A stretch of 64,000 bases of DNA from Octopus vulgaris (Eukaryota). Shown here in pieces: positions 1 to 64,000 of this stretch. The notes beneath the pieces were generated by a model. It ran no database searches, was not told the origin of the DNA, and was given only the letters and a program-made list of their open reading frames with translations. Made by a program: the position numbers and the translations under genes. Each line of letters starts with the position of its first letter. Within the stretch, counting starts at the first letter, position 1. The DNA is taken from NCBI GenBank assembly GCA_951406725.2, contig OX597834.1, forward strand, positions 30,318,001 through 30,382,000, read 5' to 3'.

Positions 1-1084
1 CTGATACTTGTTTTATCAGTTCTGAAGGGGATGAAAGGCAAAAATCAACCTTGGCAGGATTTGAACTCACAGCATAAGGAGGCAGAAGAAATGCTCAACC
101 TTCCAACAACTCAGCCATCTTGCCACCACTTTTTGCTTCAAATTCTGACACAAGGCCAGCAACTTTAGGAGGATGGTTCTCCTCAATTAAACTAACCCCC
201 AGCACTTGACTGATGCTTCATGTTTTACAACTCCGAAACAGACGAAAGGCAAAGTTGACCCCGATGGGATTTGAACTCAAAACATAAAGGACCAGAAGAT
301 ATGCCACTAAGCACTTTTCTCTAGCATTTTAATCATTCTGCCAGCTTGCTGATAATAACAATTTCTTTTATTTGTTGCAGGGACATCAGATGAAGAGGGC
401 ATTACAAGAATGCTTTAAGTGTGTTGCTAATCCTCAACTACTGTTTCCAAGCAAGCTAATATTTCTCCATGGCAGACTGGAAACAAACAAGATCACTTCT
501 ATGATGGTTTCCAACCATCACATGATGTCTAGACAAGGGCACACACAGACACACACAACAGGCTTTTTTCGGTTTGTGTCTACCAAATCCATTCACAAGG
601 TTTTGGTCAGCCCTTGGCTATTAAAGTAGAAGACACTTGCCCTAAGGGCTGCACAGTGGGACTGAACCCAAGACAACATGCTTCTTGACCATGCTGCAAT
701 GCTTGTGTGGTAAGAAGCTTGCTTCCCAACCACATGGTTCTGGGTGCAGTCCCACTGCGTAGCACCTTCTACTATAGCCTCAAGTCGACCAAAGCCTTGT
801 GAGTGGATTTGGTAGATGGAGACTGAAAGAAGCCTGTCATATATAAACATATGTATATGTGTCTGTGTTTGTCATCCTACCATCACTTGACAACTGATGT
901 TGGTGTGTTTGCGTCTCCCGTAACTTAGCAGTTCAGCAAAGGACACTGATTGGGGTCAATTTGTTTGATTAAAGGCAGTGCTCCAACATGGCCACAGTCA
1001 GATGACTGGAACAGGCAAAAGAATATATATAGTTATAATAAATATTTAATACACACACACACACACACATTCTTTATTCTTTTA

Positions 1085-1467
1085 TTCTTTTACTTGTTTC
1101 AGTCATTTGACTGCGGCCATGCTGGAGCACCGCCTTTAGTCGAGCAAATCGACCCCAGGACTTATTCTTTGTAAGCCCAGTACTTATTCTATCGGTCTCT
1201 TTTGCTGAACCACTAGGTGATGGGGACGTAAACACACCAGCATCGGTTGTCAAGCAATGCTAGGGGGACAAACACAGACATACACACACACATACATATG
1301 ATATACATACGACAGGCTTCTTTCAGTTTCCGTCTACCAAATCCACTCACAAGGTATTGGTCGGCCCGAGGCTATAGCAGTAGACACTTGCCCAAGATGC
1401 CACGCAGTGGGACTGAACCCGGAACTGTGTGGTTGGTTAGCAAGCTACTTACCACACAGCCACTCCT
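1085..1467 (-). mobile_element. tRNA-derived SINE, family A (head GGAGTGGCTGTGTGGTAAG, internal TA/TG microsatellite, tail ...CAAATGACTGAAACAAGTAAAAG)
   Basis: Pol III A/B-box-like head. Similar copies at ~5585-5970(+), 8219-8835(+), 21926-22305(+), 35738-36182(-), 39176-39565(+), 49143-49550(+), 58256-58533(+), plus many decayed fragments. Confidence 0.85.
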
Positions 1468-1780
1468 AAATAAATGTATGTATTTCTAAACATTTAATTT
1501 TCTGTAAAATATTAAACAAACACACAAACGGAAAAAGAGAAAGAAAACTCAAACAATAGATGCACGATGTTTAAACAAAAATAACTGGTTATAAAGCCTG
1601 ACGTAAAATATGTTTTGCTAATAAAATGTTAACTTAACGAAGTAGAAATTGATAGAAGATGACAGAGAGAAAAAGGAAAAGAAAAAGAAGGAAAGGAAGA
1701 TAAGATGGATGTTAAACAGGTTCTGCAAGAAAACATTTCATAGCGCATTATTTTGTGGTTTAAGCTTCATCATATGCACC

Positions 1781-1837
1781 TGTGTGTGTGTGTGTGTGTG
1801 TATACATATATATATACACATATACATATACATATAT

Positions 1838-1902
<65 letters not shown>

Positions 1903-1923
1903 CATATATATATATACATATAC

Positions 1924-2005
<82 letters not shown>

Positions 2006-2398
2006 ACACATATATATATACACATATACATATATATACACATATACATACACATATATACATACACATATATATATATACATACACATATATATACATA
2101 TACATACATATATATACACATATACATATATATATACACATATACATACACATATATATATACACATATACATATATATATACACACACATATATACACA
2201 TATACATATACACATATACATATATATATACACACATACATATATATATACACACACATATATATATACACACACACATATATATATACACACACACATA
2301 TATATATACACACACACATATATATATACACACACACATATATATACACACACACACATATATATACACACACACACACACATATATATACACACACA
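1781..2398. repeat. Compound (TG)/(TA)/(TACA)/(CA) microsatellite
   Basis: Visible low-complexity tract; source of the YI/HT/CV-rich spurious ORFs. Confidence 0.97.
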
Positions 2399-2782
2399 GA
2401 AAGTCTCAATCCATAATGATATAAAAATAAGAAAAAAAAGACAAAAAAAAGACGAATAAGGAAGAGTGTCTTCATGTCATTAATCTTGACTAAAGATTGA
2501 TGAATAAAACTGCTCACTTGATCCCATCTTCCTCATCCCCACCTCCTACCATCACACAAGTAGCACCTCCCAACACACTCCACCCCACCACACCACACAC
2601 TTCAAAACCAAATGGAGGAAGAAATCAATCGTATGTTATTGCCATTCTCCAATCGAAATAATGGTTTCAGCCGTGAGAAAGCTGTCCGACCGACAATGGC
2701 CTGTTATTAGATCAATACTATTAATCATGATGGATAGCCAAGTTGAGATCTCCCTAGCAATGTAAAAGTTCCAACTGAATAC

Positions 2783-2807
2783 CTGTCAATGCTTTCAGAT
2801 CAGAGAT
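2783..2807 (-). other. Candidate 25-nt poison microexon of PKN
   Basis: Minus strand reads cctaac...tgttcgtttatAG|ATCTCTGATCTGAAAGCATTGACAG|GTattc. Joined to the phase-1 exon it reads G|AT CTC TGA. No transcript evidence. Confidence 0.25.
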
Positions 2808-2841
2808 CTATAAACGAACATTGGTCGGTCGGTAGCCGGGT

Positions 2842-3880
2842 TAGGAAATAAATGATAGGCAAAGGAGCTGGTGTGGGCATACGGTTAAGAAGTTCACTTT
2901 GTAATCAAATGTTTTTGGGGTTCAGTCCCACAGCAAGGTGATGGAACCATTACAGCTCCTGGCCAACCAAAACCATGAAGTGGATTCCGGAAGATGGAAA
3001 CTGAAAGGGCGGCGAGTTGGCAGAAACGTTAGCACGCCGGGCGAAATGCGTAGCCGTATTTCGTCTGTCGTTACGTTGTGAGTTCAAATTCCGCCGAGGT
3101 CGACTTTGCCTTTCATCCTTTCAGGGTCGATAAATTAAGTACCAGTTACGCACTGGGGTCATAGGAAATAAATGATAGGCAAAGGAGCTGGTGTTGGTAT
3201 ACGGTTAAGAAGATCACTTTGTAATCAAATGCTTTTGGGTTCAGTCCCACAGCAAGGTGATGGAACCATTACAGCTCCTGGCCAACCAAAGCCATGAAGT
3301 GGATTCCGGAAGATGGAAACTGAAAGGGTGGCGAGTTGGCAGAAACGTTAGCACGCCGGGCGAAATGCGTAGCCGTATTTCGTCTGTCGTTACGTTGTGA
3401 GTTCAAATTCCGCCGAGGTCGACTTTGCCTTTCATCCTTTCAGGGTCGATAAATTAAGTACCAGTTACGCACTGGGGTCGTAGGAAATAAATGATAGGCA
3501 AAGGAGCTGGTGTGGGCATGCGGTTAAGAAGTTCACTTTGTAATCAAATGTTTTTGGGTTCAGTCCCCACAGCAAGGTGATGGAACCATTACAGCTCCTG
3601 GCCAACCAAAACCATGAAGTGGATTTCGGATGATGAAAACTGAAAGGGCGGCGAGTTGGCAGAAACATTAGCACGCCGGGCGAAATGCGTAGCCGTATTT
3701 CATCTGTCGTTATGTTGGGAGTTCAAATTCCGCCAAGGTCGACTTTGCCTTTCATCCTTTCAGGGTCGATAAATTAAGTACCAGTTACACACTGGGGTCG
3801 ATGTAATCGACTTAATCCGTTTGTCTGTCCTTGTTTGTCCCCTCTATGTTTAGTCCCTTGTTGGTAGTAAAGAAATAGGT
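2842..3880 (+). repeat. Tandem triplication of a ~320-bp unit (decayed SINE-A fragment plus 5' part of SINE-B)
   Basis: taggaaataaatgataggcaaaggagc starts at 2842, 3162 and 3481; the third unit continues into a full SINE-B. Confidence 0.92.
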
Positions 3881-5236
3881 ATTTCGTCCGTTTTTACCTT
3901 TTGAGTTCAAATTCAGCCGAGATCGGCTTTGCCTTTCATCCTTTCAGGGTCGATAAATTAAGTACCAGTCACGCACTGGGGTCGATGTAATCGACTTAAT
4001 ACCTATGTATGTCCCCTCTATGTTTAGCCCCTTGTGGGTAATAAAGAAATAGGAAACTGAAAGAAACCAGTTGCTGTCATCATCATCAGCATCTAATGTC
4101 CTTTTTCTCCATGTCAGCATGGGTTGGATGATTTGACAAGAACAGACAAACCAGAGGGCTTTGTTGCCTGCTAAGGCATGGTTTCCACATCTGCATGCCT
4201 TTCCTAACACGAACCCCTTTACAGTGGCACCAGCACTGGTGAGGTCATCAAGTACCTACAAGATGAGACCCCTCAACTGAGTGGGGTACAGACAGGAGGA
4301 ATAAGAAGCTGTGATGGAGGGAGAGGAGCAAGTGCCTTGCTGAAGGGGTGAATACATGGCTTGTCCACCAGGGGATGTGAAAGAGAAAGTGACCAGCAAT
4401 GTATAGCATCTGATAGTCAGGTCAATATAAGTGATACAGATGTCGTGTATATATCATCATCATCATCACCATTGTTTAACGTCCATTTTCCATGCTGGCA
4501 TGGGTTGGACAGTTTGACTGGGGACTGGCAAGTCAAAAAGCTGCACCAGGCTCCAATCTGATCTGGCAAGGTTTCTACAGCTGGATGCCCTTCCTAATGG
4601 CAACCACTCCAAGAGTGTAGTGGGTGCTCTTTACGTGCCACCAGCACGTGTGGGTGTGTTCTTGTTTTGACAGTTTTAAAGTGACCATCACTACCAAACA
4701 AATGGCGTTGTTCAAATGACCAGTGTTTGATGTCTGGCCATGAGGAAATATTACCTTCATTTGGAAACAGATGGTGGCTAGTGACAAAAAAGGCATCTGG
4801 CTGTAAAAAACCTGCCTCAAAAATATTCTACCCGCTTAATGTTCACAGTGGCCAGATATGGCCTCTCACACTTACTCTATGATGTCATTCTAAAAATAAA
4901 TAATTACCTCATCAGAATCCAGAAGCTACAAAATAATGCGTGATTAATCTTTAGCATGCTGTAGGTGCATTATGTCACCATACGAGTTCTCTCCCCTGTA
5001 GCTGCAGGGCAGTGACATGGAAACAATTCTAGAGAAAATACAGTGTGCTAAAGGTTAATTCAAAACAAGGCAAATCAACAAGCCTTACATCTGACAGAAT
5101 AATCTGAACGCTGAAGGGTAAGGCATTTTGTTCAACATGCTCATGGCTTGGCCAACTCGCTGCCTTAATAATAATAATAATAATAATAATAAAAATGATA
5201 ATAATAATGAAATGAATTGAAGAATAAAAGAATTAC

Positions 5237-5405
5237 CAGCTGATTGTGAAGTTGCATCTTGTGCCGCTTTCAATGTTTGCATGCGAATAATTTCAATTTT
5301 AAATTTGGCGTCGGACAACATCTGCTGTGCTTCAGCCAGTAGCTTCTTGTCTCGTGATGAACCAGTACTATACATAGTAATCATATTTTCAGCACCTTGT
5401 TTCAC
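5237..5405 (-). CDS. PKN: Protein kinase N exon: C-terminal part of an HR1 (HR1b-like) Rho-binding repeat, [56 protein letters not shown]
   Basis: Acceptor ttttccacAG at 5407-5406, donor G|GTaatt at 5236. 169 nt, phase 0 to 1. The peptide matches the PKN1/2 second HR1 motif ([30 protein letters not shown]). Confidence 0.93.
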
Positions 5406-5985
5406 CTGTGGAAAATAGAAAAAGACATGATTGTTGGGGTGAGATGCAAACATTTTAGTGTTTATAATACTGATGGCACTGGAAATATTGAGGTTTTGAT
5501 AACCCTTTCGATACAAACTTACCAACACAATGTCACTGCTTTTGTTCAAATGGTTTCATCAAAATGAGCAGATGCTATAGGGGTAGGAGTGGCTGTGCGG
5601 TAAGTAGCTTGCTTACCAACCACATGGTTCCAGGTTCAGTCCCACTGCATGGCACCTTGGGCAAGTGTCTTTTACTATAGCCTCGGGCCAACCAAAGCCT
5701 TGTAAGTGGATTTGGTAGATGGAAACTGAAAGAAGCCCGTCGTATATATGTATATATATGTGTATGTGTGTGTATAAGTTTGTGTCTGTCCCCCCAACAT
5801 CGCTTGACAACTGATGCTGGTGTGTTTACGTCCCCGTAACTTAGTGGTTCGGCAAAAGAGGCTGATAGAATAAGTACTAGGTTTACAAAGAATAAGTCCT
5901 GGGGTCGATTTGCTTGACCAAAGGTGGTGCTCCAGCATGGCCACAGTCACATGACTGAAACGAGTAAAGAGTATGCCATATGCCA

Positions 5986-6256
5986 GTGGGCATGTGGCAT
6001 AGTGGTTAAGAGTGCGGACTACTAACCCCAAGATTCAGAGTTTGATTCCAGGCAGTGACCTGAATAATAATAATAATAACAACAACATCGAAGAATACCT
6101 TAGGAATGAGAACCCAGGTTGGAAATTTCCCCAAGACACCCGATGAAGGCTGGAGGGTATATCAACCGAAATATGTTAACAACAAACAAAACGAGGACAA
6201 ATATCCGTCAATTGTAAATAATGTACATAATTCCTCATCTCTAAAATATAGAACTG
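5986..6256 (+). mobile_element. tRNA-like head + (AAT)n + Penelope pLTR-like segment with a degenerate hammerhead motif
   Basis: A box TGGCATAGTGG 5995-6005, B-box-like GTTTGATTCC ~6040-6049, then acac CCGATGAA ggctg-10nt-caacc GAA atat at 6136-6177. Confidence 0.55.
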
Positions 6257-7214
6257 TAAAAGAGGAGAATTTGGAAAATATATATTACAGCAACAGGTAT
6301 AATTTGGTCAGAATCAACTGGAAGAATATAATAATGCATGAGAGCTTCATCTGTTAGGAATTTGTAAATAGTGGAATTTGTGATATAGTGTAGTGCAAGA
6401 TTGTTGAAGAAAAGAATGGTTAGAAAGAGGAATATGAGCCAAGTCATGTAAACATTCGTGAAGTCAAGAACAAAGGATGATAATGAAAATATAAACATTA
6501 TTATTTCTCTTCTCTTCTGTTGCAATGAGAAAAGGAAGAAAAAAATATCACAATTGCAGCAAGATATTGATAAAGTAATCTATAGAATTTTAAATATAGA
6601 CCCTATAATTAGTACTGCAATTTTAAATGAAACCTGTAATTATTATGCCATCAATTTTCCTATTTTAATTACGTTTGATATATTGAGGAAAACCAATGAA
6701 GAACTTTACAAAGCAAATCTAAGGCGGAGCTAATTAAAAACCGAAAAACAAAAACAAGAACAAAAAAAAAAGGATTCCACTGAGATGGAAACAAAACCTT
6801 CCAACACACAAAGGTTTTCTTCCTTTTTTTGTTTTTGTTTTTAAGATACAATTAACAATGGCTACCTATTGATGAAGACATTCAAATTAAATAGGAAATC
6901 AAACTGGATATCAAGATATGTTGTTGATACCATGTTCCTATTGAAATACACTACCCTTGTTTCAATTAATTTCAAAATAATGAAGCAGATAATGAAACAA
7001 CTTTGTCAATAACAATGTGGTATTTCAAACAACATAAATCAACAAAGAATTTCGATAGAAGGTTTTTTTAATTCAAGCCACTTTAAATAGGAAGTTTGTA
7101 GAATCGGGGTCAATCTAAGGCAAGTTGGTAACAAAAGAGTTAAAATAATCTTAACACATTCATTGAAGTACTAAGCATTAGAAAGAAACTTTATAAGAAC
7201 ATCACCATTTTTAA

Positions 7215-7431
7215 CCCTTTCGTTACCAACCCGGCTGAAACCGGTTCTGGCTCTGAGTACAAATGTTTTGTTTAAGTTTTGAATTAAAATTTTCCACCAA
7301 ACCTTTAGTCACAATTTATGTTCCTAACACTAGCTGAATGATAACTAAATTATTTTACTGAATTCTTTGTTATATTTAAAGTAATTGAAAGAAACACAAA
7401 GTATCTCAAAATAAATACAGTAACGAAAGGA
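7215..7431. mobile_element. piggyBac-type MITE (family 1)
   Basis: TTAA|CCCTTTCGTTAC...GTAACGAAAGGA|TTAA; closely similar copy at 18100-18319. Confidence 0.88.
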
Positions 7432-8399
7432 TTAATTTGTTAAGTTCAAAGAGTGAGATTTCTTTAACCTGTTTGATACCAATCAAGCAGAGATCTCTTT
7501 CAGTTTTATGTCACAAACTTTCTGGTTCAAAGTGATCTACATTAGCCCTTTAGATGCATGGATAAGGGTAATCGACTCATGGCTGTAAGGTCATGAGTCC
7601 AATTCCTGACAGCACCTTGTGCCCTTGAGCAAGACACTTCATTTCATATTGCTCCAGTTCACTCGGCTGGCAAAAATGAGTTGTATCTGTAATTCAAAGG
7701 ACTAGCCTTTTCACACTCTGTGTCACGCTGAATCTCCCTGAGAACTACATTAAGGGTATGCATGTCTGTGGAGTACTCAGCCAGTTGCATATGAATCAAT
7801 TAATTTAATACACAACAAGTAAAAGATAAAACATTCTTCTTGCATGCCTTAGATTAATGGGATTAGAATGTCTGCGATGCCAAAATGACAGATCATCGAC
7901 CATAGAATTAATGTAGGATCAAAGTCAAAGACCATACAAGATTCATGCCAGAGCAGCAGCACCAGCAATATTAGTAGTAGTAGTAGTAATAGAAGTAATG
8001 GTTTTAAATTTTGGCACACAGCTAGCAATTGTAAGGAAGGAGTTAAATTGATTACATCAACTCCAATACAGAACTGGTACTTATTCTATTGACCCTGAAG
8101 GGATGACAAGCAAAGTTGACCTCGGCGGAATTTGAACTCTGAACATAAAAACTGACAAAATGTTGCTAAGCATCTACTAACAATTTTTCAAGCTCACCAC
8201 CACCATAATAATTATAGGTGCAGGAGTGGTTGTGATAAGAAGCTTGCTTTCCAACCTCATAGTTCCAGGTTCAGTCTCACTACGTGGCACCTTGGGCAAG
8301 TGTCTTGTACTATAGCCTCAGGCCGACCAAAGCCTTGCAAGTGTATTTGGTAGACAGAAACTAAAAGAAGCCCATCCTGTATATATATATATATATATA

Positions 8400-8588
8400 C
8401 ACGACATGATAGATCGTTAGCCACTACACACATTTTTTTCTCTCCTTGTTTTTTGTGTCCCTTTCTCTAGAAGAGCGTAGGCTCGAAACGTAAAAGACTT
8501 TTTCTATTCCTGAGCGTTATACTAATACATCTGTTTGTTTGGTACACCACCTGTCTTCGTCTTTTGTTGTTTTTTCGTAAATTCTCCC
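8400..8588 (+). mobile_element. Hammerhead-motif (pLTR-like) element inserted in the (TA)n of a SINE-A
   Basis: 8461-8496: cttt CTCTAGAA GAGC-gtag-GCTC GAA ACGT A aaag (core deviant); (TA)n on both sides. Confidence 0.7.
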
Positions 8589-8646
<58 letters not shown>

Positions 8647-8854
8647 CACGTATTTGTGTGTCTGTGTTTGCCCCACAACCATTGCTTGACAACCAATGTT
8701 GGTGTGCTTATGTCCCCATAACCTTGTGGTTCGGCAAAAGAGATCAATAGAATAAGTCATGGGGTTGTTTTGTTTTACTAAATGTGGTGCTCCAGCATGG
8801 CTGCAGTCAAATGACTGAAACAAGTAAACGAATAAAAGAATAATAATAATAATG

Positions 8855-8892
<38 letters not shown>

Positions 8893-9724
8893 CCTGCTCC
8901 TGTCCCTCTCTCATACTTTCATATATCTCAATACAATACCCCAGTTAGTGGAGGGATCTTGTTTGCATGGTCTTGGTGGCATCACTTGTGTCAGTGTAGC
9001 CATGTAAAGGAAGCATCCAGTACACTGTCAAACGGTCGGCATTAGGAAGGACATCTGGCTATAGAAAAGCATGCTGAAGCAGGCTTTGGAGCTTGGCACA
9101 ACCCACCAACTCGTCAGTTCCTGTTGAACCATCCAACCCATGCCGGCATGAAAAAAAGGACATCAAATGGTGATGAAGAAAAAATCAATAACTGGAGGAG
9201 CTTACTATATCAACTGATACAGAGTGGTTTGTTAATGCAATGGAAGAGAGAAAGAGAGAGAGAGACAGACAGAGACAGAGAGGGTGTGTAATTTAGTGCA
9301 GTGAAAGTAATGCAATTTATTGCTGGACAATATGGTGGTGTATTTTATCAGATGGAAGAATTCCGATATAGCAGCAAGGACAGATGGGTTTTATTATGCT
9401 TCTTTATATATTTTATATTTTCCAGTGATGACAATTTAAGACAATGAGAAGAATCTGCCCACCACTCACCGAATGCTTGAATAACGGTAGCCAGCATTGG
9501 CAGTAACTGAGAATTTCTCAGTTACTTTTAAGGTTACAATTGCTGCTACTTGCTATTCCAAAATAACAGCAATTTCAGAAACGGTGAAACAAAGCATAAA
9601 ACAGATTTCACAACTACTAATACCTCAACTAGACATCAGCACAAACCCATATGTGTGTAAACATACATATTTATATGCATACATACACATACCTACATGC
9701 AAACAGACTTTACCTTCAGAAACC

Positions 9725-9952
9725 TATTTCTTTACTACCCACAAGGGGCTAAACACAGAGGGGACAAACAAGGACAGACAAACGGATTAAGTCGATAACA
9801 TCGACCCCAGTGCGTAACTGGTACTTGATTTATCGACCCCGAAAGGATGAAAGGCAAAGTCGACCTCGGTGGAATTCGAACTCACAACGTAACGCAGACG
9901 AAATACCGCTAAGCATTTCGCCCGGCGTGCTAACGTTTCTGCCAGCTCGCCG
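9725..9952 (-). mobile_element. SINE family B (head GGCGGCGAGCTGGCAG; core GTCGACTTTGCCTTTCATCCTTTCGGGGTCGATAAA)
   Basis: Flanked by a ccttcagaaacc target duplication (9713-9724 / 9953-9964). Other near-full copies at ~10902-11134(-), 21086-21314(-), 24288-24520(-), 29010-29481(+, two), 29870-30101(+), 30601-30833(-), 53096-53325(+), 59094-59316(-). Confidence 0.88.
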
Positions 9953-10418
9953 CCTTCAGAAACCAATAAACTTAATCCATTGCTCGTCAGGTGAACACAT
10001 TGCTGATTACACTACTGAGCACCTGAATTCCTCATTTTCAAATTAAGTAATTATTTTTCAGTTATTGTAACTGTAATGCAAGCTTCCTGTTTTAAAGCAA
10101 TCTAAAGCAAAAACGGTCCATTAAAAACTTTATGCTAAGTTATGTTCCAAACTACAGTTCAATTGCGCCAAAATTATTTTGATTAATTGAAAGGGAAAGC
10201 AGTGATGTGCATAAAGAGAAATGTACAGGCAGAAAAGGATTCAGTTAAAACTCCCTTCAATTCAGAAATAATCTTCACAAAAGACATTACTGAGTAAGTT
10301 CAATAAGTCAAACCAAACAGGATAAAAAGAGAGAGGAAGGGGGAGAGGGGAGGGAGAGAGAGAGAGAGCCATGCATCTGCTGTTGGAAATATCTAAATTT
10401 GCACATCATGTGCTAAAC

Positions 10419-10557
10419 CAGGCATGTGCAACCTTTTTCTAAGGAGCAGCTGGAATGAGACATGACTCATCATCAGGAAACGCACACAACTAAATAATTC
10501 ACGGTAATTTCTGGTTGCCATTCGGACAATCCCATGGGCATAGTTTGCTCATGGCTG
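10419..10557. mobile_element. hAT-type MITE
   Basis: Imperfect TIRs CAGGCATGTGCAACC / GTTTGCTCATGGCTG; 8-bp TSD tgctaaac / tgctaaat. Confidence 0.7.
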
Positions 10558-11710
10558 TGCTAAATGATCCAACATTTTTTAAAAATTAAAAGTGAAATGA
10601 AGATAAGAAATCCCAATAAAAATTCAATCAACGATGGTAATTAATTAAACAGAAAGATATCAACAAATAAGTTATTTAGAATTGGTTGGACTTAGGAGAC
10701 CTTTCTGCAGAGATTTCTGCATTTTAACTTCTCTTATCAGTCATATTGTGTGCCCTCTCCACTACAGTTTCTGCATTAAACTACTTCATCCAGTCTTTTC
10801 TCTCCCTCAAAATGTTGCTGGTCCCTTGAAATTAGCTCCTTGCTCAAGTTTTTCTCACAGGCAGGACATCAGTTTGCAACTACTCATGAGGTATAAACCT
10901 TCTTATTTCTTTATTGCCCACAAGAGGCTAAACATAGAGGGGACAAACAAGGACAGACAAAGGGATTATATCGATTAGATCGACCTCAGTGCATAACTGG
11001 TACTTAATTTATCGACTCCGAAAGGATGAAAGGCAAAGTCGACCTCGGCGGAATTTGAACTCAAAACGTAAAGACAGACGAAATACCGCTAAGCATTTCA
11101 CCTGACCTGCTAACGTTTCTGCCAGCTCACCACCTATGAGGTATAAACCTTGTCCATGTTCACCAGTCTTGAAGAACCTGAGAGGTCCATAGATGTAGCT
11201 GCGCCCCCCCCCCCAACTCAGCAATATATAAAAATAACAACACTGCAAAGTACAACACACAACCAGAGACTGGTTTCAGTTGTGGTGGGTTCTACCCTCC
11301 ACTCCATTACTGTATGACATGGGACATCTATGTCAGGATAGGCTAGGGTACAGAATATGAGCCAAATAACAGAAATAATATTAAGTAGAAAACAAGTATG
11401 GTATTCAAAGTTTTACGGAGTGTTACATGTATTTCATCAAAATTCTGTAATAATTACATACCAGTTGTAAAAAGAACACTGATGAAGTGAGGTGCAAAAT
11501 TGTATGTTTCTACAGTTATTTAATTATTTTTACAGCATTTTACTGAAATGCATGTATATTCTATAAAGCATGCCTTTGTGCGTGTGTGTATATGCACACG
11601 TGCATGCAACAAAACCTCTGTAAAGTAGAAAACCCTTAAACAAGTATTGCCCTTACTGGAACTGGAGTCTCTGTGAAGGACAATAAGGCAAAAATATAAG
11701 GTACAGTATA

Positions 11711-11924
11711 CAGGGTGGCTCAAAAGTAGGCTTACAGTTATTACATAGGCATTTGAAATTTCTTTTAAAACATTTCATTACATTATTTCTATCTTACAGA
11801 CTGAAAAGGGAGCTTGACAAAATTAACTAAGTTAGCATAGAATAAGGGTTTCATAATTTTTTTTTATAATTAAGTTAATATATGAATGCAAAAGAGATAG
11901 ATTTTTGCATTTTGGGCCACCCTG
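11711..11924. mobile_element. Tc1/mariner-type MITE
   Basis: TA|CAGGGTGGCTCAAAA...TTTTGGGCCACCCTG|TA. Confidence 0.8.
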
Positions 11925-12444
11925 TATGAATGTGTGCATGTGAGAGAGAGAGAGTGAGTGTGTGTGAAAAAGTGAATAAAAATGGTTTTCTGATGTTTAT
12001 AAATAATTAGGTGTTACAAATGGAGACTCTGCTGGGATGTTCTTGCTTAAAAGCAGTTCTCAAATCGATATTTTGCTATCCACTCTGAAGGTAGGACTGT
12101 TTAACTAGAAACACACACACAAACCACCATGAAACAAGAAACCAAGTTCAACCCTTCAAGAACTAAAATTTCAATTCAGGGTATGTGTGTGTGTGTGCAT
12201 GCACATGCATTCATGTGCAAGGGCATACAGTAGACAGAAATTCCATAAATGTAATAATGTATATATTTTATTACACTCCAGTACCTTTGAAAATTTGAAG
12301 ACTTTTTCTACCTGTATATAAATAAACTAAGAAGCAATTCTTCCCCTTTTTTTCTAACACCTTTATTATAACCAACAGTATCCTGCACACTACCAAAAGT
12401 GTTTTATCCCTATACATATAAGTACACACACACACACACACACA

Positions 12445-12495
<51 letters not shown>

Positions 12496-13276
12496 ATATA
12501 GACATATATATAAACATATATATATATATGCTACATATGTGTGAGTATATAACAACAATTAACCAACAAAATTCCTTTTTGAATGTACAACAAAGAACGA
12601 TAGGATAGTCATGCCTAGAGTACTTTTGATCATAGGTCTGTTCAATAAAGTTTGACCTTGGGCTAAACAACAGTGTGTGTGTGTGTGTGCATGCGTGCAT
12701 GTGCATATTGATCATTCAATCTAACACTTACTTGGTGTGCGGAAGAATTTCCATTGAAAACATTTCAAAATTTCACAAAAAAAACTCCAGTTAAGATTGA
12801 CTCCACGGCAGAAGTCATTCCCAGAATTGAAAATTTTAGGCAGGTTAAGAAAAAAAAACAAAAAAACAATGAAAGAAAAACTACCCAAAAGCTATTTGCT
12901 AAGAGGATCCTCCAGCAGAGACGGTAACATTAAATTCCGCTTATGAAATACGGTGTATGTTTAGAACATGTACTGTAGCATTTCTTTTGGTAAACTATTG
13001 AATGGTGTTGAAGGAGAGGAGAGGAGAGGAAAGGAAAGGAAAAAAAAAGTGATAAGTAAATAAAGATGAAAAAAAAAAAAACCCAAAAAAACATCCGATT
13101 ATCATCAAATGTAGGATAAGCTGCTGCCAAGGAAAAAAAAGTCGATATTGACAAAAATTTATTTTTAAAACAAATTTCAAAGAAGATATATTATTATGGG
13201 CCACTTTCTGATTCCCAAGAGCATACAAGTAGAAATACACATTCACACACATTATATTTATACACACAAACACATC

Positions 13277-13308
<32 letters not shown>

Positions 13309-13727
13309 ATGTGTATAAGTAGAGAGAGAGAGAGGGCATTAATATAATGAAATCAATTACTGATTGTCTTTTAAGATTTTTACTCCATCAATCAATTTAG
13401 ATAGTTTGGAGGAAGGAAGCTGTTTTGAAAGGAAGAAAGCAAAGGGAGAAAGAAAAAGGAAAAGAATCGGATATAAATAGTTGAAGGAATTGCAGAGAAA
13501 TGGGAATAAATGGTGAAGAAAAAGTAGAGGAAGAGAGTAAGAGATTATGATAAGAGAAGAATGAGAAAGATGGCAAGAGAGAGAGAGGGGGTAAGAAAAA
13601 ATGAGGGGGTAAGAAAAAATGAGGGGGAAAGGAAAGACAGGAAAAGAGAAAGTCTAGCAAGAGAGAAAATTCAGAGGGGAGAGAGAAAGGGAGACAAAGG
13701 GTAGATGTGGGAACAACATAAGATAGA

Positions 13728-14092
13728 TCATCATCATCATCTACATCATCACCAACTTCATCACCAACACCATCATCAAAATCACCACCACCACCATCAT
13801 CTACATCATCACCATCGTTACCACTACCAACTTCATCACCAACACCATCATTAAAATCACCACCACCACCACCACCACCATCATCATCATCTACATCATC
13901 ACCATCGTTACCACTATCAACTTCATCACCAACACCATCATCAAAATCACCACCACCACCACCACCATCACCATCATCACCACCACCACCATCATCATCA
14001 TCTACATCATCACCATCGTTACCACTACCAACTTCATCACCAACACCATCATCAAAAACACCACCACCACCACTACCATCATCATCATCATC
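13728..14092. repeat. (CAT)/(CAC) compound trinucleotide tract with higher-order repeats
   Basis: The block tctacatcatcaccatcgttaccactaccaacttcatcaccaacaccatc recurs several times; it sits at the (CAT)n tail of a SINE fragment. Confidence 0.9.
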
Positions 14093-15015
14093 ACTTAAGT
14101 CCACTTTCCATGCTAGTAGAAGTTGGATGGAGAGATGACAGAGCAAATACAAGAGAGAGAGAGAGAGAGAGAATAAACTAGAGGAAAAGAGAGAAGACTG
14201 GAGCAAAGAGAGAAAAAGAAGAGGAGAGAAACAAAAAAAGAAATGTTAAATAAGAATTCTACTGCAACAACTTTAAGAATATTATTCCGGTGTGTTACAT
14301 CATTAAAAGGAATAATCTATTAATGATTGCACTTAACCCAGGTAGAATTTATCAATAAACAGCTGCTCTAATTGCTAACATCTAGGGAATGAATGTCTGT
14401 ATGTCTAGCAACTTTCTGCTTAGTCTTCAGGAAAAAAGAAGAAGAAAAAAGTCTGTTAAAGAAGTTTTAGAAACTGTATTGATACAATACTCCAAAGATA
14501 CTTTTCTCTGCGTACATCAACAACTACAACAAGAAAATAGAAGTGTTGAAAAAAAAAAAAGAAAGAAAAAAATATTAATTAGGTATAGCTGTGTGGTTAG
14601 GATGCTCAATTTGTAACTATGTGGCTTTGGGTTCAGTCTCAATGCATGGCACCTTGAATAAGTGTCCTCTACCATGGCCTCGAACACAAGCTGAACAACG
14701 TGAGGGAAATTCGTGGACGGAAACTGTGTGGAAGCCTATTATATATCAGTATCAGTTTTGTTTGTGCTCTTGAGCACATCAGGTGGAAAGCTGATTCCAC
14801 TGGTTTCTGGTGGCTGCCGTTTTCTCTACATCCACCCTTGCAATATTGACCATTCTCATGTCATTTATGAATGCTCTGCATCATGGAGTCTTTCATCTCC
14901 GCATCCCTCTCTCTGGTAGAGTCCATTTGGAAGGTACTTTAGAATAGTGTTGTTCTGGTAACCAAAGTGTATGACCTGTTAGTTTCAATCTTCATTCTGT
15001 TACACACACACAATC

Positions 15016-15050
<35 letters not shown>

Positions 15051-15389
15051 CATGTAAATAAAAACATTCGAAGTGAGGTCATTGCCAGTGCCGCTGGACT
15101 GGCTCTTGTGCAGGTGGCACATAAAAAGCACCATCTGAGCGTGACCATTGCCAGTACCGCCTGACTGGCCCTCGTGCCGGTGTGCACGTAAAAGCACTCA
15201 CTACACTCTCAGAGTGGTTGGCATTAGGAAGGACATCCAGCTGTAGAAACTCTGCCAGATCAGATTGGAGTCTGGTGCAGCCATCTGGTTCGCCAGACCT
15301 CAGTCAAATCGTCCAACCAACCCATGCTAGCATGGAAAGCGGACAATAAACGATGATGATATAGATAAATACATACATATATACAGGTA

Positions 15390-15880
15390 TTGTGATGCAA
15401 ACAGGAAAAATAGAACTCAAAATATGAGTATATGTATATTTTCATAATTATTTTAGTTGAAGTAACAGATTGACTCAAGGTCTAAAAGTTTCATGCGTTG
15501 GAATTGGTTTTGATGTATGAGGATCTGACAACCTACACCTTCTTTGTCAATCATAATGTGACGTTCAAGTCACACCAATAATTTGCAAAGAAGCCCACAG
15601 ATGTTGCAAGAATGAGGACTGTAAAATTTAATATCATCTGGATAATAACCTTCTACCATGCTTCTCAAAGCACCTCCATGTATATCGGCTACCATATGCT
15701 ATCAAACAGCAGGAATTCTCCTTTTATTGGATATACAGGTGAGAATCCATTTATATTCGCAGAATTCATACAAAAAAATTATAATACAAGATGGAACGAA
15801 CAGGTTTTAATCCAAACCACAAAAATTGTTTTTGTGAACTAGCATCAGCTGTTAGTTGCAAAGTGTCTCACATACTGTAT
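15390..15880 (+). mobile_element. Decayed retroelement fragment, possibly Penelope-like
   Basis: Shares ~90 bp (gtgatgcaaacaggaaaatagaactcaaaa...gactcaa) with 55844-55935. Broken frames give C-x-C and FIGYTGE, weakly GIY-YIG-like. Confidence 0.3.
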
Positions 15881-16300
15881 ATAATCTATATATATATATT
15901 GTATAAATATGACGCAGCAATAGCAGTGCACCTGCATGTCATCAGGTGAGTGGGTCTGAGAACAACTCTAATGCAGAGAAAGAGTTGTTGTCCTTGCTTT
16001 GACATTGCATGATCGTTGAGAGTGAATGCCACTGTCAAACAAGCAGTGACATTCATTTTCAATATTCTTTGTAAACGTGCCTGGCCATTGAGAAATATTG
16101 CCTTGCTTGGAAACAGGTGAGGGTTAGTGACAGGAAGGACATCCAGACATAGAAAACCTGCCTCAACAAATTCCATCTGACCGACCCATGCAAGCATACA
16201 ATCTAAGTCATTGCTTCAACATGACCTTTGTTGGTAAAGTTCACCTCTGGAGATAACCCGTTCTCACATGAAGGTAGGGTGGGAAGGAGGAAGGAAGGAA

Positions 16301-16723
16301 ATATATATACATACATATATACACACACATATATATATATATACATACATATATATATATACACACACACATATATATATATATACATACATATATATAT
16401 ATACACACACATATATATACACATGTATATACATATATACATATGTATATAGATATATAGATATACATATGTATATACATATATATACATATATATATAC
16501 ATATATATACATACATATACATATATACATACATACACATATATATACATACATACACATATATACATACATACACATATATATACATACATATATATAT
16601 ACATACACACACATATATATACATACATACACACACACATATATATACATACATACACATATATATACATACACACACATATATATACATACACACACAC
16701 ACACATACATACATACATACATA
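16301..16723. repeat. Compound TA/CA/TACA microsatellite
   Basis: Visible low-complexity tract. Confidence 0.97.
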
Positions 16724-17539
16724 CGACAGATGGATCAGTGTTCTGATCAAGAAAGAAAAGAAAAAGAAGAAAAGAAGGTGAGAAAGGAAGGAAGGAAGGC
16801 TGGAAGGCAAGAAGTAAGCCTATCCAGTAGTCGAATGGTTCGCCACATGTAAACAGGCACGTGTCAGTAAGTAGACAAAAAAGCGAGAAATCCCACTTGG
16901 CCCAAGGTGAACATTTTAAAGAAGAGAACGAAGGAGATATTTCGCTTCTTCTTTGTGTTCCTTCATATTATTTCGTGTCTCATGAAACAGAAGCAAAAAC
17001 ATCCCCACCCCACCGTCCTAAAAACACACTGCTTGGTTTTGATTTCACAAACAATTATCTTTACGTCTTTGTGATGCATTTTTTTTTTTAAAGTTAATGT
17101 AAAATGAGTTGTTTTTGAGCAAGAGAGAGAGAGAGAGAGAGAGAGTGATATCTTTTATATGAAGATGTTTGTTACCCCAGCCACACACACACACACACAC
17201 ACACCACCTCCTCCTGTCTTTAAAGGAAAACAGATCTCTTAGCAAAAATAGCATTGACTAATAAGAAAAATAAACAATAATAGAAGACATTACCATTATC
17301 GTCATGATGTAGTTGAGGAATTTGCTTCCTAACCACATAGTTACAGGTTCAGTCCTACCGCATGGCACCATCCATGGGCAAGGGTCTTCTACCATTGTAC
17401 CAGGATAACCAAAGTCTATTACATACATATATATATATGGAAGTCCGTTTATTATCTAAATCTGATTTTTATAGAAATATCCCTGATGTTTCAGGAGTGT
17501 AGCCTCACCCCCTTAGATGTTTGGAGAACTCAGATGTTT

Positions 17540-17629
17540 TTTCGGCTGATGAGTATGGGTCACTTGTATTTGCTGCAATATTTGCAGCCTTAATAAAGCT
17601 GGTCTTCGTATGAAACAATTGTACCGAAA
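17540..17629 (+). ncRNA. Type I hammerhead ribozyme with extended stem II, in a pLTR-like element (~17439-17663)
   Basis: Stem I tttcgg/ccgaaa; core CTGATGA; stem II GTATG...CGTAT enclosing the hairpin GCTGCAA-tat-TTGCAGC; GAA; palindromic stem III ACAATTGT; predicted cleavage after A17623 (GUA). Confidence 0.8.
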
Positions 17630-17659
17630 TATTGATCCGTTTTTGTTGCTTTTTTCTTG

Positions 17660-17702
<43 letters not shown>

Positions 17703-18099
17703 ACACACACACACATACATATATGTCCATGTGTCTCCCTGCTTTGTCATCCCATGATGGTTGTAAATGAGCATCACTGTTATACAAGCAAGGTTGTTTC
17801 CAGTTGTCTGTGAAAAACGTGTTTGGCCATGAAGGAAAATTGCCTTGCTTGGAAACGGATGAGAGTTGGCAACAGGAGGAGCATCCAGCCAAAGAACATC
17901 TGCCATTCGACCCATGCAAGCATGGGAAAGTGGACGCTAAGTGAATAAATTATGATGATGCCTTTTCCAAGATGTATATGGATTACAGCAGCAAACCAAA
18001 ACCAGTGTGGAAGACTTCTTTGACAAGGGTTTGCATGGGAAATTTTACGTCTGTTGGATTGTTGGATTCTGTGAAATTGTTGATATTAAAATCCCTTAA

Positions 18100-18319
18100 C
18101 CCTTTCGTTACCAACCCGGCTGAAACTGGCTCTAGCTCTGAGTACAAATGTCTTGTTTTCATAAGTTTTGAATTAAAATCTTCCACCAAACCTTAGTCAC
18201 AATTAATGTTCCTAGCACTAGCTTAATAATAACCAAGTTATTTTACTAAATTCCTTGTTATATTTAAAGTAATTGAAAGAAACACAGAGCATCTCAAAAT
18301 AAATACAGTAACGAAAGGG
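18100..18319. mobile_element. piggyBac-type MITE (family 1)
   Basis: TTAA|CCCTTTCGTTAC...GTAACGAAAGGG|TTAA, perfect TIRs. Confidence 0.9.
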
Positions 18320-19022
18320 TTAAGTCCATTTGTTTTGAATTCAAGGTGGATGTTGTTAACTAATTACAAATAAACTTATAACATAACAAAAGGGATGACT
18401 TTTTTTGACTTCCGACTAGCCCCTGACCCCACCTCACTCCCACCTTCTTTTTCTGATACCGATCTGTCTTAGACAGGGAAACAGGTATTGCAAAAGGCAC
18501 AGAGGTTAGGGTTAGGGTTATACATGAAAGGACAGAGAAGCAGGCTTGCGTACAAGCTTGTATTCAAACACACACACACACACAAATAGATACATTGACA
18601 TACTGATACAGTACAGACACACAAGCTCATGTAAAGACATTAACAAGCACATAGACACACCCACGCAAGAGATGCATACAGACACATACAGACTCACAGA
18701 TTTGAATGCACACACACCTCGTCTACAGTCACAGACACACTTGTATCACTTGCAAAAATACATGCACACACACTCATCTGGCAACTCACACACCCTCATA
18801 GACACATGCAATAACACACACACACACAGAGGCAGGGACTCACAAAGCTATATGTATACAAACACGTTTCCTGCACAAGAGCTCAAAAATGTGTTTGTAT
18901 GAAGTTTATTGATTCACAAACTGGGTCAAGGCCTTTGCAAACCACATGTATCTTGGATAAAAGATCAATACAGGGCCCAAGATGAAACTACATTTGAAAA
19001 GCATATGCAGACAAATACACAC

Positions 19023-19061
<39 letters not shown>

Positions 19062-19982
19062 AACCCATGCTAGCATGGGAAAGGGACGTTAAATGATGAT
19101 GATGATATGTATGTACACACACACATACGCAAATACATATACAAATACTTATACATATATACGCATATATATGTGCATACATACATATATAATATGGATT
19201 GTTAGAATGCTGTATTGGTGCAGAATTCGCCTTGAGAGATCTTCTCATATAGACATACAGTGCTAAAAGCAAAAGACATATCGTTAAGCAATGAGAACTG
19301 TCTATCACAGGTGGTGGGTGGTGCACGTCAGGTGATTCTCACCTGTGTTGCTTCTTAGCACCATATGTCTAAATGAAAGGATCTCTCAAGGTAAATACCA
19401 CTGTAATATGACATTTTAACAATACATCCACGTTAAGATATAAAGATTCCCATACACACAGGTACACACACAAATATATAAGACAGAATGATTTAAACGA
19501 TAAAATAATGTGGTTCCCAAACCAACATAGTATCCAGATTACTTAACAAAATTCATTATTCCCAAAGTACATGACCACCCTGACATATTTTGTACATACT
19601 GAGAAAATTTCACAGATTAAACAAGTAAATTTATAAACCTGTTGTTCTACATTTTTCTTCCCCACCCTGTTTCAAGTAACATAAACATTTTAGCCAAAAA
19701 CCTAACTGATCACGTGAATCTTGGTTTCAATGGCTGGATGCCCCTCTTAGTGCCAACCCACTTTATAGTGGTTGGCATTGAGAAGGGCATTCGGTCATAA
19801 AAGCCAAAGCTGACATTCAGGACTGATGCCTCTGCAGCTTGCCAGATCCTGTCAAACCATCCAAGCAGGGAAAAACTGACATCAAATGCTGTTGGTGATG
19901 AAAAGCAGTGCGTCTCAAGAGAAACACTGGATGAGCAAAGAGATTCTACATTTCAATTCAGGAAGAATATATACATACATAC

Positions 19983-20165
19983 ATCATCATCATCATTTAA
20001 CGTCCGTTTTCCATGCTAGCATGGGTTGGATGGTTCGACTGGGGTCTGGTAAGCCATGGAGGCCGCACCAGGCTCCAGCCTGATTTGGCAGTGTTTCTAC
20101 AGCTGGATGCCCTTCCTAACGCCAACCACTCCGTGAGTGTAGTGGGTGCTTTTTACGTGCCACCA
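19983..20165 (-). mobile_element. SINE/LINE 3'-tail family C ending in (GAT)n (RTE-like tail)
   Basis: catcatcatttaacgtccgttttccatgctagcatggg...ggatgcccttcctaacgccaaccactcc. Copies at ~4455-4650, 15060-15360 (opposite orientation), 24754-24965, 36290-36580, 62370-62760. Confidence 0.75.
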
Positions 20166-21639
20166 AGAACAAGCTTCTTATCCACACAGTTATGAACATG
20201 CTATTGTCATCATCATGTCCATTTTCCATGCTGGCATGGGTTGGAATGCTTGACAGGACCCACCAAGTTCTCCAACATCAACTTTGATAGGATTTCTATG
20301 GCTGGATGTCCTTCCTAATGCCAACGACTTCACAGAGAGTGCTGGGTGCTTTTTTTCATATCACTGGCAATAATGAAGTTGTCAAATAAGCTACAAGACA
20401 TCATATTAATAAAAAAGAAATATAACATAACCAGATACTAACAACCACATCACAATGTCTACCGATGAGATATTTCCAACCTAGGGAAATCAATAACTAA
20501 AATATGCAATCACTCAAACCTTTATTGTACAATGTGTGTGTGTGTGTGTCTGTTATGTCTGTCTGTGTATTCAAAAACTACTGAGCTACAACTAGTTATG
20601 TTCTTATTTTCCTTGTCAACAAATCATTTGTTGGCCTCCTACCTTAAGGCTCAAGCAATATATTTGTCTAAACTGTATTAGTATGGAAAAACAGACGTAA
20701 ATCAATGAACAGACATATAAAACGATAAAAAGGTGTCTCTTGGGAGGATCATTATGCCAATAAAAGCACACACCAGTTCTATTTCACTTCAGTAAATTTG
20801 TGAACATTTAACCAATTAACTCATCGAATGACTAATTGTTTGATTAATCAATCAATCAACTAAGTTTGTCAAATTCTTTTTATCACCATTCATGATCTCA
20901 TCATTGAAATGGCCTGTCTGCTTCAGATCTGTCTGCCTGTTTGCTAGTTTAAAGACCCAAAATGTATATGAATGTGGGCGAGAAAGTACGAGAGAGAGAG
21001 AGTTTGTGATTTATTGGAAGAGAATCTAAGAGGAACAATCATCAACAATCTTTATATTATCATCACAGAAACACAAAGAATATATGTTTCTTTATTACCC
21101 ACAAGGGGCTAAACATAGAGGGGACAAACAAGGACAGACAAAGGGATTAAGTCGATTATATCGACCCCAGTGCGTAACTGGTACTTATTTTATCGACCCC
21201 GAAAGGATGAAAGGCAAAGTCGACCTTGGCGGAATTTGAACTCAGAACGTAGCGGCAGACGAAATACGGCTACGCATTTCGCCCGGCGTGCTAACGTTTC
21301 TGCCAGCTCGCCGCAAAGAATATAATTTTGTTTTCCTCATGTTGGGAAGATGATGGAGGCAAAATTGAAATAAAAAACCTTTACACAAATACTTTAGCAA
21401 GTAAAAAAACAGATTTCTAAAACATGGAGAGCATGAGGGACGTGATTCATCACAAGTGTGGCAGATAAACAAAACAAAACAAAACAAACAAAACTAAGAA
21501 GGAAACAATCCAAGACATATGAGAATGGTAAAAGTTCTTCTAGAATGATAGAAGAACTTTGGAATTTGAGGGAGGTAAACATAGCAGAAAAACATGTAGG
21601 TAGCAAAATAACTGAAGAGAATGGTAAATTACACAGACT

Positions 21640-21860
21640 GCTATCATGGAACTGTTGACTGCTGAATATACCTCAAAGTCAATGAGCTAAGAGCTTCTTT
21701 CTTCGAAGTGCTGCTCTCTGGAACTCGTTACCATCGTCTTGTTTTATGATACCCAGTCTGTTAAGCTTTCTGTGAATTGACATCTTTTGAATTTGCAGGG
21801 TCCCTTCTTTTAGTTCTTTGTAACCCTTTATGCCACAGAGGCCCCAAGGCTTCTTTGGGA
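21640..21860 (+). mobile_element. CR1/L2-clade LINE 3' end remnant
   Basis: ~21691-21745 translates SFFLRSAALWNSLPSSCF, the typical ORF2 C-terminal SFF.R....WN.LP motif. Confidence 0.6.
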
Positions 21861-22543
21861 CAAAAGCATTAAAAAAAAAATAATAAAACCAGCTTTTGTT
21901 GATTCTCTTTTGCAAGCATCTGTCGCAGGAGTGGCTGTGTGGTAAGTAGCTTGCTTACCAACCATATGGTTCCTGGTTCAGTCTCATTGCGTGGCACCTT
22001 GGGCAAGTGTCTTCTACTATAGCCTTGGGCCGACCAAAGCCTTGTGAGTGGATTTGGTAGACGGAAACTGAAAGAAGCCTGTCGTATATATGTATATATA
22101 TATATATGTATGTGTGTGTCCCCCTAGCATTGCTTGACAACCGATGCTGGTGTGTTTACGTCCCTGTTACTTAGTGGTTCGGCAAAAGCGACCGATAGAA
22201 TAAGTACTGGGCTTACAAAAGAATAAGTCCCGGGGTCAAGTTGCTCGATTAAAGGCGGTGCTCCAGCATGGCCGCAGTCAAATGACTGAAACAAGTAAAA
22301 GATAAAAGATAGAATCTCTACTGCATCCACCTTTTATTTCTTGAAAGACAGAAATAAGTAGAACTTACATGGTTGAGACGTTTGTTTCTTGACTATGTGG
22401 TTTGGGGCTCAGCCCCAGTGTGTGACATATTCTATTATAGCCCCAGGTTAACAAAACATTTTGTGAGTAAATAAGGCAGACAGAAACTGAAAGAAGCCCA
22501 TTAAGTATATGAGAGAGAGAGAGGGGGAGAGAGAAAGGAGAAT

Positions 22544-22600
<57 letters not shown>

Positions 22601-23206
22601 GTGTGTGTTTGTTTCTATCTGCATGCTTCTGTAAAACTCACACGGCAATGGGTTGTCCATGGGCTTAGCATCTTAAAAGATGTGGAGAATAAGATTTCGC
22701 TTATTTGAAAGCAGGTAAGGGTTAGTGATTGGGAAGGGCATTCACCTGTAAAGCTATTTTTCAATAATACATTCACCTAACCCATGCTAACAAGGGGCTG
22801 ATCAATCAGAGACGACCTGGTGTTAAACAACAACAACAACCACCTTAGAATAGTTTTTATAACACAAATCTTTAAAAAAAAAATCTGTAAAGAAAAACAC
22901 TTCTTTCTCCTTCCCTTTACTCACCCCCACCCCTTGTTCTTTCCACTCCTTCCACTCTTCATTCCCCTCACGCTACTTCAATTCCCCCTCTCTCTTTACT
23001 CCTTCCTCTCCCCACTTCCTATCTCACTCTATCCTGCCTACCCATACCCACTCCCCTCCATTCTCCAACTCTCTCTCACACTCCTACTTAACACCACTTC
23101 CCCACCCTTCTCCCTTTCCATTCATTCACTCTTTGATTCTGACACTGTGCTCGTGTGCAAACATCATTATATGCAAACAGTATTACATATATATATATAT
23201 ATATAT

Positions 23207-23491
23207 GGAGGCGCAATGGCCTAGTGGTTAGGGTCGCAGGATCGCGGTTTCGATTCCCAGACCGGGCGTTGTGTGTGTTTATTGAGCGAAAACACCTAAA
23301 AGCTCCACGAGGCTCCGGCAGGGGGTGGTGATCCCTGCTGTACTCTTTCACCACTCTTTCTTCTTCTGTTGGCCTGCTCGCTTAGCCAGCCAGCAGGGTG
23401 GCGTCATTCGAAGGCTAAAACAATGCGAATGCATTGTGACCAGCGATGTGTAACAACATCTGATGGTCTGGTCGGTCACGTGATCACGTGA
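23207..23491 (+). mobile_element. tRNA-derived SINE, family D
   Basis: GGAGGCGCAATGGCCTAGTGGTTAGGG head and GTTTCGATTCC B box; lies in (TA)n; head shared with 60841-61215(-). Confidence 0.8.
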
Positions 23492-25332
23492 TATATATAT
23501 ATATGTAACAGTATTCTATATGTATGTATGTATGTGTGTGTAACAGTATATTAACATTGTTATAATAAACAATTAATGCTACATAAATCCTAAGTACTAA
23601 AGTGAAATCCCTTAGCAGAACCTTCAGTCTACAATAACGGCAAGGCTTGACAACATCCAGCAAGGCATGGCGGCATGCTTATGCATAAAAGCAAAAGAGG
23701 ATTACAATCTAATTACCGTTAGCTTTATATCACAGCCAATCAGAATAATTTATCACAGCACAAGCATATGACACTTTTAACTTCAATAATTTGTCTGTCT
23801 GTCTGTCTGACTCGCCGTCTGTCTGTTTGTCTCTATAGGGTTTATTTTGGAGCTAAAACACTTCCATGATTCTGTCTTAAATGCTTTTTGGTGATTAAAA
23901 TTTTGAATTGAGTGCCGGTGGAGTTTTAATTAGTTTTCAATATAACCAACATTTTGGAAAGACAATTATCATCATCATCATCATGATTATCATAATGGTT
24001 TCAAATTTTGGCACAAAGCCAGCAATTTGGGGGAGGGGACAAGTCGATTACATTGACCCCAGTGTTCAACTGGTACTAATTTTAGCAACACCGAAAGGAT
24101 GAAAGGCAAAGTTAACCTTGGTGGAATTTGACCTCAGGACGCAAAGACAGACAAAATATCACAAAGCATTTTGCCCAGTGGTGCCAACGATTCTGCCAGC
24201 TCACCACTTATATTTTTATTATTATAATCATATTAATGCCAACCTTTTCAGGCTTTTATGGATCAGATTGGTTTTATTGTAGATTTTCTTATTTCTTAAT
24301 TGCCCACAAGAGGCTAAACATAGAGGGGACAAACAAGGACAGACAAAGGGATTAAGTCGATTACATTAACCCCAGTGCGTAACTGGTACTTAATTTATCG
24401 ACCCTGAGAGGACGAAAGGCAAAGTTGACCTCGGTGGAATTTGAACTCAGAACGTAATGGCAGACGAAATACCGCTAAGTATTTCGCCTGGCGTGCAAAC
24501 GTTTCTGCCAGCTTGCCGTCTTCAATTTTTTATTGTAGATTTTCTATGGCCAGATGACCTTTCTTGATGCCAACTCTCACATGTTTCCAAAGAGGGTAAT
24601 ACTTCCCCAATGGCCAGACAGGTTCTTGCAGAATATTGGAATATACAAGAATTACACAAGGTCGAGAAAAAGATATATGACACACCATGCACACATACAT
24701 ATACACATATTTACATGCACGCACACATACACATGTATACATGTGTGTATATACATCATCATCATCATCGTTTAACGTCCGTTCTCCATGCTAGCATGGG
24801 TTGGACGGTTTGACCGGGGATCTGGGAAGCCAGAAGGCTGCACCAGGCTCCAGTCTGATCTGGCAGTGTTTCTACAGCTGGATGCCCTTCCTAACGCCAA
24901 CCACTCCGTGAGTGTAGTGGGTGCTTTTTACGTGACACCGACACAGGTGCCAGGCAAGGCTGGCAACACACACATATATACACCTATTCAACTTTCAGTT
25001 TCCATCAACCAAATCCACTCAAAAGGTTTCAGCCAGGCTGGGGTTATAGTAGATGCCCGATGGAATTGAACCTGAAACTATGTGGCCGAGAAGCAAACCA
25101 CACAACCACAGGTGTTTACTAAAACCAGAACAACAAATCAGTGACTTCATATATCAGGGTATATTATTACGGTGATGCTGACCAACTGAAATCTCATCAA
25201 TGTTCATGATGCGATAATGAGATTTTGGAATCAGTCATATGACACTTTTGATAAAAGGTGGTTCCAGGCAGGTTCCTGTGTAAAAGGGTTTAATGTTGAT
25301 GGAATAAATGTATGCAAAATTAATGAACTTAC

Positions 25333-25427
25333 TTTCAACTCGATGCTTAGCTGCTTGTCCAAAGAGGCAAGGCGTTGGTCTGTGGGGGATTGTTCCTGCC
25401 CATCTTTTTCTGGTGACATCAGACAAT
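25333..25427 (-). CDS. PKN: Protein kinase N exon: linker plus start of the HR1 repeat, (D)CLMSPEKDGQEQSPTDQRLASLDKQLSIELK
   Basis: Acceptor ttttttttctataattccAG, donor AAA|GTaagt. 95 nt, phase 1 to 0. Splices to 5405 to give the HR1 signature [16 protein letters not shown]. Confidence 0.92.
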
Positions 25428-26160
25428 CTGGAATTATAGAAAAAAAAATAAATGAATGAATAGATAAATTAATAAATAAAATATTTATGGCAAACACATT
25501 TTGGGCAATATTTTAAATTCCTCCTCCTCCTCCTTTTAACACACGTTTCCAAGTTTGCATGGGTCAGACAGAGATTATTGAGGCAAACTTTCTACAGACA
25601 AATGCCCTCTCTTCCGGTCACCAAGCCTCACCTGTTTAGTAGCAAGGTAATATTTCTCCATGGCCTCCATATTCCTCAGAATATTGGAAACGAATGGCAC
25701 AACCGTTGTCACACACACAAACAAACAAATTTCAGTTTCCATTTACCAAATCCACTCATAAGGTTTTAAGTCAGCCAGGGGCTATAGTAGAAGACATACT
25801 TTGCCCAAGGTGCAGCACAGTGGGACTGAAACCAGAACCATGTGGTTGGGAAGCAAACTTCGTAACCACACAGCCATACCAGCACCTACTTAGTGACCAC
25901 AAAATATAATCCAAGTTGAATTTTGGCCAGTGTCCAAATGGCATGAAATGAATATGCTGCCACTTGCTAAGAACAATCTCTTCAATGGACAAACACTTAC
26001 TCTAATAATGGTAATTAAGACAATGTAACTATTATTATTATTTTCTACATGTAAATAAATCATATATTTCAGTGATAGAGGTGGCTGGCTTTACATACAT
26101 TGTGTGCTGAGCTGAAGCTTATGACGAACAGAATATATATACATACATACACACACACAC

Positions 26161-26417
26161 ATTATATTGCGTCTCATGTTTGATCTTTGACTTCTGGCCG
26201 AAATCAGATCGCCATGTTGATTCGCTAGCTTCTGCACGCATATTTTTTTTCTCTCCTTCTTTCTGTGTTTTTTCTCTGTGTATCTTTCTGTTGAAGAGCG
26301 TAGGCTCGAAACGTTAAAGACTTGTTTTATTTATATTTCCTGAGCGCCATACTAATACAATTGTTTGTTTGTATTCCACCTGCCTTCGTCTTTTGTCTAT
26401 TTTCATAAAGCTTCCCG

Positions 26418-26419
<2 letters not shown>
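26161..26419 (+). mobile_element. Hammerhead-motif (pLTR-like) element
   Basis: 26283-26320: tcttt CTGTTGAA GAGC-gtag-GCTC GAA ACGT T aaaga; ends in (TA)n; related to 8400-8588. Confidence 0.75.
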
Positions 26420-26468
<49 letters not shown>

Positions 26469-26487
26469 TAGTTTAAATCCTATATAT

Positions 26488-26587
26488 ATGAGGATCTGTA
26501 TATATCGAAACATTTGTAGCGATTAAAAAGCTGCCTAACTGTACTTACTCTTATTTTTGACTTATTTACTTTTTAAATAAACATATT

Positions 26588-26590
<3 letters not shown>
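26488..26590 (+). mobile_element. 5'-truncated hammerhead-bearing element
   Basis: ATGAG gat-ctgtatat-atc GAA ACA-tt-TGT A gcga; the core is cut at its 5' side by a TA run; followed by (TA)n. Confidence 0.5.
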
Positions 26591-26620
<30 letters not shown>

Positions 26621-26625
<5 letters not shown>

Positions 26626-26829
26626 ATCCAAACAAGAAAGCACAAAAAACACAACAACGCAAGGACATGGAACAAATATAGTATTATTGGACGCTCAGGA
26701 AAGAAGGAAAGAAGGAGAGTTTAATGTTTCAAGCGGAGCTCTTTGTTGGAAACATAGGAGAAGGAAAGATCCAGAGAAGGGAAGACAGAGGAAAAAACAA
26801 AATCGCCAAAGGTACATACGAGGTCACAC
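26621..26829 (-). mobile_element. Decayed copy of the 46328-46526 hammerhead element
   Basis: Minus strand gttt CCAACAAA gagc-tcc-gctt GAA acat t aaac (26753-26719). All four differences from the 46401 motif are CpG transitions. Confidence 0.8.
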
Positions 26830-29800
26830 GAGTTGATATAATAATAATGATGATGATGATAATGATGATGATGATAACAATAATAAAAATTTAAAATTAT
26901 GGCCCAAAGCCTGCACTTTCAAAGGAGGAGGAAAGTTGATTACATCAACCCTAACACCCTACTGGTGCTTATTTTATTGACCCTGATAGGATGAAAGGCA
27001 AAACTGACATTGGTGGAATTTGAAATCAGAATGTCAAGACCCATCCCACAAAGCATTTCGTCCACCACTCTATCAAGTCTGCAAACCCACAAACATCTCT
27101 CTCTCTATATATATATCTATAACAAAAGAGGCAGGGTTGTACTTTTGGTGGGTAATTTGGCGCCAAATTACCCACCAAAAATACAACCCCCACAAGTCAA
27201 AAAGTGCAACTGCCCTAACTGTAGAACTTGCATCTTCCTCTTAGAGGGCTCAACATGCAAATTTAAGTCAGGTCATATCCAACCCAAATAGTCTACCAGT
27301 TTTATGGGCAAATCAACCAGATCTGGTCTCTCACACCTATCCTGCAATGTCATTCTAAAAATAAAACAATCGCATCATTAAAATCTCAAAGTTACAAGGT
27401 AATGTCTGATTAATCCAAAATAATGCGAATAAATATTCAATGCATTTGACAGAATAATCTGAATGCTGCAGAGATAAATAAGAATCCATTCCTTTGTTGA
27501 CTGATACCCCATCCCCACCCCGCCATCTCCACCCATTACAGCAACATAAATAGGAAACCTTCAGCTGTTCCTTCTATGACCATATATGGTATGAGACACA
27601 GTGACACATCAACTTAGTCAAACTAACTGATTGATCTGACAACAGTGGATTAATTCAAAACTCTTGTTGTGGCTGATAATCACCATAGCAACTGTCTATT
27701 TATGATAACGAAATAAACAAACAAACAAAGGCAGACAGGAGAGAGGAGAGAAACGCAACTCAAATAAAGTTACGTAACAAGAACTGAATGTGGGGCAGGG
27801 TGAAGGGTTAAAGAAGATCCATTTTGGAACTGTGAGGTTGCAGGTTCAATTTCATTGCACAGCACTTGTCTTACCTTAGACAAGTGTTTTCTATACTACA
27901 GTGCAGGCCTGGCTGTGTGGCTAAGAAGTTTGCTTCTCAATCACATGGTCTCGGGTTCAGTTCCACTCTTAATGGCTTGTGTTTGTGTGATATGGTTTAG
28001 TTTCAAATCAGTTTTGATTGAGCAAATCTATGGCCAAAGGCTGTGGCCATCCAGCTGTGACCATCTCATCTTCCATTCAGACAGTTTATCTAGGATCACA
28101 TAATTCAATATCATATCCGTTTCAAACAACTAAAACATAAGCTTTCCACTGAGGAAAAAATTTCGCTGCTATTTCTAGCAGATTGACTAACCACTTAAAG
28201 GCTTCCACGTTGGTTTGTAAAAGGTCAGATGGAGTTAAAAGTTTAAAAAATCACTTTAAAACACTTCATATTTCTATGAATGTTGGAGAAATTTAAAGCA
28301 AAATGTTTCTAACAACAGAAGGAGATGAAATCAATAGTTTTCAAATGTCAACAATAATGAATATTGGTTAATTAATATCACCACCATTATCATCATTATC
28401 AGCAGCATCAATGTCATCATCATCATCATCACAGTGGTGAGCTAGAAGAACTGTTAGCATGCTGGGCAAAATGCTTAGCAGTATTCCGTTGGTCGACTTT
28501 GCCTTTCATCCTTTCAGGGTCGATAAATAAAGTACCAGTTACGCACTGGGGTCGATGTAATCGACTTCATCCGTTTGTCTGTCCTTGTTTGTCCCCTCTA
28601 TGTTTAGCTCCTTATGGGTAGTAAAAAAAAAAAAAAAAAAAAAAAAGTATTCCGTTGGTCTTTATGTTCTGAGTTCAATTGTCACTGATGTTGACTTTCC
28701 CTTTCATCCTTTCAGGGTCAATAAAATAAGTACCAGGCAAGTACTGGGGTCGATGTGATTGACTTGTCCCCTCCCACAAAGGCCTGGTGCCTATAGCAGA
28801 AAGGATTATTATCATTAATCAAGGTGGCAAGCTGGAAAGAGTTATTACTACAGCAGACAAAATTCTTAGATTTTCTTTCCAGCTTTCTATGTTCTGAGTT
28901 CAAATTCCCCTAAGGTCACCTTTGAATTTCCTCCATTCAGGGCGAATAGAATATACACCAGTCAAGTGGTGGTGGTGGCGATGGGGGCTCGTCAGTCGAT
29001 GGTATTGATAGGTGGCGAGCTGGCAGAATCGTTAGCATGCCGGGCGAAAAGCTTAGCCGTATTTCGTCTGCCGTTACGTTCTGAGTTCAAATTCTGCCGA
29101 GGTCGACTTTACCGTTCATCCCTTCGGGGTCGATAAATTAAGTACCAGTTACACACTGGGGTCGATGTAATCGACTTAATACCTATGTCTGTCCTTGTTT
29201 GTCCCCTCTGTGTTTAGCCCCTTGTGGGTAATAAAGAAATAGGTATTGATAGGCGGCAAGCTGGCAGAATCATTAGCACGCCGGGCGAAATGCTTAGCCG
29301 TATTTCGTCTGCCGTTACATTCTGAGTTCAAATTCCGCAGAGGTCGACTTTACCTTTCATCCTTTCGGGGTCGATAAATTAAGTACCAGTTACGCACTGG
29401 GGTCAATATAATCGACTTGATCTGTCCGTCCTTGTTTGTAATCTCTGTGTTTAGCCCCTTGTGGGTAGTAAAGAAATAGGTATTCATAGCTCCCTCTCCT
29501 AAAAATTGCTGGCCCTGTGCACCAAAATTAGAAAGAAATCATCGCCGTCATCATTATCACTAAGACAGTGAGAGCTGGTAGAAACATGTTGGAGAAAATG
29601 TTTAATGGCATTTCCTCTGGCTTTTTATGTTCAGAGTTCAAATGCCACTTAATGTCAACACTGCTTTACAAACATTTGGGTTGCATTTGGGAAACACCAG
29701 TTGAGCACAGGGGATAATGTAATCAATTCAAACCTCCCTCTAAAATTGCTGGCCTTGGGCCAAAAATAGAAAGAATTCTTCTTCTTATTATTATTATTAT

Positions 29801-30498
29801 TATATAAGGCAGACACTGGCAGAATCATTAGCACATCGGTCGAAATGTTTAGCAGTATTTCGCCTGCCGTGGTGAGCTGGCAGAAACGTTAACACGCCGG
29901 GCGAAATGCGTAGTCATATTTTCGTCTGCCGTTACGTTCTGAGTTCAAATTCCGCCGAGGTCGACTTTGCCTTTCATCCTTTCGGGGTCGATTAAATAAG
30001 TACCAGTTACGCACAGGGGTCGATATAATCGACTTAATCCGTGTGTCTGTCCTTGTTTGTCCTCTCTGTGTTTAGCCCCTGGTGGGTAGTAAAGAAATAG
30101 GTATTTCGCCTGCCACTGTGTTCTGAGTTCAACTTCCGCTGAAGTCAACTGTGCCTTTCATCCTTTCAGGGTCAATTAAATAAGTACCAGTTATGCACTG
30201 GAGTTGATGTAATTGACTTAATCCCTTCCCCCAAATTTGAGACCTTGTGCTTCCAATAGAAAGAATTATTATTATTATTATTCAGGTGACGATCTGGCAG
30301 AACTGTTAGCACGCTGGGTAAAATGTTTAGCAGTATTTCGCCCATTGCTAGCTACATTCTGAGTTCAAATTCCAACAAAGTTGAAGTATCCTTTCATCTT
30401 TTCGGGGTTGATAAATTAAGTACAAGTTGAACACTGGGGTCAATGTAATCAACTCCTCCCATCCCCAAAATTGCTGTCTTTGTGGAATAATTTGGAAC

Positions 30499-30539
<41 letters not shown>

Positions 30540-31674
30540 GCATATTAGACAAAATGCTTAGCGACATTTCTTCCAGCTCTTTATATTCTAAGTTCAAATA
30601 CCTATTTCTTTATTACCCACAAGGGGCTAAACACAGAGGGGACAAACAAGGACAGACATAGGTATTAAGTCGATTACATCGACCCCAGTGCGTAACTGGC
30701 ACTTAATTTATCGACCCCGAAAGGATGAAAGGTAAAGTCGACCTCGGCGGAATTTGAACTCACAGCGTAATGGCAGACGAAATACCGCTAAGCATTTCGC
30801 CCGGCGTGCTAACGTTTCTGCCAGCTCACCGCCTTGTTCAAATACCTTGTTCTAAGTTCAAATACCACCAAGGTCAACTTAGCCTTTCATCCTTCCAGGG
30901 TCGATAAACTAAAGTACCGATCAAGAACTGGGGGGGAAGAGGGCCAATGGTATCGGCTCCTTCCTTCCCCTCAAAATCACTGTCCCACATATGTAAAGTC
31001 AAGAGGTAGTGTAAACATTTCTAATGTTAAGCCTTTTTAACAAAGTACTCGACATTTTCGAATAATTTCATTAAACTCGTAGATTGTAAGGTTAAAGGTG
31101 GGGGGAGGAGCAATAATAAAAAAAAAATATCACAAAAACAAAACAAAAAGCTTTCTAGTGAATGAAAACCAATTTCATTTCAATAAATATTGATTTCTTT
31201 CTGACACGGAATCAATATTTATTCCTAGATTTCGTTTTAATAATTAGGAAAGGGAGAAAATTTAGTGAGACGAAGGAAGAGATTGTTGTTGTTGTTGCTG
31301 TTATCATAATCATCCTCATCATCATCCTCATCATTATATAAAGACTTCTTTGCTATGCTTGCATGGGTCAAATGAAATCTGTTGAGGCAGATTTTCTCTG
31401 GTCAGTTGCTCTTCCTGTGGCCAACCTTCACCTATTTCCAAAGATATTTACCCCATCGAGGCTAAACATGTTTTTTTTTTATGGAAGATTATCATTTGCA
31501 ACTATCACATAATGTCATGGGTAACACACACACATCCATGCAGTTATCCAATCCATGCCAGCATGGAAAACAAGCATTAACTGATGATGATGATAATGAT
31601 ATATGCATATATATGTGTATGCACACCCACCCACACACAAGTGTTTTCTGGTGTGTGTGTGAGTGTGTGTGTGA

Positions 31675-31719
<45 letters not shown>

Positions 31720-31875
31720 TAAATTAGAGATAAAACCACTATTAGGCAAATCAAACAATGAAAAACTTAAGCCAATACATAAAATTAATCAATTTATATT
31801 ATTTTAAATATATATCAAAAGTATTAAAAGTTTAATAAAAGATAATGAGTATATATATATATATATATATATATA

Positions 31876-31965
31876 CAGTATTCATTTGACTATTACAGGT
31901 GTTTCGTTCCAAAATCCCCCCGAGATAGGTGAAAATCCGCAAAGTAGAAACAGTACTATACTGTA
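31876..31965 (+). mobile_element. Tigger/pogo-like DNA transposon end
   Basis: TA|CAGTATTC...ttcgttccaaaatcccccgagataggtgaaaatccgc resembles Tigger/MER2-type termini; the other end was not found. Confidence 0.4.
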
Positions 31966-32803
31966 TATTTTTTTCTCACCTTTATAATTTGTATATATTT
32001 TACAAATGCAAAACAACACCACAAAGGACTCAACCTAAGTCTAAATAATAAACCAAGATATGACGAGGGGGTAACGGTATTTGTTTATCGTTTGCTTGCT
32101 TGTCATTGGACTGTGTCTCTGCCGAGGTCCTGCCTAGATGATGTCAATGCCTACGTAGAAGGTAGTAGTGGGTGCAAGACCATCTGACCTAAATGCCAGC
32201 AACTGTTTCCGGATGTTCATAAGAGCCTCATGCACATTGAACTACTAGAGATTTACAGTTAGGCAAGAGTTGCCAAAGATAACCAGCCAGGAAATGGTTC
32301 ATAAGATCTGAAGTGAAGGTCTTTCCGTAAATCAAAATCAAAAAAAAATAATAATAAAAAATTGAATCAATGCCTTCTTTGTTGTCCTCAGAATCACAAG
32401 ACAGGAAGTTGCTGAATCATCTTGTCAAACAACAAACATTTTAATAAATCAATGAGGTAGCCCAGCCTCTATATTCTCACTTCACTCGCTAGATATAACA
32501 GCCTATTTCCCCCTAAAACCATACCCGTCATCATCGTTATGTAATGTCTACTGTTGCATGAGTCACATGGAGTTTATTGAGGAAGATTTTTGACATTTTG
32601 ATACTCATTTTGGTCACCAACCCTCACCTGTTTCCAAGTAAGGTGATATTTCACCATATGGTCAAGAAGCTCATTTTGCAACCATGTGATTTTGGGTTCA
32701 GTTCCAGTGCATGGTACCTTGGGCAAATGTCTTCTACTATATCCTTATGCTGACTAATGCCTCAAGAGAGAATTTGCGAGATGGAAACTGTGTGGAAACC
32801 CAT

Positions 32804-32862
<59 letters not shown>

Positions 32863-32906
32863 GAATAGTAAAGAGTAAGTTCTTGGTACAGTATTATAGA
32901 CATTTA

Positions 32907-33041
32907 AAAGAATGAGTAGAGATGGTTTTTTTGAGGGGATAATTTTTATTCTAATCTTAATAATAATGTTTACAGTGAATATTATTATCAAGATTAAAAT
33001 AAAAATTATCCCCTTAAAAAAGCCATCTCTACTCATTCTTT
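32907..33041. repeat. 66-bp-arm inverted repeat with 3-nt loop
   Basis: aaagaatgagtagagatgg...ccatctctactcattcttt; six mismatches, all transitions. Confidence 0.9.
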
Positions 33042-35690
33042 CAAAGAAAGATAGATTTGTGTATGTTTTTTTGTTTGTCTCCCATCCCATTGTTTGACAA
33101 CCAGCATTAGTTTGTTTACATCTACATAACTTAGCTGTTTGGCAAAAAAACAAAAAAACAACAACAAAAAAACTGCTACAAAAAGTACCACACTTTAAAA
33201 AAGAAAAAAAGTACAGGGGTTCATTTGTTCGACTAAACCCTGCAAGGCAGTGCCCCAGCATGGCCGCTTGGGCACTGCTTTGAAACAAGTAAAAGATTAG
33301 AGATGTGTTCCTGTTGAGAATCAGAGCAGAGCAATATAATTATTTAGATGAAAATTTATGATTCTAAATTAAATCGATACTTTCCACAGAAATACCATCT
33401 CCATTACAATACTAAGAACTTCAACAATCTATTAAATACCATTGTGACTCACTACAAAAATTCAAAAATAATTTAATTCAATTTCATACCACAGAAAATA
33501 GCAGCCACACAGACAGAATATATGGGCGTTTTTACAAGAATCTGAATAACAAGGAGTTTTTTTGGGGGTTTTTTTTCTTCTTTTAATCATAAAATGGAAG
33601 AGCAAAAAAGATAAAACAGTGAAAATTACAAAAAAGAAAACACCCCACTTATTAATAGAATATTTTAATCTGAAAATGTTATCAAATATAGCTTATAGAC
33701 TCGCTTCTACAAAGTAAGAGCAATAGAGAAGACAAGAACAGCAGTCATTTGCATTTTAATCTATTCTTAGTAAATTTATGTTAATCCTCTGTTAAATCTT
33801 CTCATACGTTCCAAAGTCTGTCTCACAATGGTGCCAATGCAAAGCTGATGTATTTTAGGGATATTAAACATGAGATTTATTTTGTTAATGAAACTCTTGA
33901 CAACCTAATTATATAGTGGCTATTGGGCAGAGGGGAGGATCAGAATTGGTGTGCTAGATCCTTGGATGCTGTAAAGATTGACTAAAAGGACTGACAATAG
34001 CATCTGACAGAAAAAAAAAAAAAACATTGCCTCAAAAAAGTGGGGGAGAAAAAAAAAGAAAACTATTGAGTATGAAATCAGATGGGGCTTCCCATATTGC
34101 TAATCCTCACTTCAATAAGTAAAAGCAGCTTTAAAACCCTATTTTGATTAATTATTATTTTTATTTAAGTAGTGAAATGGTAGAATCATTAGCACACCAG
34201 ACAAAATGCTTAGCAACATTTCATCTGTCTTTATGTTCTGAGTTAAAATTCAAGTGAGGTTAACTTTGCCTATATCCTTCTGGCGTCAAAATAAGTAAGA
34301 ACCCTCCCTTTTTTGACCAGGCCCCCGTTGGCTTTTATGAGTTTTTTCCACCAGGAACCTTTTGGGAGATTTTAATTGTTATAATCTTTCGTTGTTAAAC
34401 TGTTTTTACTCGGATTTTTCACAAACGGACAAAACCCTTTGTAACCTTTCATCCTGTTTTGTCCCTTTATGTGATAATTGATTTTTGTCAGCCCTTGTGG
34501 CCAATAAAAGAATTAATTATTATTATTATTGTATGTTCCAGTTTTTTTAGGCGGTGAAGTGGCAGAATTGTTAGCATGGTGGATGAAATGCTGAACGGTA
34601 TTTCACCTATCGCTCCATTCTGAGTTCAAATTCTGTTGAGGCCACCCCAACAAAATGAATGTGGGAGGCATTGCTTTCTTTAGTTCTTGAGACAACCAAG
34701 TGCTAACAACGGAATTTGTAGGATGTTGCTTGACATGCTAAAAACAAGAGCTAAACTTCTAAGAAATATAAACATACCATCTTAAAATGACGAAGGAAAC
34801 GTGTAGACATTAGATTGTAGGACTCCTTGGTAAACTATGCCTTTGGAAAAAAGGACAGAATTATCAATGCACATACCCTTTTGATTATAGGTCAGCAAGC
34901 TGGCAGAATTGTTAACAAATCAGACAAACATTCTGAGCAGCATTTCATGTGACTCATTACATTCTGAGTTCAAATCCTGCCTGGATCAACTTTGCCCTCC
35001 ATCTGTTTCTTTTTTTTGGGGGGGGGGGTGATTAAATAAGTAGCAGTTGAGCACTGGGGTTGATGTAATCGCTTTCCCCCATCCCACCCCATTCTCTCGA
35101 GATTGCTTGCATGGAGCCAGAATTAAAAAAGAAAACTTATAGGTCAGCTCAATCAGAGCTGTCTGACCCAGGGCTATAAACATTACCAACACCACAGCAA
35201 TAACAAGCAAGAATTTATGTACATCGGTTTGTTTATGCTAGTCTATACTGGGAGACTCTTTGATACAATGAATTTGACATTTAAAAAAACCAAAACCAAA
35301 ACAAACAAAAAGACATCAATCTGATGCAAGAGCAGCTGGTGCATCATTCTGCAGAGCAGATGCATTCTTCTGCAAAGCATAACTGAGCATTGCTGCAGAA
35401 TATTGTATCAGTTTCTGAGAAAGAAAGAAAAAGAAGTGGAGGGGAGGGGGGATCTCCCCCACCCCCTAAAGGAACAAGAAATGTTGAAGTAAGAGAAGCT
35501 TATAGAAGACATCATTACACGGTTATTATTAGACAGGAACTGCAAAGGAAAGGGAAAGAAAGGAACACAACTCTAAATATAGTCCAGCAGCAGCAGCAGC
35601 AGAAGATTTACATAGAATGAGCAGGCAGCAAGACACACCCAATAGCAGAATTCTGTCAGTCAGGATTTCGCGCGTGTGTGTGTGTATGTG

Positions 35691-35737
<47 letters not shown>

Positions 35738-35970
35738 TCTTTTACTTGTTTCAGTCATTTTGACTGCGGCCATGCTGGAGCACCGCCTTTAATCGAGCAA
35801 CTCGACCCCGGGACTTATTCTTTTGTAAGCCCAGTACTTTTTTCTATCGGTCTCTTTTGCCGAACTGCTAAGTGACGGGGACATAAACATACCAGCATCG
35901 GTTGTCAAGCGATGCTAGGGGGACAAACACAGACACACAAACATACATGCACACACACACACACACACAC

Positions 35971-36017
<47 letters not shown>

Positions 36018-37953
36018 TACGATGGGCTTCTTTCAGTTTCCGTCTACCAAATCTACTCACAAGGCTTTGGTCGGCCCGAGGCTAGAGTAGAAGACACTTG
36101 CGCAAGGTGTCACGCAGTAGGACTGAACTTGGAACCATGTGGTTGGTCAGCAAGCTACTTACTACACAGCCACTCCTGCGCCTATATGTATATTTCTTTT
36201 CTAAATTAATAAAGTATTTGTTAAAACCTGTCCCTCTTGTGTTGCCTTTCACTTTATGTTGATTACACACACACACACACATTATCATCATTATTTAATG
36301 TCTGTTGTCCCTGCTGGAATGGATTGGTCAAACTGATCAGAGCTGGCAAGCTGGAAGGCTGCACCACACTCCAGTCTGATTTGGCATGGTTTTCTATGAC
36401 TGGATGCCCTTCCTAATGCCAACCACTCTGAGAGTGTAATGGGTGCTTTTACCTGTCATGGGCACGGGTACCATTTGCAGAACACCAGTATCTGCCATGA
36501 CTGCAATTTTACTTGGCTTGATGGGTCTTCTACTCAAGCATGATATAATGCCAAGATCTTGGTCATTCATCATTCCACCCATTGGTTCTTTTTAGTTATC
36601 TCCCTTAATTCGTTTTATTTATTTTTAATTACATTCGTTATTTTTAAGTGTATGTCCTTTCAATTTTTAGTATATGTGTGTGTGCGCACACTTGTGCATG
36701 CATGCGTGTAAGTTATTTTTACATTAGTAAAAATGAAAATGTATTCTCCACCCATAACTGAATTTGTTTGCGTAATATATGAGAGTGTGGGGGCAGATGG
36801 GTTTTGGAAAAAAAGGAGAGGGTGAGAGGAAGAGGATGTGAGAGAGGAAGGGTGGTAGTGAAAAGTGTTCGAGGGAGGGAAGTGGAAAAAGAAAAAGAGA
36901 GAAATTGAATTTGATACTGTTTGCAGAAAAAGAAAAATAAGTCTTTACATCTTAAGAACAAGAAGGATGGCTGCCAATTAGACACGCTTGTACATGTTTA
37001 CAATGAGTGAAAGCTTGGCATTGAGGAGGGGCAAGTGTGTAATTCCTGTTTCAAGAACAATGTGTTGACATGGGATGGCGGTATTTCTCAAAATAACCCC
37101 CACCATACAGCCCATCTCACCCTGTCATCAAATTGTTTTGTTTCCTTGCTCTTGAAGAGTAGAACAGGCAGGAAAAACAAAAAAGGACAAATAGGCATCA
37201 TTCTAAGAGCTAACTGAGGGTATCTCTCATGTCAATTGATTTGCTAGCAATAGCAGTCAAATTCCATTCAAACCACTCTGAGACAGCACATTAGGTCATG
37301 TAGTTCCAGGTGTTGTCTAAAAAGGTGAGGGGGCACAACAGATAAAATAGTCCTAGATAGACTTAGGTCAGTCATGAGCCCAAGGACTCATGAGCCTGAA
37401 AGTTAACCCAGCTTCCCTGTCATGTAAATTCTTGAGATGACAACGTTCCCCTCATGGATGGGATGCCAGTCCATCACAGAGTTAACTTCCCAGATATTTC
37501 TTATAACTCATTTACTGTTGAGTGGACTGGAGTTAGTGTGAAATGAAGTGTTTTTCTCAAGAATATAATACACTGCCCAGTCCAGGAACCAAAACCACAA
37601 GCTTACAACACTAGGCTAAGTGCCTTCACAGTGCTTGAAAAAAAATAGATGAGTTGGGCACATCTGGAACAGCTTCAATTACACAGCAGCTAAATCAGTA
37701 TTGGCTAGATCTATATTGGAAATATTTTGAATAAAATATCTTTCCTTTCCTTGCAAACTGAGCTTGTGAACCCTTTTGTCATCATATTTCAGTTTGAATA
37801 CACCAACTCTGTTTCAATCAATTTTCAAAACTAACGAAGAATTAACTTTGTCAATTAAACTGATATTTCAGAAAATAGGTGAACATGAAATTTTGAGGGA
37901 TAGTTTTATTTCAGTCCCTTTAAAAGAGAACTAGGATTGGTCTTAGGTTAAAG

Positions 37954-38229
37954 CAGTGGTTCTCAACAGAGGTCCACATGACTCTTGGAGGGGATCCACA
38001 TGACTCTTGGAGAGGATCCAAAGAAAATTTTGTGGCTAAAATTTGTCCAATAAATTTAATATACTTCTACAATACACAAAATATTTTAATCTTTATATAA
38101 AATTCCAACTAATATTTAATTTTAAAAATATAATAGGATGTTTTTATGCATTGAACGACTATGGGAATCCAGTGGAGTAAAATAAGAATCAATGTGGGTC
38201 CATAGGAAGGAAATGGTTAAGGAACCTTG
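37954..38229. mobile_element. hAT/Charlie-type MITE
   Basis: CAGTGGTTCTCAAC...GTTAAGGAACCTTG; imperfect 8-bp TSD ggttaaag / ggttgaaa. Confidence 0.6.
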
Positions 38230-39339
38230 GGTTGAAAGAAGCCTGTGACTAAAATTGAACTCAAGAGCCAGGAATGAAAACAAAAGAAAAATGACACACA
38301 CATGGCTAAGGTGCACGTGTGGCCATGCAGTTATGAACTTTCCATGTTAACCACATGGTTTCAGGTTCAATCCTACTGCATAGCACCTTAGGCAAATACA
38401 GACATGGACACACATATATATAAATAGACAGAGATACATATGTGTGTGTGTGTGTGTGTGTGTACATAAGGAAATGGCACAACACTCATTTGGATAATTT
38501 GTAACAACACTTTGCTATCAACTCCATCAATCTCACCAGGCTTGGAAGAAGAGGAGGAGGACCTGTAAAGGTCAGAACAGGCACTTCCCCCCTCCTACTT
38601 CCCCACCCTGACTAAAAAAATAAAAAAATAAAAGAAAAGTAACTATAAATATTTAGACAATTCAGACAAGGAAATAAAAAAAAAAAAAATGAAATAAAAA
38701 TGAAATAAAATAAAATAAAATAAAAAACTAGGTTAATGAAGTGGAAATAACAGGCAACCACTTTGCAGAGGTAAACAAGATGATGATGATGCTGATAATA
38801 ATAATAATAATAATAAGTATTTTTTATATACAGGAGGAGGAAGAGATGATGATGATGATGATGATGATGATTGACGTTTACAACAACCGAAGAGTAAAAG
38901 AGACAGACATGTTTTAAGTTCCTTTTTTGCAGACTCCTTAATATAGAGGGCTTCTATGTGTTCAGTCATGACCTGCTAGAAATACCAGCTGTATTTCCTA
39001 AAAACCACCATCTACTACAGCCACAAGCAACTTTTTTTTTTGAGAAGCAGGCCATAAGAGACATGACTACAATGCTAAAAAGATTTGGGGTCATTTTTCA
39101 CTTAGGGTTACGCGTGCTATTCAGGAAGAAGTGCCCTGGGCCACAGTTTGCGCATGACCAATCTTATTGGAAACAGTGTGGCTGTGTGGTAAGTAGCTTG
39201 CTAACCAACCACATGGTTCCGGGTTCAGTCCCACTGCATGGCATCTTGGGCAAGTGTCTTCTGCTATAGCCCCGGGCCGACCAAAGCCTTGTGAGTGGAT
39301 TTGGTAGACGGAAACTGAAAGAAGCCTGTCGTATATATG

Positions 39340-39372
<33 letters not shown>

Positions 39373-40504
39373 CTGTCCCCCTAGCATTGCTTGACAACAG
39401 ATGCTGGTGTGTTTACGTCCCCGTCACTTAGCGGTTCTGCAAAAGAGAGACCGATAAAATAAGTACTGGGCTTACAAAGAATAAGTCCCAGGGTCGATTT
39501 GCTCGACTAAAAAGGCGGTGCTCCAGTATGGCCGCAGTCAAATGACTGAAACAAGTAAAAGAGTAAAAAAGAGAGTGTACCCAGGGTGAAGGGGTGGGGG
39601 GGAAAGAAAACAGGACGGTAATTGTTAGACTGTCTCTGATCATAAGGGAAGCTAGTTGATCAGGACTGGCCTGGGGCTATAAAACAACACCAATAACAAG
39701 TGACAGCCTGGGTCAAAAGGGAGTGCCTACAACAGTCTTTCTCAACCTTCTTTTTGACCCTGCTGTCCTACTTTGGCTCAAAAAGAAAGAAAAACCCACG
39801 TCCGATCAAAGAGATTGTACACTCCTCAAATCTGTAATCTCTATGTATTTTGCATAAATTTACATATTTACATATTGATGTCAGACACTCCAAACAAAGA
39901 TCTCTTGAACACATCTGTGTATTGCAATTATCTTCATCTTTTATGTATGTGCATGGCCTGGCTCTCCTCCATCAGTCAGGACAACCAGTGTTCCAGCTGA
40001 TTCAATCAACTAAACAGTCTGCTTGTGAAATTAACATGCAAGTGGCTGAGTACTCCACAGACGCATACCTTTAATGTAGTTCTCAGAGAGAACTACTGGC
40101 CCCTTTGAAATTACAGGTACAACTCATTCTTGCCAGCTGAATGGACTGGAGCATTGTGAAATGAAGGGTCTTGCTCAAGGACACAACACACTACTAGAAT
40201 CTGAATTCACAGCGTTACCATTGTGAGTGGAATACCCTAACCACTGAGCTATGCACCTCCACACGTGCCAGGGGGAATGTCTATCTTTTACTTGTTCTGG
40301 TCTTTCAAATGTAGAGACTGCCTTGAAAGATTTAGTCAAAAAAAAAAATTAAAATATCAACCTCAGTATTTACTTATTTAAGTCTGATACTATGTCCTTA
40401 TATGTCATAAAAGGGGACTGAAGGGTCGATGAAGGAAATAGCATCTGGTCATAAAACACTACCTTAGTGGGGGGGGGGGGGACCACCCAACTTGTAATTA
40501 GTTA

Positions 40505-41531
40505 CTCAATCCCTTTTTCCCACCCCCATGGAGCAAAGGCCATCAACAACTTTTCTCCATTTTCAGCTGTCTTTACTGCTTCTCGCTCTCAGGTTAAATA
40601 TCTGCTTTTTTCAGCTCTACCTGAGTATCCTGCCCCCAGCTATTTTTAGGGCACCCAACCTACCACCTCCCTCGTGGGTTCCAAGTCAGAGCTTCCCTAA
40701 ATGAAGGCCTTCCTCTACCAGGTTTTGTTGGGCCTGAATCGTCACCATCGCTTCTGAAACCTTTTGTCTAGGTGGACATGTTGACCTTATGCAAACCCAT
40801 TTTTGCCATTGGGAAGAGGTCCATATTAGGCTGACCTCTATATTTTGATCTCTCCACATGGTGGTGGTAGGTATCACCTACCAAGGGTTTGCACTCTGTA
40901 GGTGAAGCAGTCAGGATCACTGAGGCACACAATCCACATGCAACAAACAACAAAGACTGGTCCTTGTGATGGTTTCGATCTATGCCAGTATGAAAAAGTG
41001 GGTCATCTTTTCTATTTCTCTCCAACTGGATCCCTACTTTTCCAACTCTGCTTCAATATCCCATTTCCAGCCATTTACTTTTAGGTCATCCTCTCTTCTG
41101 CCTCCCTTGTGAGTTCCAAGTCAGGTCCTGATGAGTCATATCCTTCCCTAAAGAAAAGCCTTTTCCTCCCTGGTCTTGTTAGTTATAAATTGTTACCAAT
41201 TCTTCTATAACTTTGCTGTTTTTCCAGGTGGAGGTGTCGGCCCAACACAAACCCATTTTTACCTTTGGGAAGAGCTGGTCCATATTAATCTGGCCTCTGA
41301 CCTGTCCAGCTTGGGAGGAAGCCCTACCAGGAATTGTGCACCATTGGCACAGCTATCAGGGCCATTGTGACACATGTTCTATCACACTACCTGAGTATCC
41401 TGCCTCCAAGCTATTTTTAGGGCATCCTACCTACCACCTCCCTTGTGGGTTCCAAGTCAGGGCTTCCCTAAAGGAAGGCCTGCCTCTACCAGGTTTTGTT
41501 GGGCCTGAATCGTCACCGTCGCTTCTGAAAC
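40505..41531 (-). mobile_element. Rearranged RTE-clade LINE 3' remnants
   Basis: Three fragments translate like (A)LTWNPQGR..RG.PK..W; 40617-40760 is duplicated at ~41387-41531. Confidence 0.65.
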
Positions 41532-44219
41532 TTTACAGTGGATCCAAGCTACCAGTGAGGAACCGATGTACACTCATACATTCTTAAACACTGATTTTCC
41601 TGACTCTTCTTTGGCAAGCCTAGCAAAGTCTACATATCACCGATGAGGTCATAGACAAAAATGGCAACAGGTTACAGAGGTGTCTCCCTAGCAAGAAACT
41701 TCAAATACTACTCATCAATGACTAACTTTTTTTTCCATTTTTATCATCCTCACTGCACACTCATTTTTTAGTTATGTTTCTTTTATATTTCCTACATTAA
41801 ATATACTTTCCTTCCCACACATAATACATCATCAAGAAATAAAAAGCTGAGAAATATAGCAGTTGCTGAAGTCTTTTTTTCCCCTCATCATTTTTTCCAG
41901 AAAATCCCACATCCCACAGTGACTCCACCACCACCACCACCACCACCACACCTTTAAGTCTCCGCCTATCGTTTTATCTAATTTCCATCTGCCAAGGGGA
42001 AACATAATATCTATATTAACAAGCAAAGTCAATGTAAACATAATTTTTCCCGATTTTGTTATCGTAAAAAACATAGAATAAACTTAAAAAAACTCCATAT
42101 GGTTCTCAGATCAGCATTTTGGTTTGTTGTCAATGCCAAGCCATCACTTTCAGCCGTGCCTCCAGACTCCACTGCCACCATCACCACCTCGCCCTTTCTG
42201 CCTATGACTATAATCTTAAAGCATATTGGTAATTCTTCCTTCTTCTCATAACTTTATGAGAAAATATTTTTCAAAAAACAGAATGAGTTTATCATAGTAC
42301 TTTCTCATTTGTTATGTAAATGCTGTTGATGTTATCATAAAAAAAAATTTAAGGAAAAAAAAAACTGATGAAACTAAAAAAAAAAATGTAACTTCCTGTA
42401 TGGGGTTAGGTTTGCATTCTAACTAACACAGTAATACATCAACAAAGCATAAGGTTAATAAATAATTAACACAGGCAGTTTTGGTTTTATGGTTTTATGA
42501 CCAATATGGTCAATTTTGAATGATAGAAGACTAAGATATCTACAGGTTTTGAACCCTCTGGTGTGTGTGTGTGAAAAAGAGAGAGAGAGAGAGAGTATTT
42601 CTTTATTCACCATAAGGTTGAGAAAAAGAGGGGACAATACGGAGACAGACAAAACAAACGTTGGGGTCAGGGTATTGAATGAGACAAACGTATGAATAAA
42701 CAAACAATTAAAATATATACAAATAAATGAGAATGAATGATTAACAAAAAATTAAGCAGAGGATGCGGTTGACCCCACAAACCACAAACTCACACTGAAG
42801 ACTTTGCTTTCTCCTTTTTTACATTCTCGATTAGAGAGAGAGTAAGTATAATTTGCTACAGTACCTAACTGGTAATTTGTTTATCAATCCCAAAAAATAT
42901 AAAGGGCAAACTTGACCTTAGTGGAATTGGAATTTGTGCAGGGAGGTGCAACAAATACTACATTAGCATTCTACATGATGCTCTAATGATTCCACCAATT
43001 TCCTATCTTGCTACAGATGAATTATTCAATTTGAACACAGAAAAAAATAAGTCAGTGAAACACTGCAATAAAATTTTAACTCTTTCAAAACTAATTAATA
43101 AAACAAAAGCAGCATTTCAACAGAAATCATCATCATCATGGTAACAAAACGATTAAAGTGATCTAAATTGAACCCTTCCATCAAAATTTGACAATTTATG
43201 TTCCAAACACCAGCTTAATAACGACTAATTAATTTTTCTAAATTCTTTATTAATTTCAAAATTAATTGAAACCAACAGCTCATTTAAATAAAAATAATAT
43301 GTTAACAAAAGCATTAAAAGTTTATACTTTGAAAAAAAAAAAAAAAAAATATTATTACAAAAAAAGTGCACTTGATAATTACCACTTAAGTGCACTTTCT
43401 TTGATCTTAATCTTCCTCGTTTGGTAAATATATTCTGGAAATTGATCAAAACAACCAAGAACAAAATTGTTGAATGTTGGTAACCTTAGAACTGCGGTAA
43501 AAAAAAAAAATCTTCAAACTGCTAAATAATTTACAAACCCAACTCTTTGAGAAGCTAATTCAGAAATCATTTTGGTAACTCAATCACCCAAATACATTTA
43601 GACTAACAGCAATAACTAAGTCTAGCTAATGAAAACATAATCAGTCACCTTGAAGAGAAATTTTCGAGTCAAATTATTTAGATGGGAAATGTACTTTGTT
43701 TCATAAACAAAATCTATTTGCTAACTTACCGAGAAGTATTGCCCCACACACTTCTAAAATGGGTTTCCACAGTTTCTGCCTACCAAATCCACTCATTAGG
43801 CTTTGGTCAGCCTGTGGTTATAGTAAAAGACATATACCCAGGGTGCCATGCAGTGGGATTGAACTTAAAAGCATCTGGTTGGAAAGCAAACATCTTGTCC
43901 CACAGCCACACCTGTGACTAGTATAGATAAATTAACTCTAACAGTTGAGTAAATCATAAACTGTGGTAATTAATATATTATCAATTAATCCTATTGAAAA
44001 CTGAACCAATGCTGGGGCCTCTACATCAGCAGGTCCCCAATCAAGGGTCTATGAAGCTTCTAAGGTCCACAAAGATAGTTCTCGAAGTGAGACGCCATGA
44101 GATAAGTGGTGTTCGAAATTTATAAAAAAGACTGCAGTGTAAATTGTATAATTACTTAATTATATGTATTGTATTAACTGGTGTAAAAGTTGCACTATTC
44201 GCACTCGAATTTTAACTGA

Positions 44220-44700
44220 CTTGTACACAGGGGCAAAGCTAAAACTACGAACGGAAAAAATATTGTACCAAGATTTAACACTAAATTAGGGGTGTGACTT
44301 ATACACAAATAAATATAGCATAAGTATACAAGCACATACCTCGTATTTATGCATGTATAAATCTCACTACTTTATACTTGATTTTCACTGAAAGAAGTAG
44401 GGTGCAACATAAACCAGGCAAAGATAAAACTATGAAGGGAAAAAATATTTGTACCAGGGTTTGATGCTAAATTAGGGGTATAACATACACAAGCAAATAC
44501 AGTGTATGTGTTATCTGTGTGTGTGTGTGTGTGTGTGTGTATACACACACACATATTTATGGATGTAAAAGTCACTATTTTCTACTTGATTTTAACACAA
44601 AAAATTGGGGCACAACATACACAGGGCAAAGATAAAACTAGGATGGGAAAAAGTATCTGTACCCAGATTTAACCATAAATTAGGGACGCAAATAAATGTG
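44220..44700 (+). repeat. Three diverged ~190-200-bp repeats, DNA-transposon-end-like
   Basis: gggcaaagataaaacta...tgtacc...taaattaggg recurs near 44230, 44415 and 44622. Confidence 0.55.
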
Positions 44701-45541
44701 AGACTCAGACATGAGTGAGACTCAGACATGAGTGAGACTTATATGAGCCAATACAGTAATTACAGCAACGGTTCGGTTCAGTTCACTGGGAAAACAAATT
44801 CGCTTGTTGGTTTGTCAGTTAATAAAATCAGTTTATTATGAAGACAGATGTTTTGAAAAGCCAAGGGACCGAAGGGGGAAATTCATTTAACTAAAAGTAG
44901 TACTTGGAAGTGAAACAGTTGAAGAACACAGCACTACATCGTCACTGGGGCTGAGAGCAACAGCAACTAAAGTTCTCCTTCAAATCACACACCTTACTGT
45001 ACTTATGTTTTATGCTTTTCGTGTTTCAGGCATTGGATTGCTGCCATGCTGGAGCAATGCCATGAAGGGCTTAGTCAAATAAATCAACTCCAGGATGTTT
45101 TTTTTTTGGTGAAATTGAGTACTTATTCTATCATTCTCTTTTGCCAAACTGATAAGTTACAGGACATAAACAAACCAACACTGGTTGTCAAGCAGTGGGA
45201 CACAAAGACAGACGCATACATAAACATGACAAGCTTCCACACAGTTTCCATCAACCAAATTCACTCACAAAGCATTGGTCAGCCCAGAGCTACAAAAGAC
45301 ACTTGTCCAAGGTGATACCCAGTGAGGTGGAATGCAAATCTCTGTGGTTGCAAAAAGTAAGCTTTTTAACCATAATGCCAAACCTCTGAGAAAAAAAAAA
45401 AAAAAAAAAATTAAAAGAGACAAAACTAAAGAAGAGACAATCCGAAAATGGATAGCTGGAATGGTCACAAATGGAAAACCTTTGATCATAGATACACTTC
45501 ATCTGAGAATTCAACAACAACATTAAGATTGAGATCAATAC

Positions 45542-45581
45542 CTTTTCTTTTTGCTCTAACATCCATTTTCCATGGTGCCAT
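45542..45581 (-). CDS. PKN: Candidate alternative first coding exon of PKN (MAPWKMDVRAKRK+G)
   Basis: ATG...AAAATGG (strong Kozak)...AAA G|GTattg. Phase 1 matches the 25427 acceptor; in-frame TGA upstream; promoter-like motifs adjacent. Confidence 0.5.
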
Positions 45582-45619
45582 AAACCAAAGATATACACGA
45601 TCACGTTTTCACACTCAAC

Positions 45620-45710
45620 AATGCAGTTAGCGGTCCAGCTCTGTACGACGGATGGGTGGGGGAGTGGTGGTGGCGGCGGGGTTTGCTGACACAAACCGAC
45701 CAATCACAAG
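45620..45710 (-). promoter_or_regulatory. Candidate internal promoter (GC box and CCAAT box)
   Basis: GGCGGCGGGG 45672-45681 and GACCAATCAC 45698-45707 in a CpG-containing, non-repetitive patch just 5' of the candidate exon. Confidence 0.4.
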
Positions 45711-46205
45711 AATCAGTGTGTGACAGAACAATGCCTTGGAAAAATACCCCAGTGGAATATAAAGACAGCAATTTACTCCTGTACAATAGCAATTAAAAGC
45801 AAAAACCAGAACAACCTTGGTGTGAAATTAAATAAATAAGTGGAGTTATAAAGAATAGATCTAAACAATATCCAGCGGTAGATTTGCATATGAAATCCAA
45901 AAACATGAAAAGAAGCAAAGAGAAGAAGAACAGCCACCATATTTAATGGGGGGGTTAATAACGGGGTGGATGTATGGCTGTGTGGTTATAGTGAAGAAGA
46001 GCCATGTGGTTTCAAGTTCAGTCACACTGTGCGGCACCTCGGACAAGGGTCATGTACTATAGACTTAAGCCAACCAATGCCATGTGAGTGAATGTGGTAG
46101 ATGGAAACTGTGTGGAAGCCCTGTGTGTGTGTGTGTGTGTGTGGGGGGGGGTTTAGTCCACATTGCTTCTTAAGGAGTATAAAGCCAGTTTCTCTGTTTC
46201 ACTGG

Positions 46206-46290
<85 letters not shown>

Positions 46291-46327
46291 GATGATGATG
46301 ATGATGATGATATGTGTCACATTCAAA

Positions 46328-46521
46328 ATGTGACCTTGTGTGTACCGTTGGCGATTTTTTTCCCTCTGTCTTCCCTTCTCTGGATCTTTCCTTCTCCTAT
46401 GTTTCCGACGAAGAGCTCCGCTCGAAACGTTAAACCCTCCTTCTTTCCTGAGCGTCCAATAATACTATATTTGTTCCACGTCCTCGTGTTGTTGTGTTTT
46501 TTTGTGCTTTCATGTTTGGAT

Positions 46522-46526
<5 letters not shown>
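46328..46526 (+). mobile_element. Hammerhead-motif (pLTR-like) element
   Basis: 46401-46435: gttt CCGACGAA GAGC-tcc-GCTC GAA ACGT T aaac; 3' end abuts (TA)n. Confidence 0.78.
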
Positions 46527-46552
<26 letters not shown>

Positions 46553-49305
46553 TTTCCATGTTGGACAGGGCGCTGATTTATTGCCAAAATACTTGTTTCT
46601 ACTGAGTGGATAGAGGCATCATGAAAAGAGAGGTTTGGCTCAAGAACACAACACATTGCCTGGCCCAGGAATCGAAACCACAATCTTACAATGATGAATC
46701 CAACACCCTAACCACAGAGCCATGCACCTCCACAGCTGGCATGGAGATATAAATGAACACACACACACACAAATAGAGTCAGGCAAATAAATTACCTCCA
46801 GAACTTCCTTTTTCTGTCTTTTCTTTTTTAGTCAGGTACTTATTCTAACAATCTCTTTAGCTGAACTGCTAAGTTACAGGGGTGTAAACAAACACTGGTT
46901 GTTGACTGGTGGTGGTGGTGGTGGTGGTGGGTGTGACAAACACAGATATGTGTGTGTGTATGTACAAACATACACACATATGCAGAGACAGAGTGAGAGA
47001 GAGAAAGAGAGTTATACACACAGAGACAAACAGACAGACAGAGAGACAACAGGCTTCCATAGAGTTTCCTTCCGCCAAATTCACTTACAAAGCATCGGTT
47101 GGCCCAGGGCTGTAGCGGAGGACACTTGCCCAAGGTATCATACATTAGGACTGAACCCAGAACCATGTAGTTGGCAAGAAAACTTCTTAAGCACACAGCC
47201 ACGCCTCCCTTTGAAACTGTTAGGCCATGTCCAGCATAACTAAATAGGGAAAATGATTGACTTGTAGAAGTAGGGGTTCTACTCCTACTTCTAGTTTGTT
47301 GGTAGTAGAATAAACTGCATAGGGATTTTTAAAGATTTTGAAATCCCTAACTAACATGGTCCCCTGCCCCCATCGTTTACAGATGTAAACTCATGTAATA
47401 ACAGATAACAGCTGTTCTCCAAATATAGACATGAATCATACACCCACCCCACAAACTCCATGTGTAGATACGAAAGGAATCAAGAAGTCCTTATATTAGT
47501 TAATTGTAAGACTTTTCTTCGTGCCAGCATCTTAAACTGATGATATCACATTCGTTCTCCTTAACATTTACACACACACACAAGTGCGTAAAAGAAAAAT
47601 CTGTTCTAGGATTTGACATTTTATTAAATGAGGTCATTTCTTCTTGTAGTCCTGATGGCATTCACGTACATACAAACACAAACACACACAACACAGGCAT
47701 ATGTGCTCCAGCATGGCCTCAAACATGATAGCTAATGAAAAATGAAAGAACACATAAACATACAGAGAACATGTACACATATATTTATTTCTTTACTACC
47801 CACAAGGGGCTAAACACAGTGGGGAGAAACAAGGACAGACAAAGGGATTAAGTCTATTATATCGACCCCAGTGCGTAACTGGTACTTAATTTATCGACCC
47901 CGAGAGGATGAAAGGCAAAGTCGACACATATATTGCAAACGCTATGCATACACACTCACACACACGCGCATACACAAAACAGATGCATGTTATACACATG
48001 CTCCAGTATGGGCCTAGCCATGATGGCTGAAGGGAATTAAAGAACACACAACTCACAAAGCGCTTACACATGTATACTTATACTACAAATGCTTTACACT
48101 AACACATGTGAATGTTCCACACATGCTCCATTATGGGCTCAGCTATTATCACTAACAGAAACTTTAAAAAGAAACTGAAACATACGCAAGTATACAAGCA
48201 GCACATTTTAGTCAGGTACTTATTCTAACAATCTCTTTAGCTGAACTGCTAAGTTACAGGGGTGTAAACAAACACGGGTTGTCGACTTCACCCATAAATA
48301 CATCCTCCACACTTGCTCCAGCATGAGCTTAACCATAATGGCTACAAGGAACTGAATGTCATACAAGATATAAGCATGCAAACGCTTTGTTGCATGTGTG
48401 TCTCTTTGATTATCCACCTTCACCCACCACCACATGACAACCATTGTTGGTTTGTTTATGTCCACATAACTTAGTGGTTCAGCAAAATGGACTGATAGAA
48501 TAAGTACCAGACTTACAAAAAAAAGAATATATATATATATAGATATGTAAATGTGTATCAGGGTTGATTTGATCAGCTAAAACTCTTTGAGGAAGGAGGT
48601 GCCCCTGCATGGCCACAGTCAAATGACTGAAACAAGTAAAAGACACACACACATACACACGCATACACTGAAATTGTGTCACACAAACACACATCCATTC
48701 TAACAATCATATTCCAAATGCTGCTGCTTATACAAAATGAGGAAAGACAAAATTCTGAACACAGGGTTATTGTCTTACAAATAACAACACACAAGAGATT
48801 TAATACAACAATTAATTTTACCCCTTTCTTTTTTTTTCTGAAATGTGGAGCTTATATGGTTATAAAAATAACTTCAGCTTAGAAAACAAATAAAAGCTTG
48901 TATTCAGACAAAAATAAAACCTACATATATGAATGCTGTTGCTCTTGGCCTTAACCTTTTTGATAGCAACCCACCTGAGACTGTCACTGGTTCTATAACA
49001 CAATCTTCATATTTTAAAGTGATCTAAATTTAAACCTTCCATTTAAGCTTTCATACAAATTTATGTCCCAAACGCCTGCCTAATGAATGACAAAAGTTAT
49101 TTTACTGAACTCTTTGTTATTTCCAGAAAAAAATTGAAACTAGGCACAGGAGTGGCTGTGTGGTAAGTAGCTTGCTTACCAACCACATGGTTCCGGGTTC
49201 AGACCCACTGCGTGACACCTTGGGCAAGTGTCTTCTACTATAGCCTCGGGCCGACCAAAGCCTTGTGAGTGGATTTGGTAGACGGAAACTGAAAGAAGCC
49301 TGTCA

Positions 49306-49347
<42 letters not shown>

Positions 49348-49902
49348 TGTTTGTGTGTCTGTGTTTGTCCCCCTAGCATTGCTTGACAACCGATGCTGGT
49401 GTGTTTATGTCCCCGTCACTTAGCAGTTCGGCAAAAGAGACCGATAGAATAAGTACTGGGCTTACAAAGAATAAGTCCCGGGGTCGAGTTGCTTGACTGG
49501 GCGGTGCTCCAGCATGGCCGCAGTCAAATGACTGAAAAGAGTAAAGAGTAAGGCAGATGGTAACAGAAGGGTTAAAATCATCTAAATTAAAACATTCCAT
49601 CAAAATTTTGGGTTAATTTATGGTCCAGAAACCAGCTTAATTAACAACAAAATTGTTTCACTAAATTCATCATTATTTTCAAAATGAAATGGAAAAAAGG
49701 CAGTCCGTTTCAACAGAGAGATGGTGACAAAAGGTTAGCACACAGTTCCAGGTTCAGTCCCACTGTGTGGAACCTTGGGCAACTGTCTTCAACTAAAGTG
49801 TCATGATGACCAAAGCCTTGAGAGTGGATATGACAGACGGAAACTGAAAGAAGCCTATTGTGTGTGTGTGTGTGTGTGTGTATACATATATCATCATCAT
49901 TA

Positions 49903-50193
49903 TTTCGTTTTTGGATTTGGTTTGCAAGATTCTTTATATGAGTTTGTGTGCTGAAGCATATTCTGTTGTGTCTGGGGAGAGTCGTTTTCTTTTTGTGCCT
50001 TATAATATAACACACTCACCGGTAAAATTTCCACTTCTTTCTTATTTTTATTTTCCTAAAATTTTTGTTGCGTCTTGCAACCTTTTCAATAGTATTGACT
50101 CATAAAAATAAGAAAAAAGTGGAAACTTTACCAGCGAGTGTGTTATATTATAAGGCACAAAAAGAAAATGACTCTCCCCAGACACAACAGAAT
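49903..50193 (-). mobile_element. pLTR-like element with inverted segment and U3-A8 hammerhead variant
   Basis: Arms 49960-50050 / 50103-50193. The spacer on minus reads cta TTGAAAA G GTTGC-aagac-GCAAC aAA AATT T tag. Flanked by (ATC)n. Confidence 0.65.
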
Positions 50194-50209
50194 CATCATT
50201 ATTGTTTAA

Positions 50210-50430
50210 CCCTTTAGTGTTCGCATTATTCTACCAAAATTAATGCTTCTTTATCCTCATTGTTTTGAACTAATCACACATTATCTTGTAGCTATGAGAT
50301 TTTGATGAAGTAGCTGTTAATTTTTAAAATGACATTGTAGGGTTGGTCTGAGAGACCAGATCTGGCAAGTTTGGACATAAAACAGGCAGAATACTTTTGG
50401 CCGGATATGGCTGGTTTAAATGCTAAAGGG
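50210..50430. mobile_element. piggyBac-type MITE (family 2)
   Basis: TTAA|CCCTTTAG...CTAAAGGG|TTAA; reverse-oriented copies at 54004-54224 and 54321-54531. Confidence 0.88.
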
Positions 50431-51263
50431 TTAACATCCTCCTTGCATGCTGGCATGGGTTGGACAGTTTGACAGGAGCTGGCCAGGTAGGGGTCTGCAC
50501 CAGACTTCTGTGCCTGTTTTGGCAGGGTTTTTACAGTTGGATTCCCTTCTGAACCCCAACCACCACTTGACTACCAGTTGGTGTGTTTTTGTCCTTTTAA
50601 CTCAGCAGTTTGGCAAGACACTGACTGAATATGTGCTAGGCTTACACAAGAAAAAGTGCTGGGGTCAATTTGTTAACTAAAATTCTTCAAGGTCGCAGTG
50701 GTAGGATGTACATTTGACATTGGCTTTAAAACTCGCTTACATTACTTACACACAGACACACACACACGTCTCTTCACTTTGACCTTGCACCAAAGCTTTT
50801 GCTGAAAATTCTTAGCAAGACGCAAATACGTTTATATTATTGACATTTAGCATTTTGAGCAAACACTCAAGAATCTTTTCCCCGCCCACGATTTTCATAC
50901 GATTAGCACATGACATAGTTGTATCAAGCACAAAAAAAAAGAAAAAAAAAAAAAAAAAAAAGAAAAAAAACTTAATAAAAATATTTTTAAATAAATGAAA
51001 CTAAAAATAGAAATTAGCCATGTTGATAAAATAAACATCAAAGAAGTAAATAAAGGAGGGTGAGAGGGGGGTGCAATAAGAGCTGTCGTGGTTGTGTGAT
51101 CAAAGAAATGTACTTTTGTAACTCCATGGTGCCAAGTTTGGTCTCACAATTCTGTAATCTCTAGAGACCGGTTTCATGGAAGCTGCAGATCAAAACTGCA
51201 ACTTTGTCATCTATTGCCATTATCTTACCAAGATACTTGTCTCAAATGTATAATGATAATATT

Positions 51264-52020
51264 GGTTTCAAATTTTGGCACAAGGCCAGTAATTTCGGGG
51301 GGAGAGGATAAGTCGATTAAATTGACCCCCAGGGCTCAACTGGTACTTATTTTATCGGGCCCCAAAAAGTTGAAAGGTAAAATTGATCTTGGTAGAATTT
51401 GAACTCAGAGTGTTAAAGACAGGCAAAATGCCCATCTTTACATCTTGCCTGGAGTGCTAATGATTCTGTCAACTCTCACTGCTGTAAAGTACAGGTTTCA
51501 AAATTTTGCACAAGGTCAGCAATTTCGGGGGGAGAGGATAAGTCGATTAAATTGACCCCCAGGGCTCAACTGGTACTTATTTTATCGGGCCCAAAAGGAT
51601 GTAAGGTAAAATTGATCTTGGTAGAATTTGAACTCAGAGTGTAAGGACTGGCAAAATGCCCATCTTTACATCTTACCTGGAGTGGTAATGATTCTGCCAG
51701 CTCTCACTGCTGTAAAGTACAGGTTTCAAAATTTTGCACAAGGTCAGCAATTTCGGGGGGGGGGGGAGAGGATAAGTCGGTTAAATTGACCCTCAGGGTT
51801 CAACTAGTACTTATTTTATCGGGCCCCAAAAAGTTGAAAGGTAAAATTGATCTTGGTAGAATTTGAACTCAGAGTGTTAAAGACAGGCAAAATGCCCATC
51901 TTTACATCTTACCTGGAGTGCTAATGATTCTGCCAGCTCTCACTGCTGTAAAGTACAGGTTTCAAAATTTTGACACAAGGGCAGCAGTTTCGATTACATC
52001 AACCACTCAACCGGTACTTA
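51264..52020 (-). repeat. Tandem array of ~230-bp SINE-B-related units
   Basis: ggtttcaaa(a)tttt.gcacaagg recurs at ~51264, 51493, 51722 and 51958. Confidence 0.9.
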
Positions 52021-52284
52021 TTTTTATCGACCCCGAAAGGATGAAAGGCAAAGTTGACCCCGGTGGTATTTGAACTTAGAATGTAGAGACAAATGGAATG
52101 CCACTAAGCATTTTGTCTAGTGTGCTAAGGATTCTGCCAGTTTGCTGCCTTTGATTTAATTGATGATGATGATGATCTGAGTAAAACGAAACAGTAAAAA
52201 CATTGAAACAACAGAACATACTGCATCTAATGACAGATAGAAAATGACTATTATCATATGGCAATGGTATGTAACAGTTGTGTG

Positions 52285-52287
<3 letters not shown>

Positions 52288-52351
<64 letters not shown>

Positions 52352-52623
52352 GTGAGAGAGAGAGAGAGAGTGAGAGAGAGAGAAAGAGAGAGATAGAGAC
52401 AGAGAGAGAGAGAGAGAGAGAGTGTGAGAGAGAGAGAAAGAGAGAGATAGAGACAGAGAGAGAGAAAGAGAGAGAGATAGAGACAGAGAGAGAGAGAGAG
52501 AAAGAGAGAGTGAGAGAGAGTGAGAAAGAGAGAGATAGAGACACAGAGAGAGAGAGTGTGAGAGAGAAAGATATATATAGAGAGAGAGATAGAGAGAGAA
52601 AGAGAGAGAGACAGAGAGAGAGA
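52288..52623. repeat. (GA)n-rich microsatellite
   Basis: Visible tract. Confidence 0.97.
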
Positions 52624-53900
52624 TAATATCACAGCACTTGGTTGATAATCATTCTAATTCCTTTACTGAAATAGGGTTAGACTAATCAGCTTAAGCACGC
52701 TGCTGCTGCTGTTGCTGCTGCTGGTGCACAGGCTCACTCATGCTTTTGTCATCTGCATTCAAATCCACCACCGAGTCAGTTGCCTACAGTCGTTTTATAT
52801 GTTGTTTAATTCCCAGATCAACATTGATCGTGCAAGTCCCAGGATCAGAGGCATTCCACTGTAAACATCCTGTGGCTGTGTGGGTAAGGGGCTCACTTTG
52901 CAACCGTGTTTAGGGGTCAGTCCCATTGTGCGTAAATGTCAAGACATGGAGATGCATACTCACTGATACACACATTCACGTGTGTGTGTGTGTGAGAGAG
53001 AAACAGACAGACAGAGAAAGACAGGCTTCTTTCAGTTTCCATCCACCAAGCTCCCTCACAAGGCTTTGGTTTCCCAGGGTCAATAGTAGAAGACAACGAG
53101 CTGGCAGAGTCGTTAGTACGCCAGGTGAAATGCTTAGCGGTATTTCGTCTGCAGCTACGTTCTGAGTTCAAATTCCGCCGAGGTCGACTTTGCTTTTCAT
53201 CCTTTCGGGTTCGATTAAATAAGTACCAGTTACACACTGAGGTCGATATAATCGACTTAATTCCGTTTGTCTGTCCTTGTTTGTCCCCTCTGTGTTTAGC
53301 CCCTTGTGGGTAGTAAAGAAATAGGTATTTACCCAAAGTGCCACACAGTAGAATTGAACCTGGAAACAAAAGTGGGAAACAAGGTGGCGTGCGGGGGGGG
53401 GGGGGGTGTTTAGATGAATGCAAAGTAAATGGACACAAAGCAAAAAAACAAATAGAAAAGGAGATAAAAATGCCTTCTTGAGAAACACTGACAATTCTTC
53501 CACAGTTCTACTGCCAAGAGCTTGACAATGAGCCTATTTAAACAAAGTTTTATTGACTTCCTGCCTGATTAATTCAAGATCATGTACACAGAGAGAGAGG
53601 GGGGAGAGAGAAAGAAACAGACAGACAGAAGAAATGAGGGGGGTGAGATAAACAGCAGAGAGAGAGAGAGAAAGGGAGAGAAAGAGAGAGAGAGAGAGAG
53701 AAAGAGCAAAATGTGTGAAGATGACCTAATTAATTAACAAAACAACTAGCTATCACCATCATCATCATATTTTTTTTTTCACCAAGCTGACAGGAACTGG
53801 ATGAATCTCACAGCATCTCACTATTTGTCACAGTGTTCATGCCATCTGGAATACTCAACCACAGAGAAAACTTGTCAGCCTTTGTTGCGTGTGCAATGAT

Positions 53901-54535
53901 TTAATGCCCTTCCTAGCACCAACCACCAACTCCTTCACATCATAGAACAGGGGCATTTTACCATACCACCAGCACTAGAGAGGCTGACTATAACAAGATT
54001 TAACCCTTCAGCATTTAAACCGGCCATATCCGGTCAAAAGTATTCTGCCTGTTTTATGGTCAAACTGGCCAGATCTGGTCTCTCACAACAACCCTACAAT
54101 ATGGTTTTAAAAATTAACAGCTACCTCATCAAAATCTCATAGCTACAAGATAATGTGTGATTAGTTCAAAACAATGTGGATAAAAAAGCATTAATTTTGG
54201 TAGAATAATGTGAACACTAAAGGGTTAATGCCCTTCCTAGCACCAACCACTTCACACCATAGAACAGGTGCATTTTACCATACCACCAGCACTAGAGAGG
54301 CTGACTATAACAAGATTTAACCCTTTAGCATTTAAACTGGCCAAAAGTATTCTGCCTGTTTTATGGTCAAACTGGCCAGATCTGGTCTCTCACACCAACC
54401 CTACAATGTCATTTCAAAAATTAACAGCTACCTCATCAAAATCTCATAGCTACAAGATAATGTGTGATTAGTTCAAAACAATGTGGATAAAAAAGCATTA
54501 ATTTTGGCAGAATAATGCGAACACTAAAGGGTTAA
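53901..54535 (+). repeat. Tandem duplication of flank plus piggyBac MITE
   Basis: ttaatgcccttcctagcaccaaccac at 53901 and 54225; each unit ends in a MITE. Confidence 0.9.
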
Positions 54536-55249
54536 GAGTCAAACGTTACTTTGCATCAGATTCAGTTTCCGTTGCAGAGTTACCATTATTCTGAACAGGT
54601 TGCCAATACCGCACTCTGATCAGCAACATTTCCTGATCATTCAAGCAGCCCATTAAATTTTTCAAAATGCCAAGAACTTAATATGCAAAATAATCAGATA
54701 AGCTTGGCAATAATTTTGAAATACTATGTGTGTGTGTGTGACTGTGTCTTTGTATTGTATTTGTCTCTTACCCACCTCTGGACAACTGGAAGTTTATGTC
54801 CCCATGACTTAGTGGTTTGCCAAAAGAAACTGTTAGAATGAGTATGAAACTTATGAAAAAGGAAAGCATTGGAGTCAATTTGTTTGACGAAAACCTTTCA
54901 GGCCAGTGCCCCAGCATGGGCACAGTCGAATGACTGAAACAAGTAAAAGATAAAAGAAAAAAAAATAATGTAAATATTATGTTTAATACTTCAATAGGGG
55001 AAACATTCTTTTGTAAAGTGATTCGTTAAAAAGAATAATAAAATACGACAAACCAAAATAGACATATTAGATCTCATTCAACAAAGAATGTTTATTTCCT
55101 TGGCATTATTCATTGGGGGGTGGGGCAGAAAAATACAAAAGAAAAACTTCAAAAAAATCCTTGAAATAAATTGCATAGGAAAAAAAAATTATACTCCTAA
55201 AAAAACTCAAAAGCCAACACAACCAACAAGCTAAAATTTAAATTTAAAT

Positions 55250-55379
55250 ATATATATACATACATACACACACACACATATATATACACACATACATATA
55301 CATATATACACACACATACATACATACACACACATACATATACATACATACATACACACACACACATATATACATACAA

Positions 55380-55422
<43 letters not shown>

Positions 55423-55467
55423 CACACATAAATACATACATACACACACACACACATATATACATAC
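55250..55467. repeat. Compound TA/CA/TACA microsatellite
   Basis: Visible tract. Confidence 0.95.
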
Positions 55468-55509
55468 AAGTTTCAGGTGTTATAGTCAAGCTATATATAG
55501 ATGTCTCTC

Positions 55510-56009
55510 CACAGGAGAACTAAACTTAGAAAAACTTACTAAGACAATAAAATGTAAAAATAAAACGTAAAGTTACTAAATATAGCCCATCTCTGCAAGC
55601 ATTTAGGATTTCCAAATATTTCTGGATCATTATTTGAGATGAAAGATATGTGCAAGTTTGTTTCCAGACAGGAAGTGAATTATCTAGGTCTGTTGCTAAC
55701 GTAACTGATACTACAATTAAAAAGCGATGATGACAGGTGGATAGCATGGCACTTGTACCACAGCCTTTCTGGAGAGTCTATATAACTGCAGAGGGCATTT
55801 AAAATAGATAACAGTGTGCGTTGCATATGGGCGTGTGGGTTTGGTGATGCAAACAGGAAAATAGAACTCAAAAACATGAATATATATTATTAATCAGCAG
55901 ATGTTACCGAGTGACTCAAAGGCCAAGAATCTTGTGCATCGGCACTTAGTAACTGGAATTTATCAAGTGCCAATGCACAAAACTCTTGGCCTTTGAGTCA
56001 CTCTGTAAC
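55510..56009 (+). mobile_element. Decayed retroelement fragment (possibly Penelope linker region) ending in a fold-back
   Basis: Frame VTKYSPSL...SKYFWIII*D resembles the Penelope RT-EN linker; inverted repeat 55903-55947 / 55965-56009. Confidence 0.35.
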
Positions 56010-56118
56010 TCAAGCCAATTCTGCTCCCACAGCATCAACCAGGACTCAGTGCTCTGAGAAGTAAAACAATAATAATAATAATAACAATAATATATATCCT
56101 CATCTTCATTTAACATCC

Positions 56119-56149
<31 letters not shown>

Positions 56150-56380
56150 CTTTATTTAAAGCAGCAGAAAATTCAACAAAATCTGTTACTCTGAGTTTCT
56201 CGTTGCCGTTCATCAGACAGTTTTTGCTAGCAAAAACTGTCTGATGAACGGCAACGAGAAACTCAGAGTAACAGATTTTGTTGAATTTTCTGCTGCTTTA
56301 AATAAAGCATATTACTCTACCACTGGTATTTGAGTACTCTTTTTACCACCTTGTTTTACATTTATGTGTTTACTCCGGTA
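56150..56380 (+). mobile_element. pLTR-like element with a perfect 158-bp palindrome and hammerheads on both strands
   Basis: Arms 56150-56228 / 56229-56307. Hammerhead at 56237-56274: ctgt CTGATGA ACG-gcaa-CGA GAA ACT-cag-AGT A acag; mirror at 56220-56183. Confidence 0.88.
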
Positions 56381-56544
56381 TATATATATATATATTGAAC
56401 TCATTTATTTGTTTTGTTTAATTTTTGTTTATCGCTCGCATATGACCGTTATTTGAAAGGACCAATCAAGCAAGTCCATTTTTAAAGGTATAACGGTTAT
56501 ACTAGTCTTGATAGAATTGTCATATCGGTTCAATTTTAACAAAA

Positions 56545-56582
56545 CTGTCTGACGAACGGGAACGTGAAACTGCGAGTAACAG
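56545..56582 (+). ncRNA. Canonical type I hammerhead ribozyme, in element ~56396-56689
   Basis: ctgt CTGACGA ACG-ggaa-CGT GAA ACT-gcg-AGT A acag. All core bases present; stem I extends (aacaaaa/ttttgtt) past a 1-nt bulge; predicted cleavage after A56578. Confidence 0.88.
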
Positions 56583-56719
56583 GTTTTGTTGAATTTCTGC
56601 TGCTTTTAAATAAAGCATATTACTCTACCCCTGGTATTTGAGTACTCTTTTTTTCCACCTTGTTTTACATTTATGTGTTTACTCCGGTATATATATATTT
56701 ATATATATATATATATATA

Positions 56720-57108
56720 TCTTTATATATAAAAGAGAAGTTGTGTGTCTGTCTCCTACGATTTAGATTCCTAACTACTCCCACATTTTGCGGTGCAGTT
56801 TAACCAAAACCGGGTATCTTATAGTCGTGATTCATATCGAGCCCTTCCGGGCGCGTCTACGATGAGTCTACGATTTAAAAAAAAAATTACCATCATTTTT
56901 TTCCATTTTAATGCATTTTTTCGCTATTATATAAGGGAAGTAACTCTCTAAAAATGTATACAATGAGTCGACGATTTTAAAAAAAATTTACCATAATTTT
57001 TTTCCATTTTTAATGCATTTTTTTGCTATTTTTTGGCTATAAGTCTCTAAAAATGCTTATATAGATATTTCCCTTACAAACCCGAGCAACGCCGGGCAAT
57101 ACTGCTAG
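56720..57108 (+). mobile_element. Non-autonomous Helitron
   Basis: A|TCTTTATATATAAAA start; 3' hairpin CCCGAGCAACGCCGGG (57081-57096) then CTAG|T; no TSD; internal direct repeat. Confidence 0.85.
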
Positions 57109-57130
57109 TTTATATATAAGAGAGAGAGAG

Positions 57131-57162
<32 letters not shown>

Positions 57163-59552
57163 TACTATCAACAAACAACATGAACAACACAAATACAAAG
57201 TTTAATATTAAGATACTCAAGAGAAAAAGAGAGAGATAGTCACAGAGATTTAAAGAGAGAGAGGGAGAGAGAAGGAATCCTGGACTGAGAGAGAAAGCAA
57301 TAAATCAGAGACAGAAAAAGTATGACAAATACAAAGAATGAATGAAGTAAGACAGCTGCATCTGAAGACTACTCGACAGGTGACAATACACGGAGTAAGT
57401 AAGAGAGTTTTAAGAAGACTTGTGAAGTAGCAGTGGATTTAGAAAATAAAGGAACTGACAGGCTAAAGCTGAACTGAAGACATAGATGTTTTACAAAAAT
57501 AAAGTTGAAGAATATCATTGATGTTTACAGCTGGAAATAAGTGAGGGTTGGTGACAGGAAAGTCATCCAGCTTTAGAAAACCAAATGTGCCTCAATGAAT
57601 GATGTGTGATCCTCACAAGCATGGAAATGTCAATGTTAAAATTATGATGATGATGATGCTGATGGCAGTGGTAATGATGCTGAAGCTAGTCATTTGTCCT
57701 TCATCATGGTGTTTGCCAAGTTTTAAAATTTGGAAGCTATCTTAATTTTAATTAACACAGCAATTTGTCCCCCTTCCTATTTCTACGACAAAAACTGGTT
57801 TAGTACCAAGACTGCCATAACCAAGTAAAAACTCCAGCTACAACCATCTTATCATTTCAGAAGTATGTCTAGGACCACAGTATCCAGTGTGCCCTTCCTT
57901 TTCCCAAGGAAGTATTGCTTGATTTGAAGGATATTTGGCTGCTGCTTCTAGCACATCCAGTGACCACATAGAGATTCTCTCATTGAAAGTATGTGGTAAT
58001 AGGTTGTAATATATTGGAAGAGATGCGATTAGTGGAAGATTGGTTGTAATTAAGACAACAGTGGTTGAAATTAGTTCCTGGATGATACATTGACCACGGA
58101 CTTGACAAGTATGTAATTAGTGTTGGTCAATGCTGGTTTAACTGATCCAAACTTAGAGCAGAAACATTTACTTTCTTTTTTTATGAAACTGTGTTCTTTT
58201 TATGGATGTTTTTTCTTAATAGTTTACGTCTCACCCGATCAAAAGGTGTCCAATAGGCGCAGGAGTGGCTGTGTGGTAAGTAGCTTGCTAACCAACCACA
58301 TGGTTCAGGGTTCAGTCCCACTGCGTGGCATCTTGGGCAAGTGTCTTCTGCTATAGCCCTGGGCCAACCAATGCCTTGTGAGTGGATTTGGTAGACGGAA
58401 ACTGAAAGAAGCCTGTCGTATATATGTATATACATATATATATGTATGTGTGTGTGTGTTTGTGTGTCTGTGTTTGTCCCCCTAGCATTGCTTGACAGCC
58501 GATGCTGGTGTGTTTACGTCCCCGTCACTTAGCGTCACTGTTGCTGATCATTACCTGCTTCCAAGTAAAGTAATATTTTTCCTTGACCAGACACATTTTC
58601 ATGGAAGACTGGAATGAACAACACTGCTTGTACGACAGTGATGATCACTTACAACTAACTGACTTACTATGCCAAAACGAGGACACAAGGAACACACACA
58701 CACACATGTAATATAATCATCATCGTTTAACGTCCACTTTTCCATGCTTGCATAGGTCAGAGAAAATTTGTTAAGACTGATTTGCTACAGCCAGAGGCCC
58801 TTACCCAATTTTGTGACCACACATGATTGGGACCACTTGTATGCCAGTGATACTCACTTAAAACTACCACAAGATGTCAAGACAAGCAAACACAACACAC
58901 ATGCACACACAACAGGCTTCTTTCAGTTTCCATCTACTAAATCTTCTTACAAGGTTTTTGCTCCACCCAGAGCCATAGGAAAAAAAAAAACACTCGCCCA
59001 AGATGCCACAGACTGGGATGGAACCTGAAACCATATCCTTGCAAAATGAAATTCTTAACCAAACAGTTCAACAACAACAACAACAGTAGCAGCCTATTTT
59101 TTACTACCCACAAGGGGCTAAACACAGAGAGGACAAATAAGGACAGACAAACGGATTAAGTCGATTATATCGACCCCAGTGCATAACTGGTACTTATTTA
59201 ATCGGCCTTGAAAGGATGAAAGGCAAAGTCGACCTCGGCGGAATTTGAACTCAGAACGTAACGGCAGATGTAATACTGCAAAGTATTTCGCCCTAAATGC
59301 TAATGTTTCTGCCAGCAGCAACCACCACCATCTATATAGAGTTTCCCTTCTACCCTTGAGCTTACTTTCCAAGATTCCCCACAGCAAATCCCAGCAGATT
59401 TACCATCTTTTTTCGCATTTGTATAAGGATCAGTTTATCTATTTATATAAAACACAACAAAAAGATCGAAAAAAAAAAAAGAGCAAGCAACAAATATGAA
59501 TTCCTTGGAAGAAGAACATCACTGCTGCTACTGCAGCCAATGACAAGAAGAA

Positions 59553-59945
59553 TGATGATGGTGATGATGATGATGATAACAATGATGAAGGTGGTGGTGG
59601 TGGTGGTGGTGGTGGTAATGATGGTTATGATGATGGTGATGATAACAATGATGAAGGTGGTGGTGGTGGTGGTAATGATGGTGATGATGATGGTGGTGAT
59701 GATGGTCATCAAAATGAGTATGGTTGTGATAATGGTGATGATGATGATGACAGTGATAATGATGACGGTTATGATGGTGGAGGTGGTGGTGGTAGTGATG
59801 ATCATGATGAGGGTTCTGATAATGGTGGTGGTGATGATAATGATTATTATAATGACAATGGTGGTTATGATGCTGATGGTGATGATGATGATGGTGGTTA
59901 TAATGGCTATGATGCAACAATGATGATGATGTTTATGATGATGAT
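59553..59945. repeat. (GAT)/(GGT) trinucleotide tract
   Basis: Visible tract; source of the poly-H/M/V/I ORFs. Confidence 0.95.
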
Positions 59946-60734
59946 AAAATAACATAGCTATATTTTTGACAGGAAGTTCCCTAAAATAACCTTAATGATC
60001 CACAGCCAGGTTTTTTTCTCTTTTCTTCTTTTTTTTTTATTCCCCATAATCATTAATTAAGACTTTTAATTTATTTATCCAAGCCAACTTCCCGCTAGTT
60101 CCATTTATACCATTTTTCACCACAACATGAAAAAATAAAAATAAAAAGGCAAAAAAACACTCTGCAACATAAAAAAAAGGGAAAAAGAAGTACCAAAAAA
60201 AATCACTAACACAGCAAAAAAAAAAAGTTTCATTAGATGAATTTTCTTTTTTCTACCTCTTAGTCAGAGAGGAAGTGTCAACACTAACAACCTTTCTTCA
60301 CAATATATCTATTGGTGCAGGCAGAGCTGCGTGGTCATGAAGTTTGTTTTCAAACCATGTGGTAATGAGTACAGTGTCACTGCATGGCAACTTGAGCAAA
60401 TGTCTTCTACTATAGCCCCTGGCTGACCAAAGCCTTGTGAATGAATATGACAGACATAAACTGGTGTGCACATGAGAGAGAGAGAGAACCCATTTTTGGA
60501 TATCACCTGGCTTTTGCAAATGAGCATCGTTGCCATACGAGCAATGTCGTTCATTGCCATACGAGTCTTCTGTGAAAAACAAGGTCTGATCAAGGGGAAA
60601 TATTCCCTTGACTGGAAACAAGTGATGGTTGGTGACAAGCTGGCCATCTGGCCCTACAGAAAAGTCTGTCTAAGCAAATTCCATCCGGTCCATGCAAGGA
60701 TGGAAAAATGGACATTAAAATGACAACGACAATG

Positions 60735-60790
<56 letters not shown>

Positions 60791-60840
60791 CATACACACA
60801 CACACATCACTACATATCTATATCTATAATATATATATAA

Positions 60841-61215
60841 GCACTCCGTCGGTTACGACGATGAGGGTTCCGGTTGATCCGATCAATGGAACAGCCTGCT
60901 TGTGAAATTAACGTGTAAGTGGCTGAGCACTCCACAGACACGTGTACCCTTAACGTAGTTCTCAGGGATATTCAGCGTGACACAGAGTGACAAGGCCAGC
61001 CCTTTGAAATACAGGTACAACAGAAACAGGAAGTAAGAGTGCGAGAAAGTTGTGATGAAAGAGTACAGCAGGGATCACCACCATCCCTGCCGGAGCCTCG
61101 TGGAGCTTTACGTGTTTTCGCTCAATAAACACTCACAACGCCCGGTCTGGGAATCGAAACCGCGATCTTACGACCGCGAGTCCGCTGCCCTAACCACTGG
61201 GCCATTGCACCTCCA
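60841..61215 (-). mobile_element. tRNA-derived SINE, family D head with a different tail
   Basis: Reverse complement GGAGGTGCAATGGCCCAGTGGTTAGGGCAGCGGACTCGCGGTCG...; body related to fragments at ~7570-7790 and 39990-40260. Confidence 0.8.
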
Positions 61216-61728
61216 CATATCTATATATATGAGTGTGAGTATTTATAAACATTACATTGTATCTATTTACACGTTGCACTTCCAGTACAAGTACTAATGC
61301 CTAACAAGCTTAAATGCTAAGTGGACCTCACAAACACAAGTGGTGTAGATATATACAAGAAGCCATTTTCTTAGTATTTTTTTTAGTCTTTTTGTTTTCC
61401 TTTTCAGCAGTTGGCAAATGTGTGTCTGTCTGTGCATGTTTTTTTAATGAACTAAAAAAATAATACTAATAATTATATAGATTACAAAAACAGAAATTAT
61501 TAGCTTCCTTACAGGATTCCTCTTGCACAGATTAAAAAAGAGATTGCAGATTATTATGCAATACATAATAAGCACAAGCTTAGCTGCATGGTTAAGAAGT
61601 TTAACTTGCAGCTACGTGGTTTCAGGTTCAGTCCCCCTGTCCAGCACCTTGAGCAAGTGTCTTCTACTAAAGCTCCAGGGAAAACAATGACATGAGAGTG
61701 AGTTTCATAGACAGAAACTATGTGGATG

Positions 61729-61783
<55 letters not shown>

Positions 61784-63446
61784 TGAGTGAGTGAGATACA
61801 GAGAGCATAAAATCATAAGGTATGAAAGGTGAATATATATCCAACATGACATACATGGAAGTACCATGGTTAAATAAGTATATCTTCTCTTCTCATACTT
61901 TATGATTTTATATATAATTTTATAATTATATATAATTCTATTGATCAGATGTCCTGGATTTTCAGTTACATGCATGGGACACTCTACATTGCACTTTTTT
62001 GTAATTGGTTATCATGTAGTGGACTGTTAGCCAGGTCCCTAAGAGGAGCTTCCTGTGAGAGCTACACGATTCTCTGAATCTACATCTTACACAACTCATT
62101 AATAGGTGTGTATGGGTGTGTTCCTTGTCTTGATATAGTGTGATAGCTGTAGATGATTACTTCTCTCATAAATCATCAGAGTCTTCCATGTCTAATCATA
62201 CATGGAAAACATGTCTAACCATTAAGAAATATTACTTGGAAACTTGCTTGGAAACAGGTGAAGGCTGCTGACAGGAAGGGCATCCAACCATAGAAAATCT
62301 GCCTCAACAAATTCTGCCCAACCCAAGCAAGCATGGAAAACTGCTTATTAAATGATGATAATGATGATGATCATCATTATCGTTGTTTAACATCTGCTTT
62401 CCATACTGGCATGGATTGGAAAGTTTGACTGAGGGCTGGCAAGCCAGAAGGCTGCACCAGGCTCCAATCTGATTTGGCAAATGTTTCTACAGCTGGTTGC
62501 CCTTCCTAACATCAACCATGAGAGTGCTTTTTACATGTCTCCAGCACATGGGCCAGTCAGACGGTACTGGCACCAGCCACACTTGAATGGTGCTTTTTAC
62601 ATGCCACCAGCATGAAGGCCAGTCAGCCACACTTGAATAGTGCTTTTTATGTGCCACCAGTACAGGACCAGTCAGCCAGCACTGGCATCGACCACACTTG
62701 ACTGGTGCTTTTTACGTGCCACCGGCATGGGAACCAGTCAGCCGGCACTGGCAGCAATCAAGCACAAATGGTGATAATGTAAAAAAAAAAAGTAGGGCAA
62801 AATATCTGTATATACATATAAGTAATGTGTGACAACAATTATTTATATTGTATTTTAATTTTATATTGATTTTCTTTTTCTGTAATTATGTAATTTCAAT
62901 TTTTCTCTTAGTTTTTTTTTTGGGAGGGGGGATCTTCTGGGTTTTGGTTACCTTTATTTCTTACTTGATTCAGTCTTTGGACTGCATTTTAGCCAAGCAA
63001 ATTGACCCCAGTACTTAATTCTTAAGTTTGGCACTTCTTCCTTGGTCCCTTTTCCTAAGTTGCAAAATTATAGGGATGTAGACAAACTCCCACCAGTTGT
63101 CAAGCAGTGAGGGGGGTAAACCCACACCCACACACCTACTATGATCTTGGATATAGTTTCCACTGACCAACCCCCAATCTTAAGGCATTGTTTGGCCTGA
63201 AGCTATAGTAAAATACATTTGTCCAAAGCACTCTGCCATGCAAAGGAACTGACCGCCCCCAAACCGCATGGCTGAGAAGTGATCTTGTTAACCACACAGT
63301 CAAGCCTACACTTAAAATAACAAATAATAATTATGGAATAAACACTGTGTCTGTTTCTGATATTAATCCTGCTTCTATGGCGTAACTAATGAGAACTTTA
63401 TATCAACTGTGTTAGAAATTTACCATGATTCATAAAAGGAAGGACC

Positions 63447-63470
<24 letters not shown>

Positions 63471-63478
<8 letters not shown>

Positions 63479-63541
63479 GAGGAAAACCCAGAGCTACACA
63501 CAAAGAGGAAAACCCAGAGCTACACACAAAGAGGAAAACCC
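63471..63541. repeat. 26-bp minisatellite, ~2.7 copies
   Basis: cacacaaagaggaaaacccagagcta repeated. Confidence 0.85.
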
Positions 63542-63642
63542 ATATACACACATATATCCATATGCAAACACATTTCCTGATGTTTGCTAAATACAGTAGT
63601 AACAAAAAAAAATGAAAAAGAAACACCAAATAAATAACATTA

Positions 63643-63684
<42 letters not shown>

Positions 63685-64000
63685 ATTAATCAGCCGAAAT
63701 TACTACGATGATCCGGTTCTTGACTGAAGACTGAGGGTTTCGAATGTCCTGTCCGTGTTTATTGTGTCGTCTTCTAAGAGTTATACGTTCTTGTCCATGT
63801 TGTATTTTTCTACATACCTTAACATATATTCCAGGCGCCCCGTACCCCCCTTAACATTTATGTGAGCACATATTCTTAATAATTGGTACGACTCTCTGTT
63901 TGTCTCTCTCTCTCTCTCATTTTTACTTGATCTGTCCCCCTCTCTCTCTTTTCTCCCCACTCATCCTCTTTTTCTCTTCTCTTTCCTCTGATTCTTTGGT

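Follow-up and report, generated by a model that had tools for sequence, protein, structure and literature searches.

Truncated ends of Penelope-like elements with hammerhead motifs in an Octopus vulgaris intron, including one family with a tRNA-like head

Introduction

Large and varied sets of minimal hammerhead ribozymes, mostly solo motifs from Penelope-like elements (PLEs), have been described in many animals (PMC4209133). In the available text of that study they share with the octopus sequences reported here the type I minimal fold, one additional nucleotide that separates positions 9 and 10.1, a G10.1-C11.1 pair, palindromic stem III, a U3-A8 variant, many families per genome and solo motifs from truncated PLEs, whereas octopus itself, a tRNA-like head and fixed U4C or A6U cores (our families A and D) do not appear there. 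The PLE clades Penelope/Poseidon, Neptune and Hydra, in the available text of Craig et al. 2021 (PMC8557442 and preprint), resemble our elements in their C-terminal GIY-YIG domain and in their linkers (CX2-5CxxC with (TA)n as in families A and D, CxCX5C with (TA)n as in C, none as in E). The same article describes an inverted 5'-truncated copy and a 30–40-bp tail like ours; unlike in our family E, a tRNA-like pLTR is not mentioned in that text (PMC8557442). For the Anolis Poseidon element PAc, an internal RT start, a tail and protein-assisted cleavage have been shown (Frangieh et al. 2024, PMC11167929). In the sections available, PAc is like family E in that the hammerhead overlaps the ORF start, two internal RT starts produce the tail, targets are AT-rich and RNA-seq ends are absent at the cut; it differs in that a tRNA-like head is unreported and the ATG lies at stem II.

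Two further systems combine hammerheads with small repeats. The SINE-like SM-alpha of Schistosoma, like family E, has a hammerhead downstream of a Pol III-type promoter, but in the text available it consists of non-coding tandem repeats, whereas family E carries the pair as the terminal repeat of a coding element (PMC6765202). Animal non-LTR retrozymes are type I hammerhead units related to pLTRs; they are tandem monomers, in contrast to the solo truncated PLE ends described below, and the accessible part of the preprint makes no mention of a tRNA, a promoter or octopus (bioRxiv 10.64898/2026.07.22.740005).

Here we analyse a 64-kb window (the whole stretch, positions 30,318,001 to 30,382,000 of Octopus vulgaris contig OX597834.1), in which a first-pass annotation had listed 11 hammerhead motifs. 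These are very probably 5'-truncated ends (pLTR stubs) of seven repeat families, six of them connected to PLE coding frames, each with its own minimal type I hammerhead, likely inserted by their own RT-endonuclease and now decaying in an intron.

Results

Insertions in the intron

The insertions lie, as had been proposed, in an intron, between two HR1 exons of a PKN-type gene, where small exons may still intervene. The next HR1 exon is 3 kb past the right end of the window, and the three HR1 matches in the genome (G000) are all on the minus strand of C21. The features are as follows.

5256..5408, minus: HR1 exon of the host PKN-type gene (Pfam HR1, E 8e-12)
5988..6062, plus: family E, pLTR head resembling a tRNA, with an A-box-like stretch at 5995-6005 and a B-box-like one at 6038-6049
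6063..6084, plus: family E, internal (AAT)n, variable in length
6085..6258, plus: family E, ORF start (ATG 6106) and minimal hammerhead in a decayed state (core 6140-6146); the tail reaches 6258, beyond an inner 3' end near 6225-6231
8405..8588, plus: family D subfamily stub; hammerhead 8461-8496, core damaged, (TA)n on the 3' side
17438..17660, plus: family C stub; canonical, intact hammerhead 17540-17629 with 8-nt palindromic stem III; Hydra-type linker in the family ORF
26169..26418, plus: family D stub, Neptune-type ORF; hammerhead 26283-26320, family-fixed A6U core
26472..26575, plus: family F stub; hammerhead of the long-stem-II kind with only its 3' half left and the CUGA core gone; no link to an ORF was found
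26621..26828, minus: family A stub; decayed hammerhead 26753-26719
46323..46526, plus: family A stub; hammerhead 46401-46435, family-fixed U4C core; Neptune-type ORF at one locus
49901..50105, minus: family G, main arm and tail; U3-A8 hammerhead variant 50094-50056, G12 mutated
50102..50193, plus: family G, inverted arm without tail
56144..56224, minus: family B, inverted arm (motif annotated at 56183)
56233..56378, plus: family B, main arm (motif annotated at 56237), stem II weakened
56396..56686, plus: family B, second insertion; canonical hammerhead 56545-56582

The observation of 11 motifs was partly confirmed: all 11 positions are hammerhead-family sequence within dispersed repeats, but they amount to 10 insertions, since 56183 and 56237 are two arms of one insertion, and to seven families, since 8461 represents a subfamily of the 26283 family (D), and most are decayed or halved. 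Compared with the genomic copies, only 17540 and 56545 are both canonical and intact, and the hammerheads at 6136, 8461 and 26719 are decayed. The U4C core at 46401 is a family trait (27 of 29 copies of A), as is A6U at 26283 (29/29 copies of D); 56183/56237 has a canonical core but only two pairs in stem II, and 50056 is the variant with mutated G12. The motif at 26488 had been parsed as a full hammerhead, mistakenly, because what is present is just the 3' half of a ribozyme with a long stem and the CUGA core is missing. Relative to the host gene, eight of the 10 main arms lie in antisense orientation, but 10 arms are too small a sample for testing this.

Copies end about 37–158 nt past the predicted cut, close to the 40–150 nt first estimated. 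Of the flanking repeats proposed for the 3' end, TA-type microsatellites are indeed there in most families (A 28/29, B 29/29, D 28/29, C 18/29, E 2/29; family G, judged by eye, is without microsatellite flanks), but (ATC)n occurs on the 5' side only. The proposed density of about one per 6 kb proved too high: the flanks of loci fetched for other families, a sample biased towards TA-rich places, gave 57 insertions per Mb (one per 17 kb), from which some 160,000 stubs would be expected in the genome.

The hammerhead fold

The proposal of at least six types with unrelated stems and the same fold holds good, with seven families that share one topology and have unrelated stems. In four families an additional nucleotide follows A9 and G10.1-C11.1 is present; five of the seven have a palindromic stem III, and stem I of family G has three pairs. 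The family-type fold is intact in 26/29 copies of A, 26/29 of C, 28/29 of D, 15/19 of G, 12/29 of E, 9/24 of F and 24/58 of B, a figure that penalises canonical cores unlike the commonest one. Compensatory or double changes within families are almost nil, so that the argument for the fold comes from comparison between families, whose stems are wholly different; the copies themselves decay neutrally. Families A and D may not cleave, given their non-canonical cores, and when the commonest types of A, C, D, E and F are folded as single strands, the core pairs with stem III instead. RNA reads (raw and fragmented, from three RNA runs of one study whose species label may differ from that of the window) showed no pile-up of ends at the predicted cut site of family E.

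Against 20 block-wise dinucleotide shuffles of the window, a strict descriptor gave two matches (17546 and 56549) versus 0.2, one core mismatch four versus 0.6 (maximum 3), and two core mismatches six versus 1.9 (maximum 5). One two-mismatch match, at 6580, is absent from the earlier list and may be due to chance. An Rfam scan of the window returned no hammerhead at E<=5.

Link to coding elements

Six families (A, B, C, D, E and G) are joined to a single ORF with RT plus a C-terminal GIY-YIG. The "Penelope pLTR" part of the first-pass reading therefore stands, while its short, non-coding, retrozyme-like part does not: the units are ends of coding elements 2.6 kb or longer, from several clades and with variable 5' ends. 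In family C, three loci have at least 1.49 kb of common upstream sequence containing the GIY-YIG end (linker CxCX5C), and four family D loci match a 781-aa PLE frame (E 1e-37 to 1e-26). The link was seen at two loci each for B (L128, L148) and G (L430, L436), at a single locus for A (L486) and, for E, in 20 of 30 ORF-selected loci, which align from the ORF through the head (RT domain E 1.8e-8); none was found in 25 family F loci. The genome holds 6136 GIY-YIG candidates, many with open frames of 781 aa. Clade labels (Neptune-, Hydra- and Poseidon-type) are taken from linker motifs, not from a tree with reference elements, and these families may already be present in the repeat library used for PMC13282606.

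An inverted upstream arm accompanies 21/29 copies of B, 10/29 of C and 16/29 of E, and none of the 29 copies of either A or D. A tail is present in 9/29 copies of C and on exactly one side in 18/19 of G. Only family E was seen with a pLTR on both sides of the ORF (partial tandem), the upstream pLTR being present at L396, L379, L381, L385, L391 and L393; its hammerhead sits within the ORF start.

That the motifs are chance folds within AT-rich repeats is exceedingly improbable. The lack of an Rfam match and the loosest descriptor, for which shuffles reach five against six observed, would fit such a view, but with the strict descriptor, and also with one mismatch allowed, the count is above that of every one of the 20 shuffles, and seven unrelated families keep one topology at an equivalent position within PLE ends. 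A more specific alternative, that the units are non-autonomous retrozymes replicating through circular or multimeric RNA cut at the hammerhead, is largely refuted and in our opinion very unlikely. Most copies are short and non-coding, one 1.1-kb tandem pair of family A was found, and in the available text of a preprint animal retrozymes are traced back to pLTRs (10.64898/2026.07.22.740005); yet the 5' end shifts continuously from copy to copy and extends into PLE ORFs in six families, the ends differ from the cut position, and in place of head-to-tail, ORF-free monomers we found solo, variably truncated, ORF-linked copies.

Family E and its tRNA-like head

Judged by its sequence, family E (6136) is a dead Poseidon-type PLE: among 150 scored matches none has an intact ORF, and open frames reach 569 aa at most. 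Its pLTR begins with a tRNA-like A/B-box head, 30 nt past the stop that closes the ORF and upstream of where the following ORF starts; this head, at 5988-6062, had been missed in the first-pass annotation. Among 30 tRNA loci of the genome itself the best match to the head is Arg-TCG, with a score of 57–61 versus 34±3 for shuffles; Rfam gave no tRNA match on four family E loci. The A box is present in 27/30 and the B box in 14/30 loci of a set selected on the mutated variant of the window. The head is a fixed part of the element, as 29 of 29 other head-selected loci continue into body sequence and no free-standing head was seen among 30 loci. One locus, L396, combines the head with the ATG and with a reading frame that runs through the ribozyme and stays open for 200 codons; the ATG is 34 nt upstream of the core, and a ribozyme cut would take it away.

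Breakpoints at the 5' side concentrate at the head (30 events in 755 nt at -20..+10, versus 10 in 1415 at +10..+40, 5 in 327 at -60..-20 and 4 in 1579 at -390..-60). Three of 30 ORF-selected copies are without a head; they do not cluster (star-like tree, 28 rows, two duplicated loci omitted), and a head-less subfamily was rejected. A separate SINE mobilised by a PLE was likewise ruled out by copies that extend 5' into the ORF: the short copies do begin with a tRNA-like A/B-box head, but it belongs to the coding element's own pLTR. Matches to relatives in metagenomes were too short to include the pLTR.

Over about 2.6 kb of family E there is no run of four or more T shared by at least half of the copies, whereas seven other PLE families have 24 shared T4 sites in 7722 bp. 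Synonymous-codon nulls expect 4.0–4.6 runs (P(0) 0.006–0.008); a trinucleotide-shuffle null was discarded as uninformative because it preserves TTT content. Five of ten long copies have no T4 run in 1.5–2.1 kb, the last 167 nt have none versus 2–5 in seven other ends, and eight distant relatives have 3–10 per kb. The four natural stretches behind the null hold two private T4 runs versus 4.0±1.6, and the deficit is significant only if shared runs alone count. One other PLE family has just one shared run in 1002 bp, and Phe codons (2.5%) are below those of other families.

The tRNA-like head and the missing Pol III stop signals together make whole-element Pol III transcription possible. That the head is a working Pol III promoter we regard as plausible, with doubt prevailing. 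It is more doubtful still, and rather unlikely, that family E captured a tRNA-type internal promoter, purged Pol III terminators from 2.6 kb and would be transcribed end to end from the pLTR A/B boxes, giving an uncapped 2.9-kb RT-endonuclease RNA while solo pLTRs spread SINE-like. The fixed head, the L396 arrangement, the pile-up of 5' breakpoints and the lack of shared T4 runs all argue for it, whereas the private runs, the other family with a single shared run and the three head-less copies weaken it; a short palindrome at the head edge could be a fold-back hot spot, breakpoint counts include non-independent arms of single insertions, the cut would remove the ATG, and unstranded reads show no start site for family E, 87% of them continuing into unrelated flank. 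The studied Drosophila element, moreover, has a LINE-like TATA-less internal promoter, according to the available text of PMC2377424. At close to even chances, the head could instead be a passenger, i.e. a tRNA-derived piece with its (AAT)n tail in the 3' UTR of the master, with a Pol II promoter at work and the lack of T runs due to chance. Head plus (AAT)n resembles a simple retroposed tRNA, it was lost independently in three copies, Rfam scores no tRNA and Phe codons are few; against this, 5' ends pile up at the head, none of 30 loci has it free-standing, and nulls that preserve the protein still expect four runs.

Discussion

In the mechanism we propose, the protein would nick (TA)n (families A–D, Neptune- and Hydra-type) or AT-rich DNA (E and G), and reverse transcription would start inside the RNA some 40–160 nt beyond the ribozyme, at two sites close to each other that would give the one-sided tail and the inverted arm, and would usually end early, leaving 5'-truncated stubs. 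The ribozyme cut would not define the element end, and palindromic stem III would permit cleavage as a dimer, or with the help of protein. In family E, a captured tRNA-like sequence would open the pLTR, where copy 5' ends pile up; it is likely the transcription start, for which Pol III use would be our preferred reading.

As far as the available text of the studies introduced above goes, the PLE hammerhead class, its targeting to (TA)n, and its inverted arms and tails have already been published. The bulk of our results adds the octopus genome to this known class and supplies natural core variants that merit assays. Family E, with its tRNA-like head, matters more. A natural protein-coding retroelement transcribed by Pol III is not known to us, and literature searches listed none. 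A Pol III gene within a terminal repeat is found in the plant Cassandra TRIM, a likeness to family E, but there it is 5S rather than tRNA, in a non-autonomous LTR element without a ribozyme. With the layout of family E, PLE terminal repeats could give rise directly to Pol III SINE-like hammerhead repeats. If whole-element Pol III transcription is true, its uncapped RNA would need cap-independent translation, and family E would be the coding form ancestral to elements like SM-alpha that join a promoter to a hammerhead.

Hammerhead motifs in the window

The window (G000:C21:30318001-30382000, on contig C21 of the assembly G000, which spans 2.8 Gb in 227 contigs) carries an HR1 exon at 5256-5408 on the minus strand, and more HR1 matches were found 3 kb past its right end and immediately before its left end. 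With HR1 exons on either side, the hammerhead motifs lie within a minus-strand-transcribed gene, which we take to be of PKN type from its three HR1 repeats. The first-pass annotation had listed 11 motifs; all belong to repeat families, seven by self-comparison (A to G), but only two are both canonical and intact and one is a half. With 0, 1 and 2 core mismatches allowed, a hammerhead descriptor matched 2, 4 and 6 sites in the window (shuffle means 0.2, 0.6 and 1.9); an Rfam scan of the window found no hammerhead.

Hammerhead motifs by start position, with family and state relative to genomic copies
6136: family E, decayed
8461: family D, decayed
17540: family C, intact and canonical
26283: family D, core variant A6U, family-fixed (29/29 copies)
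26488: family F, 3' half of a ribozyme, stem II of 14 pairs
26719: family A, decayed
46401: family A, core variant U4C, family-fixed (27/29 copies)
50056: family G, U3-A8 variant (19/19 copies), G12 lost in the window copy
56183 and 56237: family B, two arms of one insertion
56545: family B, intact and canonical

In family B, U4C is the commonest core, and canonical-looking cores there may come from CpG decay. At 26169-26828, a local hot spot of insertion, stubs of three Penelope-like elements (PLEs; families D, F and A) are linked via (TA)n over 660 bp. Among the other repeats, 2842-3800 holds a 319-bp unit three times in tandem, 96% alike and made of SINE pieces, and 31720-31850 (minus strand) is what remains of the 3' end of a further repeat flanked by (TA)n, broken off downstream of its ribozyme; a copy at locus L214 retains a GAA/palindromic stem III half. 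A very young non-coding element, 5'-truncated, begins at 63682-64000 (plus strand) and extends beyond the window end. It is 100% identical in 40/40 scored matches, sits in (TA)n and often forms 844–864-bp tandems. Its CUGA is preceded by GAAA, the strand after GAA and an apparent upstream partner co-vary between young and old copies, and 3/25 copies plus the window copy begin no more than a few bases from where a rewired hammerhead would cut; its sequence is compatible with a rewired hammerhead.

Link to Penelope-like elements

The first-pass annotation had read the units as Penelope terminal repeats (pLTRs) or retrozyme-like. The former reading holds, six of the seven families being tied to PLE frames: longer copies of A, B, C, D, E and G extend 5' into PLE coding sequence, seen in two loci each for B and G, many for E, and with a Neptune-type linker in four loci of D and one of A. 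In three family C loci the coding sequence ends ~1 kb upstream and has a CxCX5C linker, a mark of the Hydra clade (PMC8557442). For family F no ORF link was found in 25 loci. The retrozyme reading is very unlikely, the units being solo, truncated to varying extent and joined to ORFs. Copies abut TA-type microsatellites 3', as had been noted, in A, B, D and most of C, but in only 2/29 of E. Families A and D lack inverted arms and one-sided tails, both of which are frequent in B, C, E and G. Microsatellite targeting, arms and tails are published marks of EN+ PLEs (PMC8557442, PMC11167929).

The genome yielded 6136 GIY-YIG candidates, many within 781-aa open frames with RT and GIY-YIG domains. 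A young Neptune-type family with intact 781-aa frames (L211:1664-4009, L212 and many GIY-YIG candidates) has, at L211, an overlapping 333-aa frame upstream. Two family A ends (L471/L472, C14:63100793-63101965), 1.1 kb apart and 99% identical, form a young tandem.

The direct basis here is PLE anatomy and the ORF links. In the Anolis element, according to PMC11167929, RT starts internally at two sites, producing the tail, and ribozyme cleavage needs protein, insertion in vitro being possible without cleavage. By analogy, the octopus families probably use two internal RT start sites and protein-dependent cleavage, and their 3' ends would not be set by the ribozyme cut. Palindromic stem III suggests possible dimer cleavage; in two-strand folds only family C formed an intermolecular stem III.

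A tRNA-headed Poseidon-type family

The pLTR of family E starts with a tRNA-like head. The window head (5988-6062) aligns over its whole length with the genome's own tRNA genes, Arg-TCG being best within the six amino-acid types sampled. Five heads scored 57–61 against tRNA (shuffled best-of-30, 34±3, maximum 49); Rfam gave family E heads no tRNA score. Body sequence follows the head in 29/29 other head-selected loci. Upstream, some copies continue into a GIY-YIG end of Poseidon type that lacks a linker finger, the ORF stop lying ~30 nt 5' of the head. Among 30 ORF-selected loci, 20 align unbroken through the head, 27 keep it partly by eye (three being one duplicated locus), and the three that lack it form no clade. 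In 6/29 loci selected on the ORF N-terminus, a ribozyme-bearing pLTR lies immediately upstream; at L396 an ATG lies 34 nt 5' of the core and a 200-codon frame is open through the ribozyme. Because the longest open frame is 569 aa among 150 matches and end branches are ~0.037, family E is, on its sequences, dead.

That this family was transcribed by Pol III is a bold, unproven proposal from sequence. The 5' breakpoints of 52 head-bearing segments, chosen neither on head nor on ORF 3' end, pile up at −20..+10 of the head (0.040 per nt, against 0.007 at +10..+40, 0.015 at −60..−20 and 0.0025 at −390..−60), although a palindrome at the head edge and non-independent arms weaken this. Pol III transcription ends at T4 or more, and no such run is common to half of the copies over the ~2.6-kb unit (138 and 71 aligned pieces), which favours Pol III; seven other PLE families have 24 shared sites in 7722 bp (1/1002 to 5/390 bp; an eighth, with one copy only, was left out). 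Protein-keeping nulls expect 4.0 runs with family E's own codons (P(0) 0.006) and 4.6 with other families' (P(0) 0.008), but the four natural stretches behind them contain two private runs, a count that is not significant alone. Of ten long copies, five are free of such runs over 1.5–2.1 kb and the rest carry 1–3; eight distant metagenome relatives have 3–10 per kb of contig. RNA reads (three runs, one study) cover the pLTR body several thousand-fold and the ORF N-terminus ~5–15. Both strands are covered equally, 87% of reads continue into sequence unrelated to the element, and the positions listed show no accumulation of starts or ends; the reads mirror embedded copies and decide nothing on family E transcription.

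Abundance and relation to published elements

First-look genome searches gave 2328 (A), 425 (B), 1972 (C), 1970 (D), 4540 (E), 348 (F) and 2997 (G) candidates, the best 40 per family being scored and 20–30 loci fetched. In flanks of other families' loci (0.95–1.31 Mb per family), insertions numbered 19 for A, 6 for B, 24 for D, 9 for E, 10 for G and one each for C and F. The summed density is ~1 per 17 kb in a sample biased to TA-rich places, not the ~1 per 6 kb of the first-pass annotation.

The available part of a 2026 Octopus vulgaris repeat annotation reports 31 recently active Penelope-like families and lacks the word ribozyme (PMC13282606); a giant squid paper gives 235 Rfam hammerheads. 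The papers searched included those on PLE hammerheads, a published class, and yielded no tRNA-headed pLTR and no octopus PLE hammerheads. Family E, of Poseidon type and with a tRNA-like head, is a structural variant not found in the papers searched. Close to GIY-YIG matches at L094, L098, L099, L102, L104, L112 and L228 lie extra hammerhead types absent from the window, so the genome has more than seven families; the motifs first annotated are a closely spaced local set from a class already known.
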